Assembly: GCA_965228135.1 (NCBI GenBank)
Contig: OZ245798.1
Location: 1,469,220-1,533,219, forward strand
Reading direction: 5' to 3'
Source: Tagaea sp.
GTDB lineage: Bacteria > Pseudomonadota > Alphaproteobacteria > CACIAM-22H2
DNA: 64,000 nucleotides
Positions 1 to 64,000 of this stretch are shown here, piece by piece (position 1 is the first letter of the stretch; the number at the start of each line of letters is the position of its first letter). The position numbers and the translations under genes are program-made. The notes beneath the pieces are model-generated. The model searched no databases, had not been told where the DNA came from, and saw only the letters and a program-made list of their open reading frames with translations.

Positions 1-1419
1 GCTGCTCCAACTGGGGAAGCAACGCCAGAGCAAACATCTGCAAGTGCAAGATTAGAAGAAATTACTCAGGCAAGTGCGACTCTTGAGAACTCACAACGCG
101 CGAATACAGCAAGCCGAGAGCAGTTGGCTCGGCGAAATCGAGCCATCATAAACATTGGCGAAAGACTTTCCATTATTGAGCAGCAGTTTAAAGATTTCTC
201 CACCGCGATTGATAACGACCTCGCTTTGCTAGAAATAAAACGCGACGACCTCGCCAAGCTCACCATTAATCGAGCAAAGCTAGAGGCACAAGTCGCTGCA
301 ACGAAAACAGACGCTGAGAAGCTTAGCGCCGAAGCGACCACAATAGACGTCGCTATAAAAACTATTAAAGCTGAACAAGAAACACTTACGGTGAAGCTGA
401 ATGAGCCTCAGCAACGTTATCAAAAGTATCTTGCTGAAAGCAAAGCATGGCAAGTAGCACTAGAAAAGATCGAGGGATCAGCCACACAACCAGATAGCAA
501 AAAAGGGCTTGAAGCTCGACTTGAGCAGATCAGCGCGCTCCCCCAACGACTAGAGAAACAGGAGAAAGAACGCATCGATCTGGTAAAAAAAATTCATCAG
601 GTACTATCGGCCCAAAGAGACGCGCGCGCCGCTTTATTTTCTCCAGTGCAAGAGCTAATCCAGGGCAACGCACTTATTCGCGATGAATATAAGTTAAAAT
701 TTCAAGCAAATCTTCAGGGCTCGCCTGAGTTAATAGCTGACAAGTTATTTGATATGGTGAAACAGGCGGTCGGACCACTTCGGGGAGAAGAAGAGAGTTT
801 CTTAGCGGTAAGAAAGAGATTTGAGAAATATAGCTTCAAGAACGCAGATGACGCGTCTGCGTTTGTAAAGGAGCTTCATGAGCTGATCGTTGAAGCCGCC
901 CAAGCCTCCGGCAATGCCGTGCCCGGCATACGATCTGCGCTACGCAAAGATAGAGCTGCCGCCGACGTGTACGATTTTATTTTTGGGCTCGAGTATTTAG
1001 AGCCGAAATATACTCTCCTCTTTCAAGAAACCGAGATCGAGCAATTGTCACCTGGGCAACGTGGCGCACTGCTTCTAATCTTTTATCTGCTTGTAGATAA
1101 AGGACGGAATCCCATCGTACTCGATCAGCCCGAAGAAAATTTAGATAACGAAACGGTAGTGAGTTTGCTGGTGCCCGTGCTCAACGAAGCAAAAAAGTCG
1201 AGGCAGATTCTTATGGTGACGCATAATCCAAACTTGGCGGTGGTTTGTGACGCTGAGCAAGTAATTCATGCAGTTTTCGATCGGAAGAATGGTGCAAAAA
1301 TCTCGTATAACTGTGGCTCCATCGAAGATGGCGTTATAAATCGCGCGGTCGTTGATGTTCTAGAGGGGACGAAGGTCGCCTTCGATAGTCGAGGTAGGAC
1401 GTACCATACCCAAGGTTGA
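1..1419 (+). CDS. SMC/RecF/SbcC-like ABC-type ATPase with coiled-coil arm, C-terminal portion (5' end cut by window edge)
   Basis: Frame 1 is open from nt 1, with no stop before the listed M at 124. A long heptad-rich coiled-coil segment is followed by the ABC C-lobe: signature LSPGQRG, Walker B IVLDQPE, D-loop ENLD, H-loop MVTHNP. Low GC relative to the rest of the window. Confidence 0.6.
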   Translation, partial: AAPTGEATPEQTSASARLEEITQASATLENSQRANTASREQLARRNRAIINIGERLSIIEQQFKDFSTAIDNDLALLEIKRDDLAKLTINRAKLEAQVAATKTDAEKLSAEATTIDVAIKTIKAEQETLTVKLNEPQQRYQKYLAESKAWQVALEKIEGSATQPDSKKGLEARLEQISALPQRLEKQEKERIDLVKKIHQVLSAQRDARAALFSPVQELIQGNALIRDEYKLKFQANLQGSPELIADKLFDMVKQAVGPLRGEEESFLAVRKRFEKYSFKNADDASAFVKELHELIVEAAQASGNAVPGIRSALRKDRAAADVYDFIFGLEYLEPKYTLLFQETEIEQLSPGQRGALLLIFYLLVDKGRNPIVLDQPEENLDNETVVSLLVPVLNEAKKSRQILMVTHNPNLAVVCDAEQVIHAVFDRKNGAKISYNCGSIEDGVINRAVVDVLEGTKVAFDSRGRTYHTQG

Positions 1420-1590
1420 TCTGGCACATTCTTGTATGAACTTGCCTATTAACGGTCAGCGCTAATCGACGTTTTTTTGCGCAATTTGCTGACCTAAATT
1501 GCAATCCGAAGGAGTCTCACTTCTTCGAAGTCAAAGACATCCCCTCGGCCGGCGGTCGATTAAGCCAATCCGCTCGGAATTCGCGAGCGC

Positions 1591-2238
1591 TCAGCGCGCC
1601 ATAAACCCGTTGCGCATCATGCCGCGCATCGCCTCGAACAGTTTCGAGCGCTCCGACCACGCAAAGTCGGGATATGTGATGAGCAGCGAGACAAGCCCGT
1701 GGACGCTCGCCCAGATCGCCTCCGCCGTCGCGGCCGGATCGCCTTTGCGGAATATCCCCTCGTCCATCAGCCGCTTCACAAGAACCTCAAGCGCGCCGAA
1801 CGCTTGCTGGCCCTGATCGGCCGGATCGCGCGCCTTATCGGGGCGGTTGCGATGCCCCGGAACAAAAGCGGGCGCTTCGCTCATAAACAGCAAACGGTAC
1901 TCGCGCGGATGCGCGAAGCCGAATTGCATATAGACGTCGAAGAATCGCTCGAACGCATCGGACGGATTTTTGGCTTCGCGGCCCACGCGTGCGAAACCCT
2001 CGGCCAAAACGCGCATGGCGTCCTGGCAGATGGCGTGCATCAGCGTCTCTTTGTCCGCGAAATACAGATAGAGCGTCGTCGGCGTGATCCCAAGCTGCGT
2101 TGCGATACGACGCATCGTCGTGCGCGCATAGCCTTCCTTAAGGAATATGTCCTTGGCCGCGTCGAGGATCGTTTGGCGGCGTTCCGTTGCCGTCAAACGG
2201 GCGCGGCGGATCTTCTTCCTGGCGGGCTTGCGGGGCAT
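1591..2238 (-). CDS. TetR/AcrR family transcriptional regulator
   Basis: N-terminal HTH (TILDAAKDIFLKEGYARTTMRRIATQLGITPTTLYLYF) and TetR C-terminal ligand domain; divergent from an efflux operon. Confidence 0.85.
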   Translation of the reverse strand: MPRKPARKKIRRARLTATERRQTILDAAKDIFLKEGYARTTMRRIATQLGITPTTLYLYFADKETLMHAICQDAMRVLAEGFARVGREAKNPSDAFERFFDVYMQFGFAHPREYRLLFMSEAPAFVPGHRNRPDKARDPADQGQQAFGALEVLVKRLMDEGIFRKGDPAATAEAIWASVHGLVSLLITYPDFAWSERSKLFEAMRGMMRNGFMAR

Positions 2239-2288
2239 GCTTCCGGCTTACACTTTGCGGACGGGATTGGCGAGTGGCTTGACGCGAT

Positions 2289-2321
2289 ATAATAACATTG
2301 TTAACTTAACATCGTTATTAT
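2289..2321. promoter_or_regulatory. Palindromic candidate TetR operator in the TetR/efflux divergent intergenic region
   Basis: ATAATAAC-N17-GTTATTAT exact inverted arms with an internal GTTAAC palindrome, AT-rich, 18 nt upstream of the permease start. Confidence 0.4.
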
Positions 2322-2339
2322 TTTTCGACAAGGATCTTC

Positions 2340-3482
2340 ATGTCCATCTCTCCGGGCCTTCGCGACCTGCTCGCCTGGCGCAATCTTGCGCACGACAAGG
2401 TGCGGTTCCTCGTCACCTTGATCGGCATCGTCTTCTCCGTGACGCTGATGGCGGTCCAAACCGGCCTTCTCACCGGCTTCGTGACGACGATCTCGAAAAT
2501 CGTCGACAAGACCGACGCCGATTTATGGCTTGTGGGCCGCGGCGTGCGTTCGGTCGATCTGCCGGCGAACATTCCCGAACGGCGCCGCTTTCAGGTTCTC
2601 GGCGTCGACGGCGTCGCCGCCGCCGATCCTTTCATGCATGTCTTCGCGCAGATGAAGCGCCCGGATGGCGGCGCCGAAAGCGTCGCGGTCGTGGGCTTCG
2701 ATCTCGCCACCGGGCGCGGAGGCCCCTGGGGTCTGGTCGAGGGCGATATCGCCGATCTGGCCCTGCCCGACGCGGTGGTGATGGATCGGCTCTATAAGAA
2801 GAAGCTCGGTGTTGAACGTATCGGCCAAACGATCGAGGTGAACGGCCGGCGCGCGCGCGTCGTCGGTTTCACCGACGGCATTCGCACCTTCACCCAAAGC
2901 CCGCATCTGTTCGCCGACATCAAGACGGCGCGATATCTGACCGGCTACGGCGAGGATCGGCTGAACTACGTGCTGATCGAAACCGCCCGCGACGCCGATC
3001 CACAGGCCGTCGCCGCGCGCATACGCGCACTGCTGCCCGATATCGACGTCTATACCAAAGCCGAATTCTCGACGCGGTCGTCGATGTATTGGCTGGTGAC
3101 GACGGGGGCGGGCTTCTCGCTGGTCATCGCGTCGGCGCTCGGTCTTATCGTCGGCATGGTCGTGACCGCGCAAACGCTTTACGCGACGACGATGGACCGT
3201 CTGCCGGAATACGCGACGCTGCGCGCGATGGGGGCGCCGGGAAGCTATCTCTACGGCGTCATCCTGCGCCAAGCGGCGATCGCAGCGGTCTTCGGATTCG
3301 GCGCCGGTATATCCATCGCCGCGTTCATCGTCCATGGCGCGCGCGACGGATCGGCGGCTATCCTCTTGCCCTGGCAGCTCGCCGCGGGTCTGGGCTTGGC
3401 GACATTCGCGATGTGCGCGGCGGCGGCGGTGATCTCCATCCGGCGCGTCATGGCCATCGATCCCGTATCGGTGTTCAAATGA
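2340..3482 (+). CDS. ABC transporter permease, FtsX/MacB/DevC family
   Basis: N-terminal TM, large periplasmic domain, C-terminal 3-TM FtsX-like domain; stop overlaps the next start (ATGA). Confidence 0.8.
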   Translation: MSISPGLRDLLAWRNLAHDKVRFLVTLIGIVFSVTLMAVQTGLLTGFVTTISKIVDKTDADLWLVGRGVRSVDLPANIPERRRFQVLGVDGVAAADPFMHVFAQMKRPDGGAESVAVVGFDLATGRGGPWGLVEGDIADLALPDAVVMDRLYKKKLGVERIGQTIEVNGRRARVVGFTDGIRTFTQSPHLFADIKTARYLTGYGEDRLNYVLIETARDADPQAVAARIRALLPDIDVYTKAEFSTRSSMYWLVTTGAGFSLVIASALGLIVGMVVTAQTLYATTMDRLPEYATLRAMGAPGSYLYGVILRQAAIAAVFGFGAGISIAAFIVHGARDGSAAILLPWQLAAGLGLATFAMCAAAAVISIRRVMAIDPVSVFK

Positions 3483-4183
3483 CGGCACTGGTCGAAGTCG
3501 CGGACGCGCGCGTCGTCTACGGCGCGGGCGAAGCCTCAATCGAAGCGCTCAAGGGCGTCTCGCTGGAGGTGCGCAAGGGCGAGATTCTGATGCTGATGGG
3601 CCCGTCGGGCTCTGGCAAGACGACGCTGCTGCAGGTCGCGGGCGCGCTGCTGTCGCCGACCGCCGGCACCGTGCGCCTTGCCGGCGAACGGATCGACGGA
3701 ATGACGCAGGAAAATCTCGGCCGCCGGCGCCTGCGCCATTTCGGTTTCGTCTTCCAACATTACAATCTGTTCCCCGCGTTGACGGCGGCCGAGAATGTCG
3801 CGATCGCGCTCGATCTCAAAGGCGTGCCCGCCGCACGGCGCCGCGCGGCCGCCCACGAAGCGCTCGACCGCGTCGGCCTGGGCGATCGCGCGGCGCATTT
3901 CCCCTCGCAGCTCTCGGGCGGCCAAAAACAGCGCGTCGCGATCGCGCGCGCGCTGGCGGGCGAACCCGACGCGATTCTCGCCGACGAGCCGACCGCCGCA
4001 CTCGACAGCGCGTCGGGCAAGCGCGTCGTCGATCTGCTGCACGACCTCGCCAAAGCGCAAGGCCGAGCGGTGGTGCTCGTCACGCACGACCCGCGCATCG
4101 TCGAAGCTGCCGACCGCATCGTCCATATCGAAGACGGACGAATTCGCGACGCCGCCGAACAGCCCCTTCCAGCCGAGGCCTGA
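3479..4183 (+). CDS. ABC transporter ATP-binding protein (MacB/LolD-type)
   Basis: Walker A GPSGSGKTT, signature LSGGQKQR, Walker B ILADEPT, H-loop. The listed ORF 3089..4183 is an artefactual N-terminal extension; the true ATG at 3479 overlaps the upstream stop. Confidence 0.85.
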   Translation: MTALVEVADARVVYGAGEASIEALKGVSLEVRKGEILMLMGPSGSGKTTLLQVAGALLSPTAGTVRLAGERIDGMTQENLGRRRLRHFGFVFQHYNLFPALTAAENVAIALDLKGVPAARRRAAAHEALDRVGLGDRAAHFPSQLSGGQKQRVAIARALAGEPDAILADEPTAALDSASGKRVVDLLHDLAKAQGRAVVLVTHDPRIVEAADRIVHIEDGRIRDAAEQPLPAEA

Positions 4184-4184
4184 C

Positions 4185-5243
4185 ATGAACCGGAAACTCT
4201 CCCTCACTCTTGCCGTCCTCGCGATCGGTGCAGGTGCGGCGACGCTGCCGATGATCGGCGGTCCGTCGGCGCAAACGCCGTCCGCCCCGCAGACTTTCCG
4301 CGCCGCCCTTCCGGCGGGGGCGATCGCCGCGCCGGGGCGCGTCGAACCTGTGGGCGAGGAGCGCGACATCGCGGCGGAATTGCGCGGCCGGCTTGCCGCC
4401 GTTCTCGTCGACGAAGGCGACAAGGTCGAGGAAGGTCAGATCCTGGCCGAAATCGTCGACGGCGAATATCGCGCGCGCGTAATGGCGATGCGGGGATTGG
4501 TCGCTGTGCGCGAGGCCGAGCTCGCGCGCGCGTTGGCCGGTTCGCGCACGCAAGAACGCCGAGAAGCGGCCGCGATGGTACGCGAGGCGCAAGCCTCGCT
4601 CGATCAGGCCCGGATCGATCTCGCGCGGCGCGAGCCGCTCGCCGCTCAGGGGCATGTTTCCCGCGAGACGCTCGACAAAACGCGCTCCGACGTCACCGCC
4701 GCCGAGGCGCGCCTTCGCGCCAAGCGTGAGCGCGCCGATCTGCTCGATGCCGGCAGCCGCAGCGAAGATGTCGCCGTGGCGCGCGCCCTTCTCGACCAAG
4801 CGCGCGGGCAACTCGCCGAGGCCGAAGCCTTTCTTGAGAAAACGCGGGTGCGCAGCCCGATCGCGGGCGTGGTCCTGCATCGCTTCAAACGCTCGGGCGA
4901 AGGCGTTTCGGATCAGCCGCCGACGCCGATCGTCAAACTGGGGGATATCTCGGAGCTTCGGGTCCGTGTCGATGTCGACGAGACCGATGTCGGCCGTGTC
5001 GCGGTCGGTCAGCGGGCATTCGTCACCGCCGACGCTTGGTCGGGCCGACGGTTTCAGGGAACGGTCATCCGGGTGGGGCAACGCCTCGGCCGCAAGACGT
5101 TGCGCACCGACGATCCGACCGAACGGAACGATACCAAAGTCCTCGAGACCTTGGTGGCTCTGGATCCGGTCGAGATCGCCTTGCCGACCGGTCTTCGCGT
5201 CGACGCGTTCATCCTGACGGCGCCGCAGATCGCTTCCCGGTGA
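4185..5243 (+). CDS. HlyD-family periplasmic adaptor (membrane fusion protein)
   Basis: Signal/TM MNRKLSLTLAVLAIGAGAA, coiled-coil hairpin, beta-barrel and lipoyl motifs (PIAGVV...). The listed ORF 3795..5243 is an extension through the ATPase gene. Confidence 0.75.
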   Translation: MNRKLSLTLAVLAIGAGAATLPMIGGPSAQTPSAPQTFRAALPAGAIAAPGRVEPVGEERDIAAELRGRLAAVLVDEGDKVEEGQILAEIVDGEYRARVMAMRGLVAVREAELARALAGSRTQERREAAAMVREAQASLDQARIDLARREPLAAQGHVSRETLDKTRSDVTAAEARLRAKRERADLLDAGSRSEDVAVARALLDQARGQLAEAEAFLEKTRVRSPIAGVVLHRFKRSGEGVSDQPPTPIVKLGDISELRVRVDVDETDVGRVAVGQRAFVTADAWSGRRFQGTVIRVGQRLGRKTLRTDDPTERNDTKVLETLVALDPVEIALPTGLRVDAFILTAPQIASR

Positions 5244-5750
5244 GTCCGGCACGTCGAGTTTTTCGATTCGGATGTCGAAATTGCCGGACCACGTGGCCCA
5301 TCGTTACAGAATCGACATCGGGCCGCTTTCTTCCGCTTACCAAAGGAACCCGCAATTCGTTACATGATCGCGTTCCGCGAAACCGACGGACAGCTCAAGG
5401 ACCGCAACAACTTCCGGAACTCGTACGCTTATTGGGGGCTTGGGGCGCCTGCATCATTGCACTCCATGCGACGAGTCATCTCGTCAGCGGCGCCGGTCTG
5501 CAGCCGCGCTCCACCGCGACGACCGCCCGTATGCGTAACGACGAATTTATCGTTCGGGACGGCCCTTTCGACGATACCAAGGAACAGCGCACGGGATCCT
5601 TCGTGATGCCCCCCGATCCGGATGCGGCTCTTGGCCGGGCGGACTTCTCTGTCTCTCGCGTGACGGTCGGCGCGGCGGGATTCGAGTCCGAAGCGGCATC
5701 GTCATAACCGTAAAGCCGAGGCCAAGATGGAGCGCTTCGACGCCGTGACG

Positions 5751-6179
5751 TCACAACTTTGGCGGTGGAGGCGCCGACGTCGGGACCGACGCGATGTGCA
5801 TTCTATCCAGCATCGCCTGAAGGTGCGCGACGGCGGCATCCGACAGCACGAGATACGCGCGACGCCGGTCGCGCGTATCCGCCTCGCGCTGAATCACACC
5901 AAGTCGAATCAAATCATAGATACGCCTCAAAGACGTCGTCTGCGTCCCCCCCGAAGCCAGGCAAAGGCTCGACACCGAAATTCTACGCCCCCGCAGCATC
6001 GACAAATAGAGATCCAACATCATGAACCATGAGTGATCGCGAAATGCGCCGCTCGGCCAAGGTCCATTTTGAGTATCCCGCACGCTTAGCAACGCTTCGA
6101 GTTGCGAAACACGTCTAAAATTGTCCTCGACGCTCATGTCACAACCAGTTCGAATCGATCGTAAGAGATTTCCGCCCAC
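5751..6179 (-). CDS. Winged-helix (MarR-like) transcriptional regulator
   Basis: ISVSSLCLASGGTQTTSLRRIYDLIRLGVIQREADTRDRRRAYLVLSD is a typical MarR recognition-helix plus wing with DRRR. Low-GC region. Alternative start at M15 (nt 6137). Confidence 0.55.
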   Translation of the reverse strand: MGGNLLRSIRTGCDMSVEDNFRRVSQLEALLSVRDTQNGPWPSGAFRDHSWFMMLDLYLSMLRGRRISVSSLCLASGGTQTTSLRRIYDLIRLGVIQREADTRDRRRAYLVLSDAAVAHLQAMLDRMHIASVPTSAPPPPKL

Positions 6180-6188
6180 GCCTTCGAC

Positions 6189-6662
6189 TTATTGCGGGAG
6201 GGGAACGAAGATATCGGCCATCGAACTCCGTACGAGACGAACCGGGAATGATTTTTTCCCCAAGTCTTCGTCGAAGATGCGTTTGACGTCCGAAAGCGAG
6301 CGCGCTTCGACCGCGAAAATATAGAAGTCGTGAAACGCACCCCGCTCGATCTTCGGCGACTTCAAACCGTTTTCGTATGCGACATTCGCGCGATCGAAAT
6401 CCTCGAAGAACCCAAACTCGCGAGTACATATAGGAATCGAACGCATATCGCCGACATGTCCCACCGGTCTCGTCACCGTGAACTTGAAATCGCCGTCGAC
6501 AGCCTCATGCACGGCCCAGTTATCGAGATCGAAAAACCAGCCGCTCAATGAGAGGGGAATATTGGCGCCATGCCGATGCTCCAACACGTAGAACTCCCGT
6601 TTGCGGCGGAGGATCCGAACGTTAAAGCCGATCGCTTTTGTAAGCCTTACAAGAATACGCAT
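6189..6662 (-). CDS. Hypothetical protein (157 aa), no recognisable motifs
   Basis: Intact ORF in the low-GC island, 9 nt upstream of the MarR-like gene and 116 nt downstream of the FlaF-like gene (operon-like). Confidence 0.45.
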   Translation of the reverse strand: MRILVRLTKAIGFNVRILRRKREFYVLEHRHGANIPLSLSGWFFDLDNWAVHEAVDGDFKFTVTRPVGHVGDMRSIPICTREFGFFEDFDRANVAYENGLKSPKIERGAFHDFYIFAVEARSLSDVKRIFDEDLGKKSFPVRLVRSSMADIFVPLPQ

Positions 6663-6778
6663 ACGGCCCTTGCGCGGAACCCGGGGTCTTGCGGAGATGT
6701 TCTCGTGCCGCGGGATATTCGGATTGAGAACGTCGATCCGGCGATCATCGCATGACGACTTTTGGATAGATTAACGGG

Positions 6779-7162
6779 CTATCCGGATGGCGAGGCTTCC
6801 GGCTGCGGCTCCAAACTCAATCCCTCCATAACAATCCTGTTGATCGACGCCAGGAAGTCGACGTCCGTTTCCGAGTACTGCCGAATTGCGGCGTTCGATA
6901 TCCCATTGACGACGACGGCAAGCTCCGCGACCAGTTTCTTCGTCGCGGCGGGCAACCTGTTGTCCTGATGGGTCACATCCAAAGCGAACGCATTCCAAAC
7001 CTCGCGGTTGTGCTGAACCGCGTCTAAAAACGATGCGAGCGACTGCGGATCCGTGGCCCCGAACCCCTTCTTCGCCGCGATCAGCTTCTCATTCAGCCGA
7101 TCGAGAAGAAGGTATTCCCGCCTACGTGCCGGCATCGCCTCCCACTCCTCACGTCCGAACAT
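6779..7162 (-). CDS. flaF: FlaF-family protein (flagellin translation regulator homolog), orphan copy
   Basis: Matches the FlaF family pattern: RREYLLL near the N-terminus, NREVWNAFALDV...DNRLP...KKLVAELAVVV, and DVDFLASINRIVMEGL near the C-terminus. GGGAGG SD upstream of the Met at 7162; the listed ORF extends to 7222. Confidence 0.5.
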   Translation of the reverse strand: MFGREEWEAMPARRREYLLLDRLNEKLIAAKKGFGATDPQSLASFLDAVQHNREVWNAFALDVTHQDNRLPAATKKLVAELAVVVNGISNAAIRQYSETDVDFLASINRIVMEGLSLEPQPEASPSG

Positions 7163-7289
7163 CCATGTTCCTCCCGGTTTCCTTCCGAAGCTCGTTTGTA
7201 GGTGACGCCATCCGCGCCACACTTCTTCGACAACGATCGGTCTCAGCCGCGCACCAAAGCGGGGCGCATCGCCCGAAGGAGATCGACAC

Positions 7290-7560
7290 CGAAGCCAGCA
7301 ACACTTGGTTTATTATTATTTTTTCTTTACATCGTCATTTTTTTACCATCTTTTTTTAGACGACCTTCGACAGAGAGCATCGCCAAACCACTCCACCCCG
7401 CCTTATGTCAATCAACGCGGGACCGATACCATCGGTGTGCGCAAGCGAAACCAAGCCCGGATTCGTCTAAAAATTTTAAACATAATCCCGCAGACCAAAG
7501 AATACATATTCCACGCGCGAAAGAGCGTTTTCATGCAAGCGGTCCAATTCTGAGGGTCGT
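7290..7560 (-). promoter_or_regulatory. AT-rich putative promoter/5' leader region upstream of the FlaF-like operon
   Basis: Very AT-rich tract (tattattattttttctttacatcgtcatttttttaccatctttttttag) in otherwise GC-rich DNA, with no credible coding frame. Confidence 0.3.
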
Positions 7561-7698
7561 CTCGCTCGGGCGCGAAAGGCGATTCGCGATTTGGGAGCGA
7601 AAATGCATGCCAGTGATGGTGAAGCTCCAACGCACGAGATTTTTTCCGATCGATCGTCGGATCAAATCGACTGCGTGTCGGGAAGCGTTGCGCGCTCA

Positions 7699-7992
7699 TC
7701 AACGCATCTTCACCCATTCCATGTCGATCCGCGTTCGCACTGAAAGCTCTGTCCCGGTTGGCGCCGCGTGAAATCGCAAAATCTGAAAGGGCTTACGGAA
7801 AACCAATACCGCCGACGCGGAGCGAACCGCGACGATCCGACGCCAGCCGAGATACGACAACAGCTCGTCGAGTGTTCGCATGACATCCTCGACCTTGCCA
7901 TCGACCTCCAAGGTTCCGATCTCGTCCCTCCGCAGCAGGAACGACTCCAACCAGGCCGGCTGTCGGACAATCGCTTTGGAAGCTAAAGACAT
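7699..7992 (-). CDS. Hypothetical protein (97 aa)
   Basis: ORF whose start overlaps the 3' end of the 411-aa gene by 10 nt (coupled); low-GC island. Confidence 0.4.
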   Translation of the reverse strand: MSLASKAIVRQPAWLESFLLRRDEIGTLEVDGKVEDVMRTLDELLSYLGWRRIVAVRSASAVLVFRKPFQILRFHAAPTGTELSVRTRIDMEWVKMR

Positions 7993-9218
7993 TTTCCATC
8001 CGACTGGCTGTTCAAAGTCACGTTAATTCTGGTCAACATCTCTTCGAGCTCTTCAGTCGTCAAACGCTTTGCCACGGCGGCCCCCGTATAGCGCTGAAAG
8101 ATGCTTGAGCAGTGCCGTAACGCCATCGAGCAGTACCCAAGAACCCAGTAATACTTATCGACATTCCCGAGAAAATTCCGGAACGCAGCGGGCTTTCCCT
8201 CGGACATCAGCTGTCGATGGCTATCGTTGTACTTCTTGAACACTTCGATCATTTGCTGGGAAACGGTCCGTAGCTTTTCGCGGACGGAGGACTTGAACAT
8301 TCGTTGTTGCTCCAGGCGGGACCGGTCCGGCCGATCCTTGGGCTCCGATGCCGCCGAAACAAGCCAATCCAACAGCGCTTCGATGCCCGGCCGCGCTTTC
8401 TCGAAATTCACGCGATAGAAGGCAATTCCTTTCCATCCTTCGATCACCGATCTTGCGCTTGAGCTTGATATGCCCAGCGCGCCGAGAAACACCTCCGCGT
8501 CCGATTGCTCCGGATTCCAGAGCGAGTCGAGGAACGCTTCGGTTCTCTCGTTCACGAGATGGGGGGCCTCAAGCCGCAACGCTCTGGCGACGATCGGACG
8601 AAGCTTCTCCGAGATCACTTCGCGTACCGCCAATTCCTCGTCCTTAGAGATCAAGAAATACGAAGGATCGATTTCATCAAGACAGAATGACAGGGCGCCT
8701 TTCAGCAGGAATGGGTCAAGGGAAGGAATTCCATCGATCGCCTTCAATATGGCGACATCCCGCTCGTAGGCGACGCTGCTTTCCTGCAGATCGAGACCGA
8801 TATGTCGTTTCAACAGCGCCTCGAAATCGCGCTGACGCAGATAGATTCCGTATCCGCCAGAGAACAGATCGCTCGGATCGTGGGGAATATATATAGCCGT
8901 CTCTATCGGCCGCTTGGCCCCCGGTTTCTTCTGCACCGCCACCGCGGCGTTTACTTTCGAGGAACCGCGAGCTTCTTTCGCCGCATCCCAGCTGGCATCT
9001 GATATGTCTCGATCGAAATTCGGGTATTTGAATATCACCGTGTGATTGAGAAAGGTGCATCGGAATATCTTCGCGGCGGCGGGAACGTCGTTTGATTTGA
9101 TCAAATTCAACGCAACCGACGCGCCGCCGTTGCATATCTGATCGAGAAGCGGCGACACAAAACGTCTCGCCTTAGCGCCGCTTGCCCCCCCTGTCTGGCT
9201 CACTTCATTCGGCGACAT
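7983..9218 (-). CDS. Hypothetical protein (411 aa), no recognisable catalytic motifs
   Basis: Long uninterrupted ORF in the low-GC island with protein-like composition, downstream of the receiver-domain gene. Confidence 0.5.
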   Translation of the reverse strand: MSPNEVSQTGGASGAKARRFVSPLLDQICNGGASVALNLIKSNDVPAAAKIFRCTFLNHTVIFKYPNFDRDISDASWDAAKEARGSSKVNAAVAVQKKPGAKRPIETAIYIPHDPSDLFSGGYGIYLRQRDFEALLKRHIGLDLQESSVAYERDVAILKAIDGIPSLDPFLLKGALSFCLDEIDPSYFLISKDEELAVREVISEKLRPIVARALRLEAPHLVNERTEAFLDSLWNPEQSDAEVFLGALGISSSSARSVIEGWKGIAFYRVNFEKARPGIEALLDWLVSAASEPKDRPDRSRLEQQRMFKSSVREKLRTVSQQMIEVFKKYNDSHRQLMSEGKPAAFRNFLGNVDKYYWVLGYCSMALRHCSSIFQRYTGAAVAKRLTTEELEEMLTRINVTLNSQSDGKCL

Positions 9219-9334
9219 AATGGTGCGCTTCTCGTACTGGATTTTTATTAGTCACTGTATATTTACTATCGATACACTGGGGGCGAGTTGAATCGCAACT
9301 AGTCTGTTGGGCCCGGAACGGAAGGAAGCCAAAA

Positions 9335-9766
9335 TTATCGGACTGGCTGCGTTTCTTTTAGAATTGCGTTCAGCTGCTGCGCCGATGGCGGCTTCGCAAG
9401 CACGGACACTAGATCGACACCGGATAACCGTTTTTTTACGTCGTCCAGTTCTTTGGAAAGACAGAATACAAAAAATGGTGTGTTCTGAAGGCGCGGAACG
9501 AAGCGAGATAACGCAACGAGCTGGGCCCCCGTAAAGTATCGAAGTGCCTGATCCAATATTATTGCCGAGAACCGGCTCATGGTTATCAATTCGAATGCTT
9601 GGAAGCCATCTATTGCCAGTTCACAGTCATAACCCTGCTTAGCCAGAACTGATTCACACCTCGAACGCATCAAGTCGCATTTGGAACCGATCAAAAATCG
9701 GCGATCCACTTCAGTGTGAGTTGCGTCCGTTGTTTTTCCGAATCGCACTACCGCTTCTCCGTCCAT
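9335..9766 (-). CDS. Stand-alone receiver (REC/CheY-like) domain protein, atypical
   Basis: Beta-alpha pattern with phosphoacceptor Asp (AIILDQ), conserved Ser (VFCLSKE) and Lys-Pro (LAKPP). The N-terminal acidic pair is replaced (LIGSKCD). Has a 21-aa N-terminal extension. Confidence 0.5.
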   Translation of the reverse strand: MDGEAVVRFGKTTDATHTEVDRRFLIGSKCDLMRSRCESVLAKQGYDCELAIDGFQAFELITMSRFSAIILDQALRYFTGAQLVALSRFVPRLQNTPFFVFCLSKELDDVKKRLSGVDLVSVLAKPPSAQQLNAILKETQPVR

Positions 9767-10342
9767 CGCGTCGAAGCGGTTTGTACGCGCCGGCCTTCTG
9801 CCAGATCAGTTCAAATGTCGGAATTGCACCATCAGGGCAGATGATCTGCGGGATTCAGTATCAAAACTTAGTTCAATATCGACGAACAATTCGATCGCCT
9901 CGCAAATAACGTCGCATTTTTCAATTCATCGCCGGTCGTCGGAACGCGCGGCGCGATATGATTGTGTTGTTGTCGGACGTCTTGTCGGTCTGGCTTCGCG
10001 CCATCGGCATCGAGGGACCGCCGGCGATGAAGATACCAAAGTCTCCGGCAATTGCTTGCTCATCAAAGGACTGAAGACGATCGAACGATTGATCCAAGCC
10101 AAGTACTCCCCTGACGTCGCCATTCGGCCCTTCAGTTTGGATTGAATCTTTTTCATTCGAGACCGACGGCAGCTCATTCTTACGTTCGACGGCCTCGGCA
10201 ATCCGAGTAGCGGAGTAATAAGAGATCGTGCGCCTATTTGATGGATACAATTCTTCGCAGCGCTCATCAGTTACGCTTCAGCCAATTGGCATGAACTTAA
10301 AATGTTGCGATTTGGTAGGCTTCGTCTCTCGTGGAGAACAGA

Positions 10343-12604
10343 ATGTCTGGGCTGCTTTCGCGTCTACGTATTTCGCTCCAAGTATCGCTTATCGGTATCG
10401 TCGGAGTACTGGGTCTGGTCGCGGTCGGCGCGATCTATTTCGTGGGAAGCGCCAATCAGCAACGTACGCAAGCCTTCGCCGATCGGCAGGGCGCCCTCGA
10501 CGATCGGCTGAAAGCCCTCGACATCGACCTGTTGCAGACACGCCGCCACGAGAAGGACTTTTTGCTCCGGCGCGAGGAGACTTACGTCGCGCGTCACGCC
10601 GCCGCCCAGCAAGCGGCGGCCAAGAATCTCGCCGCGATCCTGTCGGGCGCAAGTGACGCCGAACTTCGCGCGGACGCCCAGAAGGTGCAAGCGGGCCTTG
10701 ATCTGTACCGCCAGCAATTCGCCACCGTCGTCGCCGAGCAGACGAAACTCGGCTTGAACGAGAGTTCCGGCCTGCAAGGCACGCTGCGCCGATCGGTGCA
10801 GGCGGTCGAAGCCGCACTCGCGCGCCACGACTTGCCGCGCCTGGCGGTCACGATGCTGATGATGCGCCGGCACGAGAAGGACTACATCCTCCGCGGCGCA
10901 GCAAGCTACGGCGAAGATATGAAGAAACGCGCGGCCGAGTTCGCGGCCGCCTTGCCCGCCGCCAATCTGCCAGCCGCCGAACGCGACCAAATCGTCCAGC
11001 TGATGGACGCCTACCACCGCGATTTCGCGGAATTCATGTCGACCGATCAGAAACTCCGTGCCGACATACGCAAATTGTCGGAGGCCTACGCGGCGCTCGA
11101 ACCCGAACTCGATCGGATGGCAAAGCGTATCGTTTCGGCGCAGGAAGTCGCGCTCGCCGAGCTCGCCGCAAATCGCGAAGCGACGGCAGCGACGCTCGGG
11201 ACGACGATCGCGATCGTGACGCTGCTCGTCGCACTGCTCGCCTTCGTCATCAGCCGCGGCATCGTCCGGCCGGTGACGTCGCTGACCGGCACGATGGCGC
11301 GCCTCGCCGCCGGCGATCTCGATGTCGCGATCGACGGTGCCGCGCGCAAGGACGAGTTGGGCGCTATGGCGCGCTCGGTCGAGGTCTTCAAGGAAAACGC
11401 GATGGAAGCGCGCCGACTGCGCGCCGAGCAAGCGCGCGCGGCCGAAGAAGCCGAACGGCAGAAGAAACAGGCGCTGATGGATATGGCCGACACGGTCGAA
11501 CGCGAGACCGCCAACGCGCTCGCCGCGATTGCGAAGAATACGCTCCAGGTCAATGGCGCAGCCGAAAGCATGTCGAGTCTGGCGCAAGAAGTGACGATGG
11601 ATTCGCAGGCCGTAGCCGCCGCCTCGGAAGAGGCGCTGGTGAACGTGCAAACAGTCTCTTCGGCGGCCGAGGAACTTTCCGCCTCTATTCGTGAAATTGC
11701 GACGCAAGTGGCGCGCGCCTCCAGCGTGACGAAGGGCGCCGTCGAAAGCGGCGAAAAAGCGCGCACGACGATCGGTTCGCTGTCCGAGGCGGTTGCGCGC
11801 ATCTCGGAGGTCGCTAAGTTGATCGGTCAGATCGCCGGACAAACGAATTTGCTGGCGCTCAACGCCACGATCGAAGCCGCACGTGCGGGCGAAGCCGGCA
11901 AGGGATTCGCGGTGGTCGCTTCGGAGGTGAAAAACCTCGCCACGCAGACGGGCCGCTCGACAGAAGATATCGACCGCCAAGTTGCGGAAATCCGCACCGC
12001 GACGGATGCCTCCGTGGCAGCCGTTAGCGAGATCGGCGATCGCATCCGCGAAATCGATTCCGTCGCTACGGCGATCGCCTCGGCGATGGAGGAGCAAGGT
12101 GCGGCGACACAGGAGATTGCGAGAAACGTGGGCCAGACGGCGGACGCTGCGCGCGAGGTCTCCTCGAAGATCCAGAATGTCAGCCGGGAGGCGGATAACG
12201 TAGGCGCACGCGCGAGCGAGGTACGCGGCGCGATCGGAGGCGTCGGCAGAAGCCTGGAAGAGTTGAAGCGTATTCTCGTGCGGGTCGTGCGCACCTCCAC
12301 CGCCGACGCCGACCGGCGCAAGCACGTACGCCATCCGGTCTCGGCGAAGATCGATGTCTCCGACGGCGCCGGCAAAAGAATCGATGCGGTGCTCGTCGAC
12401 GTATCGCTTGGCGGCGCCCATTTCCGCACAGCGTCGACGCTCAAGCGCGACGAGCGCGGCACGATCCGATTCGACGGATTGGCTTCGCCGATCGCCTTTG
12501 TCGTGCGCCTGCGCGAGGCCGACGGGGCGGTACATGTCGAGTTCCCGGCGGGTGCCGCGGGCGAGGATTTCGGCGCTTGGCTTAGCCAGCGCAGTGCGGC
12601 CTAG
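10343..12604 (+). CDS. Methyl-accepting chemotaxis protein with C-terminal PilZ (c-di-GMP-binding) domain, Tlp1-like
   Basis: TM1, periplasmic region with duplicated RRHEKD(F/Y)(L/I)LR motif, TM2, HAMP, MCP signalling domain, then C-terminal RRKHVR...DVSLGGA PilZ motifs. ATG at 10343 preceded by a GGAG SD; the listed GTG at 10331 is in frame. Confidence 0.85.
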
Positions 12605-13119
12605 CTGATAACGCGCTCTCTCGCGGTCAGGCATCCGCTTCGTGTCCGTCACATTGCGCGATGCTGACGGCCGCCCCGCCCGTTTCGACGATGCAAATCT
12701 CGACAGCCGTGAGGTCCTCTGCCGGAGTGGCAAGTGCAAGTGGCCGAGCCTACGTCTTCTCTAAATCATTACGTATTTGCAGTCCGGAACCTAAACGGCG
12801 TCGGCTTTGCTTCGATCGGCAAGCGATCCGAGGGGCCCTCAGTCCCCCAGACCGTAAAAAACTCTGCTATTTCAATATTGTTTTCCGCATTATCGAGGCA
12901 TTTCGAGGCCTTTTGTGGAAAATGAAAACGCCTGATTCTCTATACTTGTCGATCGACATCCAGACGCCTCTCTCGTATGCGCAAGGCGCAAACAACTAGG
13001 CAGGCATCAGTCCGCATGAGTCTCACTCCTCATTTTGTGAGTTCAAAGCCCCTACGGCACGCCAAAGGCAGCTGATCGAAGGTGGGTGCGCTCCTCGCAA
13101 CGCCGTTTCTCAGCTGGAT

Positions 13120-14094
13120 TTAGGCGCCTGTACGCAGAAAACACGCGGCTTGCGTGCCTGTTCTCGTATCTTCCAGTGATGGACGTGCGGCATCGCAGCG
13201 CGCCACCTTGATGGAGCAACGCGTGACGAACGGGCAGCCCGCCGGCGGCGACAAGGGGCTCGGCAAATCGCCGGTCAGAATGATCTTCGCGCGTTCGCGC
13301 TGCGCGCGCGGATCGGGCAATGGAATCGCCGAAAGCAGCGCTTGGCTATAAGGATGGACCGGCCGCTCGAACAGTGCGTCGATCGGCCCCCGTTCGGCGA
13401 CCGTACCGAGATAGAGCACCAGCGCTTCGTCGGCGATATGCCGCACGACCGAAAGATCATGCGAGATGAATAGGTAGGCGAGACCCAGATCGCGCTGAAG
13501 TTCGATCAAAAGATTCAGCACTTGCGAGCGGATCGAAACATCGAGGGCCGACACCGGTTCGTCGAGCACCAGTAATCGCGGCGATAACGCCAGGGCGCGC
13601 GCGATCACCACGCGCTGACGCTGTCCGCCCGATAGCGCACTTGGCAGACGATCGGCGAGAGTCGACGGCAACCCGACGCGATCGAGCAACTCCGAAACGC
13701 GTTTCTTGCGATCAGCGCGCGACCAGCCGGCGATGGCCAGCGGCTCGGCGATACTGTCGGCAATGCTCATCTTTGGATCGAGCGCCGCACTCGGGTCTTG
13801 GAAGACGATCTGGATATCGCGCGCCAACGCGGCACGGTCAGCGCCGTCGAGATGGGTGATGTCGCGCCCGTCGAATAGTATCGTGCCCGACGTCGCGCGT
13901 TCCAAGCCGATCACGGCATAGGCAGTCGTCGACTTGCCGCAGCCGGACTCGCCGACCAGCGCCAGCGTCTTTCCGGCCTCCAGATCGAACGAAATGCCAT
14001 CGACGGCCTTCACCACGCCGCCTTTCTCGCCCACGCCGCGCCGCAGCTTGAAATGGACTTTAAGATCGCGGACCTGGAGCAGCGGGCCGCTCAT
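13120..14094 (-). CDS. Oligopeptide/dipeptide ABC transporter ATP-binding protein (DppF/OppF-type)
   Basis: Walker A GESGCGKST, signature LSGGQRQR, C-terminal oligo_HPY region. The true start is MSGPLLQVRDL at 14094, overlapping the upstream stop (ATGA). Confidence 0.85.
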   Translation of the reverse strand: MSGPLLQVRDLKVHFKLRRGVGEKGGVVKAVDGISFDLEAGKTLALVGESGCGKSTTAYAVIGLERATSGTILFDGRDITHLDGADRAALARDIQIVFQDPSAALDPKMSIADSIAEPLAIAGWSRADRKKRVSELLDRVGLPSTLADRLPSALSGGQRQRVVIARALALSPRLLVLDEPVSALDVSIRSQVLNLLIELQRDLGLAYLFISHDLSVVRHIADEALVLYLGTVAERGPIDALFERPVHPYSQALLSAIPLPDPRAQRERAKIILTGDLPSPLSPPAGCPFVTRCSIKVARCDAARPSLEDTRTGTQAACFLRTGA

Positions 14095-15068
14095 GCGAGA
14101 CCACCCGCGCGATCGACATGCCAGCACGCCGCGTCGTGCCCCGGCGCAATCGAGGTCAGCGGCGGCACGCGCGCGCAGTCGCCGTCCGCCAACGGGCAGC
14201 GCGTGCGGAAGCGACAGCCTTCGGGCCAAGCGCCGGCACTCGGCACCATGCCTTCGATGGTCTTGAGCGCCGTCTTGCGTTCCCCCGCGAGTTTGGGGAT
14301 CGTCGCCAGCAGCAATCGCGTGTAGGGATGGCGCGGTGCCGCGAATATCGCGTCGACCGGCCCGCTCTCGACGATCCGGCCGCCATACATCACGCAAACG
14401 TCATCGGCGAGATCGGCGACAACACCCATATCGTGGGTGATGAGCACGATCGCGGCATCCACCTCGCGGCGCAAACTGCGCATCAAATCCAGGATCTGCG
14501 CTTGGATCGTCACGTCCAGCGCCGTCGTCGGCTCGTCCGCAATCAGCAACGACGGCCGGCAGATCAGCGCCGCGGCGATCATGATGCGCTGGCACATGCC
14601 ACCCGACAGTTCGAACGGGTACTGCATCGCGCGGCGCGCGGGATCGGGGATGCCCACACGCGCCATCATCTCGATCGCTTGTTCGCGCGCCGCCGGCATC
14701 GTCAAACCGCGATGCAGGACGAGCGCTTCGGCGACTTGCGCGCCTACCCGCATCAACGGATTGAGCGACGCGATCGGCTCCTGAAATATGATCGCCGCCT
14801 CGTTGCCGCGAACGCGCGCAAGGTCGGATTCGTCGAGGCCGGTCAGTTCGCGGGCATTCAAGCGGATGGAACCGCCCGCGATCTTCGCCGCACGCGGCAG
14901 CAAGCCCAATACCGACAACGCCGTGAGGCTCTTGCCGCAGCCGGATTCGCCCACGATCGCGCGGATGCGCCCCGCATCGACCGACAGCGAAACGCCGTCG
15001 ACAATGCGATTGCCGCCGATTTCGACGACGAGATCGTCGATTGCTAGAACGGGCGTATCCGCGCTCAT
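14091..15068 (-). CDS. Oligopeptide/dipeptide ABC transporter ATP-binding protein (DppD/OppD-type)
   Basis: Walker A GESGCGKSL, signature LSGGMCQR, Walker B LIADEPTT. The start at 15068 overlaps the GGT stop. Confidence 0.85.
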   Translation of the reverse strand: MSADTPVLAIDDLVVEIGGNRIVDGVSLSVDAGRIRAIVGESGCGKSLTALSVLGLLPRAAKIAGGSIRLNARELTGLDESDLARVRGNEAAIIFQEPIASLNPLMRVGAQVAEALVLHRGLTMPAAREQAIEMMARVGIPDPARRAMQYPFELSGGMCQRIMIAAALICRPSLLIADEPTTALDVTIQAQILDLMRSLRREVDAAIVLITHDMGVVADLADDVCVMYGGRIVESGPVDAIFAAPRHPYTRLLLATIPKLAGERKTALKTIEGMVPSAGAWPEGCRFRTRCPLADGDCARVPPLTSIAPGHDAACWHVDRAGGLA

Positions 15069-16609
15069 GCGCTCGCCACCGCCACGGCGGCCCACGCACT
15101 GGTCGGGTGCGCCATGCCGACGAAGCCACCTTCGGCGCTGCGCATCACCGCGGACGGGATCGAGAAATTCACGGGATAGAGCGTGTCTTCGACCAACTCG
15201 ATCGGGAACATACTGGCGATCCGCGCCGCCACGTCGCTCTCGGCACGCAGATCGATCTTGATACGCGGCGTCGATGCGTCGATGCGAGGGCGATGGAACG
15301 CCTCCTCCAGCGATAAGCCGTAATCGGCCAGATAGGAGATCAACTGCAGCAAGGTCGGGAAGATCGTCCGCCCGCCCGCCGCACCGATGGAAAGATCAAT
15401 GCGCCCGTTCCGCCCCAGCAGTAGCGGGCACATATTGGCAAGCGGCTTGGCGCCGGGCGCGATCGAGTTCGGCTGACCGGGACGCGGATCGAACCACATC
15501 ATGCCGTTGTTCATGATGATGCCCGCGTTGGGCAGCGCCACGCGCGCACCGAACCGCGACAACAGCGTATTGGTCAGCGACACAAAATTGCCGTCGCGAT
15601 CGACGACGCTGACATGCGAGGTGCAGCCCGCCTGCGGCGTGGCGGCATGGCCCATCGTCGTCAAGCGATGCTCATAGGCTTCGCGGATTGCGCGGGCATA
15701 GATCAACCCCGCTTCGGCCGGTGGCGTCGCCCGCGTAAGCCCAGCGCGTTCGACGCGAGCAGCGGCATCAAAGAAGCTCGGGCCCCCGCTCAAACCCGGA
15801 ATCGCCGCGACATCGTAATCGCGATACTTGCCCATCAGCGGTGCGAGCCACGCGACGCGATAGGACGCCAAATCCGTTCCGCGAATGGGCGACCCGCCCG
15901 CCGCGAGATCGGCGGCGACGATCCGCGCCGCCTCGCCGCCGTAGAAATCCTGCGCACCGGCCTGCGCCAGACGCTTCAGCAGCTTCGCTTTCGCCGTCAT
16001 CGGCTTGAAGCGGCGGGTGTCGGCGCCCGCCTTCGGCGCTTGGCCGTTGTCGAGCAACAAGGCCGAGATCGCAGGATCGCGCGACAAGCCCGCGACCTCG
16101 ATGGCGATGCAAAGCGCGGCGAACCAATCGATTTCCAGCCCACGCTCGGCATGCTCGATCGCCGGCTGCAACGCGTCGTGCCAGGAAATCGTCCCGTATT
16201 TCGCCAGCGCTTCGGCGAAACCCGCGATCGCACCGGGCACGCAAATGGCGCCGTAGCCCGCGACGTTGCGATCGCCGACGACCGACGGCCACGCGAACCA
16301 ATTTCCGGCCTGCGCATCCGCCAAAGGATAATCGGCCGGATCGAGCCCGGATGCCGCGCGCACGTTGAAATCGAGCGCGTTGATCTTGCCGGTCTTGCCA
16401 TCGGCATGCAGAAGGAAGCCGCCGCCGCCGACACCCGACAGCCACGGCTCGACGATGCTGAGCACCAGCGCCGTGACGATCGCCGCATCCATCGCGTTGC
16501 CGCCGCGCGACAAGACCGCCGCCCCCGCCTCCGCCGCGTGGCGGTTTTGGGCGGCGACAAGCCCGTAATTCGAACGGATTGCGGCGCGGCGAACGGTGAA
16601 GGTCTGCAT
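15065..16609 (-). CDS. ggt: Gamma-glutamyltransferase family protein
   Basis: GGT fold with the catalytic Thr region TSHVSVVDRDGNFVSLTNTL. Start trimmed to MQTFTVRR (TGATG junction with the upstream gene). Confidence 0.85.
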   Translation of the reverse strand: MQTFTVRRAAIRSNYGLVAAQNRHAAEAGAAVLSRGGNAMDAAIVTALVLSIVEPWLSGVGGGGFLLHADGKTGKINALDFNVRAASGLDPADYPLADAQAGNWFAWPSVVGDRNVAGYGAICVPGAIAGFAEALAKYGTISWHDALQPAIEHAERGLEIDWFAALCIAIEVAGLSRDPAISALLLDNGQAPKAGADTRRFKPMTAKAKLLKRLAQAGAQDFYGGEAARIVAADLAAGGSPIRGTDLASYRVAWLAPLMGKYRDYDVAAIPGLSGGPSFFDAAARVERAGLTRATPPAEAGLIYARAIREAYEHRLTTMGHAATPQAGCTSHVSVVDRDGNFVSLTNTLLSRFGARVALPNAGIIMNNGMMWFDPRPGQPNSIAPGAKPLANMCPLLLGRNGRIDLSIGAAGGRTIFPTLLQLISYLADYGLSLEEAFHRPRIDASTPRIKIDLRAESDVAARIASMFPIELVEDTLYPVNFSIPSAVMRSAEGGFVGMAHPTSAWAAVAVASA

Positions 16610-17496
16610 CAGGTCTTGGTCCGGAAACGTAACGGCGCGCTCGGCTGCGGCAAACGCATCGGCACGGCGAAACGTTGCGCGTTGACGCTGGTCGCGTGAT
16701 GGGCGGCGACCTCGCCTACCGTGGCGATCCACACGTCCTTCGATGCGGTGACGACGTCGAGCAATTTTTCAAGCATGCGCACGCGCCCCGCACGGCCCGA
16801 AATCCAATCATGGACCGTCAGCATCATGAAGCGGCCTTCGCGATGCAGGACGTGCCATTCGTCGAGCCACGCGTCGAGAATGCCGCCCTGCGGCGAGGGC
16901 GGTGCGCGATCCGTGCCGCTGCCGGTGAAGCGGAAATAGACCGCGTCGTCGATCGCCCAAAGTACGGGCACTTGGGTCACGCCGTCGATCGTGTAGGGAT
17001 GGTCGAATCCCATCAGCGAGGAATCGTAGAGTCCGCGCCGCTTGACCTCGGCCAGCATGAAGGGCGTCATCTCCCACGCGGGCGAGCGGAAACCCTTTGG
17101 CGTCACACCGGTTTGGCTTTTGAACAGTGCGATCGATTCATCGAGCGCGCGGGAAAATTCCTCGGGCCCCGCCTCGGTCGCGAGTTCATGGAAATAGCCG
17201 TGCAAGCCGATCTCGTGCCCGCGTTCCACGAAAGCGGGCAGCAGATCGGGGTGGTTCTTGGCGATCAGGCCGGGCACGAAGAACGAGCCCTTGATCTTAT
17301 AGCGGTCGAGCAGATCGAGTATCCGCCAGATGCCAATGCGCGGCCCGAACAGGCGCTGCTCGATCTGGCTCAACGCAACCGGCGCCGTCTCGGACAGGTT
17401 CCATTGATAAGGCGATTCCGCATCGACATCGACGGTGAAGCAAAAGGCGCTGCCCTTGCCCGCCGGCCATTCATAGGCGCCGTTGATTTGGGTCAT
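16609..17496 (-). CDS. Polysaccharide deacetylase (CE4) family protein
   Basis: NodB-homology motifs FFVPGLIAKNHPDLLPAFVERGHEIGLHGYFHE. Confidence 0.75.
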   Translation of the reverse strand: MTQINGAYEWPAGKGSAFCFTVDVDAESPYQWNLSETAPVALSQIEQRLFGPRIGIWRILDLLDRYKIKGSFFVPGLIAKNHPDLLPAFVERGHEIGLHGYFHELATEAGPEEFSRALDESIALFKSQTGVTPKGFRSPAWEMTPFMLAEVKRRGLYDSSLMGFDHPYTIDGVTQVPVLWAIDDAVYFRFTGSGTDRAPPSPQGGILDAWLDEWHVLHREGRFMMLTVHDWISGRAGRVRMLEKLLDVVTASKDVWIATVGEVAAHHATSVNAQRFAVPMRLPQPSAPLRFRTKT

Positions 17497-18287
17497 TACA
17501 GCGCCTTCTTCTTCGCTTGGTGGACCGCCAGCGCACCGATCGAGTTGCCGCCATCGATCGTCAACGTGGCGCCAGTCACGTAGGACGACGCGTCGCTGGC
17601 GAGATAGAGCAAGCCATTGCCGACATCTTCGCGCGACGATGCGCGGCCCATCGGGATCTGCGACACCGTCGCCTGGATATGCGCCTCGGTCAGTTCGCTG
17701 ACCTTGCTACCGGCGGCGAAGCCCGGCTCCAGCGCGTTGACGCGAATACCGTATTCGGCGAGCTCGACGCCGAAGCCTTTGGTCAGGCGATCGAGCGCTG
17801 TCTTCGACGTGCAATAGGCGACGACCGTGCGACGCATCTTGCGCGAAGCGCCCGACGAGATATTGATGATCGAGCCTTTCACGCCCTTGCGCACCATTTG
17901 CGTGGCGATCTCGCGCGTCAAAATGAAGGGGGCGCGCAGATTGATGCCGAAGATGCGGTCGAACTCGGCGGTCGAAGTATCCAGCAGGAAGGCGCTGGGA
18001 TAGATGCCCGCGTTGTTGACCAGAATATCGGCGGCCCCCCAACGCTTGCCCACTTCCGCCGCGAGCGCCACGATCGAGGCCTCATCGGTCAAATCAGCGG
18101 TCTTGGCGAAGCTGTCGCCGCCAAGCCTGAGTTCCTTGGCGAAGGCGTCGAGCTCGTTCTGCTTCGCGTCGGTCAGGCACAAAGTGGCACCCGCCGCGTG
18201 CAGTGTTTCCGCCAGCCAGCGCCCGATCACGCCGCACGCCCCGGTGACGATCGCGCGCTTGCCCTTGATATCGTCGAACTTGACCAT
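17496..18287 (-). CDS. SDR family oxidoreductase
   Basis: Rossmann TGACGVIG, NNAG, catalytic YCTSK. Confidence 0.8.
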   Translation of the reverse strand: MVKFDDIKGKRAIVTGACGVIGRWLAETLHAAGATLCLTDAKQNELDAFAKELRLGGDSFAKTADLTDEASIVALAAEVGKRWGAADILVNNAGIYPSAFLLDTSTAEFDRIFGINLRAPFILTREIATQMVRKGVKGSIINISSGASRKMRRTVVAYCTSKTALDRLTKGFGVELAEYGIRVNALEPGFAAGSKVSELTEAHIQATVSQIPMGRASSREDVGNGLLYLASDASSYVTGATLTIDGGNSIGALAVHQAKKKAL

Positions 18288-18299
18288 CGCTCTGTTTCC

Positions 18300-19121
18300 T
18301 TATCGCAAACGGGGATCGAGACGGTCGCGCACCGCATCGCCGGTGAGGTTCACGGCGAGCACGAGCACGAAAAGGCAGAAGCCGGGCAAAGTCGCCACCC
18401 ACCAGGCGGTCGCGACATAATTACGCCCGGTCGACAGCATGGCGCCCCAGCTCGCCGTCGGCGGCTGCACGCCGAGGCCCAGGAACGACAGCCCCGCTTC
18501 GAACAGGATCATCAATCCGAATTCGAGCGTGGCGACAACGCTGACGGCGCCGACGATATTGGGCAGGATATGGCGCAACAGAATGCGCCATGCCCCTGCC
18601 CCCATCAACGCGGCGAGCTTCACGTAGGGCATGTTGACGACCGACAAGGTTTGGCCGTAGGCGACGCGCGCGTAACGCGGCCAGCGCGTCAACGCGAGCA
18701 CCATGATGACGTTGAACAGGCTCGGCCCCAGAACCGCGACGGTGATGATCGCCAGCAGCACCGCCGGGATCGACAGGAACACATCGACCACGCGCATGAC
18801 GATCGTTTCGATCCAGCCGCGCCGATAGGCGGCGATCATCCCCAGCACCGTGCCGAGCGTGCCCGACAACACGACCGAAGCGAAAGCGACAATCAGCGAC
18901 ACGCGCGCGCCATGGATCGCGCGGCTGAGCAAATCGCGGCCGAGCTCGTCCGAGCCCAGCAGATAATGGAAACTGCGCGAAACGGTACCCGGCGGGCGCA
19001 ATCGCCCCAGCAGATTCTGCTGGTTGGGATCGTAGGGCGCGATCCAGGGTGCAAAGATCGCGACCATCACGGCAAGCACAAGGATCGCCACCGGCCACCA
19101 GCGCAATGCGAGCTTCATCAT
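18300..19121 (-). CDS. Peptide ABC transporter permease (DppC/OppC-type)
   Basis: BPD_transp_1 permease. Start trimmed to MMKLALRWWP; ATGATGA junction with the upstream gene. Confidence 0.8.
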   Translation of the reverse strand: MMKLALRWWPVAILVLAVMVAIFAPWIAPYDPNQQNLLGRLRPPGTVSRSFHYLLGSDELGRDLLSRAIHGARVSLIVAFASVVLSGTLGTVLGMIAAYRRGWIETIVMRVVDVFLSIPAVLLAIITVAVLGPSLFNVIMVLALTRWPRYARVAYGQTLSVVNMPYVKLAALMGAGAWRILLRHILPNIVGAVSVVATLEFGLMILFEAGLSFLGLGVQPPTASWGAMLSTGRNYVATAWWVATLPGFCLFVLVLAVNLTGDAVRDRLDPRLR

Positions 19122-20044
19122 CGCGCCTTCTCCAGCACGATGCGCGGATCGACGACGCTGTAGAGAATATCGGACAGCAGATTGAGGAACACCGTGACGA
19201 ACGCGCCGAGCAGCACCACGCCCTGGACGATCATAAAGTCGCGGGCCAGGATTGCCTGCACCGTCACTTGGCCAAGACCGGGCCACGCGAACACCGTCTC
19301 GACGATGACCGCCCCCGCGAGCAGGTTCGAGATCTCGAGTGCCGCCACCGTAATCACCGGGATCGACGCGTTGCGCGCGAGATGTCGGAACAGCAACCGG
19401 CCCATGCCCACGCCGCGCGAGCGCGCCGTGCGCGCATAATCCTTCGAGAGTTCGTCGAGCAACGCGGCGCGCGCGATGCGCGCGAAGGTCGCCATGCTGA
19501 GCAGACCCAGCGCCACCGACGGCATGATCAGATGCGAGAAACCGCCGGTCGAAGATGGCGGCAGCCAGCCGAGCAGCACCGAGAAAACGAGGATCATCAA
19601 GATCCCGCTCCAGAAAGTCGGCATGCTTTGCGCCGACAGCACCAGCCCGGCGGCGAATTTGGCGAACAATGTCTCGCGATAAAGGGCGAGCAGAATGCCG
19701 ATCGGAATGCCGATCCCGCAGGCTACGACAAGCGCGCCTGCCGCCAGCATCAGCGTATAGGGCATGCGCGAGGCGATGATCGTGGTTACGGGCACGCGCT
19801 GCACGACCGATTGGCCCAAATCGAAGCGCAGCAACTCGGCCAGGAAATCAAGATACTGAACGAAAAGCGGCCGATCGAATCCCAGCGCCGTGCGCAAAGC
19901 GTCGATATCCGCCTTGGTCGCCGTTTCCGGCACCAGCAGATATGTGGGGTCGCCGGTCAGCCGCTGGACGAAAAAGATGAGCGTCACCACCCCGAGGATG
20001 GTGACGCCCGCCTGTCCCAGACGCCGGAGCAGAAAGCCCGGCAT
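19118..20044 (-). CDS. Peptide ABC transporter permease (DppB/OppB-type)
   Basis: N-terminal MPGFLLRRLGQAGVTILGVVTLIFFVQRL, typical of DppB. Confidence 0.8.
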   Translation of the reverse strand: MPGFLLRRLGQAGVTILGVVTLIFFVQRLTGDPTYLLVPETATKADIDALRTALGFDRPLFVQYLDFLAELLRFDLGQSVVQRVPVTTIIASRMPYTLMLAAGALVVACGIGIPIGILLALYRETLFAKFAAGLVLSAQSMPTFWSGILMILVFSVLLGWLPPSSTGGFSHLIMPSVALGLLSMATFARIARAALLDELSKDYARTARSRGVGMGRLLFRHLARNASIPVITVAALEISNLLAGAVIVETVFAWPGLGQVTVQAILARDFMIVQGVVLLGAFVTVFLNLLSDILYSVVDPRIVLEKAR

Positions 20045-20049
20045 CCGTA

Positions 20050-21558
20050 TCAGTCTTTCCAGCTCATGCGGTTGATGAACATGCTCTCGTTCGGCGTCGG
20101 CGTGAACTCCAGGTTCTTCGCGGCACCGTAGATCACGACCGCCTGATAGAGCGGCACGACGGGCACGTCCGTCGCGACGATCTCATGCACCTGCTTATAC
20201 GCGGCGAGGCGCTTGTTGGTATCGAGCGTGGCGCGCGCTTCCTCGAGCAACGCATCGACTTTCGGATTGCGATAGGCCGACCAGCCGCTCGATTTATGCA
20301 GCAGCGGGAACAGCACGCCATCCGCGTCCTGGCAGGCGCAAGACCAGCGCCCGAAGCTGAGCAGCGACGTCGTCTCGGGACCCGCCTGGGCGCGACGCAG
20401 ATAGGACGCCATGTCCGACATCGCGATCTTCACGTTGAAGCCGGCGTCGGTCATCATCTGCTGGATCGCCTGCACGATACGCTGGTCGAAAACCGGCGCC
20501 GTGGAGAGATCGATTTCCGCCTTCGCCGCCGGCCCGATTTCGGCCAGCAACGCCTTCGCCTTGGCGAGGTCGAAGGAAGGCGCTTGAATGCCGTCGACCC
20601 AGCCGAAAATCGCCGGCGTCAGCAATTCGGGGACCGGCTTGTCGTGGCCGCCCAGAATGCCTTCGATCATCCCCGCCTTGTCGATCGCGTGCGCGGCCGC
20701 CAGACGCGCCTTGGGATTGTCGAACGGCGGCTTGGTGGTGTTGAGGCGCATATAGGCGACGCGCTCGGTCAAGCCGATCAGCGCCTTGGCGCGCGGCGCA
20801 TTCTTCAACTGTGCCGCTTGGTCGGCGTCGATCGTGACGATCAAATCGCTCGACCCCGCCTGAAGATTGGCAAGGCGCGTGGCGCCATCCGGCACCGCGC
20901 GGAATACTACGCTGGGGAACGGACCCTTGGTGCCCCAATAGGCATCGTTGCGCGACAGCGTCACTTGTACGCCGCGCTGCCACGCCTCGAACTTGTAGGG
21001 GCCCGAGCCGATCGGTTTCAGATTGAATGCATCCTTACCCGCCGCCTCGACGGCCGCCTTGGGCACAATCGACAATTTGACGAGCTGGGCGAGCAACGCA
21101 GGGTACGGCCCATCGGTGACGAGCTTCACCTTGGTCGGCGACAGCACGCTTGCACCGACGATCTTGTCGAACTGGCCGAGCTGCGGGCTTGCGAAGGCGC
21201 GATCGGTGATGCGTTTCACGCTGAACACGACGTCGTCGGCGGTCAGCTTCGAGCCATCGTGGAAGACGATGTCGCTGCGCAGATCGAACTCGATCTCGGT
21301 ATCGGAGACCTGACGCCAAGCGGTCGCGACTTGCGGGATGATCGCACCCTTGTCGTCGCGCGTGACCAGATTGTCGAAGATGTTGCGATAGACGTAGTAG
21401 CTGTCCGGATTCCACTGGACCTGCGGATCCAGCGAGGACGGCTCGTTGACCAGATCGACGACGAGCCGGTCTTTCGCGGCGTGGGCTTGCGGCAAGCCCA
21501 AACCGATGAACGCCGCCGCGGCGAATGCCAGGCGGACGGATCGCATTCTTCCGATCAT
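20050..21558 (-). CDS. Peptide/nickel ABC transporter substrate-binding protein (SBP family 5)
   Basis: Signal peptide, then an SBP_bac_5 domain (DRLVVDLVNEPSSLDPQ...). Confidence 0.85.
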   Translation of the reverse strand: MIGRMRSVRLAFAAAAFIGLGLPQAHAAKDRLVVDLVNEPSSLDPQVQWNPDSYYVYRNIFDNLVTRDDKGAIIPQVATAWRQVSDTEIEFDLRSDIVFHDGSKLTADDVVFSVKRITDRAFASPQLGQFDKIVGASVLSPTKVKLVTDGPYPALLAQLVKLSIVPKAAVEAAGKDAFNLKPIGSGPYKFEAWQRGVQVTLSRNDAYWGTKGPFPSVVFRAVPDGATRLANLQAGSSDLIVTIDADQAAQLKNAPRAKALIGLTERVAYMRLNTTKPPFDNPKARLAAAHAIDKAGMIEGILGGHDKPVPELLTPAIFGWVDGIQAPSFDLAKAKALLAEIGPAAKAEIDLSTAPVFDQRIVQAIQQMMTDAGFNVKIAMSDMASYLRRAQAGPETTSLLSFGRWSCACQDADGVLFPLLHKSSGWSAYRNPKVDALLEEARATLDTNKRLAAYKQVHEIVATDVPVVPLYQAVVIYGAAKNLEFTPTPNESMFINRMSWKD

Positions 21559-22343
21559 CGCTTTTGATCCTTCGTGAGAGGTTGGGACGATGTCTTAACG
21601 GTGGGTGCTGAAAGCGGTTTCCGGCGGCGCGCCGAACGTGCGCTATCGGACGAGAGAAGCTCGGCCTTGGCGAGGAAGCCGCGCGCAAGTGCGTCGGCGA
21701 AGCGCGATTGATCCTTGCGCAGCGCGCGTGCGGCGGCGACGCGATCTCCGTCGCGCAACGCTTGAACGCATTCGCGCGGGTCGGCGACCGGGACGCTATA
21801 TCCGGCGATTTCCAGCCGGCGCACAATGCGATCGGCATGATCCCAGGCGCAAACCAGCCAATCGCGCAGGAACCCACCCGTACCGGCAGCAAGCAATTCG
21901 CGGATGCGGCGCGCCGACGCGCGCGCCATCGCCAAAGCCTGGGGCTCGTCGCGGCCGATCACGGTTTCGAGAATACCGGCCGCCTCCGCCAACGCCGCTT
22001 TCGTCGCGGCGTTGATCGACGCCTCGATCAAAGCGGGCTCGAGGCGCACCAGCGCCGCCAGCACGTCGTGCGATAACTCGCCGTTCACCGGTGCGACGCG
22101 CCAGCCTTGGCGAGCATGGCGCGACACGAATTTCGCGGCGGCCAACTCGGTCAACGCGACGCGCACGGCCGCACGGCCCAACGCGAAGCGTGCCGCCAAT
22201 TCGGCTTCCCCGAAAAACGCGCCGGGCGCCAATTCGCAAGCCACGATCGCCCGGCGCAAGCGCCGCACGGCGATCATATGGCCTGCTTCGGTGGCACCGA
22301 GCGGCAAGGAAGACGATATGAACGGCGAAGATTTATCGAGCAT
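21555..22343 (-). CDS. GntR family transcriptional regulator (FCD type)
   Basis: N-terminal wHTH (RLRRAIVACELAPGAFFGEAELAARFALGRAAVRVALTELA). Stop overlaps the SBP start (ATGA). Alternative start at M23 (22277). Confidence 0.65.
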   Translation of the reverse strand: MLDKSSPFISSSLPLGATEAGHMIAVRRLRRAIVACELAPGAFFGEAELAARFALGRAAVRVALTELAAAKFVSRHARQGWRVAPVNGELSHDVLAALVRLEPALIEASINAATKAALAEAAGILETVIGRDEPQALAMARASARRIRELLAAGTGGFLRDWLVCAWDHADRIVRRLEIAGYSVPVADPRECVQALRDGDRVAAARALRKDQSRFADALARGFLAKAELLSSDSARSARRRKPLSAPTVKTSSQPLTKDQKR

Positions 22344-22363
22344 CGAGGAAAACGTAGCTTATC

Positions 22364-22398
22364 TGTAAGATTTCACAAGCTGTTTGTAAAATCTCACA
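22364..22398. promoter_or_regulatory. Two tandem GntR-type operator-like motifs (TGTAAGATTTCACA / TGTAAAATCTCACA)
   Basis: Direct repeats with the T.GT-N8-AC.A signature typical of GntR/FadR operators, 21-55 nt upstream of the GntR gene start. Confidence 0.35.
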
Positions 22399-22477
22399 AA
22401 ATAGGATGTGCCGCGACCGTGATCAGACTTGTCCGATCCCGGCTGCGGCAACAAACGAGATTTACTGAGCCGATGCG

Positions 22478-22518
22478 CAAAATTTCGAAGCCCGCCGCTG
22501 GCTTCCAGGGCGGGCTTC
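22478..22518 (-). terminator. Putative intrinsic terminator after the RraA-like operon
   Basis: Perfect 10-bp GC stem (GAAGCCCGCC...GGCGGGCTTC) with a 12-nt loop, followed on the minus strand by GAAATTTTG. Confidence 0.35.
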
Positions 22519-22546
22519 GTCAAAATCCTCGCGATATCCGCGGCGC

Positions 22547-23236
22547 TTACATCACGCCGAAGGTACGGAACGCCTCGCAAGCGCTCATGCCGCCGCGAAT
22601 GGCGATGGCGACTTTGTTCTCAGTGTTGGACTTTTCCAACGCACGTTCGATTGCCTCTTTCTCGGCCGTGCGCGGAATAATCAGAACACCTTCACGATCG
22701 CCGAAGATCAGATCGCCGGGTGCCACGCGAATGCCTTCGATCTCGATCGGGCAGCCGTAATCCATCACCTTGCCGCGCGGACCCTGATCCTGCGCATAGA
22801 GCCCACGCGCGAACACCGGGAAGCCGAGCTTCTCGATCTCGCTCGCGTCGCGCACATAGCCATTCAACACCGCGCCCGCCGCTTTCAGCTTCTGCGCGCG
22901 GGTCGACATCAACCCGCCCCACAGCGCGTAGCGTAAGGACGAGCCGCTAGCGATATAGACCTCGTTCGCCTGCAAGCTATCGAGCGCTTCCATCATCAAG
23001 CCGAACGGCTTGTTGGCGAGAGGGTCTTTCGCGTCCGTGCCGCCGTCGGAGAACACGTCGGCTTCGAGCACGGGCATCGCGCGGCCGACGATCTTCATAT
23101 CGCCACGCAACGGTGCGATACCGGCCGGCAGAAACTGACGGCGATGGCCCATCACGTCCAGTACATCGCCGACGACTGCGGTGAAAAGCTCCTGGCGGAT
23201 CGTGTCGAACAGCGCCTTGTCGGTCTCGATCGTCAT
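22547..23236 (-). CDS. RraA-family / 4-hydroxy-4-methyl-2-oxoglutarate aldolase-like protein
   Basis: RraA/MenG-like fold. Start trimmed to MTIETDKALF. Confidence 0.7.
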   Translation of the reverse strand: MTIETDKALFDTIRQELFTAVVGDVLDVMGHRRQFLPAGIAPLRGDMKIVGRAMPVLEADVFSDGGTDAKDPLANKPFGLMMEALDSLQANEVYIASGSSLRYALWGGLMSTRAQKLKAAGAVLNGYVRDASEIEKLGFPVFARGLYAQDQGPRGKVMDYGCPIEIEGIRVAPGDLIFGDREGVLIIPRTAEKEAIERALEKSNTENKVAIAIRGGMSACEAFRTFGVM

Positions 23237-23261
23237 CGTCGTGCTTCCTTCGTGTGTTGAA

Positions 23262-24023
23262 CTAGAACGCGTGCAATGCGCCGCCATCGACGACCAGAAT
23301 ATGACCGGTGACATAAGCGGCCGCGTGCGAGGCGAGATAGGTCATTGCCCAGCCGATATCTTCGCCTTGGCCGAAACGGCCCATCGGGATGCGGGCGTTG
23401 ATCTTTTGCGCGCGTGCGGGATCGGTCGCCACCGCTTGGCGCATCAACGCCGTGTCGATCCAGCCCGGCGCCACGCCGTTGACCCGGATACCGGCCGGCG
23501 CAAGTTCGGTCGCGAGTGCTCGGACCATGCCCACATAGGCGGCTTTCGCGGCCGAATAGCCGATCACATCGGGCACGCCCAGAAACGAGGCCATCGATGC
23601 GGTAAACAGGATGCTGCCTTTGGCGCTTTCGAGCTGCGGCAGGAAGGCGCGCGACATCGCGAAGGCGCCACCGACATGGACCTTCATCACCGCGTCGAAC
23701 GCCTCGACGCTCATCTCGGCGAGCTTCTTCTTGATCGTATTGCCCGCGTTGTTAACTAGGATCGATACGCGGCCCTGATCGCGCTCGACCTGGCGGGCGA
23801 AATCATTCGCGGCATCCGCCTGCGTCACGTCGAACACCGCATAGGCCGCGTCGCCGCACAGCGTCTCGCGCGCCTTGGCGAGCTTGTCGGCGTTCGTGCC
23901 GACGATCGTGACCTTGGCACCCGCCGCCGCAAAGCATGTCGCGATCGAGAGGCCGATCCCGCTGCCCCCGCCGGTGACGAGGGCATGCTCGCCCTTCAGG
24001 CCAAAAACGTCCTGAAGACTCAT
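23262..24023 (-). CDS. SDR family oxidoreductase (KduD/gluconate 5-dehydrogenase-like)
   Basis: TGGGSGIG, NNAG, YSAAK. True start MSLQDVF at 24023 overlaps the upstream stop (ATGA). Confidence 0.8.
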   Translation of the reverse strand: MSLQDVFGLKGEHALVTGGGSGIGLSIATCFAAAGAKVTIVGTNADKLAKARETLCGDAAYAVFDVTQADAANDFARQVERDQGRVSILVNNAGNTIKKKLAEMSVEAFDAVMKVHVGGAFAMSRAFLPQLESAKGSILFTASMASFLGVPDVIGYSAAKAAYVGMVRALATELAPAGIRVNGVAPGWIDTALMRQAVATDPARAQKINARIPMGRFGQGEDIGWAMTYLASHAAAYVTGHILVVDGGALHAF

Positions 24024-25051
24024 GCGCCTTCGTCCGCGCCGATGCGCACGACGATTTTGGTGAAGGCGCCCGGATCGCGGTCCCAATCGCGCATCGCTTG
24101 GCCCGCATCGTCGAGCGAGACGATCCGCGACACGATGCGCCCGCCCGCCTCCGGCCGCGTTTTGAGATAGGCGATCACGTCTTCGAAATCCCGCATCGTG
24201 GCGCCGCGCGAGCCGCGAATATCGAGCTCCTTCAGCAGAAAATGTTTGGTCTCGTAGGCGACGGGATTTTTGGCATAGCCGATATAGACGACCCGCCCGC
24301 AGGACGAGGCGAGGTCGATCGCCTGTTTGAATGTTGCCTCCGCGCCGACCGCTTCGACCACGACTTGCGGGCCGTCGCCGCCGGTCAACTCGGCCACGCG
24401 CGCAGCCACGTCTTCGCGCGAAGCGTCGATCGTTTCGGCCGCCCCCAATGCCTTCGCGACCGCGAGTTTCTCGGCGCTGAGATCGACGCAAATCGCACGC
24501 GCCCCGCGTCGTAACGCGCCCAGCAGCGTGCCGAGGCCGATCACGCCGCAGCCCAGGATCACGATCGTTTCGTCGGCCTGCAATTGCGATCGGCCAACGG
24601 CATGAAAACCGATAGCGATCGGCTCAATCAGCGCCAAATCGATCTTCCGCAGTCCTTCGACGGGAATCACTTTGCGTGCGGGCACGACGACAATCGACGT
24701 CAACGCGCCCTCGCGCTGAACGCCCATCGTCTGGTTGTTCTTGCACGCGTTCGGCCGGCCGATGCGGCAGGAATAGCATTGGCCGCAATTGAAATAAGGC
24801 AGCAGCGTCACCGACTGACCCACCGTGAGATCGTCTACGCCCGCCCCCAGCCCAGCAACCGTGCCGGAAATTTCATGGCCGGGCACGCGCGGATAGCCGA
24901 CCAGCGGATTGAGTCCGCGGAACGACGTAAGATCCGAACCGCAATAGCCGACATAGTCGATACGAATGGCGACTTCGCCCGGCCCTGGCGCGGGTTCGGG
25001 GATATCGACCATCGAAAGAACGCCGGGCTTGTCGATGCTGAGCGCCTTCAT
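24020..25051 (-). CDS. Zinc-dependent alcohol dehydrogenase (idonate/sorbitol/threonine dehydrogenase family)
   Basis: GHE catalytic zinc motif, structural Zn cysteines (CGQCYSC), GCGVIG Rossmann. Confidence 0.8.
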   Translation of the reverse strand: MKALSIDKPGVLSMVDIPEPAPGPGEVAIRIDYVGYCGSDLTSFRGLNPLVGYPRVPGHEISGTVAGLGAGVDDLTVGQSVTLLPYFNCGQCYSCRIGRPNACKNNQTMGVQREGALTSIVVVPARKVIPVEGLRKIDLALIEPIAIGFHAVGRSQLQADETIVILGCGVIGLGTLLGALRRGARAICVDLSAEKLAVAKALGAAETIDASREDVAARVAELTGGDGPQVVVEAVGAEATFKQAIDLASSCGRVVYIGYAKNPVAYETKHFLLKELDIRGSRGATMRDFEDVIAYLKTRPEAGGRIVSRIVSLDDAGQAMRDWDRDPGAFTKIVVRIGADEGA

Positions 25052-25057
25052 GATCGG

Positions 25058-26167
25058 TCAGGCCTCCTGGATCGTGCAGTTGTCGACCACGTCCCAATCA
25101 ATATCGGCGCCCAAACCGGGACCAGATGGCGGCGTCGCCATCCCGTCCTTGATCGGCAAGGGTTGCTTCAAGCCGAAGGCGAAATTCTCGATCGGGTAAA
25201 GCAGCTCGAAGAAATCGCAGTTCTTGACCGCCGCCGCGCAATGGAGATTGACCAGCTCCATCGGATGGAAGATCGCGGTGTGAATCTCGCAATTCACGCC
25301 GAAAGCTTCGGCCAAGCGCGCGGTCTTCATCACGCCGGTGACGCCGCCAGTCCACGACACGTCCGCGCGCACGCGGTCGACGACGCGCGTCGAAATGCAC
25401 TCGGCAACGCTGTAGGGATGCTTGGCGATGACTTCGGTGCCGACGATCGGAATTTCCAGCGTGCGCGTCAATTCGCGCAAGGCGTGGACGTCCTCGTCGT
25501 AAAGCGGTTCCTCCAGCCAATAGAAGCCGAGGCGCTCCAATTCGCGGCCCAGCCGGATCGATTGCTCGAGATTGAACATCGACACGGGATCCGACATCAA
25601 CGTGAAGCCGGGGCCGACGGCGGCGCGCACCTGGCGATGCACTTCGATGTCGTAGTCCAGATCGTGGCCGGGCGTATGCAGCTTATAGGCTTTGAGCCCT
25701 TCGGCCTTGGCGCGCAACGCCTCGTTCACGTAATCCTGCGGGTTCGACAGGATCATCGAGCTGCCATAGACCGGCACGCTCTCGCGATAGGCGCCGAGAT
25801 ATTTATAGAGCGGCTGGCCGGCGGCGGCAGCCGACAACAGCCACAGGCACGTATCGAACGGGCCATAGGCGTAGATCGGCAGATGACCCCACCAGCGGTC
25901 GGCCACGCGGAAATCGTGCCACGCCTTTTCACGGTCCAGTGGATTGCGACCCAGGAAAAACGGGCGCAGCGTGTCAGCGATCAAACGGCCGGCGCCCGGC
26001 GCCGAGCGGCCCGCGAAGCCAAAGGCGGTCGCCTCCAGGCCGTTATCGGTTTTCATCGTGACGGTCAGGAATTCGAACTTCGCGAAGTCGCCGGTACGGA
26101 AGGCGCCGGCGGCGAAGTCACCCGGCTTGCGCTGGCAGCAGCGCAGTTTCACGTCCACGATTTTCAT
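25058..26167 (-). CDS. Enolase-superfamily dehydratase (mandelate racemase/muconate lactonizing enzyme family)
   Basis: MR/MLE N- and C-terminal domains. Start trimmed to MKIVDVKL. Confidence 0.8.
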   Translation of the reverse strand: MKIVDVKLRCCQRKPGDFAAGAFRTGDFAKFEFLTVTMKTDNGLEATAFGFAGRSAPGAGRLIADTLRPFFLGRNPLDREKAWHDFRVADRWWGHLPIYAYGPFDTCLWLLSAAAAGQPLYKYLGAYRESVPVYGSSMILSNPQDYVNEALRAKAEGLKAYKLHTPGHDLDYDIEVHRQVRAAVGPGFTLMSDPVSMFNLEQSIRLGRELERLGFYWLEEPLYDEDVHALRELTRTLEIPIVGTEVIAKHPYSVAECISTRVVDRVRADVSWTGGVTGVMKTARLAEAFGVNCEIHTAIFHPMELVNLHCAAAVKNCDFFELLYPIENFAFGLKQPLPIKDGMATPPSGPGLGADIDWDVVDNCTIQEA

Positions 26168-26241
26168 GATTCGGCCTTCGTTGTACCGGTCGCGTCGAAA
26201 GTAAGGGGGACCGGCGGATATGCCACCGGTCCCCGTCGTTG

Positions 26242-27018
26242 TTAGAAGCGCGGCAGTTCGACTTCCACGCCCATCCACTTGCGCTGCAACGCCTGCAACT
26301 CGCCGGTCGATTGCAGCATGAACAACGCGGTGTTCAGCCAGTGCAGGAAGTCCGGATCGTCGCGACGCAAGCCGATGCCCATCGGCGCCTGCGCGACGAC
26401 GAAGTGCTTCTTGAGCTTGTTGTTGCGTTCCTCGACCGCCTTGGCGAGCGCGCCGCTGGTCACGATGCCTTCGACCTGGCCCGCGAACAGAGCTTGCGAG
26501 GTCGACGCATCGTCGTCGTAGCGCTGGATCTGCACGTTCGGCAGATTGGCGCGCGTCATCACGATGTCGTTCGTGCTGGCACGGGTTACACCGATCTTCT
26601 TGCCACTCATCTCGTCCATCTTGGCGATCGGCTTATCGACCGGCCCGACATAGACCTGCTGATCGACATAGTAGGTGCTGGTGAAGGCGATCGCCTTCGC
26701 GCGCTCCGCCGTGATCGAGAACGAGTAGATCACGATGTCGAGCTTGCCCGAAGTCAGGTTCGGGATGCGGTTGGCCGCCGTCGTGTCGACCAAGTTGACC
26801 TTGACGCCCAGATCGCGGGCGATCAGGCGCGCGACCGACACGTCGTAGCCGTCAGGCTGCATGTTGCTGTCCATCAAGCCATAGGGCGGCGTGCCCAGGC
26901 CCACGCCCACATTGATGGTGCCGCGCTTGATGATGGCGTCGAGCGTGCTTTCCGCCGCCGCCGGTGCCGCGACCGCCAACAAGGCGGCCAAGCCGAACGC
27001 GAGTTTCTTTAGGAACAT
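26242..27018 (-). CDS. Amino-acid ABC transporter substrate-binding protein (SBP family 3)
   Basis: Signal peptide MFLKKLAFGLAALLAVAAPAAA, SBP_bac_3 motifs. GGAGG SD 7 nt upstream. Confidence 0.8.
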   Translation of the reverse strand: MFLKKLAFGLAALLAVAAPAAAESTLDAIIKRGTINVGVGLGTPPYGLMDSNMQPDGYDVSVARLIARDLGVKVNLVDTTAANRIPNLTSGKLDIVIYSFSITAERAKAIAFTSTYYVDQQVYVGPVDKPIAKMDEMSGKKIGVTRASTNDIVMTRANLPNVQIQRYDDDASTSQALFAGQVEGIVTSGALAKAVEERNNKLKKHFVVAQAPMGIGLRRDDPDFLHWLNTALFMLQSTGELQALQRKWMGVEVELPRF

Positions 27019-27049
27019 AGTCTTTCCTCCCAAGTAGAGACGTGGTTTT

Positions 27050-27703
27050 TCAGTTGGCGGTCCGGTGCAGCCGGCTTTCCAAACGCCGGCTCGCATAAGA
27101 CAGGGTCGAACAGACGACGAAGTAGATCGCCGCCACGGTCAGATAGACCTTCAAAGGCTGGAACGTGACGCTGGAGACGATCTGGCCCGCGCGCGTCAAT
27201 TCGACGAAGCCGACGATCGACGCGAGTGCCGTGTTCTTCACGACCTGCACGCTGAATCCGACGGTCGGCGGCACGGCAACGCGCAAGGCCTGGGGCAAAA
27301 TCACGACCAACATCGTCTGGCGCCAGCTGAGTGCAAGCGCTTTCGCCGCTTCCCACTGACCCTTGGCGACGGATTCGATGGCACCGCGCCAGATTTCGCC
27401 AAGGAAGGCGCTGGTGTAGATCGTGAAACCGATGCCGGCCGCGTAGATCGCTGGCAGGTCGTAGCCCAGCGCCGCTACGCCGAAATAGGCGATGAACAGG
27501 ATGACCAGCAGCGGCGTACCCTGGACGACATAGATATAAGCCTGCGCGATCCAGCGCAGCCAAGCGCGATGCGACAGGCGCAACAACGCCACGACCGCCC
27601 CGCCGATGCCGCCACCGACCAGCGCGATCAACGCCAGCACGACCGTCCAGGTCGTGCATTGCAGCAGGAAGCCGACGTGATTGATGTTGTAGGTCTGGAA
27701 CAT
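27050..27703 (-). CDS. Amino-acid ABC transporter permease (HisM/HisQ-type)
   Basis: BPD_transp_1 domain with the EAA-like loop. Confidence 0.8.
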   Translation of the reverse strand: MFQTYNINHVGFLLQCTTWTVVLALIALVGGGIGGAVVALLRLSHRAWLRWIAQAYIYVVQGTPLLVILFIAYFGVAALGYDLPAIYAAGIGFTIYTSAFLGEIWRGAIESVAKGQWEAAKALALSWRQTMLVVILPQALRVAVPPTVGFSVQVVKNTALASIVGFVELTRAGQIVSSVTFQPLKVYLTVAAIYFVVCSTLSYASRRLESRLHRTAN

Positions 27704-27706
27704 CGA

Positions 27707-28378
27707 TCAGCGCCCCGCGTGCTGGAACGAGAACAGCGCGCGATTGATCAGCGCGAACACGCCTTTAAACGCCGCCGTCAGCACGAGGTAGAGAGCGGCG
27801 ACGAGCAGATAGGCTTCCAAGCTGCGGAAAGTCAGCCCCTGCACGTCGTTGGTAACGCCCGTGAGCTCGGGCACGGAGATGACCGACACGACGCTCGAGG
27901 CCAGCAGGATCAAAATAAATTGGCTGGTCAGCGCCGGGAAAATCGCCGCGATTGCCGGCGGCAGGACGACATAGCGAAACGTAAGGTACGGCGACATGCC
28001 CAGCGTGCGCGCCGCTTCGCGCTGACCCTTGCCGATCGTCTCGATGCCTGCGCGCACGATCTCGGTGATATAGGCGCCGGCGTAAAGCGTGAGCGACAGC
28101 ACCGCCGCCGTAATCTCGGAGATGCGTATCCCCACCGACGGCAGACCGAAATAGACGATGTAGATCTGCACCAGGAATGGCGTGTTGCGGATGATCTCGA
28201 CATAAGCGGCCGAGATCGCGGACAGCACGCGAGAGCCCGACAAGCGCATCACCGCGCCGAGGATGCCGACCATCGTGCCGAGGATTAGCGCCGTCGCCGA
28301 CAGCACGACGGTCAGAATAATGCCGTCGACGAACAGCTCGCCGCGCGCGAACGTGCCGGAGAAATCGAGATAACCCAT
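27707..28378 (-). CDS. Amino-acid ABC transporter permease (HisM/HisQ-type)
   Basis: Paralog of the adjacent permease. Confidence 0.8.
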   Translation of the reverse strand: MGYLDFSGTFARGELFVDGIILTVVLSATALILGTMVGILGAVMRLSGSRVLSAISAAYVEIIRNTPFLVQIYIVYFGLPSVGIRISEITAAVLSLTLYAGAYITEIVRAGIETIGKGQREAARTLGMSPYLTFRYVVLPPAIAAIFPALTSQFILILLASSVVSVISVPELTGVTNDVQGLTFRSLEAYLLVAALYLVLTAAFKGVFALINRALFSFQHAGR

Positions 28379-28394
28379 GTTCTCTACCGGGACG

Positions 28395-29078
28395 TTAGAG
28401 GGCGGCCGATTCCAGCGCGCGCGCCATGACGTTCACCTGGCGCAGCGTATTCTGGCGGCTGCGCTCGAGGTGATGGCGCATCGCCGCGACGATCTGATCG
28501 CGTTTGCCGGCGAGGACGGCGTCGAGCACGTCTTGGTGCTCGTCGACCGAACGGCTGTAATCGCCGGGGATCGAGACGAACACCGTATGCGTCTGGCTGA
28601 CGATCCGACTGTGCATGTCGAGCATCATCGGAATGCGCGCCGCACCGACCAGGGCGCTATGGAACGCACGGTCGTGGACCAGCGCTTGCGACAGATCGTC
28701 GAGCGATGTGCCATTCGCGAAGTGGCGATGCAGCTCGAGACTCTTCTTAAGACGCTCGGCCAACGCCTCGTCGATCCATCCGGAATCGAACGCGAGCTCG
28801 ATCGCCCCCTTCTCGATCATCATCCGGGCGGCGTAGAGCTCCTCGACGTCTTCCTCGGTAAAGCTGCGCACCATCATACCGCGACGCGCGGAATTGACGA
28901 GCAACCCATCGGCCTCGAGGCGCAGACAGGCTTCCTTCACCGGCGTTGGGCTGATTCCCAAATCAGCCGCTAACTCATTGGGAAACAAGCGCTGCCCGGC
29001 GGCCAGCTTGCCGGTCACGATGCGCGAGCGGAGCTCCTGATAGGCCTGCTCGGCGAGCGTCGTTTTGATCATGCTCAT
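28395..29078 (-). CDS. GntR family transcriptional regulator (FCD type)
   Basis: HTH (LFPNELAADLGISPTPVKEACLRLEADGLLV) plus FCD domain. Divergent from the ATPase gene across an AT-rich intergenic region. Confidence 0.75.
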   Translation of the reverse strand: MSMIKTTLAEQAYQELRSRIVTGKLAAGQRLFPNELAADLGISPTPVKEACLRLEADGLLVNSARRGMMVRSFTEEDVEELYAARMMIEKGAIELAFDSGWIDEALAERLKKSLELHRHFANGTSLDDLSQALVHDRAFHSALVGAARIPMMLDMHSRIVSQTHTVFVSIPGDYSRSVDEHQDVLDAVLAGKRDQIVAAMRHHLERSRQNTLRQVNVMARALESAAL

Positions 29079-29199
29079 GCCGACAACATCCAAGAACCGC
29101 CCGTTCTGCGCAACAAAAAAATTTAAAATGAAAAATCTTTTATTTTCTGTGGAGGCCTTTTCTGGGGTAAAAGCCGATCGGGTCGGTGAGGAGAGTTCG

Positions 29200-29937
29200 A
29201 TGCAGAGGAACGACGGCGCCTTCGTGAGGGTCCGGGACGCGGTGAAGATGTTCGGGATGTTCCAGGCGCTAGATCACGTGAATCTCGACGTGCGCAAGGG
29301 CGAGAAAATCGTGATCTGCGGCCCTTCGGGCTCGGGCAAGTCGACGCTGATCCGCTGCATCAACGGCCTGGAGGACATCCAGAAAGGCAGCGTCGAGATC
29401 GACGGCAAGCCGTTGAACGACGGCGCGCACGCCCCGCGCCGTGACATCGGCATGGTATTCCAGCAGTTCAATTTGTTTCCGCATCTGACGGTCGCGGAGA
29501 ACTGCTCCCTCGCCCCGATCCGCGTGCTCGGCCTTTCGAAAGCCGAAGCGACCGAGCGCGCGATGGCGATGCTACAGAAAGTGCGTATCGCCGATCAGGC
29601 CGCGAAATTCCCCGCCCAGCTTTCCGGCGGCCAGCAGCAACGCGTGGCAATCGCGCGGGCACTATGCATGCGCCCCAACATCATGCTGTTCGACGAACCG
29701 ACATCGTCGCTCGACCCCGAAATGGTCAAAGAAGTCCTCGACACGATGGTAACGCTCGCCGCCGATGGCATGACCATGATCTGCGTGACCCACGAGATGG
29801 GCTTCGCAAGCCAAGTCGCCGACCGCGTCGTGTTTATGGATCACGGCCGGATCGTCGAAGAGGCGCCGCCGCGCGAATTCTTCGCCGCCCCCAAGCATCC
29901 GCGCTTGCAGGAATTCCTATCCCAAATTCTCCACTGA
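29200..29937 (+). CDS. Amino-acid ABC transporter ATP-binding protein
   Basis: Walker [10 protein letters not shown], signature [15 protein letters not shown], Walker B LFDEPTS. The true ATG at 29200 has a GAGGAG SD; the listed upstream extension is spurious. Confidence 0.85.
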
Positions 29938-29965
29938 CCCGCCGCCAACGCCCCGAGAGACGAAC

Positions 29966-31084
29966 ATGAAAATCGTCGCCATCCATCCCTTCATCCTGCA
30001 TCTGCCGCTTACTTCGGATTCGATTTCCGATTCGACGCATTCGATCACCCATTGGGGCGTGGTCGGCGCCAAGATCGTCACGACCGACGGGCTGGAAGGC
30101 TACGGCTTCACCGGTACGCATGCCCATTTGGCGTCGGACCGGCTGATCACGGCTTGCATCAAGGAATGCTACGCGCCGCTGCTGATCGGCGAGGACGCCA
30201 ACGACCATCAACGCCTGTGGACGAAGCTCGCGCGCAATCCCGCACTTCAATGGGTCGGGCGTGCCGGCATCACGCATCTGGCGCTGGCCGCGATCGACGT
30301 CGCGATCTGGGATTTGAAGTCGAAAAAGGCCGGCGTGCCGCTCTGGAGCTATCTCGGCGGTGCGCGGACCAAGGCGCTGGAAGCCTACAACACCGATATC
30401 GGCTGGCTATCCTTCGATCTCGACACACTGTTACGCCTCTCGGCCAAGGCGGTCGAGGAGGACGGCTTCACGCGCCTGAAAATCAAGGTCGGTCACGACG
30501 ATCCGAATGTCGATATCGCGCGCCTGACGGCCGCGCGCAAACGCGTGGGCACGAAAACGCGCATCGCGATCGACGGCAACGGGAAATGGGATTTGCCGAC
30601 CTGCCAACGCTTCTGCGCCGCGGCGCGCGATCTCGACATCTATTGGTTCGAGGAACCGCTCTGGTACGACGACGTCGCCAGCCACGCCAAGCTCACACGC
30701 AATACGTCGATCCCGATCGCGCTGGGCGAACAGCTTTATACGCTCGACGCGTTCCGTAGCTTCATCGATGCGGGCGCCGTCGCCTATGTGCAGCCGGACG
30801 TCACGCGCCTGGGCGGCATCACTGAATATATCCAGGTCGCCGATCTCGCCCTCGCCCATCGCCTGCCGGTCGTGCCGCATGCCGGCGAGATGAGTCAGGT
30901 GCACGTGCATCTCAGCTACTGGCATCCGGCCTCGACGATCCTAGAATATATCCCCTGGATCAAAGACCATTTCGCCGAGCCCGCGAATGTCGTCGGCGGC
31001 GTCTATAAGCGCCCCGAACAACCGGGGGCGAGCACCACGCCGCTTCCCGCCAGCATCGAACGCTACGGCAAAAGTTTGAGTTGA
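29966..31084 (+). CDS. Enolase-superfamily enzyme (MR/MLE family racemase/dehydratase)
   Basis: MR_MLE domains, KxK and metal-binding D/E/D pattern. Confidence 0.8.
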
Positions 31085-31151
31085 AATGCCGACAAAGGAT
31101 CGCCGCCTCGATGCGGGGGGCATCAGCGCGCCCTGAACACGAACCGTAAAG

Positions 31152-31187
31152 AAAAAAGGCCTCGGTCGGAAACCGGGGCCTTCTGTT
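31152..31187. terminator. Bidirectional intrinsic terminator hairpin
   Basis: GGCCTCGG-tcggaaa-CCGGGGCC stem-loop, flanked by AAAAAA on the left (U-tract for the minus strand) and TTCTGTT on the right. Confidence 0.5.
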
Positions 31188-31196
31188 CGGACGCGC

Positions 31197-31345
31197 CGAT
31201 GGTGGGCGAAGTCGGGCTCGAACCGACGACCTACTGATTAAGAGATGTCAAGCGGCATTGATATTCCTAGGGATTCCGCCGTCCAAACCTCACAGGCCCC
31301 CATTGACCGCCAAGGGAGATTCGCGAGACGACGGAAAGCGAACGG
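31197..31345. repeat. Repeat copy A (~150 nt; tRNA-3'-fragment plus adjacent arm)
   Basis: Aligns colinearly at ~70% identity, with a 10-nt indel in the T-arm, to 56040-56165. Shared blocks: cgaaccgacg, ctgat.aaga..tgtca, ttgat.ttcctaggg, ccaagg.agattc.cg...cgacggaaa. Confidence 0.55.
31200..31244 (-). other. tRNA 3'-terminal fragment (anticodon-loop region through CCA); no matching 5' half
   Basis: The minus-strand reading ...CTCTTAATCAGTAGGTC-GTCGG-TTCGAGC-CCGAC-TTCGCCC-A-CCA has a perfect T-arm, the acceptor 3' strand, a discriminator and CCA. The upstream sequence cannot form the acceptor 5' strand, the D-arm or the anticodon stem. Confidence 0.55.
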
Positions 31346-31463
31346 CCACGTTACGCGATGAACGTCTCTTGAAGATGGCGCCAAATGGGCGAACATCGGC
31401 ATTGGGTCACATGACCGCGTTGCTGCGCGCGAAGTTGCGCCGCCCGATGATGATTCGCAGCGC

Positions 31464-32474
31464 CTAAAGAACGTAAATTCCGCGCCGGAGTGCGACGGCA
31501 TTGCGCGCGGCCGTCGCGGCCGGCGGCAACGCCTCCGGCGCGCGGCGCGCATTTTCCGACAGATCGCGCATCGCCTCGGCCAGAAGATCCTGCATCCAAA
31601 GTATGCCGGAATCATTGCGCAGCTTCGCGTGCACATGCAGCGCGATATCGATCGAAGGAATCTCGAACGGAATTTCGAGCAAACTGAAATCGCCGTTCGC
31701 GTTGACGCGGCAGGCGATCGAATACGGAAACAGCGCCGCGAATTGGGAGCTGCGCACGAGTTCGGGGATCGTAGTAAAATTCTCGATCCGCGCTGAGCTA
31801 CGCCGCACGGCGCCGCATTGGTTGAGCCGGGCATCGACCATCTGAAACCCGGTCGCGCGGATGGTTACTTCGACGAAATTGAGTTGTGAAAATTCGGCGA
31901 TCGTCAGCTTGTGGCCCGCCATCGGATGGCCCGATTGAACGAGGCAAACGAAGCGATCTTTGAGCAGCAATCTGCTGGCGAATTCGGCATCGTCGAGATC
32001 GGGAAGAAATCCCATCGCGATATCGACCTGCCCATTGCGCAAGGCAGCGGCGATGCTCGTTGCCTCGAGTTGAACGGTGCGAACACGCACCGACGGCGCA
32101 ACATCCTGCAATCGCTGTAGGATCTGCGGCAGGCAGTAGAACTCCGACACATCCGACATGGCGATGTTGAACGTCCGGTTCGACGTCTCGGGCACGAAGA
32201 CGCCGTAATTGAGCAGCGTCGTGCTGGCGATGCGCATCGCCGTGCTGAACGGCTCGTAGAGTTCCTTGGCCGCCTCGGTCGGCTCCATCTTGTTGCCGAC
32301 ACGCAGAAAAAGCGGGTCCATGAAATGGTCGCGCAGCCGTTTCAGCGAATGGCTGACCGCCGGCTGAGTCAGGCCCAAGCGCGAACCGGCCCCCGAAATG
32401 CTGCGCTCGTCCCAAATGGCGACGAACACCTTCATCAGGTTCAGATCGAAGTGATTGATGTTGCTTCGATTCAT
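31464..32474 (-). CDS. LysR family transcriptional regulator
   Basis: HTH_1 (GLTQPAVSHSLKRLRDHF) plus a LysR substrate-binding domain. Start trimmed to MNRSNINHFDL. Confidence 0.8.
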   Translation of the reverse strand: MNRSNINHFDLNLMKVFVAIWDERSISGAGSRLGLTQPAVSHSLKRLRDHFMDPLFLRVGNKMEPTEAAKELYEPFSTAMRIASTTLLNYGVFVPETSNRTFNIAMSDVSEFYCLPQILQRLQDVAPSVRVRTVQLEATSIAAALRNGQVDIAMGFLPDLDDAEFASRLLLKDRFVCLVQSGHPMAGHKLTIAEFSQLNFVEVTIRATGFQMVDARLNQCGAVRRSSARIENFTTIPELVRSSQFAALFPYSIACRVNANGDFSLLEIPFEIPSIDIALHVHAKLRNDSGILWMQDLLAEAMRDLSENARRAPEALPPAATAARNAVALRRGIYVL

Positions 32475-32618
32475 ACGACCGCGCCCCCCGCTCGAAACCC
32501 TGTTATTGGGCGAACGGACGGCACCGGATCGGCGGCACCCGTTCAAGCGGACGCCCGGTACTTAACAATTACCGTGCCAACCCTTTGTCGCCCGTGCGAC
32601 GGGTGCGATTGTAGTCGA

Positions 32619-33908
32619 TTAGGTCCGCCCTGCAAAACGGCAAGCGATAGCGCACACCAGTTCGTCGCCGCCTTTCGGCCCGACGATCTGGAGCGAAACC
32701 GGACCGTCGGCGATCGGCATCAGGGGCATCGCCAGGGCCGGATGCCCGGAAAGATTGAACGGCCGAACGAGACGCGTGAGCGGCACGGCCGTGCGGTTTT
32801 CCCGCCCCTGTTCGAGTGTGGGCACGGGAACCGGCAAGGTCGGCAGCACCAGCGCATCGACCGAAGCGAAAAGCGCATCAAGCTCGTCCGAGAACGCTTT
32901 GCGCGCCGCCTCGGCCGTGTCGATCATCGCCGCCGTCACTTCGGCGCCGCCCTTCATCCGCTCGCCGACATCCGCGCCAACCAGACCCGACGCCAGCAAA
33001 TGACCTGCCGCCCGCCAGGTCTCGACATTGATCATCGTCAAACCGGCGGCGAAGGCGGAATCCATATGCGCGAATGTCGCCTCGATCGTCTCCAACCCCG
33101 ACGCGGCGATCGCCGAATTCACACGCGCTTCGATCTCGGGCGTCGCGACGCCCTTCAGCACTCCGATCCGGCCTTTGCCCGGCGTCACCGGCCCGAAACC
33201 GGGGCAGAGAATTTCCATCGCGCGCACGATATGCGCGAGATCGCGCGCGAACGGCCCCACGCAATCGAGCGTGGATTCGCGCGGCAGCACGCCGCGCCGC
33301 GACACGCGCCCGAAAGTCGGCTTCATCCCCCAGACGCCGCAACACGCCGCGGGGATGCGGATCGAACCGCCCGTATCCGTCCCGATGCCAATCTCCGCCG
33401 AACCTTCGGCGACGGCGGCGGCACTGCCGCTCGACGAGCCGCCGGGAACGCGGTCTGGAAAATTGGGATTGCGCGGCGTGCCCGCATAATCGTTGATCCC
33501 GGTGACGCCGAAAGCCAGCTCGTGCAGCACCGTCTTGCCGACGATGCGGCACCCCGCCTTCAGCAGAAGATCGACGACCGCCGCGTTCGCCGCCGCGGGC
33601 GGCGCATCGGCAAGCGCCCGGCTGCCCGCGCGCGTGGGATAGCCCGCGATATCGATCGTATCCTTCACCGCGACGCGAACGCCGCTCGCGGAACCCAACT
33701 CCAACCGTTCGACGAAAGCCGTCACTCGCGCGCCCCTTCCACGATCTCCGGTCCTTGTGCGGCGAGGAAGACCGCCTCGGCCAAGAACGCCGTTTCCATC
33801 AACCCCGCCGCCAGCGTCTTGGCGCCGTCCTTCGCCGCGACGCGCAGCATCGGCCGGCCGAAGGAATCGCGCCATTGCGACACGATCGTCACGTCGAGAT
33901 CGCGCCAC
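32619..33908 (-). CDS. Amidase signature (AS) family enzyme; N-terminus uncertain
   Basis: GGSSSGSAAAVA signature, Ser-cisSer-Lys region (GVRVAVKDTIDIAGYPT). The first ~58 codons after the ATG at 33908 are R/G-rich and unlike amidase N-termini. A GTG at 33725 overlaps the stop of a small upstream ORF (GTGA). Confidence 0.7.
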   Translation of the reverse strand: MARSRRDDRVAMARFLRPADAARRGEGRRQDAGGGVDGNGVLGRGGLPRRTRTGDRGRGARVTAFVERLELGSASGVRVAVKDTIDIAGYPTRAGSRALADAPPAAANAAVVDLLLKAGCRIVGKTVLHELAFGVTGINDYAGTPRNPNFPDRVPGGSSSGSAAAVAEGSAEIGIGTDTGGSIRIPAACCGVWGMKPTFGRVSRRGVLPRESTLDCVGPFARDLAHIVRAMEILCPGFGPVTPGKGRIGVLKGVATPEIEARVNSAIAASGLETIEATFAHMDSAFAAGLTMINVETWRAAGHLLASGLVGADVGERMKGGAEVTAAMIDTAEAARKAFSDELDALFASVDALVLPTLPVPVPTLEQGRENRTAVPLTRLVRPFNLSGHPALAMPLMPIADGPVSLQIVGPKGGDELVCAIACRFAGRT

Positions 33909-33943
33909 CGATAGACTTGGCCCATGACGGTCTTGTGGGCCAT
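33722..33943 (-). CDS. Possible small ORF (74 aa) or displaced amidase N-terminal frame
   Basis: MAHKTVMGQVYRW...GPEIVEGARE has non-repetitive composition. Its ATG shares a base with the SnoaL-like stop (TGATG) and its TGA overlaps the amidase GTG (GTGA). Confidence 0.25.
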   Translation of the reverse strand: MAHKTVMGQVYRWRDLDVTIVSQWRDSFGRPMLRVAAKDGAKTLAAGLMETAFLAEAVFLAAQGPEIVEGARE

Positions 33944-34500
33944 CAAGGCTTCATCAACACGGACGCCGACGGAAAATCGAACGCCCAACCCGCCGGCAGC
34001 GGCGCGACGAACACGTTCTCGGTGCGCGTGCGCGTGATCTTCCATTGCCCGTCCGGCTCCTTGCGGAACGTGTTGTTGAGACGCGAGGAGCGCAGCAGCG
34101 CCTTGCCGTCGGAGAAGATCCAAGGCTGCATATGCACCCACTGCCCGTCGGCCGTGTCGCCATGCACATGGATTTGCTCGGACGTCAGGTAGTGACAGTT
34201 CAACAACAAGGCCGGATCGCGCTTCTGGCCCCAGAACGCCTCGAAATGCTTGCGCAAAGCCGCTTTGCCGACGGCCCGGCCGAACTGGTTGTTATAGTAC
34301 TCGCCGACCCCTTCCCAGACCGCGTCTTCGGTATAGAGCGCGAGGATGAGTTCGACCCGCCGCGCGTCGTCGGTCACGCCGTATTCGGGATTGGGCGTGT
34401 CGCACAAGAACATATAGCGCGCCTGGATGCGGCGGATATCGGCTTCCGCTTCCAATATCTCGATGCGTTTGACGAGCGATTCGAGCGTGGGGGTCGTCAT
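33943..34500 (-). CDS. NTF2/SnoaL-like fold protein (ring-hydroxylating dioxygenase beta-subunit-like)
   Basis: SnoaL_4-like pattern. ~60% identical paralog at 54790..55353. Confidence 0.6.
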   Translation of the reverse strand: MTTPTLESLVKRIEILEAEADIRRIQARYMFLCDTPNPEYGVTDDARRVELILALYTEDAVWEGVGEYYNNQFGRAVGKAALRKHFEAFWGQKRDPALLLNCHYLTSEQIHVHGDTADGQWVHMQPWIFSDGKALLRSSRLNNTFRKEPDGQWKITRTRTENVFVAPLPAGWAFDFPSASVLMKP

Positions 34501-34517
34501 AGTCGTTGGGCTCCTGT

Positions 34518-35027
34518 TCAGGCGCTGCGCGCGTGCAGCGTGTGGAAGTCGCGGTCGAAATAGATGAGGCCGCGCCGCGATTCGCCGGTCGATATCGCAA
34601 GCACTTGCGCGAAGATCACGCTATGCGTGCCGACCTCGCGCAGATCGGCGACGCGGCAATCGAACGCGACCGTGGCGCTTTCCAGAATCGGCGCGCCGGT
34701 CGCGAGCTTGCGCCAAACGGCGCCCGCGAACCGTTCCTCGGGCGCTATTCCCGGCTTGCCGAAACGCATCGCCAGCGCTTCGTGATCGCCGCCTAGAACG
34801 CTCACCGACAACACGCCGTTCGCAAGAATCACGTCGTGGACGCTGGAACTGCGGTTGACGCAAACGAGCAGCGTGGGCGGCGTGTCGGTGACGCTGCAAA
34901 CGGCGGAAGCGGTGATGCCGTGCGTCCCCGACGGCCCGTCGGTCGCGACGATGTTGACGGCCGCCCCCAGGCGCGACATCGCCTGACGGAAGTCGCGCGT
35001 ATCGACCGGGTTTGGCGGCATCGTCAT
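34518..35027 (-). CDS. Flavin reductase (HpaC-like, FMN-binding split barrel)
   Basis: Flavin_Reduct domain (FRQAMSRLGAAVNIVAT...GITASAVCSVTDTPP). Confidence 0.8.
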   Translation of the reverse strand: MTMPPNPVDTRDFRQAMSRLGAAVNIVATDGPSGTHGITASAVCSVTDTPPTLLVCVNRSSSVHDVILANGVLSVSVLGGDHEALAMRFGKPGIAPEERFAGAVWRKLATGAPILESATVAFDCRVADLREVGTHSVIFAQVLAISTGESRRGLIYFDRDFHTLHARSA

Positions 35028-35028
35028 C

Positions 35029-35976
35029 CTAGAGATCGAGGACGAGATTGGCGGATTTGGCGCGCGAGCAGCACAGGACGATCTGATCGTTCGCCGCCTT
35101 CTCGTCGTCGGTCAGGAAGGAGTCGCGATGCTCGGGCTCGCCTTCCAGCACGTTGCACAAGCATGTGCCGCAAATGCCCTGCTCGCACGACACCGTCACC
35201 TTCACGCCGATCTTGGCGAGTGCCGCGACGATCGTCTCGTCCGCGCCCACCGTCACGCGGCGGCCGGATCGTGACAGCGTCACGTCGAACGGCGCGCCGC
35301 CGGCGGCTTCGGCGGGCGTGAAGAACTCCTGATGGAACGACGAATCCGGCAGCCCGGCGCCCGTCGCCGCGTCGCGCACCCACGCCATGAAGCCGTTGGG
35401 GCCGCAGACATACACATGCGCGCCGGGCGCCAAGGCGGCGAAGCTTCGGGCCGGATCGAAGCGCTGCTCGGCCGCTTCGTCGTCGAAATGCAGATGGACG
35501 CCGGCCGCGAACGGGACCGCCGCCAATTCGTCGAGGAAAGCGGCGCGCGCGCGCGACCGCGCGCAGTAATGCAGCTCGAAGGCCTGGCCCGCCGCGTGAA
35601 GCGCATGCGCCATCGCGATCATCGGTGTGACGCCGATTCCGCCGCCCACGAGAATGCTGTACGACGCCTTGGGATCGAGGGGGAACAGATTGCGCGGCGC
35701 GCCGATCCGCGTACGCGTGCCGGCCGCGAAAGTCGCGTGCAAAGCCGCCGAGCCGCCGCGCGAGTTGGGATCGCGCAACACGCCGATCCGGTAATCGCCG
35801 CCGCGCGCGGGATCGCCGCAGAGCGAATACTGGCGCACGAGGCCCGGCGCCACTTCCACGTCGATATGCGCGCCGGCCGCGAACGGCGGCAGCTTGGCCC
35901 CGTTCGCAGCGGCAAGTTCCAGGACGACGACGTCGCCGCCCTGGCGTTCGCATTTGGTGACGATCGCCTCGATCAT
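35029..35976 (-). CDS. Phthalate-dioxygenase-reductase-type oxidoreductase (FNR-like FAD/NAD domain plus C-terminal plant-type 2Fe-2S ferredoxin)
   Basis: RQYSL flavin motif, GGIGVTP NAD motif, C-terminal CEQGICGTC...C cluster. Confidence 0.8.
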   Translation of the reverse strand: MIEAIVTKCERQGGDVVVLELAAANGAKLPPFAAGAHIDVEVAPGLVRQYSLCGDPARGGDYRIGVLRDPNSRGGSAALHATFAAGTRTRIGAPRNLFPLDPKASYSILVGGGIGVTPMIAMAHALHAAGQAFELHYCARSRARAAFLDELAAVPFAAGVHLHFDDEAAEQRFDPARSFAALAPGAHVYVCGPNGFMAWVRDAATGAGLPDSSFHQEFFTPAEAAGGAPFDVTLSRSGRRVTVGADETIVAALAKIGVKVTVSCEQGICGTCLCNVLEGEPEHRDSFLTDDEKAANDQIVLCCSRAKSANLVLDL

Positions 35977-35980
35977 CGCG

Positions 35981-36475
35981 TCACAGGATATAGCTGATGC
36001 CGCCGAGCATGCCGTCGGAATTGATCAGACGGATGACCTTGCGCTCGATCTTCAGACCGTCCGGCGTGCGGCGCAGCAGATACTCGAGATTCGCCGTGTA
36101 GCAGCGTTCACGCTCGCGGCGATACTCGGTCAGGCGCTGCATCGCGCGCAGCGAAATGATCGTGCCGTCGTCGGTCAGGATGCGGAAGCGCGAGACCGAA
36201 CGGATCGTGCGCGGAAACGGCGACGCGGCGATCGACGCGCCGCTCATCAGACGCTGCACACGCTTGGCGCGCATCGATTTGTCGTCGTAGGCGTAATTGA
36301 GACCCTTTTCGAAATCGACCACCCCGGGCTCGATCGGCACGATATAGCGCGCGTCGTCGGTCCACATCGTCAGCCATTCGTCGAACTCGCCGTGGTCGAG
36401 GCGATCGGCCTCGAGCCACACGAATTCCATCACCTCGGTCAGCGCGGCGGTCCGCGAAAGCGTTTCGACCGTCAT
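35981..36475 (-). CDS. Aromatic-ring-hydroxylating dioxygenase beta (small) subunit
   Basis: Ring_hydroxyl_B fold; 4-nt gap to the alpha-subunit gene. Confidence 0.8.
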   Translation of the reverse strand: MTVETLSRTAALTEVMEFVWLEADRLDHGEFDEWLTMWTDDARYIVPIEPGVVDFEKGLNYAYDDKSMRAKRVQRLMSGASIAASPFPRTIRSVSRFRILTDDGTIISLRAMQRLTEYRRERERCYTANLEYLLRRTPDGLKIERKVIRLINSDGMLGGISYIL

Positions 36476-36478
36476 CTC

Positions 36479-37753
36479 TCAGACCTCCATCATCTTTTTC
36501 CATTGCCCGTAGGCGGCGCGCATGCCCGCCTCGGAACTCGCATCATCGCTGCGCCGCCCGTCGGGCGTGGCGTATTCGTCGTCGAGCGAGCGATTGACCA
36601 TCAGCCAGGTCAGCGCCGCCGGGCCCTTCGCGCCGCGCTGCACGCGTTCCCACACTTCCGCGTCGTCGGGACTGCCGAAACCCATTGCACCCTGGAAGAA
36701 CTCGTGGATGCGCCGACGCATGCGGTTGGCGGCTTCCGGCCCGCCCGCCATTCCCAGCGCCACGTGGCGGACTTCCGTCTGGCCGACCGAGATCGGCCGC
36801 AGGACGCGAAAGAACGCGGCCGAACAGCCGAGATTGGGGAAAAGGTTCAGATTGAAACCGGCCCCGCCGACCGCGCGCACGATGCGGCGAATCTTCAGAT
36901 CGTCGTGACCTTCGGCGCGCAGCTCGGCCGCCAACGCGGCGAATTTCTCGGGGATCGGCGCCTCGAGATTTTCCTCCAGATCGACGAGCTCGGGCATCAT
37001 GATCATGACGCTATGCCCGTTGCCGAGATCCTCGACCCAGCCGCCCTTGTTCAGGATGTCGAACAGCTTCTCGGTCTCGGGATCGGTCACCTCCAGGAAG
37101 GCGCGATGCACGAACGGGAAGTGATAGGCGTCCGTCGTGTTCTCGAGCTGGATCTTCCAGTTGCCGTCGAAAATGAAGCGATGCTCGCCCTGCGTCGACA
37201 TCGGGTAGCCGGCGCTCTGCTTCATGAACAGGTCGATCCATTTCTTCGCCGGCCCAAGGAAGGAGTCGAGCGATTGGATCGTGTCGTCGAGCGTCGCGAA
37301 GATCAGGCCGTTGTATTCCTCGACGCGCAACGATTTGAGCCCGAGTTCGCCCTTCTCGAGCTTGCCGGCGTAGCTCGTCTCGTACGGCACGCCGCGCAGC
37401 GCGCCGTCGAGCGAATAGGCCCAGCCGTGATACGGGCAGACGAAGCTATTGGTCTTTCCCGAATGCACTTCGCACACCGTGGCGCCGCGATGGCGGCAGC
37501 GGTTGAGCAGGACATGGACCTTGTTCTTCCGATCGCGCGTGACGATCACCGATTCGAGACCGACATGCGCGCGCTTGAAGTCGCCGGCATTCGGGATTTC
37601 CGACGCGTGGGCGACCCAAACCCAAGTCTTGCCGAAGACCTTCTTCATCTCCTCGTCGAAAAGCGCGGGGTCGGTATAGAGCGTGCTGAGCACGCGATCC
37701 GACTTGACCAGTTCCGAGATCCGCGACGGCGCGGTCTTTTCGAGCGTGTCCAT
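36479..37753 (-). CDS. Rieske non-heme iron oxygenase alpha subunit
   Basis: Rieske CRHRG...CPYHGW motif and catalytic domain. True start MDTLEKT at 37753 with an AGGAG SD; the listed ORF is over-extended. Confidence 0.85.
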   Translation of the reverse strand: MDTLEKTAPSRISELVKSDRVLSTLYTDPALFDEEMKKVFGKTWVWVAHASEIPNAGDFKRAHVGLESVIVTRDRKNKVHVLLNRCRHRGATVCEVHSGKTNSFVCPYHGWAYSLDGALRGVPYETSYAGKLEKGELGLKSLRVEEYNGLIFATLDDTIQSLDSFLGPAKKWIDLFMKQSAGYPMSTQGEHRFIFDGNWKIQLENTTDAYHFPFVHRAFLEVTDPETEKLFDILNKGGWVEDLGNGHSVMIMMPELVDLEENLEAPIPEKFAALAAELRAEGHDDLKIRRIVRAVGGAGFNLNLFPNLGCSAAFFRVLRPISVGQTEVRHVALGMAGGPEAANRMRRRIHEFFQGAMGFGSPDDAEVWERVQRGAKGPAALTWLMVNRSLDDEYATPDGRRSDDASSEAGMRAAYGQWKKMMEV

Positions 37754-37763
37754 GACGAACTCC

Positions 37764-38573
37764 TTAGAGATAACGGCTGAGAAGCTTGGCGGTGGCGTAG
37801 CGCAGCGCGCGATCGAACAGATAGCCGAGGATGCCGAGGCAGATGATCCCGACGAACACCCAGTCGGTCCGGCCGAAATTGCGCGCCATCCAGATCGTCG
37901 CCCCAAGCCCGGTTTGCGCCGCGACGATTTCCGCCGAAACGACGGTCAGGAACGAATTGCCCATCGCGATGCGCGCACCCGTGACCATGTAGGGAACCGA
38001 AGACGGCACGATCACCGTCAGCATTTCCGCAATCGCGCCCGCCCCCAAGCTGCGTGCGGCGCGCAAGCGCAACGGACTGACCGCCGTCACGCCCGCGATC
38101 GTGTTCAGCGTGACGATGAAGATCGTCGTGTAGAAGATCAGCGCGACTTTCGAGATTTCCCCCGGCCCCAGCCAAATCACCGCCAGCGTGACGAAGGCGA
38201 TCGGCGGGATGAAGCGGAAGAACTCGATATAGGGGTCCATCACCAAACGGACGATCGCGAAGCGGCCCATGAACAGGCCGAGCGGCACGCCGCACGCGAC
38301 CCCCAAAATCCATCCGGCGGCGATGCGGGCACCCGACGCGGCGATCGATTCGAAGAGCGAACCGTCCTGCGCCATCTCCACCATCGTCCACCACACCGTG
38401 ATCGGCGACGGCAGGAACAACGGCGAGGTGTAGATCGAGGCGATCTGCCAGAGGACGATGCCCGCAAGGACGCCGGCACCGCCGATGGCGGTTTTCTTGG
38501 CGGCGGCGGAAATCTGGGCTTTCATGCCGTCGGCGCGCGGTGCCGCGATCTGGACCGGGTTGGAAACGCTCAT
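37764..38573 (-). CDS. ABC transporter permease (nitrate/sulfonate/bicarbonate, SsuC/TauC-type)
   Basis: BPD_transp_1 domain. Start trimmed to MSVSNPVQ (ATGA overlap with the upstream ATPase gene). Confidence 0.75.
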   Translation of the reverse strand: MSVSNPVQIAAPRADGMKAQISAAAKKTAIGGAGVLAGIVLWQIASIYTSPLFLPSPITVWWTMVEMAQDGSLFESIAASGARIAAGWILGVACGVPLGLFMGRFAIVRLVMDPYIEFFRFIPPIAFVTLAVIWLGPGEISKVALIFYTTIFIVTLNTIAGVTAVSPLRLRAARSLGAGAIAEMLTVIVPSSVPYMVTGARIAMGNSFLTVVSAEIVAAQTGLGATIWMARNFGRTDWVFVGIICLGILGYLFDRALRYATAKLLSRYL

Positions 38574-39367
38574 GCGGCTTCTCCCGGCATTTCGATCTGG
38601 CGCAGCGCGCGTTTGACTTCGGCGCCGATGTCGTCGCGCAAGCGGCGGAACAGCGCGAGGCATTCCGCGCTGCCTTGATCGCGCGGATGCGGCAGGTTGA
38701 TGGTTTCGATCGTCTTGATCGAAGCGCGCGGCCCCGCGGTCATCACGACGACGCGGTCGGCGAGCAAAAGCGCCTCCCAGATGTCGTGCGTGACGAACAC
38801 GATCGTGCAGCCGGTCTCGCGCCAGATGCGGTCGAGCTCGCCTTGCAGAACCTCGCGCGTCTGCGCGTCGAGCGCGCCGAACGGCTCGTCCATCAGCAGG
38901 ATCGACGGCTCGTTGATCAGCACGCGCGCGATCTGCGCGCGCTGCATCATGCCGCCCGAAACCTGCGCCGGGAACAGATCGCCGGCATGGCCGAGCCCGA
39001 CCATCGCGAGATAGCGATCGGCCTTGGCGCGGCGCTCGGCCGCCGGAACGCCGCGCAGGCGCAAGCCGTACTCGACGTTCTGGCGGATCGTGAGCCAGGG
39101 GAAGAGCGCCTCCGAGGATTGGAACACGACGCCGCGTTCCAAACCCGGCGCGGTCACTTTCGCGCCATTCGCCTCCAGCGTGCCGGAAACCTCGACGAAC
39201 CCGGCGATCGCGTTGAGTACCGTCGACTTGCCGCAGCCCGAGGGGCCGAGCAGGCAGACGAACTCGCCGGGTTTGATCTCGAGATTGAGATTGGCGACGA
39301 TCTGCGACGTGCCGAGCGTGATGCCGACATGCCGCAGCGCGATGGAAGCGCCCTTCGCCATGGCCAT
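38570..39367 (-). CDS. ABC transporter ATP-binding protein (SsuB/TauB-type)
   Basis: Walker A GPSGCGKST, signature VSGGMMQR, Walker B LLMDEPF. True start MAMAKG at 39367. Confidence 0.8.
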   Translation of the reverse strand: MAMAKGASIALRHVGITLGTSQIVANLNLEIKPGEFVCLLGPSGCGKSTVLNAIAGFVEVSGTLEANGAKVTAPGLERGVVFQSSEALFPWLTIRQNVEYGLRLRGVPAAERRAKADRYLAMVGLGHAGDLFPAQVSGGMMQRAQIARVLINEPSILLMDEPFGALDAQTREVLQGELDRIWRETGCTIVFVTHDIWEALLLADRVVVMTAGPRASIKTIETINLPHPRDQGSAECLALFRRLRDDIGAEVKRALRQIEMPGEAA

Positions 39368-40314
39368 CAGCCTTTGTAGAAGCCGACTTGCATCACGTCG
39401 CGGAACGGCACGACGCCTTCGGTCACTTTCTTGTCGGCCAGGAACTGGGCGATCGCGTCGTAGCTCTTGATATCCTCCGGCGCGAAGTCGCGCACGACGG
39501 GATTCATGTCGGTGAGCGCCTTCAGCGTCGTTTCCTCGGGGATACGCGTGATCGCGCGCACCGCTTCGGCGGCGCGCTTGGGATTGGCGTGGACGATCGC
39601 GCTGGCCTTGGCGAGCGCGCGCAGCGTGGCGCGCAGGCCTTCGGGATTCTTCTGCAACGCGCCGGCGGTCGCGGTCAGCCACAGCGTATCGACGTAACCG
39701 ACGGCCGAGCTGTTCATCACGATGCGCCCGCCCTGCTGCACGCCCATCGACGGCCAAGGCTCCCACACGAAGAACGCGTCGATATCGCCGCGCGCGAGCA
39801 GTGCGGGCAGTTCGGGCGGGCCGGACGTGACCATGCGGATTTCGCCGGCATTGAGGCCGAGGGATTGAATCGCCAGGCCCGTGCAGTATTCCGACACGGT
39901 GCCGGGCACGACGCCGAAGCGCTTGATCTGCTTGGGATCGGCGATGCCCTTGCCGAGTACCAGCTTGATGTACTTGCCCGACTGATGGACGATCGCCAGC
40001 GGACGGATTTCCGCGCGCTTCATCCGCACGAGATTGGTCGGCTCCGACGCGCTGGCGACATCGACCTGGCCCGCGACCAGCGCGTTCATGCCGGCCCCGC
40101 CGTCCTGGAACAGCTGCAGCACGGCGCCGGACTTCTCGGCCTCGAAAATCTTTTCATGCGCGGCGACGAAGAACGACGAGAACACGGGATCCGATCCCAC
40201 GCCGATCGTGATGGGCGCGGCTTGCGCGACGGCGGGAACGCCAATTGCGCCGGCGGCGAGCGTACCGGCGGAAACGGTCAGAAAGCTTCGACGCGATGTT
40301 TTCTTGGCGAACAT
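39367..40314 (-). CDS. ABC transporter substrate-binding protein (NMT1/THI5-like), Tat signal
   Basis: RRSFLTVSAGTLAAGA twin-arginine leader, followed by an NMT1-like fold. Confidence 0.75.
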   Translation of the reverse strand: MFAKKTSRRSFLTVSAGTLAAGAIGVPAVAQAAPITIGVGSDPVFSSFFVAAHEKIFEAEKSGAVLQLFQDGGAGMNALVAGQVDVASASEPTNLVRMKRAEIRPLAIVHQSGKYIKLVLGKGIADPKQIKRFGVVPGTVSEYCTGLAIQSLGLNAGEIRMVTSGPPELPALLARGDIDAFFVWEPWPSMGVQQGGRIVMNSSAVGYVDTLWLTATAGALQKNPEGLRATLRALAKASAIVHANPKRAAEAVRAITRIPEETTLKALTDMNPVVRDFAPEDIKSYDAIAQFLADKKVTEGVVPFRDVMQVGFYKG

Positions 40315-40362
40315 TGGGGGCCTCTCCTGCTTTGGGACGTTGGGGTTTCGGGGGACGGGGGA

Positions 40363-40884
40363 TCAGGCGGCGGCGCGCAACTCGAAACGGCAGATATCGT
40401 CGTTATGCGATGCGGCGCAGCGCGTTTCGCGCGCGACGGCGCCGGGACCGATCAGATGCGGGGCGATCGCGGTCAAGATGCCGACGATCGGCGCGCAAGC
40501 CATCGCCGTTTGGCCGCGCAACGCTTGGGCGAAGGGCGAATTGCGGACGGTCACGGCGATGGCGCCGTCCGGCAGATCGGCGAATTCGAACACGCCCCAG
40601 CCGAGCTGGGCGGACGTTTCCACGATCACGCGGCGCAAGGCGTCGCCCATCGCGGCGCCGCTCGCGCGATAGGCGGCGATCGACTTGCCGCCATGTTCGG
40701 CGACCGAAGCGGCGAGTGCCGCGAAGGCCTGCGCGCGCGCCGCTTCGGGCAGACGCGCGAATAGGCCCATCAGCGCGTCGGGCCGCAGGGTGAGATAGCG
40801 GATCGCGCCGTCGCGCAACTCGCCGTTCGCCGCATCGTGGACCAGACGCTCGCGGAAGCTTTTGCCGAGATCGACCGCGCTCAC
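40363..40884 (-). CDS. V4R (4-vinyl-reductase/XylR-N-like) domain protein, GTG start
   Basis: The C-terminal 135 aa match the V4R ligand-binding fold. The only start compatible with the upstream gene is the GTG at 40884, which overlaps the monooxygenase stop (GTGA). The listed ORF 40363..41526 is an antisense extension. Confidence 0.55.
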   Translation of the reverse strand: MSAVDLGKSFRERLVHDAANGELRDGAIRYLTLRPDALMGLFARLPEAARAQAFAALAASVAEHGGKSIAAYRASGAAMGDALRRVIVETSAQLGWGVFEFADLPDGAIAVTVRNSPFAQALRGQTAMACAPIVGILTAIAPHLIGPGAVARETRCAASHNDDICRFELRAAA

Positions 40885-42086
40885 GGGAACCCCGCCGGCG
40901 CCGGAAGCCCCGCGAGCACCGCGCCCGCGTTCTCGAACGTCGCGTCGTTCAACGCCGCGTGCTGCGTCACCACCATCGCGTCGCGCAGGATGTGCTGCAA
41001 GCGGTTCGACGATTCCGCCGCCGCCATGCCCGCCGCCCGGTAGCAGGATTCGACCGTTTCCAGCGACGCGCGCGCCGCATGGCTCGCCGCGATGCGCATC
41101 AGGTTGACGAATTCGACGGGCAGCGCCGGCCGGTCGCGCAAGCGATCCCACGCTTCCTCGGCCGTTTCGTAGAAGAAGGCCCGCGCCGCACGCAGCTTGC
41201 CTTCGCCTTGCGCCAAGGCCGTGCGGAAATACGCGCGATCGGCGAGACGCGCGGCCCCCGGCATGATCTTCTTGGCGCCGGACATATCGGCGGCGAGATC
41301 GAGCGCCGCGCGCGCGAGGCCAAGATTGCAGACCGCATGGACCTGCGCTTGATAGGCGAGCGTCGGATAGCGGTAGAGCTGATCGTCGAAGATGCCTTGC
41401 GTGCCGCGATCGCAGGTCCACATATCGGCGTAGAACTTGTCGACCACGCGCGTATCGTGGCTGCCGGTGGCGCGCATGCCGACCACATCCCAGACTTCGA
41501 GGATCTCCACCTCGCGCGCGGCGCATACCGCCATTTTGACCTGCGGCGGACCGGCCTTGACCGCCGCGGGGTCCTTGCGCGGCATGATGCCCACACCGAT
41601 CCAGTCGGCCCCCATGCAGCCGGACGCGAAGCGCCAGCGTCCGCTGACCTTCCAGCCGCCCTCGACGCGATCGGCTTCGTGCAACGGATAAAGCCCGCCG
41701 GCGAAGACCTGATCCGGTCCGCCGGCGTAGATCGCTTCCTGCGCTTCCAGCGGCAGAGCGGCGATGTAGGTGTTGGCCGACCCGAACGCCGCGACCCAGC
41801 CGGTCGAGCCATCGACTTCGGCGATCGCTTCGACCATTTTGAGGAAGTGATGCGGCGCCATCGCATCGCCGCCGAAGCGCGTGGGCGTCGCCGCCCGGAA
41901 GACCCGCGCCGCCTTCATCAACGCGATCACATCGCGCGGCACATGACGCTTGACGTCGAACTCGCCGCGCCGCTCGCGGACCGCTTCCAGCAAACGCAGA
42001 AAGTCCGGCGTTTTCGTCAGTGAGGCGAAATCGACGGGCGCGCGGCGCGCGGCGGCAGGGGCGAGAATCTGGGCTTCGTTCTGCAT
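40881..42086 (-). CDS. Acyl-CoA-dehydrogenase-fold FADH2-dependent monooxygenase (TcpA/TftD/NpcA-like, group D)
   Basis: ACAD N-, middle and C-terminal domains without the acyl-CoA catalytic base context. Sits next to flavin reductase and hydroxyquinol-pathway genes. Start trimmed to MQNEAQIL. Confidence 0.75.
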   Translation of the reverse strand: MQNEAQILAPAAARRAPVDFASLTKTPDFLRLLEAVRERRGEFDVKRHVPRDVIALMKAARVFRAATPTRFGGDAMAPHHFLKMVEAIAEVDGSTGWVAAFGSANTYIAALPLEAQEAIYAGGPDQVFAGGLYPLHEADRVEGGWKVSGRWRFASGCMGADWIGVGIMPRKDPAAVKAGPPQVKMAVCAAREVEILEVWDVVGMRATGSHDTRVVDKFYADMWTCDRGTQGIFDDQLYRYPTLAYQAQVHAVCNLGLARAALDLAADMSGAKKIMPGAARLADRAYFRTALAQGEGKLRAARAFFYETAEEAWDRLRDRPALPVEFVNLMRIAASHAARASLETVESCYRAAGMAAAESSNRLQHILRDAMVVTQHAALNDATFENAGAVLAGLPAPAGFP

Positions 42087-42352
42087 CGGGGGGATCGAGC
42101 CTTCGAAAAACTTCGCGGAGCTAACGTCCCGATGAGACGGGCGCGCGGCCTTAGGGTCAAATGCGATGTTGTCATTGGCCGAATTATCGATGCGAATAAT
42201 GGGCGCGAACGCCGATCCATGGCGCGCATATGCTCGCCGATGCGGCAAAGCCGGATTCATTCGCGTGCAGTTCCAATAAAAAATAAGCAAAGGCGTGTCT
42301 CGACATTCGCGTCGATCGGAAAGATTATGCGCGCCCCTCGAGGAGTGCCGAC

Positions 42353-43219
42353 ATGCCCCACACCGCGAAACAGCCATTTGCGCACGCCGTCAGCGAAGCG
42401 ACGCGCGACGACGCGCCCGAGCGATTGATCGAGGCGCGTTATCGCGCCGCACTCGACGGCAATCCGCGATGGAATGCGACGATCGCCGGATTGCTCGCGC
42501 ATCGTTCGGTGCGCGGCTACGCGAACGCGCCTTTGCCCGAGGACACGCTGGAGACGCTGATCGCGGCGGCGCAATCGGCGCCGACATCCTCCAATCTGCA
42601 AGTCTGGAGCGTCGTCGCCGTGGCCGATCCGGCGCGCAAGGCGCGTTTGTCGATGTTCGCGGGCAACCAGAAGCATATCGTCGACGCGCCGTTGTTCCTG
42701 GTCTGGCTCGCCGATCTCAGCCGTTTGCGCGCGTTGGGCGATGCGCGCGGCGTCACGACCGAAGCCCTCGATCATCTGGAGATGTTTCTGACCGGCGCGA
42801 TCGACGCCGCACTCGCCGCGCAGAACGCCGTCGTGGCGGCCGAAAGCCTTGGGCTCGGCACGGTCTATATCGGCGGCATGCGCAACAAGCCCGAGGACGT
42901 CGCGGCGGAGTTGAAGCTGCCGGCGAATGTGTTCGCGGTGTTCGGGCTTTGCGTGGGCGTGCCCGATCCCGCGATCGTCACCGGGATCAAACCGCGCCTG
43001 CCGCAGCGCGCGGTCATGCATCGCGAAACCTACGATGCCGCGGCCAGCGCCGATATCGGCGCCTACGACGCGGCGATGCAGGCATTCCAAGGCGAGCAGA
43101 AGGTCAGGCAAGTGCCGTGGAGCGACCAAGCGCTGCGCCGCGTCGCAGGGCCGCAATCGCTGTCCGGTCGCGATCGGTTGCGCGCGGCGCTGCATAATCT
43201 CGGCTTCCTTTTGCGTTAG
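42353..43219 (+). CDS. Nitroreductase-family oxidoreductase (TcpB/NfsA-like)
   Basis: Nitroreductase fold (RRSVRGY...PTSSNLQ...); divergent from the monooxygenase gene. Confidence 0.8.
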   Translation: MPHTAKQPFAHAVSEATRDDAPERLIEARYRAALDGNPRWNATIAGLLAHRSVRGYANAPLPEDTLETLIAAAQSAPTSSNLQVWSVVAVADPARKARLSMFAGNQKHIVDAPLFLVWLADLSRLRALGDARGVTTEALDHLEMFLTGAIDAALAAQNAVVAAESLGLGTVYIGGMRNKPEDVAAELKLPANVFAVFGLCVGVPDPAIVTGIKPRLPQRAVMHRETYDAAASADIGAYDAAMQAFQGEQKVRQVPWSDQALRRVAGPQSLSGRDRLRAALHNLGFLLR

Positions 43220-43220
43220 G

Positions 43221-43895
43221 TCAGAGGGCCGGCACCTTCAACTCGCCGACGGTGCCGTCGATATGGAGCTTGGCGCCGGTGAGCGCTTGGAGTTCGTCGA
43301 GCGTCATGCCGCCAAGCTTCTCGCGCAGCACGAATTTGCCGCCGACGATGTCGATCACGGCAAGGCTCGTATAGACCCGCGTGACGCAGCCCACACCGGT
43401 CAACGGCAAGGTGCAGCGCTCGACCAGTTTGGGCTTACCGTCCTTGGTCACATGCTCGGTGATCACCGCCACGCGCTTGGCGCCGTGCACGAGATCCATC
43501 GCCCCGCCGACGGCCGGCACGCCTTTGGGGCCGGTGCTCCAATTCGCCAGATCGCCGCTTTGCGCGACTTGATAGGCGCCGAGGATCGCGACATCCAAAT
43601 GCCCGCCGCGCACCATCGCGAAGCTGGTCGCGTGGTCGAAAAAGGCCGAGCCCGGCTTCAACGTCACGGCTTTTTTGCCGGCATTGATCAGATCCCAGTC
43701 TTCTTCGCCCGCTTTGGGTGCCGGCCCGAAATCCAAGATGCCGTTCTCGGTGTGGAAGATCGCTTGGCGCCCCGGCGGCTGATATTGCGCCACCATCTCC
43801 GGGAAGCCGATCCCGAGATTGACGTAAGCGCCGTCGTCGATGTCCTGCGCCGCGCGCCAGGCGATCTGGGCGTTGGAAAGTTTTTCGGCGGTCAT
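43221..43895 (-). CDS. 3-oxoacid/3-oxoadipate CoA-transferase subunit B
   Basis: CoA_trans family, active-site Glu region (FHTENG). Start MTAEKL at 43895 overlaps the subunit A stop (ATGA); the listed ORF fuses both subunits. Confidence 0.8.
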   Translation of the reverse strand: MTAEKLSNAQIAWRAAQDIDDGAYVNLGIGFPEMVAQYQPPGRQAIFHTENGILDFGPAPKAGEEDWDLINAGKKAVTLKPGSAFFDHATSFAMVRGGHLDVAILGAYQVAQSGDLANWSTGPKGVPAVGGAMDLVHGAKRVAVITEHVTKDGKPKLVERCTLPLTGVGCVTRVYTSLAVIDIVGGKFVLREKLGGMTLDELQALTGAKLHIDGTVGELKVPAL

Positions 43896-44599
43896 GGGTA
43901 GCGCGCCCCCGCGCGGTTCAAATCTTCTTCCTGCGCCGGGTTCGGCACTTCGACGATCTTCTGGACGAAGATGCCGGGCGTGACGACGCTTTCGGGCGCG
44001 ATCCCGCCGGGCTCGACGAGCTTCGAGACCTGCACGATTGCCGTGGCCGACGCCATACACATCAGCGGGCCGAAGTTCCGAGCGGCCGCGCGATAGGTGA
44101 GATTGCCATGCGTGTCGCCGATCTCCGCCTTTACCAGGGCGAAATCCGCTTTCAGCCAGCGTTCCTGCACGTAAGGCCGGCCGTCGAACTCGGCGACCGG
44201 CTTGCCCTTGGCGAGATCGGTGCCGTAGCTCGTGGGCGTATAGAACGCCGGGATGCCCGCCCCGCCCGCGCGAATACGTTCGGCGAGCGTGCCTTGCGGG
44301 ACGAGTTCCAACTCGATCTTGCCGGCAAGGTAACGCTCGGTGAACACGACCGGATCGGCCGAGCGCGGAAAGGAGCAGATGAGTTTCGCCACGCATCCCG
44401 CTTCGATCAGCGCGGCGAGGCCGACATGGCCGTTCCCCGCGTTGTTGTTGACGACGGTGAGGCCCTTGGGCCCCTTGTCGATCAGCGCATGGATCAGCTC
44501 GATCGGCGAGCCGGACCCGCCGAACCCGCCGATCATCACCGATGCGCCATCGCCGATCACCGAGACGGCGGCGGCGGCGGATTTCGATATTTTGTCCAT
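43892..44599 (-). CDS. 3-oxoacid/3-oxoadipate CoA-transferase subunit A
   Basis: CoA_trans family N-terminal subunit (GGFGGSGSP). Confidence 0.8.
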   Translation of the reverse strand: MDKISKSAAAAVSVIGDGASVMIGGFGGSGSPIELIHALIDKGPKGLTVVNNNAGNGHVGLAALIEAGCVAKLICSFPRSADPVVFTERYLAGKIELELVPQGTLAERIRAGGAGIPAFYTPTSYGTDLAKGKPVAEFDGRPYVQERWLKADFALVKAEIGDTHGNLTYRAAARNFGPLMCMASATAIVQVSKLVEPGGIAPESVVTPGIFVQKIVEVPNPAQEEDLNRAGARYP

Positions 44600-44642
44600 A
44601 TCGTCTCGTTAGGCGAAACGCGGCGATCGGCGCAGACACGAG

Positions 44643-44659
44643 ATATCCATTTTGGATAT
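44643..44659. promoter_or_regulatory. Perfect inverted repeat ATATCCA-N3-TGGATAT (candidate operator) in a divergent promoter region
   Basis: 7-bp arms with a 3-nt spacer, then an 8-bp GC hairpin (GGAGGCGG-agcc-CCGCCTCC) at 44669-44688, between the CoA-transferase and maleylacetate reductase genes. Confidence 0.3.
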
Positions 44660-44727
44660 GATTCGGCGGGAGGCGGAGCCCCGCCTCCGCTAGGCTCGGG
44701 TCGCTTCGGCCAAGAGCGATTGCCGCC

Positions 44728-45804
44728 ATGACATCGGGGAGCGACGTGAAGGAATTCGTCTACGAAGCGCTGCCGTCGCGCGTGATCTTCGGCTGGGGCG
44801 CCACCGCGCGCCTAACGGCCGAAGTCGAGCGACTGAATCTGAAACATATTCTCGTCCTATCGACGCCCGCGCAAACCGGCACCGCGCGCACGGTCGCCGC
44901 CGCGTTGGGCAACCGCGTCGCGGCGACCTTCGACGGCGCGGCGATGCACACGCCCGTCGACGTGACGAATCGCGCGATGGAGATCGTGCGCGCGAACGGC
45001 ATCGACGCCACGCTCGCCATCGGCGGCGGATCGACGATCGGCCTCGGCAAGGCCATCGCCTTGCGCACCGATCTGCCGCAGATCACGCTGCCCACGACCT
45101 ATGCCGGGTCGGAGATGACGCCGATTCTCGGTCAAACCGAAAACGGCGTGAAAACGACGATCCGCGACCCGCGCGTGCTGCCGGAAATCGTTATCTACGA
45201 TCCGGCCCATACGCTGTCGCTGCCCGTGGCCCTTTCCTCGACCAGCGGGCTCAATGCGATCGCGCATGCCGTCGAAGGTCTTTACGCCAAGGACGGCAAT
45301 CCGATCGTGTCGCTGATGGCGCAGGACGGCATTCGCGCCCTTGCGTCCGCGTTGCCGGTGCTGATCGAACGCCCCGCCAATCGCGACGCGCGCGAGAAGG
45401 CGCTGTATGGGGCCTGGCTTTGCGGCGCCACGCTCGGCGCGGTCGGCATGGCGCTGCATCACAAGCTATGCCACGTGCTCGGCGGCACGTTCGATCTGCC
45501 GCACGCCGAAACCCATAGCGTCATCCTGCCATATGCCGTCGCATACAACGCCGGTGCGGCACCCGATGCGATGCACGCGATCGAACGCGCGTTGGGTGCG
45601 GGTCCCGCCGCATCCGCGTTGCAAACGCTCGCCAAGCGGATCGGCGCGCCGCTCTCCCTCGCGGCGATCGGCATGCCCAAGGACGGCATCGACAAAGCCG
45701 CCGATCTCGCCGTCGCCAATCCCTATTGGAACCCGCGCCCCATCGACCGCGCGTCGATCGCCGCTTTGATCGCCGACGCCTTCGCCGGAAAGAGCCTCCC
45801 ATGA
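44728..45804 (+). CDS. Maleylacetate reductase (iron-containing alcohol dehydrogenase family)
   Basis: Fe-ADH fold, GGGS(T/V)IG NAD motif. Stop overlaps the next start (ATGA). Confidence 0.8.
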   Translation: MTSGSDVKEFVYEALPSRVIFGWGATARLTAEVERLNLKHILVLSTPAQTGTARTVAAALGNRVAATFDGAAMHTPVDVTNRAMEIVRANGIDATLAIGGGSTIGLGKAIALRTDLPQITLPTTYAGSEMTPILGQTENGVKTTIRDPRVLPEIVIYDPAHTLSLPVALSSTSGLNAIAHAVEGLYAKDGNPIVSLMAQDGIRALASALPVLIERPANRDAREKALYGAWLCGATLGAVGMALHHKLCHVLGGTFDLPHAETHSVILPYAVAYNAGAAPDAMHAIERALGAGPAASALQTLAKRIGAPLSLAAIGMPKDGIDKAADLAVANPYWNPRPIDRASIAALIADAFAGKSLP

Positions 45805-46679
45805 CCGCCAACGGATATTTCACGCGTGAAAACTCCGCCGAAACCGTGATCGCGCGGATGAAGGATTGTCCCGACGCGCGTCTGGTGCAAGTGATGTCGG
45901 CGCTGATCCGTCATCTGCATGCCGCCGTCGACGAGGTCGGGTTGACGATGAAGGAATGGGAAGCGGCGATCGCCTTCCTGACCAAGACCGGCCACACCTG
46001 CACCGAATGGCGGCAGGAATTCATCCTGCTTTCCGACATCCTGGGCGCTTCGATGTTGGTCGACGCGATCAATCACGATCGCGGCGGCGGCACCACGGAA
46101 TCGACCGTGCTGGGCCCGTTCCATGTCGCCCAGGCGCCGATGCGCGCGATGGGTGACGATATTTGTCTCGACCATGTCGGCAGCCCCATCGTCGTCCACG
46201 GCAAAGTCCTCGATCCCGACGGCAAACCGATCGCGGGCGCGCTGCTGGACGTATGGCAGGCGAACGGCGACGGATTCTACGACGTGCAGCAAGCGGGCAT
46301 CCAGCCGCCGATGAATCTGCGCGGCCGCTTCACGACCGGCGCCGACGGGCGCTTTTGGTTCAAGACGATCGAGCCGCGCTTCTACCCGATCCCCGATGAC
46401 GGGCCGGTCGGCAAGCTGTTGCGCGCGATGGGCCGCCACCCCTTCCGTCCTGCGCATATCCATTTCATCGTCGAAGCGCCGGGCTTCGAGAAGCTGACGA
46501 CGCATCTTTTCCCGCGTGGCGCCGAGTATCTCGATTCGGACGCGGTGTTCGGCGTGAAGGATAGCCTGATCGCCGATCTGGCCCCGGCCGACGATCCGAC
46601 GCTCGCCGCCGCGTGCCGCATCGCCAACCCGTTCACGGCGATGGAATGGGAATTCCGCTTGAGCCGCGAAGCGCGCTGA
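45801..46679 (+). CDS. Intradiol ring-cleavage dioxygenase (hydroxyquinol 1,2-dioxygenase-like)
   Basis: Catechol-dioxygenase N-terminal domain plus intradiol catalytic domain (Fe ligands in ...FRPAHIHF...). Start MTANGY at 45801. Confidence 0.8.
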   Translation: MTANGYFTRENSAETVIARMKDCPDARLVQVMSALIRHLHAAVDEVGLTMKEWEAAIAFLTKTGHTCTEWRQEFILLSDILGASMLVDAINHDRGGGTTESTVLGPFHVAQAPMRAMGDDICLDHVGSPIVVHGKVLDPDGKPIAGALLDVWQANGDGFYDVQQAGIQPPMNLRGRFTTGADGRFWFKTIEPRFYPIPDDGPVGKLLRAMGRHPFRPAHIHFIVEAPGFEKLTTHLFPRGAEYLDSDAVFGVKDSLIADLAPADDPTLAAACRIANPFTAMEWEFRLSREAR

Positions 46680-46688
46680 GGGACGAAA

Positions 46689-46976
46689 ATGCTCTACGCC
46701 ATCCATTGTCTCGACAAGCCCGGCGCGCTGGCGCTGCGTCTTGCCAATTACGACGCGCATAAAGCCTATCTCGGCGCGGCACCGCTCAAGACGCTGGTGT
46801 CCGGACCGCTGGTCGCGGCCGATGGCGAAACAATGATCGGCAGTCTGCTGATCGTCGAAGCCGCGAGCCGGACGGATGTCGAGGCCTTCAACCGCAACGA
46901 CCCGTTCGCCAAGGCCGGCGTATGGGAACGCGTCAGCATCGAAGCGTTTTTGAAGCGCGTCGACAACCGCATCTAA
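46689..46976 (+). CDS. YciI-like protein
   Basis: 95 aa, YciI/Dabb-like fold. Confidence 0.7.
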   Translation: MLYAIHCLDKPGALALRLANYDAHKAYLGAAPLKTLVSGPLVAADGETMIGSLLIVEAASRTDVEAFNRNDPFAKAGVWERVSIEAFLKRVDNRI

Positions 46977-46995
46977 GGCCGTAAGGAAGAATCGA

Positions 46996-47880
46996 ATGAC
47001 GACGCACGAGAACGTCGGCTGGGTCGGCGTCGGCAAAATGGGGCAGCCCATGACCCGCCATCTGATGGCGGCGGGCCATCCTGTGTTCGTCGTCGAGCCC
47101 GACGCCGGCAACCGCGCCGCCGCCGCCAAGGCCGGTGCGACGATCTGCGCCGATCTCGGCGCGCTCGCCGGCACGGCGCGGATCGTGTTCACGATGATCC
47201 CCAACGACGCCACGCTCGACGCGATCGTCACGGGAAAGGACGGTCTCGCCGGCGCGATGCGCGACGGCGATATCCTGATCGATATGAGCACCGTATCGCC
47301 GCGCGCCTCCGCACGCGCGGCAAACGCTTGCGCCGCGCGCGGCATCGCCTTTCTGCGGGCGCCCGTCTCGGGCAGCACGGCGACCGCCGAACAGGCCGCC
47401 TTGTCGGTCCTCGTTTCCGGACCGCGCGCGGCGTTCGATCGCGTCGAACCGTTGCTCGCCGCGTTCTCCAGAACGCGGCTCTATCTGGGCGACGGCGAGC
47501 AAGCGCGGTACCTGAAGATCGTGTTGAACACGCTGGTCGGCGGCACGGCCGCGATCACGGCGGAAGCGCTGGCGCTAGGCCGCGAAGGCGGGCTCGACGA
47601 CGCGACGATGATGGACACCATCGCCAAAAGCGCCGTCGCCTCGCCGTTGCTCGGCTATAAGCGCGACATGATCGTTTCGGGCGACTACGCGCCGGCCTTT
47701 TCGGTCCTGCAGATGATCAAGGATCTCGACATCATCCTGTCCACCGCGGAAGCGGACGGCGTCGCGATGCCGGTGGCGCAGGACGCGCGCCGCCTTTACG
47801 CCGACGCCGTCCAAGCGGGGCTTGGCGAGCGCGATTTTTTCGTGCTCGCCGATAGGGGCAGGCGCGGCGCCGCCGGATGA
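46996..47880 (+). CDS. NAD(P)-dependent oxidoreductase, 3-hydroxyisobutyrate dehydrogenase family
   Basis: N-terminal GWVGVGKMG Rossmann motif, followed by the 6-PGDH-like C-terminal domain. Confidence 0.75.
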   Translation: MTTHENVGWVGVGKMGQPMTRHLMAAGHPVFVVEPDAGNRAAAAKAGATICADLGALAGTARIVFTMIPNDATLDAIVTGKDGLAGAMRDGDILIDMSTVSPRASARAANACAARGIAFLRAPVSGSTATAEQAALSVLVSGPRAAFDRVEPLLAAFSRTRLYLGDGEQARYLKIVLNTLVGGTAAITAEALALGREGGLDDATMMDTIAKSAVASPLLGYKRDMIVSGDYAPAFSVLQMIKDLDIILSTAEADGVAMPVAQDARRLYADAVQAGLGERDFFVLADRGRRGAAG

Positions 47881-47901
47881 ACGACGCCGCGCCGCCGCCG
47901 C

Positions 47902-48204
47902 TCAGACGTGCGGGCTGTGCATCGTAAAGAAGGTGATGTCGACGTCCTTGCGCAGATACTTCATGCGCGTCGCCCAGAACTTGCGCAGATGCGGCGTCTT
48001 CAGATGCGCCTCGAAGATCTTCCGGTTCTTCCAGGTCTCGTAGAACATGAAGTGCAGCGGGTCGTCGTTCGAGATGTGAAAATGGTAGTCGAGGCAGCCC
48101 GCCTCGGCGCGCGTGGGCGCCACGAAGCCTTCGCAGATCTTCTTGAGCTGCTTCACCTTCTCGGGCTTCACGTGCAAATGCGCGATCAGCGTCAGCGTGG
48201 TCAT
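47902..48204 (-). CDS. Antibiotic-biosynthesis-monooxygenase (ABM) domain protein
   Basis: ~100-aa ferredoxin-like ABM fold. Paralog at 55389..55682. The listed ORF is heavily over-extended. Confidence 0.65.
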   Translation of the reverse strand: MTTLTLIAHLHVKPEKVKQLKKICEGFVAPTRAEAGCLDYHFHISNDDPLHFMFYETWKNRKIFEAHLKTPHLRKFWATRMKYLRKDVDITFFTMHSPHV

Positions 48205-48315
48205 CGGCGTTCTCCCTTTTCGGCCGTGGTTCGCGCCAGATTGCCGATCCGGCGCCGGATGGCGGCGGCGAAAAATGTCCAATTTGGACATGCGCCGGGT
48301 TAGACTGGGCGCGCG

Positions 48316-50001
48316 ATGAACGACTACGAAATCAAACGCGTCATCGATCTGATCGGACGGATGCGGGCCCCCTATCTCACGCGCCTGCCCTTCGCCGAGC
48401 CCGACCACAATTGGAACATCGTCAGCCAGCTGATCCAATCGACTTTGGCCGGCGATCCGGTGACCATCACCGCGCTGATCCAAGCGTCGGGGGCGAGCTA
48501 CGGCACGGCCTCGCGCGCCGTGCATCGCCTGATCGACGCGGGCCATATCGTCGAAGTGACGCGCCCCAAACGGCGGGGCGTGACGCTGCGGCCCAGCGCG
48601 GATCTGTTGAAGCGCTTCAGCGACTACGCGACCGACGTGAAGATGGAGCTCGCGCGCATTCTGGGCCAAGACGGGTTCGTGCACGAGGACGAGTATTTTT
48701 TCGGCGGCGAGCATCAGCGCCAGGCGCTCCAGGAGCGCCACATCATCCATCTGAAGGCGATCGCTGACGTGGAGAAGCTCCGCTTCCTGCTTCACCACGA
48801 CTATTTCTTTCTGTCGATCAAGCATCTGTGGAGCGACTTTCGCCGCCCGATCGGGCCCGCGACGCATTTCGACACGGCCGAGCGCACGCAGCTTTACGCG
48901 CGCATCGTCGAGAACGGCAAGGCACGGGTTTCGGCCTACGACGTCGTATCGGTCAGCGCCACGGCATTGGCCGATCTCGCCGCGCGCGGCTTGCTGCTGC
49001 CGCTTGATGACTTGATCGGCCGCGACAAGATCGAGCCCGGTCGCTTCGACGCGCAAGTCTGGCGCGGCGGCGAATGGTCGGGCCGGCAATGGGCCGTGCC
49101 CGCCTATTCCAGCGTGGAATTGCTCGCGGCGCGGCGCGATCTTTTGGCGGATAAGGGCTTACCCATGCCCGATCGATTCGACGCGGTCGTCGCCGCCGCG
49201 CGCCGTTTGCACGATCCCGCGCGCGACATCTACGGCATCGCCTGGGCCGGGGCGCGCGGCATGCCGATCGCGCGCAGTTTCATATCGCTGATGGCCCATT
49301 GCGGCACGCCGATCTTCGATGCCGGCGGCGGCCGGGGCGGTGTACCGCCGGAGATTTTCGATCGCGATCGCGTCGCCGCCGCACTCGACACCGCCGCCGC
49401 GCAGCAAGCGTTGGGCTTCCTGCGCCGCTTGCTGCCATATTCCACGCGCGACGCGCTGACTGCCGCCCCCGGCGATGTGCTGCAGAACTTCATGCATGGC
49501 CGCGCGGCCTTCGCCTATCTGCAATCGGTGGAGGCGACGCGCCTCGAAATCGATATCCGCTCCGTCGTGAAACGCAAAGTCGCCTATCTGCCGCCGCCCA
49601 CGCGGCGGGGTGCCCCGATGCCCTTGCCGCTCGACGGGTTCCTGTTCGCCATTCCGGCGAATATCGACCGCGAGCGGATCGATGCCGCGCGGCGGTTGAT
49701 GGTGTGGATATCCTCCCCCGCCGCGGTCGATGCCCGCGCGCGCGAAGGCCTGCCGATCTCGCCCTTGTTCAGCCTGCAAGGCGATCCGGAATCGCGCCGC
49801 TTGTCGCCGATCTATGCCTCGATCCAGCGTCTTGCGCGGCGCGACTTGCTGCGCATGAGCCGCCGTCCGCCGCATCCCGCCAGCCGCCAAGCCCAAACCA
49901 TCTTGGGCGAAGCGATCCACGACGCATTATCCGGCGCCAAAAGCGATTCCGCCGCTTTCGCCGATGCGAAAGCCAGGATCGGCGCGTTGCCCGTCCGCTG
50001 A
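48316..50001 (+). CDS. Transcriptional regulator: N-terminal wHTH fused to a type-2 periplasmic-binding-protein-like (SBP_bac_1-like) domain, no signal peptide
   Basis: N-terminal ~100 aa form a winged helix (ITALIQASGASYGTASRAVHRLIDAGHIVEV). The remaining ~450 aa resemble sugar-ABC solute-binding proteins. Divergent from a sugar ABC/GMC operon. Confidence 0.6.
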   Translation: MNDYEIKRVIDLIGRMRAPYLTRLPFAEPDHNWNIVSQLIQSTLAGDPVTITALIQASGASYGTASRAVHRLIDAGHIVEVTRPKRRGVTLRPSADLLKRFSDYATDVKMELARILGQDGFVHEDEYFFGGEHQRQALQERHIIHLKAIADVEKLRFLLHHDYFFLSIKHLWSDFRRPIGPATHFDTAERTQLYARIVENGKARVSAYDVVSVSATALADLAARGLLLPLDDLIGRDKIEPGRFDAQVWRGGEWSGRQWAVPAYSSVELLAARRDLLADKGLPMPDRFDAVVAAARRLHDPARDIYGIAWAGARGMPIARSFISLMAHCGTPIFDAGGGRGGVPPEIFDRDRVAAALDTAAAQQALGFLRRLLPYSTRDALTAAPGDVLQNFMHGRAAFAYLQSVEATRLEIDIRSVVKRKVAYLPPPTRRGAPMPLPLDGFLFAIPANIDRERIDAARRLMVWISSPAAVDARAREGLPISPLFSLQGDPESRRLSPIYASIQRLARRDLLRMSRRPPHPASRQAQTILGEAIHDALSGAKSDSAAFADAKARIGALPVR

Positions 50002-50007
50002 TCGCCG

Positions 50008-51621
50008 TCAGCGCGTGTCGGCAAGGATCATATCGGCGGCCTTCTCGCCGATCGCCACGCAAGTCGCGTTCGTATTGCCATCCGGGATCATGGGCATGAT
50101 CGAGCCGTCGGCGATGCGCAACCCGTCGATCCCCTTCAGGCGCAAGCGCGCATCGACCGGATCGGCCGCGTCCGGCCCCATCCGGCACGACCCGACCGCG
50201 TGATGATTGGCGCGGCCGAAGCGGCGCGCATAGTCGAGCAATTCGCCATCGTCGCCGAAATCCGGCCCCGGCCGTTCCTCGCCCGCGAAGTAGCGCGCGA
50301 GTGCCGGCGCCGCCGAGATGAGCCGCGCGAGCTTCAATCCCTCGACGATCGCCGTACGATCGCGGTCGCTCGACAGGAAATCGATCTCGATACGCGGCAG
50401 ATCGGCCGGGTCGGGCGAGCGTAGCGAAATCGTGCCGCGCGCTTCGGGCGCTAGATCGACAACCGTCAATCGGAACGCCGAGAACGGATCGAGCAACGGC
50501 GCATCCTTGACCGTGCCGTCACGTTGCGTCGACCACAGGCCGAGATTGATCTGCAGGTCGCGCAACGGCCCGCCGGCGCGGTTCAACAGCGCGCCGCCGA
50601 AGACGCCGGTGGCCGCCATCGGGCCTTTACGCACGAGGATGTATTGCAGCCCCATCGCCAAACGTCCCCACCACGTCGCGAAGCGGTCGTTGAGCGTCAC
50701 CGGCTCGCGGCAGCGATTGACGACCCCGACATCGAAATGATCGCGATAGCCGCGCCCCACGCCGGGCAGATCGCGGATCGGCGATATCCCCTGCGCCGTG
50801 AGCATTGCGGCGGGTCCAAGCCCTGAATGCATCAGAAGATGCGGCGTATTGAAACTCCCCGCACTCAGCACGACCATGCGCCGCGCGCGCAAATGCCGGA
50901 TCTGCCCCTCTTCGCGCACGACGATGCCGGCGGCGCGGCCTTCCTCGATCGCCACGCGCTCGACGCGCGCCTGAAGCCGCAGATCAAGCGTCTTCGGGCG
51001 TGGACGAAGATATGCCGCCGGGGTGCTGCGCCGCCCGGCGGCGGCGGCGAACTGGAAATAGCCCGCCCCTTGCGCGACCGCGCCATTGAAATCGCCGGTC
51101 GGCGGAATGCCGGTCTCGGCCGCCGCCGCGACGAACGCGTCGACCAATTCGTGGCGCGGACCGTCGGCGACACGGATCGGCCCGTCGCCGCCGTGATACG
51201 GATCGGCGCCCCGCGCATTCGCCTCCGACTTGCGGAAATAGGGCAGCAGATCCGCATAGCTCCAGCCCGGATTTCCCGACGCCGCCCAGCGATCGTAGAG
51301 CGCCGGGGAGCCGCGCATATAGGTCATGCCGTTGATCGCGCCCGTACCGCCGAGCACGCGCCCGCGCGGCTGGTGAAGCCAGCGCCCCTTGAGCGCATTC
51401 GATGGCTCGATGCGATGGCCCCAGATCAGCGCCGGGTTCTCAAACAGCTTGCCGTAACCGAGCGGCACGTGGATCCACGGATTGCGATCCGCACCGCCCG
51501 CCTCGACCAATGCGACGCGCCACCCCGCCTGCGCCAGCCGTGCGGCGACGGCGCAGCCCGACGAGCCCGCGCCCACGACGATCGCGTCGTAGCTTGCGTC
51601 CCACACGATCCCCGGCGGCAT
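50008..51621 (-). CDS. GMC family oxidoreductase (choline/alcohol dehydrogenase-like)
   Basis: GxGxxG FAD motif (VVGAGSSGCAVAARLA), GMC N- and C-terminal domains. Start MPPGIVWD at 51621; the listed ORF 50008..52545 is a fusion artefact. Confidence 0.8.
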   Translation of the reverse strand: MPPGIVWDASYDAIVVGAGSSGCAVAARLAQAGWRVALVEAGGADRNPWIHVPLGYGKLFENPALIWGHRIEPSNALKGRWLHQPRGRVLGGTGAINGMTYMRGSPALYDRWAASGNPGWSYADLLPYFRKSEANARGADPYHGGDGPIRVADGPRHELVDAFVAAAAETGIPPTGDFNGAVAQGAGYFQFAAAAGRRSTPAAYLRPRPKTLDLRLQARVERVAIEEGRAAGIVVREEGQIRHLRARRMVVLSAGSFNTPHLLMHSGLGPAAMLTAQGISPIRDLPGVGRGYRDHFDVGVVNRCREPVTLNDRFATWWGRLAMGLQYILVRKGPMAATGVFGGALLNRAGGPLRDLQINLGLWSTQRDGTVKDAPLLDPFSAFRLTVVDLAPEARGTISLRSPDPADLPRIEIDFLSSDRDRTAIVEGLKLARLISAAPALARYFAGEERPGPDFGDDGELLDYARRFGRANHHAVGSCRMGPDAADPVDARLRLKGIDGLRIADGSIMPMIPDGNTNATCVAIGEKAADMILADTR

Positions 51622-51632
51622 GGCGCGCCCGT

Positions 51633-52469
51633 TCAGCCCTTGACCGCGCCCGATCCGAGACCGGCGACGAAGTAGCGCTGCACGCACAAGAACAGGATCA
51701 CCGGCGGAATGGTGAACAGCATCGCCGCCGCCATGATTTCGTTCCACGGCGTCACGTATTCGCCCATCATCGACGACAGGCCGATCGTCGCGACCCAATT
51801 GTCGGCGCTGCGCAACAAAGTGCGCGCCAGCATGTATTCGTCCCACGCGTTGAGGAACGCGAAGATAACGCAAGCGACGATGCCGGGCAGCGACAGCGGC
51901 ACGATCAGCCGCGACAGGATATAGAGCCACGAGGCGCCGTCGACGCGCGCGGCCTCGTCGATCTCGAACGGCACCGTGTCGAAGATCGACTTCATCATCC
52001 ACACCGTGACCGGCAGTGCGAACGCCGTGTTGGCGACGATCACGCTGAACAGCGTGTCGGCCAGGCCGAAACCAATGAACGCCGAATAGAGCGGAATGAT
52101 CAGCACGATCGGCGGCATCATCTGCGTCGCCAGGATCGTCAGATTCAAACCGCCGCGCCCGCGGAAGGGAAAGCGCGACAGCGCATAGGCGGCCGGCATG
52201 CCGATCAGCAGCGCCACGATCGCCGACACGCCCGAGACCACCAGCGAATTCGCCATCCAGCGCAGCAATTGGGTTTCGCGCAGGACTTTCGCGATGACCT
52301 CGACGCCCGACGTATCGGGCAGGAAGGCCGGCGGGAAATGCGTTAGTTGTTCGGGCGATTCCAGCGCCGTCTTCGCCATCCACAAAAAGGGAAACGCGAA
52401 GATCAAACCGACCGCGAGACTGCCGAGGCCGATCGCGGTCTTGCGCAAGGGCGAGGCTTCGATACTCAC
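51633..52469 (-). CDS. Carbohydrate ABC transporter permease (MalG-type), GTG start
   Basis: BPD_transp_1 domain. GTG at 52469 overlaps the MalF-type stop (GTGA); no in-frame ATG is available there. Confidence 0.75.
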   Translation of the reverse strand: MSIEASPLRKTAIGLGSLAVGLIFAFPFLWMAKTALESPEQLTHFPPAFLPDTSGVEVIAKVLRETQLLRWMANSLVVSGVSAIVALLIGMPAAYALSRFPFRGRGGLNLTILATQMMPPIVLIIPLYSAFIGFGLADTLFSVIVANTAFALPVTVWMMKSIFDTVPFEIDEAARVDGASWLYILSRLIVPLSLPGIVACVIFAFLNAWDEYMLARTLLRSADNWVATIGLSSMMGEYVTPWNEIMAAAMLFTIPPVILFLCVQRYFVAGLGSGAVKG

Positions 52470-53437
52470 CGGCGCGCCTCCATCGAGCGCACGAACCACA
52501 GATACGCGGCGGCGCAAACGAAGGAGATAACGAGAACGCCCACACCCAGCGCCGAGGCCGTGCCGGGGCGGAAACCTTGAAACATCTCGGTATAGGAGCG
52601 TAGCACGATCGTCTCGCTGCAACCGGCGGGGCCGCCGCCCGTCAGCAGATAGATCGCGGTGAACGATCGCCCGAAGCACCAGATCATCATCAGCAGCGTC
52701 AGCGTGATCGAGGTCGAGCGGATGCCCGGCAGCGTCACATAGCGGAAGCACTGCCAAGAACTGGCGCCGTCGACGCGCGCCGCCTCGTAATGGCTTTCGG
52801 GGATGGTTTGCAAAGCCGACAGCATCATGACGGTTCCCAGCGGGAACAGCTTCCAGATCGAAATGCCGGTCAGCGTGACCAGCGCGTCGGGGCACGCGGT
52901 CAGGAATTCCGCCTCCAGCAAGCCGCCCGAAAGGGTCCGCAGCATGTAATTGAGGATTCCGGTATCGAAGCCGAGCATCCAGGCGAAGATCAGGCTCGCC
53001 GCAACATAGGGCATCGCCCAGGGGATGATGAACAAGGCGCGCACGATACTGCGCCCGCGGAAGCTTTCGTTGAGCAGTAGCGCGGTCCCCAGGCCGATCG
53101 CCCAAACGGCGGCAACATTGCCCACGGTGTAGATGACCGACGTCGTCAGCAGCCGCGGCAGCGTCGGATCGGCGAAGATGCGCGCGTAGTTCGACAGGCC
53201 CACGAAGGTGGGGCTGCGGCCCATCGCGTCGGACATCACGCTCATCTGGAATGTGCGCAGCGTGGGATAGAGATAGACGAGCGCCAGCGCGATCAGGCAC
53301 GGCGCCAAAAAGAACGCGGCCGGAAGGCCGGTGCCAAGGCCGCGCCAGAAGGGCGGTTTCGGTGCGCGAGAGGGGGTGCCGCTTACGGCACCCCCCTTGG
53401 CCGCGCCGCCGGGGGAAGCGGGCGCGATCGCGTTCAT
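52466..53437 (-). CDS. Carbohydrate ABC transporter permease (MalF-type)
   Basis: BPD_transp_1 domain. Start overlaps the SBP stop. Confidence 0.75.
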   Translation of the reverse strand: MNAIAPASPGGAAKGGAVSGTPSRAPKPPFWRGLGTGLPAAFFLAPCLIALALVYLYPTLRTFQMSVMSDAMGRSPTFVGLSNYARIFADPTLPRLLTTSVIYTVGNVAAVWAIGLGTALLLNESFRGRSIVRALFIIPWAMPYVAASLIFAWMLGFDTGILNYMLRTLSGGLLEAEFLTACPDALVTLTGISIWKLFPLGTVMMLSALQTIPESHYEAARVDGASSWQCFRYVTLPGIRSTSITLTLLMMIWCFGRSFTAIYLLTGGGPAGCSETIVLRSYTEMFQGFRPGTASALGVGVLVISFVCAAAYLWFVRSMEARR

Positions 53438-54726
53438 TTCTTCGCTTTGTCGGCGATGAACTTCACGAGATCGGCCTGCATCGCGTCCGCCGTGGCCTGC
53501 GGCGCCTGCCCGCGGAACAGCAGCGCTTCCACATGGCCGCCGACGATCTTGATGATGTCGCTGCCGTATTGCTCGACGCCTTCCGGCGCATACGAGACCG
53601 CGACGGCGGCGAGGTCGCTGACCGTCTTGAACCAGGGATTTTCGGCCAGAAAGCTCGACGGAATCATGTTCTTGCGCGCCGGGATCGCCTTGATCAATTC
53701 GACCGCGCGCTGCTGATACTTCTCTTGCAGGATCGAAACGATCAGCTTCGCGGCCAGATCCTTCTGCTTAGCACCCTTCGGCACGCCCAGGAAGTTCGTG
53801 ACCGTGACCGGCGCGCCGGGACCGAACGGCAGCGGCGCCGTGATCAGGTTGGCATAGGTGTCCTTGTTGCCCGCCGCCGTGACGCCGCCCATGAACGGGC
53901 CGGCGACATAGCTCGCCACCTTCGCGTTGACGAACATCGGCCGGTAGACCTCGAAACGCACGCCCTTCGGGATCAGGTTCTGATCGAAGATGCGCTTGTA
54001 GAAGGTCAGCGCCGCGACCATTGCGGGCGAGTTCGCCGTCGGCTTGCCGGCGGTGAAGACCTTGGCGCCGAAGCTCGCCAACATCGGCGAGTATTCCAGG
54101 AATTGCTGATCGGGCGACCCCGACGACGCAGCGGTCGCGTAGCCGAATTGCTGCTTGGCCGGGTCGCGCAGCTTGGTCAGCATCTGCGAGAACGCGTCGA
54201 GATTGGCGGGCACGGACAACCCGGCACCGTCCAGCATCGCCTTGTTGAGGAACAGCACACGCGGATTGGTGACGAACACGATGCCGTAGATCTTGCCGTC
54301 CTTCATGGCGAGATTGGCCGGCCCGATGAATTCCTCGAGCTTGATCCCCGCCGCCGCGATGTAGGAATCGAGCGGCTCCAACAGACCGGCGTCGACATAT
54401 CGCTTGAAGTCGGGATCGAGCGCCGTCAGCACGTCGGGCGGATTGCCGGACGTGATGTCGATATACATCTGGTCGTTGAAGGCGCCGAAGGGAATGAAGC
54501 TGTCCTTCACCTTCGCGTCGGGGTTCGCCTTCTCGAAGTCGGCCTTCAACTCCTTCAGGAAGGCGCCATAGGTCGGCTCCGTCCAGTGGTAGCTCGGATA
54601 GTTGATATCGGCCGCGATCGCGCCGCCCATGCCGATGCCGGCGACGAGCGCCGACGTCAGCAAGGCGGTGCGCAGAAACCGGCCGGCGGCCGCTTTACGC
54701 GCGTTGTTCCAGATCGGTGAAAGCAT
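53434..54726 (-). CDS. Sugar ABC transporter substrate-binding protein (SBP family 1)
   Basis: Signal peptide plus an SBP_bac_1 domain. Confidence 0.8.
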   Translation of the reverse strand: MLSPIWNNARKAAAGRFLRTALLTSALVAGIGMGGAIAADINYPSYHWTEPTYGAFLKELKADFEKANPDAKVKDSFIPFGAFNDQMYIDITSGNPPDVLTALDPDFKRYVDAGLLEPLDSYIAAAGIKLEEFIGPANLAMKDGKIYGIVFVTNPRVLFLNKAMLDGAGLSVPANLDAFSQMLTKLRDPAKQQFGYATAASSGSPDQQFLEYSPMLASFGAKVFTAGKPTANSPAMVAALTFYKRIFDQNLIPKGVRFEVYRPMFVNAKVASYVAGPFMGGVTAAGNKDTYANLITAPLPFGPGAPVTVTNFLGVPKGAKQKDLAAKLIVSILQEKYQQRAVELIKAIPARKNMIPSSFLAENPWFKTVSDLAAVAVSYAPEGVEQYGSDIIKIVGGHVEALLFRGQAPQATADAMQADLVKFIADKAKK

Positions 54727-54789
54727 GTCCTGTTCCTTTTGAATGAAGGCGGCCTCTTGCCGGGCGCCGTCGGGATCGCAAGTCTCGCG

Positions 54790-55353
54790 TTACTCCTGCA
54801 TCAGGATCGAATCCTTGGGGATGTTCTCGGCCCAGCCATTGGGCAGCGGCGCCACGAAGACGTTCTCCGTGCGATAGCGCGACATCTTCCACACGCCATC
54901 GACCTTGCGGAATTTGTTGTTGAGGCGGCTGGAGCGCAGCACCGAGCTGCCGTCGCTGAAGATCCAGGGCTGGAAATGCACCCACTGTCCCGTCGCCTCG
55001 TCGCCGCGCACATGGATTTGCTCGGAAGTGAGATAGTGGCAGTTGAGCAGCATCGCGGGTTCGCGCGGCTCGAAGAAGCCGGAGAAATGCTTGAGGAGCC
55101 CCGCACGGCCCACGCTGCGGCCGAACTGGTTCGTGTAATACGGGCCGACACCTTCCCAGATCGCGTCGTCGGTATAGAGCGACAGGATCGCGTCGATGCG
55201 CTCCTTGACGCCTTGGCTGCCCGGTTCGGGCATCGGCACGTCGCACAGGAACATATAACGCGCGACGATCCGGCGGATGTCGCCTTCGGCGGAAAGATCG
55301 GCGACCTGCTTTTGGAGCGCGACGATCGCGGCGGCCATTTCTTGGGTGTTCAT
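54790..55353 (-). CDS. NTF2/SnoaL-like fold protein (paralog of 33943..34500)
   Basis: ~60% identical to the first copy (shared ARYMFLCD, LLNCHYLTSEQIHV, TENVFVAPLP). Confidence 0.6.
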   Translation of the reverse strand: MNTQEMAAAIVALQKQVADLSAEGDIRRIVARYMFLCDVPMPEPGSQGVKERIDAILSLYTDDAIWEGVGPYYTNQFGRSVGRAGLLKHFSGFFEPREPAMLLNCHYLTSEQIHVRGDEATGQWVHFQPWIFSDGSSVLRSSRLNNKFRKVDGVWKMSRYRTENVFVAPLPNGWAENIPKDSILMQE

Positions 55354-55388
55354 CGGACGACCTCGGGTAATACTGGTGGAAGCCGCGA

Positions 55389-55682
55389 TCAAACGGCGTC
55401 GACGAAAGTGATCTTCACGTCTTCGGCCAGGAAGCCGTCCTTCAGGCGCAGAAACTCCTGAAAGGCGGGTGTGGCGCCATGTGCTTCGAGTGCGGCCTGA
55501 TCGCGCCAACGCTCGTAGAACACGATCGTCGCGGCGTCGCCCGCGTCGCGATAAACCTTGTATTCGATGCAGCCCGCCTCGGCCCGCGACGACTTCGCGA
55601 GCCCGGCGACGAGATCAAGGAACCCTTGCGTCGACGCGGGCTTGGTGCGCGCGAAGGCGATCAGCGTTTTCTCTGACGACAT
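55389..55682 (-). CDS. ABM domain monooxygenase-like protein (paralog of 47902..48204)
   Basis: 97-aa ABM fold. The listed ORF 55389..56825 is over-extended. Confidence 0.65.
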   Translation of the reverse strand: MSSEKTLIAFARTKPASTQGFLDLVAGLAKSSRAEAGCIEYKVYRDAGDAATIVFYERWRDQAALEAHGATPAFQEFLRLKDGFLAEDVKITFVDAV

Positions 55683-56039
55683 TTGTATGCGATCTCCCCG
55701 ATCGAAGTTGCGTTTCGACGATATCAAAACGCTTTCGGCGCGCTGATCGAAGATATCCAGAATGGATGTTTCGTCCGATCGAGCGCCAGGCGACGCAAGC
55801 AACAACGTCAAGTTCGGTTTCCGGCCACAACGACGGGCGCAGCGATCCGGCTTCGACGAAGCAAAGCCCGAAGAGCGCGAGCCGGGCCCTAACGGGATCG
55901 CCGGAATGATTCGGGCGAACGCGGTATGTCGCCCGCGCGATCGACGAGATATCCGCGGCGGGCCAAGCCGCTCGAACGACCACAAAGGAAAAAGCCCCGG
56001 TTGGTAACCAGGACCTTTTGTTCGTCGGGGCAGATAGTG

Positions 56040-56165
56040 TGCGATGCTGGGCGCGAACCGACGGCAAGCTGATGAAGATCTGTCAGATAACGTTGATTTT
56101 CCTAGGGTTTTCCGTCGCACGAGCCCCATCGAACCCCAAGGAAGATTCACGGCGCGACGGAAAAT
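56040..56165. repeat. Repeat copy B (degenerate homolog of 31197-31345, same orientation)
   Basis: Retains gatg.tgggcg|cgaaccgacg, ctgatgaaga, ttgattttcctaggg and ccaaggaagattc...cgacggaaa. The T-arm segment is deleted. Confidence 0.5.
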
Positions 56166-56276
56166 TCCACCTTGAGGCAGCACAGTCAAAGACCGCGTGG
56201 CCGACCACAAACGATCCCAATATCGCTGCCAAGCCGCTCTTGTTAGACTCCCTCGAACACAGAGTTTGGAGTTCGG

Positions 56277-57179
56277 ATGAGGCAAAAGCGAACGGCGATC
56301 GACGGCGCGCTGCCGGCGTCGCTGGAAGGGCGCATCTACGCGGTCTACGCGACGCTGACGCCATCGGAACGCAAACTCGCGGATGTGCTGCTGCGCCATC
56401 AAATGGAGCTTTCGGACCTGACCGCCGGCGCGCTCGCCGACAAAGCCGGCGTGTCGAAAGCGACCGCCGCACGGCTGATCCGGGCGCTGGGCTACACCTC
56501 CTTTCCGGCGGCGAAGCACCAGATCCGTAGCGACCGCCATTGGGGCTCGCCCCGCGCGGGCTTGGCCGACCCCGATCGCGCGCCCTCGGGCGACGTGTCG
56601 CTCGCGCAAAGCGTCGCGGCCGAGCTCGACAATATCCGCGCCACCGCCGCGGGCCTGTCGGAGGACGGGCTTGCCAAAATCAGCCAATCGATCGCCGAGG
56701 CGCGCCGGCTTTGGATCATGGGCTTGCGCAGCGGCTACGGCCTTGCGCATCACGCCGCGCATTACTTCACGCTGGTGAAGGACGACGTTCAGGTGCTGCC
56801 CGCCGGCGGCGCCAGCTATTCGCACGAGATCGCGTCGATCGCCCCGGGCGACGTGTTCTTCGTCATCGCCTTCCGCCGCCGTCCGCGTCTCTTACCTTTG
56901 ATCCTGACCGAAGCGCGCGCGGCCGGCGCCGTCACCGTGCTGGTGACCGATCTGAGCGTCGACCAAAATTCGGCCGTCGCGGATCACATTCTGCGCTGCC
57001 GCTGCCAATCGCCCTCGCCGTTCAATTCCTTCGTCGCGGCGGTGCCGATCATCAATTTCCTCGCCTGGAGCGTGGCGACGAAAATGGGCGATGCGAGCCT
57101 GACGCGCTTCCAAAAGGTCGACCGGCTGGTCGGCCTGCTCGACGACGTCGCCACACCCAAGCCGACGCGGCGGCGCTAA
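56277..57179 (+). CDS. MurR/RpiR family transcriptional regulator (HTH_6 + SIS)
   Basis: N-terminal HTH (LTAGALADKAGVSKATAARLIRALG) and a C-terminal SIS domain. Confidence 0.8.
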   Translation: MRQKRTAIDGALPASLEGRIYAVYATLTPSERKLADVLLRHQMELSDLTAGALADKAGVSKATAARLIRALGYTSFPAAKHQIRSDRHWGSPRAGLADPDRAPSGDVSLAQSVAAELDNIRATAAGLSEDGLAKISQSIAEARRLWIMGLRSGYGLAHHAAHYFTLVKDDVQVLPAGGASYSHEIASIAPGDVFFVIAFRRRPRLLPLILTEARAAGAVTVLVTDLSVDQNSAVADHILRCRCQSPSPFNSFVAAVPIINFLAWSVATKMGDASLTRFQKVDRLVGLLDDVATPKPTRRR

Positions 57180-58087
57180 GCCGCGAATTGCGCCGTCGGC
57201 CGGCGGTCGATCAACGTGGCGTAGGGAATGGGTGCCGCGACCAAATGTCCGTCGGCGATGCCGCGCTGCCAGCGATCATAGGCGGCAACGTCCACGCGCG
57301 GGGTCGTCCACATCCCGCAGCTGCGATACTCGTTCGTCAGCCGCACCAGCAGGTCGGGGGCGAGGCGCGGAAAGGTCTTCGCGAGGAAATCCACGAACGT
57401 CGCCGCGTCGTTCGCGTTGATCCAATCCATGCCGCGCCCCAGCGCGCGCGCGAAACGCGTCTGCGTCTCGAGGCGCGTGGCATCGCTCTCGCCCTCGACG
57501 TAATAGACGCTCCACGGCACGTTACCGCCAGTCAACGCCAGCGGTGCGACGATATTGCCCCCGCCCGCTTTCTCCAGCATTGCGGCGTTGGGATAATCGA
57601 TGACCAGATAGTCGGCCATGCCGCCCGCGAACAGCGTCGACAGCATCGCGCCGTCGAGATCCTGGATGAAGCCCACGTCGCGCGGGTCCACACCGTTTTC
57701 GCGCAGCAGAAGTTTCAGGAACAAACCCACGCTCGCACCATTGCTGCCCTTCATCGCGACGACCTTGCCGCGCATGTCGCGCCAATCGAACGCGGCGCGC
57801 GGCCCCCGCCCCAACACGGCCAGCGGGGCCCGCGCGGCGATCTGCGCGAAGGGCGTGTAGCGCTTGGCGCGGCCCAAATACATCGACGGCACCCACACGC
57901 CGCCGAGTACGGCTTGCGCGTCGCCCGATGCGAGTTCGTCGAGCACGAGATCCCAGGGCTTGGGCACGGTCGCGAATATCTCCAGCCCTTCGGCGGCGAA
58001 GAATCCCTGCCACTTCGCGACGTATTCGGGCAGGTAGTTGAGGCTGTGGCCGGTCGCCGAAATATGGAAGCGCTGCATCGTTTTCAT
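57176..58087 (-). CDS. NMT1/THI5-like (sulfonate/nitrate SBP fold) protein without signal peptide
   Basis: SsuA/NMT1-like fold. The N-terminus MKTMQRFHISATGHS is not a leader peptide. ATGA overlap with the upstream ATPase gene. Confidence 0.65.
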   Translation of the reverse strand: MKTMQRFHISATGHSLNYLPEYVAKWQGFFAAEGLEIFATVPKPWDLVLDELASGDAQAVLGGVWVPSMYLGRAKRYTPFAQIAARAPLAVLGRGPRAAFDWRDMRGKVVAMKGSNGASVGLFLKLLLRENGVDPRDVGFIQDLDGAMLSTLFAGGMADYLVIDYPNAAMLEKAGGGNIVAPLALTGGNVPWSVYYVEGESDATRLETQTRFARALGRGMDWINANDAATFVDFLAKTFPRLAPDLLVRLTNEYRSCGMWTTPRVDVAAYDRWQRGIADGHLVAAPIPYATLIDRRPTAQFAA

Positions 58088-59235
58088 CCCCGAATATCGT
58101 GGCGCCGGCCGCTGGTCGCGTCGAACCACATCACGTCGGCCGGGTCGTAGCCCAGCGTCAAACGCGTGCCGATCCTCATCCGCGCCACGCCGGGCACCCG
58201 CACGAAGACGAGATCGTGATCGAGCAGATGATCGTCCGCAGTACCTGACGCGAGGCGGCAGCCGACGACCATTTCGGCCCCCAGGCTTTCGACCACCGCG
58301 ACTTCCGCCGGGATCGGACCTTGCCCTTCGCCCATCAAGCGCAGCTTTTCGGCCCGCACGCCGAAAATCCATTTCCCCGTTCCGGGCACGGCGCCCGCAT
58401 GCGCGAAACTCAACGCGGGCGAAACGGTCAAGCGCCCGTCCCCGACATTCACCGGAATCAGGTTCATCGCGGGCGAACCGACGAAACGCGCGACGAAGGT
58501 ATTCGCGGGCGATCCGTAGATCTCGTCGGGCGTGCCGATCTGCTGCACGTCGCCGCGATCGAGCACGACGATGCGCGTGGCCATCGTCATCGCTTCGACC
58601 TGATCGTGCGTCACGTAGACGAAGGTCTTGCCGACCTTGTGATGCAGCGAGGAAATCTCCGAGCGCATCTGCATGCGCAGCTTCGCATCGAGATTGGAGA
58701 GCGGCTCGTCCAGCAGATAAAGCGAGGGATCGCGCACCAAGGCGCGGGCGAGCGCCACGCGCTGACGCTGGCCGCCCGACAGACCCGCCGGGCGGCGGTC
58801 GAGCAGCGTGTCGAGTTCGAGCTGGCGCGCGATCTCCGCCGTACGGCCAGCGATTTCGGGCTTGCGCATCGCGCGCCGGCGCATGAGCCCGTTGATCCCG
58901 GGAATGTGATGCCACATCCGGAACTGGTCCATCACCAGCGGGAAGCCGATATTGTCGCGCACCGTCATATGCGGATAAAGCGCGTAGGATTGGAACACGA
59001 AGGCGACACCGCGCTGCTTGGGCGACCATTCGTTGGCCTTGGCGCCGTCGAAATAGAGATCGCCCGACGTGATATCGCTGAGGCCCGCGATCATCCGCAG
59101 CAGCGTGGACTTGCCGCAGCCCGACGGCCCCAGCAATACCAGAAATTCCCCGTCCGGGATCGTCGCCGACAGCGACCGGATGACGGTCGAATCGCCGAAT
59201 TTCTTGGAAAGTCCGTCGAGAACGAGTTCCGGCAT
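58084..59235 (-). CDS. Sugar ABC transporter ATP-binding protein (MalK/UgpC-type)
   Basis: Walker A GPSGCGKST, signature LSGGQRQR, Walker B LLDEPLS, C-terminal TOBE-like domain. Start trimmed to MPELVLDGL. Confidence 0.85.
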   Translation of the reverse strand: MPELVLDGLSKKFGDSTVIRSLSATIPDGEFLVLLGPSGCGKSTLLRMIAGLSDITSGDLYFDGAKANEWSPKQRGVAFVFQSYALYPHMTVRDNIGFPLVMDQFRMWHHIPGINGLMRRRAMRKPEIAGRTAEIARQLELDTLLDRRPAGLSGGQRQRVALARALVRDPSLYLLDEPLSNLDAKLRMQMRSEISSLHHKVGKTFVYVTHDQVEAMTMATRIVVLDRGDVQQIGTPDEIYGSPANTFVARFVGSPAMNLIPVNVGDGRLTVSPALSFAHAGAVPGTGKWIFGVRAEKLRLMGEGQGPIPAEVAVVESLGAEMVVGCRLASGTADDHLLDHDLVFVRVPGVARMRIGTRLTLGYDPADVMWFDATSGRRHDIRG

Positions 59236-59237
59236 GG

Positions 59238-60062
59238 CTATCCCTTGACCGATCCGGCGGTAAGGCCCGCGACGATCCGGCGCTGGATGATGAGGAAGAA
59301 GGTGATCGCGGGCAGGCTGAACAGCAGCGCCGTGCCCATCACGACCGACAACGGCGTTTCGTATTGGCCGATGAACGAGGCGAGGCCCACGCTCGCCGGC
59401 CATAGTGTGCGATCCATCAGGAACGTCGCCGCGAACAGATATTCGTTCCAGCCCGCGAAGAACGCGATCACCGCCGCGGCGGCGAGGCTGGGGGCGATCA
59501 GCGGCAGCACGATCATCGTCAGCACGCCGAAGCGCGGGCAATTGTCGATCAGCGCCGACTCCTCGATCTCGTAGGGGATCGCGTCGACGGCGCCCTTGAT
59601 GATGAAGGCGGCAACCGGCAGCGAGAACGCGGCATTGGCCAGCGCCAGACCCGCGAGGTTGTTGAGCAGCCCCAGCGTGATGAACATCGCGTAGAGCGGC
59701 ACCAGGATCAGCGCTTCGGGCACGACTTGGGTCATAAACAGCAGAAAGCCGACGATACCCTTGCCCTTGAAGCGGAAACGGCTAAGCGCGTAGCCCGCCA
59801 ACGCTCCCAGCAAAAGGCTGACGATCGTCGTGCCCGTGGCGATCAGCAGCGAGTTCAGCATCCAGCGCTCCGCCGGCACGCCGTCGATCGCCGCCATCAG
59901 CGGACCGATATTGCCGAATTGCGGCCACGCGACCTGGGCGTTCATATAAAGCTGGCTTTCGTCGGACAGCGCCGTCGTCGCCATCCAATAGACGGGGAAG
60001 CCCGCGACCACGGCCAGGATCGCGATCAGCAGGTAGCGCGATGCGGCAACGAAGAATTTCAT
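59238..60062 (-). CDS. Carbohydrate ABC transporter permease (MalG-type)
   Basis: BPD_transp_1 domain. Confidence 0.8.
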   Translation of the reverse strand: MKFFVAASRYLLIAILAVVAGFPVYWMATTALSDESQLYMNAQVAWPQFGNIGPLMAAIDGVPAERWMLNSLLIATGTTIVSLLLGALAGYALSRFRFKGKGIVGFLLFMTQVVPEALILVPLYAMFITLGLLNNLAGLALANAAFSLPVAAFIIKGAVDAIPYEIEESALIDNCPRFGVLTMIVLPLIAPSLAAAAVIAFFAGWNEYLFAATFLMDRTLWPASVGLASFIGQYETPLSVVMGTALLFSLPAITFFLIIQRRIVAGLTAGSVKG

Positions 60063-60970
60063 CGGTCGGCCACCCAGCGCTGGCGGCGTCGATCGACCAT
60101 CTGGTGCAGGGCGGCGACCAGCAACGCGAGCACGAGCCCGATCGCGCCATAGGCGCTGGCCATGCCCAGCTCATGCGCTTCGAACGCCGTCTGGCGGATA
60201 CGTACGACGAGGGTCGACGTGCTGCCGATCGGCCCGCCGCCGGTCAATAGATAGATGATGTCAAAACGGCGGATCGACCACACGGCGACCAGCAATCCGG
60301 CGAGTTGGACGGCGGGCAGGATATGCGGCCACGTGACCGCGCGATAAACGTTGAGCTTGTCGGCGCCATCGACGCGCGCGGCTTCGCGCACCTCCTCCGG
60401 CACCGACTGCAACGCGGCAAGCACCACCAGCATGACGAAGGGGGCGACCTGCCACACCGTAACGATCAGAATCGACGGCAGCGCCCAATCGATGCTGGTG
60501 AGCCAGCGGATGCGGCCGAACCCCGTCTCCAACAACATGCGGTTCAGCACGCCCGAGCGGTCGTTGAACATCCACAGCCAAATCAGCGCCGCCGCGACGT
60601 TCGGCACGGCCCAGCCGAACAGCAGCACCGCGCGCACGATCGCTCGGCCGCGGAACGGCCAATCGATGGCGAGTGCCGAAATCACGCCCAGCGTCACGCC
60701 GAAGATCACGGCGAGCGTGGCGTAGATCAGCGTGATCTTCAGCGAACCGTAGAAGGCCGGCGTTTCGATCAGCCGCCAATAATTGGCGAGACCGACGAAA
60801 TTGCCGTCGTTGGGATTGGCGAGCTTGGTGTCGGTCAGGCTCATCCACATCTGGCGCGCGAGCGGCCAGAACATGAAAAGCCCAAGATAAAGGACCGGCG
60901 GAACGATGAAGGCGTAGGGCAAGGCTCTCTCGCCCCATCGCCGCCATCCCGTTGCCATACCCGCCGTCAT
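60059..60970 (-). CDS. Carbohydrate ABC transporter permease (MalF-type)
   Basis: BPD_transp_1 domain. ATGA overlap with the downstream gene. Confidence 0.8.
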   Translation of the reverse strand: MTAGMATGWRRWGERALPYAFIVPPVLYLGLFMFWPLARQMWMSLTDTKLANPNDGNFVGLANYWRLIETPAFYGSLKITLIYATLAVIFGVTLGVISALAIDWPFRGRAIVRAVLLFGWAVPNVAAALIWLWMFNDRSGVLNRMLLETGFGRIRWLTSIDWALPSILIVTVWQVAPFVMLVVLAALQSVPEEVREAARVDGADKLNVYRAVTWPHILPAVQLAGLLVAVWSIRRFDIIYLLTGGGPIGSTSTLVVRIRQTAFEAHELGMASAYGAIGLVLALLVAALHQMVDRRRQRWVADR

Positions 60971-60990
60971 TCCGCCGGTCCTTCCCTTGC

Positions 60991-62229
60991 CTAGAAGCGC
61001 GCGAGCGCTTGCTTCTGCGCTTCGTCCAGCGCCGCCTTGGGATTGGCGTTAGCTACGATCACCTTCTCGAGCGCCTCCATCACCAGCCGCATGATCGGCG
61101 ACGTCTTCACTTCATAACCCGGGATCAATGTGCTGCGCGAGTTGACCGCGAGTTCCGCGAAGACGTCGGCCCAGGGATTGGTCGCGCGGAACTCCGCTGT
61201 CACCGGCACGTCGGTCGCCAGCGCATCGGGACCCGAGGCGTCGCGCAACGCCTGCTGACCGGCGGGCGAGATAAGCCAGGCGAGGAAAGAGATCGATTCC
61301 TCCTGCACCTTCGAATGGCGCGACACGCCCAGGAAGATCTGCTGGTGCGCGCCGGGCGCCTTGAACGGCAACGCGGCGGCGTAGAGATCGGTAGAGGCGA
61401 GCGGGCCGCCGGAGGAGATATTCAACGTGCCGCCCGAATTATCGATGCTGAAGCCGACTTGGCGCTGCTTGAAGCGCATGCGTTGGGTCGGCATGTCGTC
61501 GCCGATCGGCATGATGCCGGAATCGTAGGCCGTCTTGAACGCCGCAGCGGCGGCGACGGCTTCCGGTGTGTTGAGCGTCAGCTTGCCCGCACCGTCGACC
61601 CAGTTGACGCCGTAGCCATAGGCCCAGTTCTGGAAATCCATGAACCAGCCCGAGAAATCGGCGATCTGGTGGCGCGAAGAAAAGCCGATGGCGCCGGTTT
61701 TGTCCTGGATCGCCTTGGCCGAAGCGATCAACGTGTCGATATCGGTCGGCACTTTTGCGCCCGCCGCATCGAGCAGCTTCTTGTTGTAGATAAGCGCATA
61801 GACGGCGCGTTGCCAAGCGATGCCCACGCGCTTGCCTTTGACGATGCCCTTCTCGTTCGTGCCGTTGAGCTTGACGCCCGCGACCGCCTTCTCCAGATCC
61901 ACCAGGAACCCGGCATCGGCCATCGTATAGAACAGGCCTTCCTGCATCATCGCGATGTCGGGCCCTTGGCCCGCCCCCATCGCGGTCGTGATTTTGTCGT
62001 TGAAGTCGGCGGACGGAATCGCTTCCTGCTTCAACGTCACGTGCGGTGCGACGGCTTGGTACTTGACCAGTGCCGCCCAAAGATTCTTGCCGCGCAACGC
62101 GTCGAGCCATTGCGAATTGGCGACGACGAGCGTCACCGGCGCCTTGCCTTGCGCGCGCACGGCGGGTGCCGCCAGGGCCATCGACGCGAAACCGACGGCG
62201 GAAACGAATTTTCTACGCGTAAGCGTCAT
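60991..62229 (-). CDS. Sugar ABC transporter substrate-binding protein (SBP family 1)
   Basis: Signal peptide MTLTRRKFVSAVGFASMALAAPAVRAQG, then SBP_bac_1. Confidence 0.8.
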   Translation of the reverse strand: MTLTRRKFVSAVGFASMALAAPAVRAQGKAPVTLVVANSQWLDALRGKNLWAALVKYQAVAPHVTLKQEAIPSADFNDKITTAMGAGQGPDIAMMQEGLFYTMADAGFLVDLEKAVAGVKLNGTNEKGIVKGKRVGIAWQRAVYALIYNKKLLDAAGAKVPTDIDTLIASAKAIQDKTGAIGFSSRHQIADFSGWFMDFQNWAYGYGVNWVDGAGKLTLNTPEAVAAAAAFKTAYDSGIMPIGDDMPTQRMRFKQRQVGFSIDNSGGTLNISSGGPLASTDLYAAALPFKAPGAHQQIFLGVSRHSKVQEESISFLAWLISPAGQQALRDASGPDALATDVPVTAEFRATNPWADVFAELAVNSRSTLIPGYEVKTSPIMRLVMEALEKVIVANANPKAALDEAQKQALARF

Positions 62230-62251
62230 GGGATTTCCTTTCGATCAGCGG

Positions 62252-63685
62252 TCAAACTTTGACCCGGTACGGGTCGAGCGGCGTGTGGCAGGAAAGATTT
62301 TCCGCACCGTCGGCGGTGACGAGATAGCAATCGCCGACATTTGCGCCCGCAACCATCGGCTCCAGCCACTGGGCGTGCAGCACGAAGGTCATGCCGGGCT
62401 CGAGCATGTCGTGATTGTTGGATTGGATGTTGTAGTGCGGGAATTTGGACATCGAGACTTGATGCCCGACATTCGGATTATGCGGCCCCAGCGTCGCCGG
62501 ATAGACATGCATCAGCTTGCGGCCTTGCGCTTCCCAATCGGTGTCGGGCACGTAACGGCGCGGCACAAGGCGCGGCGAGCCGTCCTCGTTGGCGTTCCAG
62601 TTGTAGGGCATGATGCGGCTGTCGTCGGATTTGAGATAGCCGCGCCGGAGATACGGCTCGAACGATGCATTCGCGACTTCCGACACCAGCGTGCCGGGCT
62701 TGACGCGCGCGGCGGCTGCGCGCACGCCCTCGACGCACATCGCCAACACTTCTTCCTGCTTCGCGGTGACATTGCCCACCGCGATCATGCGCGCGATCTG
62801 CGCGTTGTAGCCGCGATAGGTGGTGTTGGAGATGTAGAGATTGATGAGATCGCCCGGCCGTACCACGTGGCCATAGGGCTTGCCGCAATGCGTGCCCCAT
62901 TCGTTGATGCCGATCTGATACCCGTCGCCGGTTTCGCCGCCGCGCGCGAGCTGGGCGTAGGTGAACGCCGCGTAGATTTCGTGATCGGTGACGCCGGGCT
63001 TGGTCACGTGATAGGCGGCTTGGATGCCGATATCGGCAAGCTGCGCCGCCGCGCGCACCAGCGCTTGTTCGGCGGGGCTGCGCACGCGCTGCATGCGTTC
63101 GAGCACGCCGTCGAACGCCATCATATGCGCCTTGGGAAGCTCGGCCTTGATGCCGGCCCAGTATTTCGCCGACGACGCGTCGCCCATCGTGCCGATCTGC
63201 GCCGACGCGAAACCCTGCGCTTTCAGGAAGTCGGAAACCGCCGCGACGACCTTGTCGACCGTGCGGCCCGGACGGTTATAGGTCTCGCGCCCCCACGTGC
63301 CGATCTGCCAGATGTCTTCGACCAGCAACGGCTCGCCCGCCGGTGGCAGCACGACCGACGACGAGAAGAACGAGAACATCGTCAGCGGTTTGTCGTCGTC
63401 GGTCGGGATGACCAGTACGCCTTCGCGCGCCCAGTCGCAGATATAACGCAGGTAGGAGTTGGAAACGTGATACCAGCCGATCCCATCGGCATGGACCAAT
63501 GTCACGTCGTGCCCGGCGACGACCGCCTCGCGCCGGATGCGGCGCAACCGATCGCGATACTCGCTCTCGGGCAGCGGATTGACCGGCTTGAACTCGAAGC
63601 TTGGCGTGAAGCCGTCGAGCAAACGTTCCATGCGCTTGGGATCGACGGACGGCATTGCGGACAGGGCGGCGGCGGACGGGCTCAT
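62252..63685 (-). CDS. M24 family metallopeptidase (creatinase/prolidase-like N-domain plus pita-bread catalytic domain)
   Basis: Creatinase_N-like domain followed by M24 metal-ligand spacing (D...D...H...E...E). Confidence 0.8.
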   Translation of the reverse strand: MSPSAAALSAMPSVDPKRMERLLDGFTPSFEFKPVNPLPESEYRDRLRRIRREAVVAGHDVTLVHADGIGWYHVSNSYLRYICDWAREGVLVIPTDDDKPLTMFSFFSSSVVLPPAGEPLLVEDIWQIGTWGRETYNRPGRTVDKVVAAVSDFLKAQGFASAQIGTMGDASSAKYWAGIKAELPKAHMMAFDGVLERMQRVRSPAEQALVRAAAQLADIGIQAAYHVTKPGVTDHEIYAAFTYAQLARGGETGDGYQIGINEWGTHCGKPYGHVVRPGDLINLYISNTTYRGYNAQIARMIAVGNVTAKQEEVLAMCVEGVRAAAARVKPGTLVSEVANASFEPYLRRGYLKSDDSRIMPYNWNANEDGSPRLVPRRYVPDTDWEAQGRKLMHVYPATLGPHNPNVGHQVSMSKFPHYNIQSNNHDMLEPGMTFVLHAQWLEPMVAGANVGDCYLVTADGAENLSCHTPLDPYRVKV

Positions 63686-64000
63686 GTGATTCGCTTTCGG
63701 CGCGGCGTTTGTAGGCGCGAAAAGTCTAGGCGGCGTCCGCCGCGCGGCGAAGCGGCAAACCTGCCCGTTGCGCCGTCAACCTGCCCATCGCCGCGTCATT
63801 TGAAAAAAAACGGCGCCGCCATTCCGAATTGAGAGTCACGCGCGCCTTCGTCCGATATCGGTAAATTCGGGTAAAATCAGCACTCGCGGACGATTGCCGG
63901 GCCGGGCCGGCTGAAAAATCTGACGGTCCTTTTGAAAAAAATAGCTCAGTACGAGACGTTAAACATCGACGAAAGCCGCCTGATTTATGGGCGGATAATT

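Follow-up and report, generated by a model that had tools for sequence, protein, structure and literature searches.

The window analysed here, a 64-kb stretch of Tagaea sp. DNA read on one strand, is made up of accessory operons over its whole length and is low in GC in patches at 1-2 kb and 5-10 kb. The 24.6 kb at 31339-55980 hold an aromatic-degradation cluster. Pfam scans identified a LysR regulator, an amidase, SnoaL-like proteins, a flavin reductase and a Rieske oxygenase with its reductase, together with ABC transporters, an acyl-CoA dehydrogenase-like protein, a nitroreductase and a CoA transferase; an Fe-ADH (maleylacetate-reductase-like), an intradiol dioxygenase, YCII, a GMC oxidoreductase and ABM proteins complete the set. 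Only catabolic, transport and regulatory genes were detected by Pfam between 31.3 and 56.0 kb, with no integrase or transfer gene among them. Likewise, no sizeable ORF from 1 to 64 kb contained a Phage_integrase or other recombinase domain, tblastn with the integrase and excisionase of Brucella phage BiPBO1 gave no match to the window, and no phage genes were found in it. The block to the left (22545-31126) is colinear with a contig of Mesorhizobium sp. GCA_020165765, as judged from tblastx and the gene table. To the right, positions 56166-64000 encode RpiR, ABC transporter components and an M24 peptidase (Pfam), and no mobility genes were seen up to the window end.

The cluster is bracketed by two copies of a unit of ~190 nt, both on the minus strand: unit A at 31146-31338 and unit B, a decayed copy, at 55981-56165, each delimited by nhmmer and blastn. 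Read on the minus strand, the unit consists of a ~90-nt arm, the 3' half of a tRNA-Lys(CUU), a spacer and an intrinsic terminator. Within the window, blastn aligned 31148-31337 with 55984-56163 at 71% identity over 190 nt (E = 2.3e-19), and a repeat-family search placed the two copies colinearly and in direct orientation, 24,835 bp apart. The first-pass annotation had described a direct repeat of ~150 nt in two copies. Its colinearity, orientation and approximate identity stand, but the homology reaches ~50 nt further left, where the spacer and the minus-strand terminator had been missed. The comparison of the window with itself by blastn that it proposed returned A and B as the only copies, and neither nhmmer with a three-copy profile nor degenerate patterns derived from the repeat (0 matches expected in shuffles) added another in the window.

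In unit A the tRNA-Lys(CUU) half occupies 31200-31244, beginning with the first anticodon-loop base and ending with CCA, and was delimited by sequence, a partial Rfam tRNA alignment and homology to Shinella. On the minus strand, 31244 to 31200 reads CTCTTAATCAGTAGGTCGTCGGTTCGAGCCCGACTTCGCCCACCA and comprises the anticodon loop with CUU, the 3' strand of the anticodon stem, the variable loop, an intact T-arm (GTCGG/TTCGAGC/CCGAC), the 3' strand of the acceptor and CCA. The tRNA-derived segment previously proposed for both copies is real: it can be aligned to the tRNA-Lys(CUU) gene of Shinella over the 3' half of that gene. Alignment to A and to a third copy, C, found in another organism and described below, places the decayed half of unit B at 56035-56079 (minus strand). 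It differs from A at 12 of 45 positions, and from C likewise at 12 of 45, with no gap; CCA is gone, the T-loop A58 is altered and so are two of the seven anticodon-loop bases. The 5' boundary of the tRNA fragment falls on the first anticodon-loop base in A, B and C. ARAGORN called no tRNA in the window and Rfam returned nothing at or above the gathering score (tRNA, tmRNA and sRNA families); the tRNA model reached 14.4 bits against a gathering score of 29, with the 3' half alone contributing. An intact tRNA-Lys gene and a tRNA 5' half are both absent from the 64-kb window.

The arm of unit A (31245-31338, minus strand; delimited by sequence, alignments and nhmmer) adjoins the tRNA-derived core through an ATATCAA...TTGACA block. 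It carries a CCTAGG palindrome at 31266-31271 and an inverted repeat pairing 31274-31283 with 31327-31336, with three degenerate 10-nt repeats at about 31284-31313. The arm of unit B, aligned at 56080-56165 on the same strand, has a perfect inverted repeat of 11 bp (56108-56118 with 56154-56164) and two of the 10-nt repeats, A and C having one more each. Overall, the arm inverted repeat spans 10-13 bp (TTTTCCGTCG...CGACGGAAAA) and encloses 2-3 tandem copies of GGGGTTCNAT. Such an inverted repeat with 2-3 tandem 10-nt repeats is typical of att arms, and the repeats may be bound by protein. The sole indel between A and B, of 10 nt, lies here and equals one tandem-repeat unit, so that an earlier claim of a 10-nt loss from the T-arm of B is refuted, the 45 tRNA-derived nucleotides being ungapped. 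The hairpin with a 10-nt loop that had been suggested at the position of an anticodon arm could not be convincingly identified; the conserved hairpins are the arm inverted repeat and the terminator.

The terminator of unit A lies at 31150-31189 on the minus strand, its stem arms (31156-31166 and 31172-31182) being followed by a minus-strand T-run; that of unit B (55989-56019, minus strand) is a hairpin of 14 pairs ahead of a T-run. Each of the five substitutions in the stem of B relative to A retains pairing when read on the minus strand, and on that strand only. This pattern, and the retention of the terminator in every copy, would fit a family of small RNA genes on the minus strand, each with its own terminator, a structured hairpin at the 5' end and a tRNA-like domain at the 3' end. 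The mismatches in the arm inverted repeat likewise become G-U pairs on the minus strand, 96.6% of cells are paired over three helices, and four pairs are changed on both sides. However, shuffles reached the observed covariation values in 21-72 of 500 trials, three sequences giving weak statistics, and folding was no better than for shuffled sequences (z-scores of -0.45 and -1.2). A search for promoter-like sites was negative, the sequence upstream of the unit is not conserved, no Rfam family matches, and the tRNA-like part of B lacks CCA and the conserved A58. With the breakpoint seen in a relative of copy C (below), which argues for recombination, we regard an RNA gene family as very improbable.

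Homology among A, B and C breaks off sharply at either border of the unit: identity is 73-83% in the arm, 71-79% in the terminator and 27-50% in the flanks. Each of the three copies has different genes adjoining the arm (LysR; RpiR; the end of a racemase-like gene and then a short ORF), and no element backbone common to the three was seen. When the 3 kb around A were compared with the 3 kb around B, no homology was found besides the unit and a SnoaL gene. The two SnoaL-like genes (33943-34500 and 54790-55353) share about 79% DNA identity, close to the divergence between A and B, as would be expected if an intergenic region had been duplicated, possibly with these paralogues and with no site-specific recombination. 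We find this scarcely credible, as unit A precedes its SnoaL gene on the left whereas unit B follows its own on the right, so that the two do not form one colinear block; the sharp borders and the presence of copy C in another organism, in an unrelated context, also speak against it. The same sharp borders at both ends of all three copies, the different genes on either side and the breaking of assembly contigs at the unit could instead reflect a small dispersed, non-autonomous repeat of MITE- or REP-like type, derived from a tRNA-Lys gene, of which two copies flank the cluster by chance. Yet there are just two copies in 64 kb, inspection revealed neither terminal inverted repeats nor target-site duplications at the unit ends, and the arm had no match in 7.3 Gb of plasmids, phage records and IMG/VR, and one relative in metagenomes. 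Together with the breakpoint described next, this makes a dispersed repeat improbable, if slightly less so than an RNA gene.

A metagenome-wide scan with the arm pattern recovered one true relative, copy C, on contig L008 of a metagenome-assembled genome; it matches unit A at 81.7% over 186 nt (blastn). Contigs in Logan from three sequencing runs all end 22 nt into the tRNA half of C, as expected if that sequence is repeated elsewhere in those genomes. A second contig, L034, is near-identical to L008 from CTCTTAATCAG through the terminator and into the adjacent dehydrogenase gene, but is unrelated to it upstream of the anticodon loop, on the arm side. L034 thus holds the tRNA half and terminator only, with the break at the anticodon loop, a pattern suggestive of site-specific recombination rather than of a unit having been inserted. 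As the two differ on the arm side only, the arm appears to be part of the inserted DNA, with the anticodon loop as the breakpoint; by this comparison, copy C appears to mark an attR-type junction. L034 itself also has a truncated tRNA-Lys, extending about 13 nt further 5', and is not a clean empty site.

Arm and terminator are about equally diverged (80% and 79% identity between A and C), as if they were co-evolving. One reading of this is that the three copies are sites of unsplit, attP-like or hybrid type whose arm, core and terminator are all borne by the element, so that the block at 22.5-31.1 kb would also be island and the true chromosomal junction would lie further left. The proteins of the left block are 75-90% identical to those of the Mesorhizobium contig, while none of the relatives of the LysR to the right of A exceeds 62%, values compatible with the left block having been acquired horizontally; the accessory character of the whole window and its low-GC patches would also be in keeping with unsplit sites. 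Against this, in L034 and several further contigs the terminator of C, unlike the arm, is retained together with the constant, chromosomal side, and no further unit or tRNA fragment occurs to the left of A in the window. We consider such unsplit sites unlikely, albeit the most plausible of the alternatives.

Taken together, these data make it probable that A and B are att scars of integrative elements whose tyrosine integrase recombined in the anticodon loop of tRNA-Lys(CUU). The attP of such tRNA-targeting elements carries its own tRNA 3' half; upon integration the tRNA gene is rebuilt at one end, and the displaced 3' half is joined to the element arm at the other. The mechanism is known and ordinary, and the A/B pair is an ordinary finding. 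That the two repeats are att-type junctions had been proposed before, and the start of the tRNA fragment at the anticodon loop, the core of BiPBO1 and the breakpoint between C and L034 support it. The abrupt ends of the homology shared by A, B and C, the architecture of the arm, the ending of the Logan contigs inside the tRNA half of C, the loss of Mesorhizobium colinearity close to A, the direct orientation of the two units around integrase-free cargo and the use of tRNA-Lys(CUU) by phiLM21-like prophages also count in favour of att scars. The seven positions of the anticodon loop are presumed to form the overlap for strand exchange.

Since the order on the minus strand is arm, tRNA half and terminator, element DNA would lie to the right of each unit. 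This agrees with the earlier proposal of island DNA to the right of A, and colinearity with the Mesorhizobium contig stops some 20-30 nt short of unit A. On this model, a complete tRNA-Lys gene and whatever integrase survives should be located at higher coordinates, beyond 64 kb, and from orientation alone 56166-64000 would form part of a second, tRNA-proximal element. Unit A, with its tRNA half still perfect, would be the outer junction, and unit B, older and mutated, the inner one, at which two accreted elements meet. The intervening 24.6 kb would then be an integrase-less, CIME-like segment with aromatic-catabolic genes, and this accreted island is probably immobile: because B is altered at two of the seven anticodon-loop positions, excision of A-B is probably no longer possible.

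We infer tandem accretion at one tRNA-Lys gene, and likewise the order of events. The first-pass annotation had taken B for the older, decaying junction. B is indeed decayed, but simple accretion in situ predicts that the outer junction, A, should be the older, and A is pristine. The most likely course, with A pristine and B decayed, is that both parts of the array came in together as a single composite already containing B. The description of the pair as attR ends of two related elements holds as far as att-type junctions are concerned; similarity on the terminator side is not predicted by the plain model. Indeed, A, B and C have kept the terminator side as well as they have kept the arm, which counts against the simplest model, where the terminator is unrelated host DNA. 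To account for it, either the host tRNA-Lys loci must be related or the attP must bear a homologous terminator as well. The att-scar model is further opposed by the lack of an integrase, an intact tRNA-Lys and a tRNA 5' half in the 64-kb window, by the differing genes on the arm side, by L034 not being a clean empty site and by composition: to the right of A, GC increases no further than from about 0.61 to 0.65-0.67, GC3 is similar throughout, and neither A nor B coincides with a clear break.

The closest parallel to the unit is provided by BiPBO1, for which experiments placed the integration site in a Lys tRNA gene, with a core of 46 bp (PMC4729917). In its genome (KT724718) int and xis are followed by attP with the tRNA-Lys half. 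Its core, like that of the unit, is the 3' ~45 nt of tRNA-Lys(CUU) and begins on exactly the same base (CTCTTAATCAG...CCACCA), an A/T-rich ...ATCAA... block lies 13-14 nt upstream of the core, and its host order is Hyphomicrobiales. Unlike the unit, which adjoins unrelated genes, BiPBO1 has integrase and excisionase genes directly upstream of the arm; homology between the arms is undetectable, the blastn match being confined to 45 nt, and the phage has no homologue of the terminator. The same tRNA-Lys(CUU) is the commonest integration site of phiLM21-like prophages in Sinorhizobium meliloti (PMC12429752), in the same bacterial order, and prophages and other phage-related sequences at this target use tyrosine integrases and reconstruct the tRNA gene upon integration (PMC12429752, PMC11476347). 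phiLM21-like prophages differ from the A-B segment in being 50-55 kb long with phage genes, of which there are none here, and the match of the S. meliloti chromosome to the unit is limited to the tRNA part. A third case is plasmid p195_1 of Bradyrhizobium sp. 195, which at about 6009-6054 of the retrieved contig (L033) has a tRNA-Lys(CUU) 3' half with no 5' half, as in the unit, and no tRNA call at this orphan half. The half is preceded by GGCTTGAA, where the unit has GCTTGACA; the remaining arm and the downstream sequence are unrelated, and the plasmid lacks the terminator homologue, the CCTAGG motif and the 10-nt repeats.

For the array as a whole, the comparison is with CIMEs and the tandem accretion of integrative elements, reviewed in PMC5704250, which cites the original descriptions of elements related to ICESt1 in Streptococcus thermophilus. 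A-B differs from such systems in its alphaproteobacterial host and catabolic cargo, in that neither a functional partner element nor an integrase is seen in the window, and in the mutations that B, as the inner site, carries in the presumed overlap, which probably preclude cis-mobilization. As in CIMEs (PMC5704250), direct att-type repeats surround cargo free of integration and transfer genes, and unit B would correspond to the inner hybrid junction between two elements that tandem accretion generates. Transfer of a composite as one unit, the route most likely taken by the present array, is an acknowledged possibility for such structures (PMC5704250).

We compared the window with itself by blastn and found A and B, the two stretches that the first-pass annotation had taken for direct repeats, to match at 71% identity over 190 nt (31148-31337 with 55984-56163; E = 2.3e-19), with no other pair near this match. 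The claimed homology is therefore borne out, although the repeat had been drawn too short, since it runs ~50 nt further on the left side in both copies. Alignment and profile place unit A at 31146-31338 and unit B at 55981-56165, both read on the minus strand, and a repeat search of the window put their spacing at 24,835 bp. A profile built from A, B and a third copy, C, has these two as its sole matches in the window, and degenerate patterns taken from the repeat also matched only A and B, where shuffled sequence is expected to give zero.

On the minus strand each unit consists of a ~90-nt arm, a 45-nt 3' half of tRNA-Lys(CUU), and a 10-12-nt spacer with an intrinsic terminator. The arm begins with an inverted repeat, TTTTCCGTCG ... 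CGACGGAAAA, which measures 10 nt with one mismatch in A (read by eye from the sequence), 11 bp without mismatch in B, and 13 nt at 92% in C. Inside it sit tandem 10-nt repeats of the form GGGGTTCNAT, with 2.8 copies in C (Tandem Repeats Finder), two in B and three degenerate ones in A. These are followed by a conserved CCCTAGGAA(A/T)ATCAA block and then by TTGACA, which adjoins the core; positions invariant across A, B and C include CCCTAGGAANATCAAN(7)TGACA.

The tRNA half of A reads CTCTTAATCAG TAGGTC GTCGG TTCGAGC CCGAC TTCGCCC A CCA, its first base being the start of the anticodon loop. No tRNA was called in the window by ARAGORN, no 5' half was found there, and the Rfam tRNA model is convincing for the 3' half only (14.4 bits for A; gathering score 29). 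The half also finds matches in the intact tRNA-Lys(CUU) genes of Shinella and Sphingomonas, which differ from A mostly at paired stem positions. Both A and C have a perfect T-arm, with T-stems that differ by compensatory change (GTCGG/CCGAC versus GTAGG/CCTAC). B has lost the CCA and the conserved T-loop adenine, and differs from A at two of seven anticodon-loop bases. It had also been credited with a 10-nt deletion in the T-arm, but the 45 tRNA-derived nucleotides align without gaps, with 12 mismatches, and the sole 10-nt indel is one arm repeat. The arm and terminator of B look better preserved than its tRNA half, and all five substitutions in its terminator stem keep pairing in the minus-strand reading. 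Statistics on the retention of pairing were not convincing, as only three sequences enter them and shuffle controls did equally well in 21-72 of 500 trials. Despite the paired stems, we rejected a small RNA gene, for which no promoter, no excess folding stability and no Rfam match were found. A two-piece tmRNA or tRNA-like sRNA was likewise rejected; the anticodon loop of the unit is that of tRNA-Lys, and ARAGORN and Rfam were negative.

An arm-pattern scan of metagenomes returned six loci, five of them chance matches and one real. The real one, copy C, lies on contig VFQU01000889.1 (L008) of the metagenome-assembled genome GCA_006364995.1 and is 81.7% identical to A over 186 nt and 74.5% to B over 192 nt. 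For the pairs A-B, A-C and B-C, identity is 73%, 80% and 83% in the arm, 73%, 91% and 73% in the tRNA half, and 71%, 79% and 77% in the spacer and terminator; flanks are 27-50% identical in every pair, and the homology ends sharply at both unit borders. A segmental duplication could have produced both the A/B similarity and two SnoaL-like genes in the segment between the units (33943-34500 and 54790-55353, minus strand, ~79% DNA identity). This is contradicted by the third copy in another organism and by the order of the paralogues, which is not colinear with A and B; the SnoaL-like pair is a separate duplication.

The same lineage as C is represented by a JGI contig, L034. Starting at the first anticodon-loop base and going right, it is nearly identical to L008 through the tRNA half, spacer, terminator and an L-idonate-dehydrogenase-like gene. 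Leftwards the two contigs are unrelated: L034 is without the arm and carries instead ~13 further tRNA-like bases, then a terminator and then the 3' end of a tmRNA gene. In this lineage, the comparison makes the tRNA half and terminator the constant, chromosomal side and the arm the variable, inserted side. Judged from these sequences, the breakpoint is in the anticodon loop, as is characteristic of attR-type junctions that arise through site-specific recombination. If all copies were unsplit attP-like sites, island DNA would lie on both sides of each; this may be so for A, but for C it is contradicted by L034. Contigs of three independent sequencing runs all stop 22 nt inside the tRNA half of C, as would fit sequence that recurs in those genomes, such as a rebuilt tRNA gene; we give this little weight because strain variation within a metagenome can break contigs too. 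The same dehydrogenase gene also adjoins tmRNA-derived sequence in the C lineage, the tmRNA 3' end at 8170-8226 of L034 (Rfam RF00023, E = 5.8e-5) being cut by the contig end. In the 343-aa-ADH relatives (L014/L015, ~11165-11262) there is a degenerate tRNA-like element that shares this acceptor end (CGCTCCGACCA), and the dehydrogenase locus resembles an integration hot spot with multiple scars.

BLAST searches of plasmids and phages, run with A or C as query, hit the 45-nt tRNA part alone and did not find the arm, and pattern scans of viral contigs gave no match or chance matches only. A reference-genome scan with a pattern tied to the A/B T-stem, which would miss C, found no match, nor did one with the exact 41-nt tRNA half of A; both patterns are too strict for these negatives to say much about the abundance of the family. 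The unit is unlikely to be a dispersed MITE- or REP-like repeat, given that it has neither terminal repeats nor duplications, that 64 kb contain two copies, that searches of plasmid, phage and virus collections did not find the arm, and that the L034 breakpoint is of the recombination type.

Targeting of tRNA genes by integrating elements is a textbook mechanism. Here, the element would have an attP in which the arm is joined to a tRNA-Lys 3' half of its own and probably to a homologous terminator. Strand exchange by the tyrosine integrase of the element would take place within the anticodon loop of the tRNA-Lys gene on the chromosome. That gene would be rebuilt with the 3' half of the element, while the displaced host half, its terminator still attached, would end up beside the element arm. 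Because the tRNA sense is on the minus strand, element DNA is predicted to the right of each unit, with the intact tRNA at higher coordinates, beyond 64 kb. The first-pass annotation had read A and B as attR ends left by tandem island accretion; it was right in kind, in that they are most likely att scars left by islands that target a tRNA gene, the island DNA lying on their right. The details of tandem accretion are tentative.

The presence of two directly oriented units implies that two elements have accreted, and tandem arrays and cis-mobilizable elements (CIMEs) formed by such accretion have been described (PMC5704250). Under simple accretion in situ the outer junction, A, would be the older, but A is pristine and B decayed, the opposite of that order. 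We therefore favour the arrival of an already composite element in which B would be an internal scar. Since the anticodon-loop differences of B fall in the presumed overlap, A and B can probably no longer recombine with each other. Across the three copies, the spacer and terminator show as much conservation as the arm, which does not fit this model neatly; together with the chromosomal terminator in C, their conservation would call for related host tRNA-Lys loci or for an attP with a homologous terminator. Terminator conservation and the well-kept arm and terminator of B also leave room for some retained role. The unit could be a conserved, self-contained module under selection rather than a passive scar, either as a portable site that a tRNA-Lys integrase or directionality factor from another genomic locus still recognises in trans, or as a tRNA-like RNA that is transcribed. 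Hints in this direction are the mismatch-free inverted repeat in the arm of B, the terminator hairpin of B with only pairing-compatible changes, and the fact that arm and terminator have diverged equally across hosts, yet we consider such a module improbable.

The segment between A and B (31339-55980) encodes a LysR regulator, an amidase, the two SnoaL-like genes, a flavin reductase, and a Rieske oxygenase with its reductase; ABC transporters, an acyl-CoA-dehydrogenase-like gene, a nitroreductase and a CoA transferase; and an Fe-alcohol-dehydrogenase (maleylacetate-reductase-like), an intradiol dioxygenase, a GMC oxidoreductase and ABM proteins. Judged by its genes, the segment was fairly labelled an aromatic-catabolic cluster. 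No integrase, transposase, conjugation or phage genes were found across the 64-kb window, no integrase remnants were seen in it or beside B, and the integrase of the temperate Brucella phage BiPBO1 had no tblastn match there. The A-B segment, which has no integrase, would fit the definition of a CIME. Base composition barely shifts at A or B. Directly left of B lie ~300 nt of non-coding sequence (55683-55980), where an integrase would be expected were the inner element intact, and before them a small ABM-family monooxygenase gene of 97 aa (55389-55682, minus strand), easily missed under an overlapping spurious 478-aa ORF.

To the left of A, 8.6 kb (22545-31126) are colinear with a contig of Mesorhizobium sp. 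GCA_020165765, and the colinearity stops at 31117-31126, ~20-30 nt before A. The block encodes an RraA-like protein, an SDR, a Zn-ADH, two MR_MLE enzymes, an amino-acid ABC transporter and a GntR regulator. Its main tblastx segments are 66-90% identical (MR_MLE 85-87%), against 62% for the best relative of the neighbouring LysR, and it may itself have been horizontally transferred. We rejected the Mesorhizobium contig as an ancestral empty site; it continues into unrelated transporters and has no tRNA. Low-GC patches at 1-2000 and 5000-10000 (0.50-0.58, ~0.64 elsewhere) encode an ATPase of the SMC/AAA_21 type (124-1419), which partially resembles the defence ATPase Ppl. They also have several ORFs of 110-411 aa that lack a Pfam match and show at most weak PADLOC or PHROG matches; these patches may be a separate acquired region. 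At the other end, 63686-64000 is AT-rich and intergenic, with A runs, a TAGCTCAGT-like motif and no tRNA by ARAGORN.

The finding marks 31.3-56.0 kb, and probably DNA past 64 kb too, as horizontally acquired, and gives a probable history for the entry of a hydroxyquinol/catechol-type aromatic-catabolic cluster into this alphaproteobacterial chromosome, in which tRNA-Lys-specific recombination came first and the mobility genes were then lost. The arm of an element family that targets tRNA-Lys is also defined by it and is usable as a search probe. Were the unit a portable site, catabolic gene blocks could be captured or shuffled.

Related sites occur in known systems. BiPBO1 matches the unit only in the 45-nt tRNA half, at 93% identity in the phage-genome BLAST, and its half begins at exactly the same base, ~75 nt downstream of an integrase gene that is itself preceded by an excisionase gene. 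Its integration into a lysine tRNA gene was mapped experimentally, with a 46-bp common core (PMC4729917), and tRNA-Lys(CUU) is the commonest target of phiLM21-like prophages in Sinorhizobium meliloti (PMC12429752). The Bradyrhizobium sp. 195 plasmid p195_1, a conjugative symbiosis-type plasmid, has at ~6009-6054 an orphan tRNA-Lys(CUU) 3' half with neither a 5' half nor a tRNA call, preceded by GGCTTGAA, which partially resembles the core-adjoining GCTTGACA of the unit; several Bradyrhizobium plasmids have 2-3 such places. This kind of site is thus already well known in the bacterial order of these precedents, and the unit is one more member of the kind.

Follow-up and report, generated by a model that had tools for sequence, protein, structure and literature searches.

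The region at positions 31464–47880 of the window, a 64,000-nt stretch of the Tagaea sp. genome (contig OZ245798.1, positions 1,469,220–1,533,219), appears to comprise two adjacent catabolic units, each conserved apart from the other (Table 1). Unit A (31464–42086) is a 13-gene operon on the minus strand, and unit B, a lower hydroxyquinol/β-ketoadipate block, extends from 42353 to approximately 50001. The junctions from the monooxygenase gene to the amidase gene are all 48 nt or shorter, with five of them overlapping, consistent with a single operon; the LysR gene lies 144 nt past the amidase gene on the same strand. Pfam and NCBIfam searches recovered all of the gene families that an earlier note had named here, with matching coordinates, order and strands, and the assignment as an aromatic catabolic region stands. 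Its gene list passed over YCII, the 73-aa open reading frame (ORF) and the HIBADH-like gene, the end of which (47880) is the end of the region.

Table 1 Genes of the two units, with the evidence for each assignment
Feature	Coordinates	Strand	Evidence
LysR-family regulator	31464–32474	-	Pfam HTH_1, LysR_substrate
IacH-like amidase-signature amidase, 368 aa	32619–33725	-	Pfam Amidase
Conserved 73-aa ORF, function unassigned	33722–33943	-	tblastn; no Pfam family
IacI-like SnoaL_4 protein, 185 aa	33943–34500	-	Pfam SnoaL_4
IacG-like flavin reductase, 169 aa	34518–35027	-	Pfam Flavin_Reduct
IacF-like PDR-type reductase, 315 aa	35029–35976	-	Pfam Fer2 (residues 233–306), NAD_binding_1
IacD-like Rieske beta, 164 aa	35981–36475	-	Pfam Ring_hydroxyl_B
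IacC-like Rieske alpha, 424 aa	36479–37753	-	Pfam Rieske, Ring_hydroxyl_A
ABC permease	37764–38573	-	Pfam BPD_transp_1
ABC ATPase	38570–39367	-	Pfam ABC_tran
NMT1/SsuA-type substrate-binding protein (SBP)	39367–40314	-	Pfam NMT1_2
Stand-alone V4R protein, 173 aa	40363–40884	-	Pfam V4R, under cut-off
IacA-like ACAD-fold flavin-dependent monooxygenase, 401 aa	40881–42086	-	Pfam PF08028 Acyl-CoA_dh_2
NfsA/Frp-like NADPH:FMN/nitro/quinone reductase	42353–43219	+	Pfam Nitroreductase
PcaJ, 3-oxoadipate (3-oxoacid) CoA-transferase subunit	43221–43895	-	NCBIfam pcaJ_scoB_fam
PcaI, 3-oxoadipate (3-oxoacid) CoA-transferase subunit	43892–44599	-	NCBIfam pcaI_scoA_fam
Maleylacetate reductase (MAR)	44728–45804	+	PDB 3w5s, E = 4e-130
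Hydroxyquinol 1,2-dioxygenase (HQD), intradiol	45801–46679	+	PDB 8r2x, E = 5e-99
YCII	46689–46976	+	Pfam YCII
HIBADH-like dehydrogenase	46996–47880	+	Pfam NAD_binding_2/11
ABM-domain protein	47902–48204	-	Pfam ABM
561-aa SBP_bac_1 protein	48316–50001	+	Pfam SBP_bac_1

The location on a mobile island, as the note had it, is unsupported. The window contains no tRNA gene, no integrase or transposase domain occurs among the approximately 58 ORFs scanned, and no near-identical copy of the region was found on known plasmids. The GC content of the region (0.61–0.685) is the same as that of its flanks, without a compositional break, and the sole low-GC stretch lies at approximately 1–10 kb of the window, more than 20 kb away.

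The closest PDB relatives of the monooxygenase are Rv3094c (1e-51), HsaA and XiaF, and its NCBIfam score is 149 bits for HsaA. Relatives of approximately 60% identity carry the JGI name 'indole-3-acetate monooxygenase', and identity to IacA of the IacB/IacE-linked Burkholderia loci is 53–56%. The public annotation starts the gene at 42260 (459 aa); homologues are approximately 400 aa long. TcpA and TftD are HpaB-family enzymes, and the TcpA-type assignment in the earlier note is rejected on the Acyl-CoA_dh_2 match, the PDB neighbours and the indole-3-acetate monooxygenase relatives. An SfnB/DszC-like enzyme, which the note had set against its own reading, is likewise rejected (SfnB, 40.6 bits with a cut-off of 430.9). 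In a neighbour-joining (NJ) tree the protein falls in a 12-member clade, the members of which are linked to an NMT1-type ABC importer wherever the flanking DNA suffices and in most cases to a V4R gene.

Seven of the nine canonical iac (indole-3-acetic acid (IAA) catabolism) enzyme genes, encoding IacA, C, D, F, G, H and I, have homologues in unit A, with 34–56% identity to the proteins of Burkholderia-type loci. These levels are comparable with those among validated iac loci; the published range between P. xenovorans LB400 and P. putida 1290 is 40–61%. The Burkholderia reference loci carry iacA-iacB-iacI-iacH-iacE, with IacB (125 aa) and IacE (247 aa) of the published lengths, and were recognised as canonical from the genes present, their order and the protein sizes in the literature; they stand in the comparison in place of the proteins of P. 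putida 1290, PsJN and C. glathei. Of the three iac marker genes in the literature (PMC9613470), iacA and iacI are represented. No catabolic enzyme encoded in the operon scores as high as an NCBIfam equivalog cut-off.

The Rieske alpha and beta subunits are 56% and 38% identical to Burkholderia-type IacC and IacD, respectively. The alpha subunit, which shares 66% identity with that of Pseudomonas Root562, belongs to a six-member NJ clade drawn exclusively from V4R/ABC/small-ORF loci; it groups with the aromatic IacC-type enzymes and not with oxygenases of non-aromatic substrates, the other grouping that the note had set against itself. The PDR-type reductase, composed of an FNR-like domain and a C-terminal 2Fe-2S ferredoxin domain, is approximately 44% identical to Burkholderia-type IacF and 59–63% identical to its counterparts in variant loci. 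The flavin reductase shares 45–51% identity with that of canonical loci and matches RutF/HpaC-like NCBIfam models below cut-off. The SnoaL_4 protein is 34–41% identical to Burkholderia-type IacI, itself of SnoaL fold (PMC7225977), and 71–84% identical to those of variant loci. The amidase (50–54% identity to Burkholderia-type IacH) is in line in size with the published IacH of 374 aa. The LysR regulator is 52–56% identical to those of syntenic variant loci, and the iac locus of PsJN is likewise LysR-regulated (PMC9613470).

Unit A differs from canonical iac clusters in its lack of iacB and iacE and in its additional NMT1-type ABC importer, stand-alone V4R protein and conserved 73-aa ORF, together with the LysR regulator. 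Neither iacB, a marker gene of iac clusters, nor iacE, which characterised systems need for DOAA formation, was found in the window or in the syntenic loci. Only 128 homologues of the V4R protein were found. Its AF2 model (pLDDT 93.5) has as top Foldseek matches the phenol sensor domains of MopR, PoxR and DmpR (TM 0.71–0.78, E ~2e-7), and by this predicted fold the protein is a MopR/PoxR/DmpR-like aromatic-ligand sensor domain without an output domain. Residues C128, E151, C154 and C163 are conserved, and their Cys-Glu-Cys-Cys order is that of the zinc ligands of DmpR. Identity of the V4R protein with IacB is rejected, the two giving no alignment. The importer is of the NMT1/SsuA family, whereas the iad importer has a B-III SBP and the iac-linked importer of Marinomonas is of the branched-chain type. 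Importer and IacA-like gene are kept together in Celeribacter, Pseudooceanicola, Xanthobacter, Rhizobium, Bradyrhizobium, Herbaspirillum and Pinisolibacter loci. The 73-aa ORF fills what looks like a gap separating the SnoaL gene from the amidase gene, overlapping its neighbours by 1 and 4 nt; small ORFs with 36–60% identity (tblastn) lie directly 3' of the SnoaL gene in loci L002, L003, L005, L006, L018, L043, L044 and L088. It has no family in Pfam, and its single-sequence AF2 model is unreliable.

An identical order of 12 genes is found in Celeribacter (L002 and L003), Pseudooceanicola (L005) and Rhizobium rhizoryzae (L088). After the module, R. rhizoryzae encodes a BenM/CatM-like LysR regulator, CatB, CatC, CatA and 3-oxoadipate enol-lactonase (catR-catBCA-pcaD); all four ring-cleavage enzymes score above their NCBIfam cut-offs, in agreement with a catechol end product and with the association of canonical iac clusters with cat genes. 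In X. agilis and Acetobacteraceae loci, iacB and/or iacE lie among the variant-type genes, and metagenome locus L091 carries the variant set next to one of canonical type with a more distant IacA of its own; that the variant module occurs alongside canonical-type genes in X. agilis and L091 suggests that its specificity has diverged from plain IAA. The IacA-like and Rieske alpha proteins fall into separate clades restricted to ABC/V4R-linked loci, and in Herbaspirillum and Pinisolibacter only a reduced core is present, with monooxygenase, ABC importer and SnoaL genes but no Rieske genes. On homology and gene order, unit A is an iac-family operon of a distinct, uncharacterised architecture, closely related to known auxin-degradation genes. 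No experiments on any member of this architecture were found in the searchable literature.

Unit B begins with the NfsA-like reductase gene, which is transcribed away from the IacA-like gene, with 266 bp separating the two. The reductase scores 194 bits against NfsA (cut-off 223), matches NfrA1, Frp and NfsA in the PDB (1e-38 to 1e-47), and is encoded beside no other IacA-like locus among the genome and metagenome loci compared. PcaI and PcaJ pass their NCBIfam cut-offs (355 bits with 128.5, and 302 bits with 243.55, respectively), and their genes share approximately 78–80% nucleotide identity with rhizobial and Paracoccus replicons. The dioxygenase is of the hydroxyquinol 1,2-dioxygenase type and the reductase encoded beside it of the maleylacetate reductase type, as the earlier note had proposed; the HQD also matches PnpC and 1tmx and is closest to a 6-chlorohydroxyquinol dioxygenase. 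Other close HQDs are accompanied by their own FAD_binding_3 or HpaB hydroxylase. Rhizobium sp. B230/85 has the same set without iac genes, with YCII (63% identity), HQD (64%), MAR (58%), HIBADH-like (48%) and SBP genes together among GFO_IDH_MocA/ADH and sugar-ABC genes, and YCII, HQD and MAR recur in locus L085. The SBP_bac_1 protein shares 38% identity over 557 aa with the SBP encoded beside the HIBADH-like gene in Rhizobium locus L086, and the ABM and SBP_bac_1 genes (47902–50001) are probably a continuation of the hydroxyquinol unit. The 64-kb window contains no cat genes, yet a hydroxyquinol block stands divergently beside the IacA-like gene.

We therefore favour, with moderate confidence, a variant iac operon for IAA-type catabolism in unit A next to an independently conserved hydroxyquinol block. 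Homology, synteny, clade structure and the V4R fold are observed; which substrate is used, in what order the reactions run and whether the units are independent is inferred. By analogy with characterised systems, the ABC system would import IAA or a close indolic acid, and the IacA-like enzyme, with reduced flavin from the IacG-like reductase, would oxygenate the indole at C2 to a 2-oxindole. Opening of the pyrrole ring, loss of the side chain and release of the nitrogen, to give a catechol-type diol, would then fall to the Rieske oxygenase and its PDR-type reductase together with the SnoaL protein and the amidase. Attack on a nitrogen-containing aromatic compound through an amidase and a three-component Rieske oxygenase is the part of the earlier pathway that this reading retains. 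The canonical second step (IacE, an SDR, and IacB, of unassigned role) has no gene here; either its genes would lie at another place in the genome or the step would be bypassed. For the V4R protein, the probable ligand is the aromatic substrate or an intermediate. In unit B, HQD would yield maleylacetate, MAR 3-oxoadipate and PcaIJ 3-oxoadipyl-CoA, with the NfsA-like flavin/quinone reductase, YCII and the HIBADH-like dehydrogenase as presumed companions.

Cooperation of the two units appears unlikely, if worth weighing: the operon would degrade a ring-substituted indolic acid (5- or 6-hydroxy-IAA, or chloro-IAA) to hydroxyquinol or a maleylacetate-yielding catechol for HQD, MAR and PcaIJ, with the NfsA-like reductase keeping the quinol reduced. 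Their close divergent adjacency, the absence of cat genes, the separate IacA-like and Rieske alpha clades, the occurrence of the variant module together with iac genes of canonical type in L006 and L091, suggestive of another substrate, and the want in unit B of a dedicated hydroxylase such as accompanies other HQDs all favour cooperation. However, an HQD block adjoins an IacA-like gene in none of 124 other loci (0 of 80 genome loci and 0 of 44 metagenome loci, counting only those of at least 9 kb), the R. rhizoryzae module adjoins genes for ortho-cleavage of catechol, which points to catechol as product, and the unit B core is conserved alone in Rhizobium among sugar/cyclitol-type genes. The same evidence tells against the single joint pathway of the earlier note. 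In metagenome locus L159 a MAR homologue (57%) directly follows the SnoaL gene of a V4R-type module on the same strand, so that the operon may be linked to the hydroxyquinol branch, but the contig ends after MAR and no dioxygenase is seen. More doubtful is an operon related to iac by descent whose substrate is some other aromatic or N-heterocyclic compound than an auxin-type indolic acid, with indole, oxindole or isatin derivatives or another bicyclic acid as candidates, imported by the dedicated ABC system and sensed or bound by V4R. The missing iacE and iacB, the distinct importer family, the many indoles accepted by IacA enzymes, the Rieske-free cores and the occurrence of an ACAD monooxygenase with SnoaL and flavin reductase in the iif indole pathway would fit; the orthologue-level identity of seven proteins to iac proteins, the presence of iacB and iacE among the variant genes of X. 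agilis and Acetobacteraceae, and the cat linkage in R. rhizoryzae, as in canonical iac clusters, speak against it.

The earlier interpretation, partly supported overall, had joined all genes into one island-borne pathway for an anilide or aminophenol-type compound, from which the amidase would take the acyl group and the Rieske oxygenase the amino group before a TcpA/TcpB-type two-component monooxygenase hydroxylates the product to hydroxyquinol. The gene families are present, the HQD has its chlorohydroxyquinol-type neighbour, and TcpB and TftG offer a parallel as nitroreductase-family and YCII genes accompanying HQD and MAR. This pathway, or one for chlorophenols, is nevertheless improbable and largely refuted by homology and synteny: the monooxygenase is no HpaB/TcpA enzyme, iac clusters carry counterparts of the amidase, SnoaL, Rieske and reductase genes within the same kind of operon, the two halves do not occur together in the other loci compared, and the signs of an island are missing. 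Least probable, and refuted for practical purposes, is sulfur scavenging by an SfnB/DszC-like monooxygenase with an ssu/tau-type sulfonate importer. The SBP, permease and ATPase do find their best NCBIfam matches in SsuA_fam, TauC/SaoP-like and related families, and the monooxygenase has its weak SfnB match, far outscored by HsaA; all importer matches fall well below cut-off, the SBP matches a taurine-binding protein in the PDB at only 7e-13, and the Rieske, SnoaL and amidase genes of the same operon are homologous to iac genes.

The genes on the minus strand between positions 31464 and 42086 make up a predicted operon of the iac type, the gene set by which indole-3-acetic acid (IAA, auxin) is catabolized, and a hydroxyquinol block lies beyond it, from 42353 to about 50001. 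Gene calls were GC3-based, families were taken from Pfam and NCBIfam, and start codons were adjusted by Shine-Dalgarno context and homologue lengths. All the gene families listed in the earlier note were recovered, in the order described there, together with a conserved 73-aa open reading frame (ORF) that was absent from that list. From the monooxygenase gene to the amidase gene, every junction is at most 48 nt and five are overlaps, which points to a single transcription unit. A scan for consensus promoters and terminators gave nothing above shuffled expectation, and an inverted-repeat search of three intergenic regions found no convincing LysR box. In the public annotation, the IacA-like protein (P0001, 459 aa, 40881-42260, minus strand) begins 58 codons upstream of 42086; the start at 42086 is backed by a Shine-Dalgarno site and by homologues of about 400 aa.

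Genes of the iac-like operon and the hydroxyquinol block, with identity to Burkholderia-type iac counterparts.
Feature	Position	Strand	Identity	Basis or remark
LysR regulator	31464-32474	-		Pfam/NCBIfam
Amidase, IacH-like	32619-33725	-	50-54%	Pfam/NCBIfam
Conserved 73-aa ORF	33722-33943			between SnoaL and amidase genes
SnoaL_4 protein, IacI-like	33943-34500	-	34-41%	Pfam/NCBIfam
Flavin reductase, IacG-like	34518-35027	-	45-51%	Pfam/NCBIfam
PDR-type reductase, IacF-like	35029-35976	-	44%	Pfam/NCBIfam
Rieske beta, IacD-like	35981-36475	-	38%	Pfam/NCBIfam
Rieske alpha, IacC-like	36479-37753	-	56%	Pfam/NCBIfam
ABC permease	37764-38573	-		Pfam/NCBIfam
ABC ATPase	38570-39367	-		Pfam/NCBIfam
NMT1/SsuA-type binding protein (SBP)	39367-40314	-		Pfam/NCBIfam
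V4R protein	40363-40884	-		Pfam/NCBIfam
ACAD-fold monooxygenase, IacA-like	40881-42086	-	53-56%	Pfam/NCBIfam
NfsA-like reductase	42353-43219	+		divergent from monooxygenase gene
pcaJ/pcaI	43221-44599	-		
Maleylacetate reductase	44728-45804	+		PDB 3w5s
Hydroxyquinol-type dioxygenase	45801-46679	+		PDB 8r2x
YCII	46689-46976			Pfam
HIBADH-like dehydrogenase	46996-47880			

The published iac set consists of an ACAD-like monooxygenase, Rieske alpha and beta subunits, a ferredoxin-type reductase, a flavin reductase, a SnoaL-like protein and an amidase, and the operon shares with it an IacA-type ACAD-fold flavin monooxygenase with the flavin reductase IacG, the Rieske pair IacCD with the reductase IacF, the SnoaL-fold IacI and the amidase IacH. 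Relatives were aligned, one genome per species was scanned, and all window proteins were mapped onto the 80 loci returned. Loci of Burkholderia, Paraburkholderia and Caballeronia served as the reference, identified as canonical from the genes they carry, the gene order and the published protein lengths. The reference loci have the order iacF-LysR-iacC-iacD … iacA-iacB-iacI-iacH-iacE … iacG, and their 125-aa IacB and 247-aa short-chain dehydrogenase (SDR) IacE have the lengths tabulated for LB400. The identities to these loci compare with 40-61% between the accepted iac loci of LB400 and P. putida 1290, a similar divergence; Rieske alpha reaches 66% identity with iac-type loci, and protein sizes agree with the published cluster. 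Published markers are iacA, iacB and iacI for iac, and IotA/IorB for iad, the second aerobic auxin-degradation locus type (PMC9613470). Of these, IacA and IacI are present in the window, and IacC/IacD, IacF, IacG and IacH are recognized by both identity and size. The earlier note had taken the amidase and the three-component Rieske oxygenase as signs of an anilide or aminophenol pathway; that reading gives way to the iac-like set to which they belong.

The monooxygenase matches the Pfam family Acyl-CoA_dh_2 and not HpaB or HpaB_N, so its earlier designation as a TcpA-type enzyme does not hold. Its NCBIfam scores are 149 bits for HsaA and 112 bits for C2-HpaH, the closest solved structures in the PDB are Rv3094c, HsaA and XiaF, and no TcpA or TftD structure is among the PDB matches at E ≤ 1e-5. 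The SfnB model TIGR04022 scores 40.6 bits (cut-off of 430.9), which argues against the sulfur-metabolism enzyme of SfnB or DszC type that the earlier note had raised as an alternative. Several database relatives of about 60% identity carry the JGI name indole-3-acetate monooxygenase, and the best IacA-like match in the scan of one genome per species, from Pinisolibacter, has 73% identity.

Unlike the canonical clusters, the operon lacks iacB and also iacE, which encodes the SDR turning 2-oxo-IAA into DOAA and forms the functional core with iacA. No match to IacB (query from the comparison locus L047) was detected in the window by tblastn at E ≤ 1e-3, and within the window the IacE query met just generic SDRs (about 30% identity) at 17547-18251 and 23280-23981, in operons unrelated to this one. 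The same queries gave no match in the fully syntenic loci of Celeribacter (L002 and L003) and Pseudooceanicola (L005). Neither the V4R protein nor the 73-aa ORF could be aligned with IacB, and both were rejected as candidates for it; a Pfam search gave no family for either the 73-aa ORF or IacB, and a single-sequence AF2 model of the ORF (pLDDT of 63) was left unused. Further differences from iac are the addition of a V4R sensor-domain protein, an NMT1-type ABC importer and the 73-aa ORF, the separate clades of IacA-like protein and Rieske alpha, the absence of a MarR regulator, and the presence of hydroxyquinol genes rather than cat genes alongside in this genome. The LysR regulator is a shared feature, as in PsJN (PMC9613470). 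Among the other loci, that of Pseudomonas sp. Root562 (L050, 5156-17709) holds homologues of iacI, G, A, F, D, C and H with no iacB or iacE within 10 kb of iacA; this strain is among those obtained for Conway et al. 2022.

The order monooxygenase, V4R, SBP, ATPase, permease, Rieske alpha, Rieske beta, reductase, flavin reductase, SnoaL, small ORF and amidase is shared unchanged by Celeribacter, Pseudooceanicola endophyticus and Rhizobium rhizoryzae, while Xanthobacter agilis, Bradyrhizobium cosmicum, Herbaspirillum and Pinisolibacter have parts of this module. The locus L001 is cut off at a contig end and is uninformative. In neighbour-joining trees without bootstrap, the window monooxygenase belongs to a 12-member clade in which all loci with sufficient flanking DNA are ABC-linked and most are V4R-linked, and the window Rieske alpha belongs to a 6-member clade made up exclusively of V4R/ABC/small-ORF loci. 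Proteins linked to IacB and IacE fall in other clades. The operon represents a distinct architecture, a variant of the iac clusters. The two types can mix or coexist, as shown by loci in which they lie side by side: in X. agilis (L006, 280-18101), iacB, E, G, H, C, D and F adjoin the variant module, and in the metagenome locus L091 (1304-13090) the neighbour of the variant module is a set of canonical type that includes an IacA of its own, a more distant one. Both loci carry two Rieske pairs, and L091 has two IacA paralogues. A literature search found no paper describing a V4R/NMT1-ABC iac-like architecture and none linking V4R to iac.

A PDB sequence search with the V4R protein returned nothing significant, and a fold search was needed. 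With 128 homologues found and a 100-sequence alignment used, AlphaFold gave a model with a pLDDT of 93.5, which in Foldseek resembles the phenol-binding sensor domains of MopR, PoxR and DmpR (TM-scores of 0.71-0.78, E about 2e-7). Residues C128, E151, C154 and C163 are conserved in the family; their sequence Cys-Glu-Cys-Cys is also that in which the zinc ligands of DmpR, Cys151, Glu172, Cys177 and Cys185, follow one another. On the basis of the fold match and these conserved residues, the protein is predicted to be a stand-alone aromatic-ligand-binding domain with no output domain. Predicted fold and residue order are thus shared with the A domains of these sigma54 activators; in contrast to them, the V4R protein is a stand-alone protein of 173 aa without an AAA+ or DNA-binding domain, has just 15-18% identity to them, and is encoded within a catabolic operon and not as a regulator gene. 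It may act as a chaperone of a substrate or intermediate, or as a modulator of the LysR regulator. Homologues in Achromobacter and Bordetella led to its consideration as an iad component, which was rejected: in Achromobacter sp. RTa (L087, 2560-11216), the V4R homologue (45%) lies beside a GntR regulator and is transcribed divergently from genes for an ABC importer of the Opp type and for a different, unrelated Rieske alpha/beta pair. It may be that Rieske oxygenase clusters with a linked importer repeatedly include a stand-alone V4R protein as an accessory.

The iad loci resemble the operon in being aerobic auxin loci with Rieske alpha and beta subunits, a reductase and a dedicated ABC importer. 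However, the IotA/IorB (POR family) markers are missing from the window, where a fused IOR query and Pfam scans of the ORFs detected no POR/IOR-family gene. Moreover, iad loci have no iacA, whereas an IacA-like gene heads the operon (PMC9613470); their SBPs belong to class B-III and not to the NMT1 type, and their published regulators are of the MarR type. Ruegeria pomeroyi, considered as a Rhodobacterales comparator, was rejected because it carries an iad locus and is not comparable with the operon. The iif/ind system of Acinetobacter sp. O153 shares an ACAD-fold indole monooxygenase, a flavin reductase and a SnoaL-domain protein, which together open the pyrrole ring (PMC7225977). By its description, it is set apart by the SDR IifB, by ending in anthranilate, and by lacking Rieske alpha/beta, amidase and ABC genes of the kind found here.

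The ring-cleavage dioxygenase of the neighbouring block has 6-chlorohydroxyquinol 1,2-dioxygenase as its best PDB match (8r2x, 5e-99; also 1tmx and 3n9t), versus about 1e-40 for catechol dioxygenases, and is clearly assignable to the hydroxyquinol type. The adjoining reductase matches the maleylacetate reductase (MAR) GraC (PDB entry 3w5s, 4e-130; also 3hl0), so that the hydroxyquinol lower pathway proposed earlier is borne out by both enzymes. Nearby are an NfsA/Frp-like reductase and a YCII-domain protein; the tcp and tft pathways include a TcpB-type quinone reductase and a TftG-type YCII dechlorinase. The block shares with tcp (Cupriavidus), tft (Burkholderia cepacia AC1100) and gra (Rhizobium sp. 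MTP-10005) a hydroxyquinol 1,2-dioxygenase (HQD) and a MAR, and its nitroreductase-family reductase and YCII protein may be counterparts of TcpB and TftG. It differs from them in that the window has no HpaB-family hydroxylase of the TcpA, TftD, HadA or GraA type, the sole two-component monooxygenase being IacA-type, and in that its core recurs in Rhizobium with sugar/cyclitol-type dehydrogenases.

In characterized iac systems the product is catechol and catABC genes lie nearby (PMC7225977), as is also seen in the Caballeronia and Trinickia loci compared here. The window contains no cat genes. An MR_MLE gene at 29966-31084 was tried as CatB and rejected (muconate cycloisomerase 91 bits, cut-off of 335); it is talarate/galactarate dehydratase-like (242 bits), of the acid-sugar dehydratase type. 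The R. rhizoryzae copy of the module (L088, an unannotated record in which genes were called de novo) adjoins cat genes like canonical clusters: next to it come YCII and a LysR regulator resembling BenM/CatM, and after these CatB, CatC, CatA and a 3-oxoadipate enol-lactonase (NCBIfam bits/cut-off of 531/335, 148/131, 446/392 and 296/256, respectively), which supports a catechol product.

A link between the two units in one pathway, as the earlier note had proposed, would fit their position as divergent neighbours and the lack of a hydroxylase in the block itself. It would also fit the metagenome locus L159, in which a V4R-type module has a MAR homologue (57%; 16737-17771) immediately after its SnoaL gene and in the same orientation, with the contig end just beyond. 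Against it, the block adjoins another IacA-like gene in none of the 80 genome loci and none of the 44 metagenome loci of at least 9 kb, and its core recurs alone in Rhizobium: in Rhizobium sp. B230/85, homologues of YCII (63%), HQD (64%), MAR (58%), the HIBADH-like protein (48%) and a 561-aa SBP (38%) sit together among GFO_IDH_MocA/ADH-type dehydrogenases and a sugar ABC system, and the YCII-HQD-MAR portion is also found on another contig. Other close HQDs bring their own FAD_binding_3 or HpaB hydroxylase. Together with the cat genes beside the R. rhizoryzae module, these observations lead us to read operon and block as independent neighbours, the counter-evidence being real but thin, and a shared pathway appears unlikely. 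What stands of the earlier catabolic claim is therefore aromatic, nitrogen-releasing catabolism adjoining a hydroxyquinol lower pathway; the single pathway, on present evidence, does not. At 4688-8886, by its V4R-type module, L159 also carries a regulator of the Lrp/AsnC type and a gene for a fused POR/DUF6537 protein of 1204 aa that resembles indolepyruvate:ferredoxin oxidoreductase.

By analogy with the biochemistry of C. glathei (PMC7225977), the IacA-like enzyme, supplied with reduced flavin by the IacG-like reductase, would yield a 2-oxindole. From the oxidized intermediate, Rieske system, SnoaL protein and amidase would then produce a diol of the catechol type, the side chain and nitrogen being lost. 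Candidate substrates are IAA and related or substituted indolic acids. No gene for the IacE step is present in the window; iac genes are scattered over replicons in PsJN and LB400, and iacE and iacB of this host may by analogy lie outside the 64 kb. A more far-reaching reading seems quite improbable: that the V4R/NMT1-ABC type would constitute a third, IacE- and IacB-independent aerobic auxin-type route, with the MopR-like V4R protein and the 73-aa protein as true components, feeding the maleylacetate/hydroxyquinol branch here and in L159, so that the natural substrate would be a ring-substituted auxin or indolic acid (5-hydroxy-IAA, chloro-IAA) and not IAA itself.

The breakdown of auxin by bacteria influences how plant roots develop and how algae and bacteria signal to each other. 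Surveys recognize two aerobic auxin locus types, iac and iad, and screens often use IacA plus IacE or IadD plus IadE; the variant module, having neither iacE nor iacB, would be missed by those requiring iacA and iacE. It is conserved in Rhizobiales and marine Rhodobacterales, including several cultured type strains, which allow testing, and is an architectural variant of the known iac clusters. If IAA is degraded, the IacE step is dispensable or replaceable, which bears on the chemistry from 2-oxo-IAA to catechol, and the pathway gains an importer of a new type along with a stand-alone protein of aromatic-sensor fold. If the operon acts instead on some other indole or on an auxin carrying a substituent, the family has a wider range of substrates than is known so far. 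For this region in particular, a plausible but wrong annotation as pollutant degradation is corrected.

The region had also been described as island-borne, which the surroundings do not bear out: the window contains no tRNA, no integrase or transposase domain was detected among about 58 ORFs scanned across it, GC content is continuous with the flanks, and a plasmid search found no plasmid-borne copy, DNA-level resemblance being limited to pcaIJ (about 78-80% identity). The genes in the flanks are of common kinds, for ABC transporters, acid-sugar dehydratases and regulators. A stretch at about 1-10300, separated from the operon by more than 20 kb, has a GC content of 0.50-0.58, compared with about 0.64 elsewhere, and may be foreign DNA; within it are an ORF for an AAA_21/SMC-like ATPase (124-1419) and four ORFs without a Pfam match (5036-5707, 6189-6662, 7202-7771 and 7983-9218). 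The gene at 10331-12604 (plus strand) encodes a methyl-accepting chemotaxis protein that has a PilZ domain at its C-terminus. On the other side, an 845-aa GMC oxidoreductase (choline dehydrogenase-like) ORF lies at 50008-52545 (minus strand); its GMC domain begins at residue 319, and translation probably starts well inside the ORF. Another SnoaL_4 gene of the IacI-like kind (54790-55509, minus strand), 66% identical to the operon copy, is found 7 kb past the hydroxyquinol block, adjoining sugar-type ABC transporter genes and an RpiR regulator.
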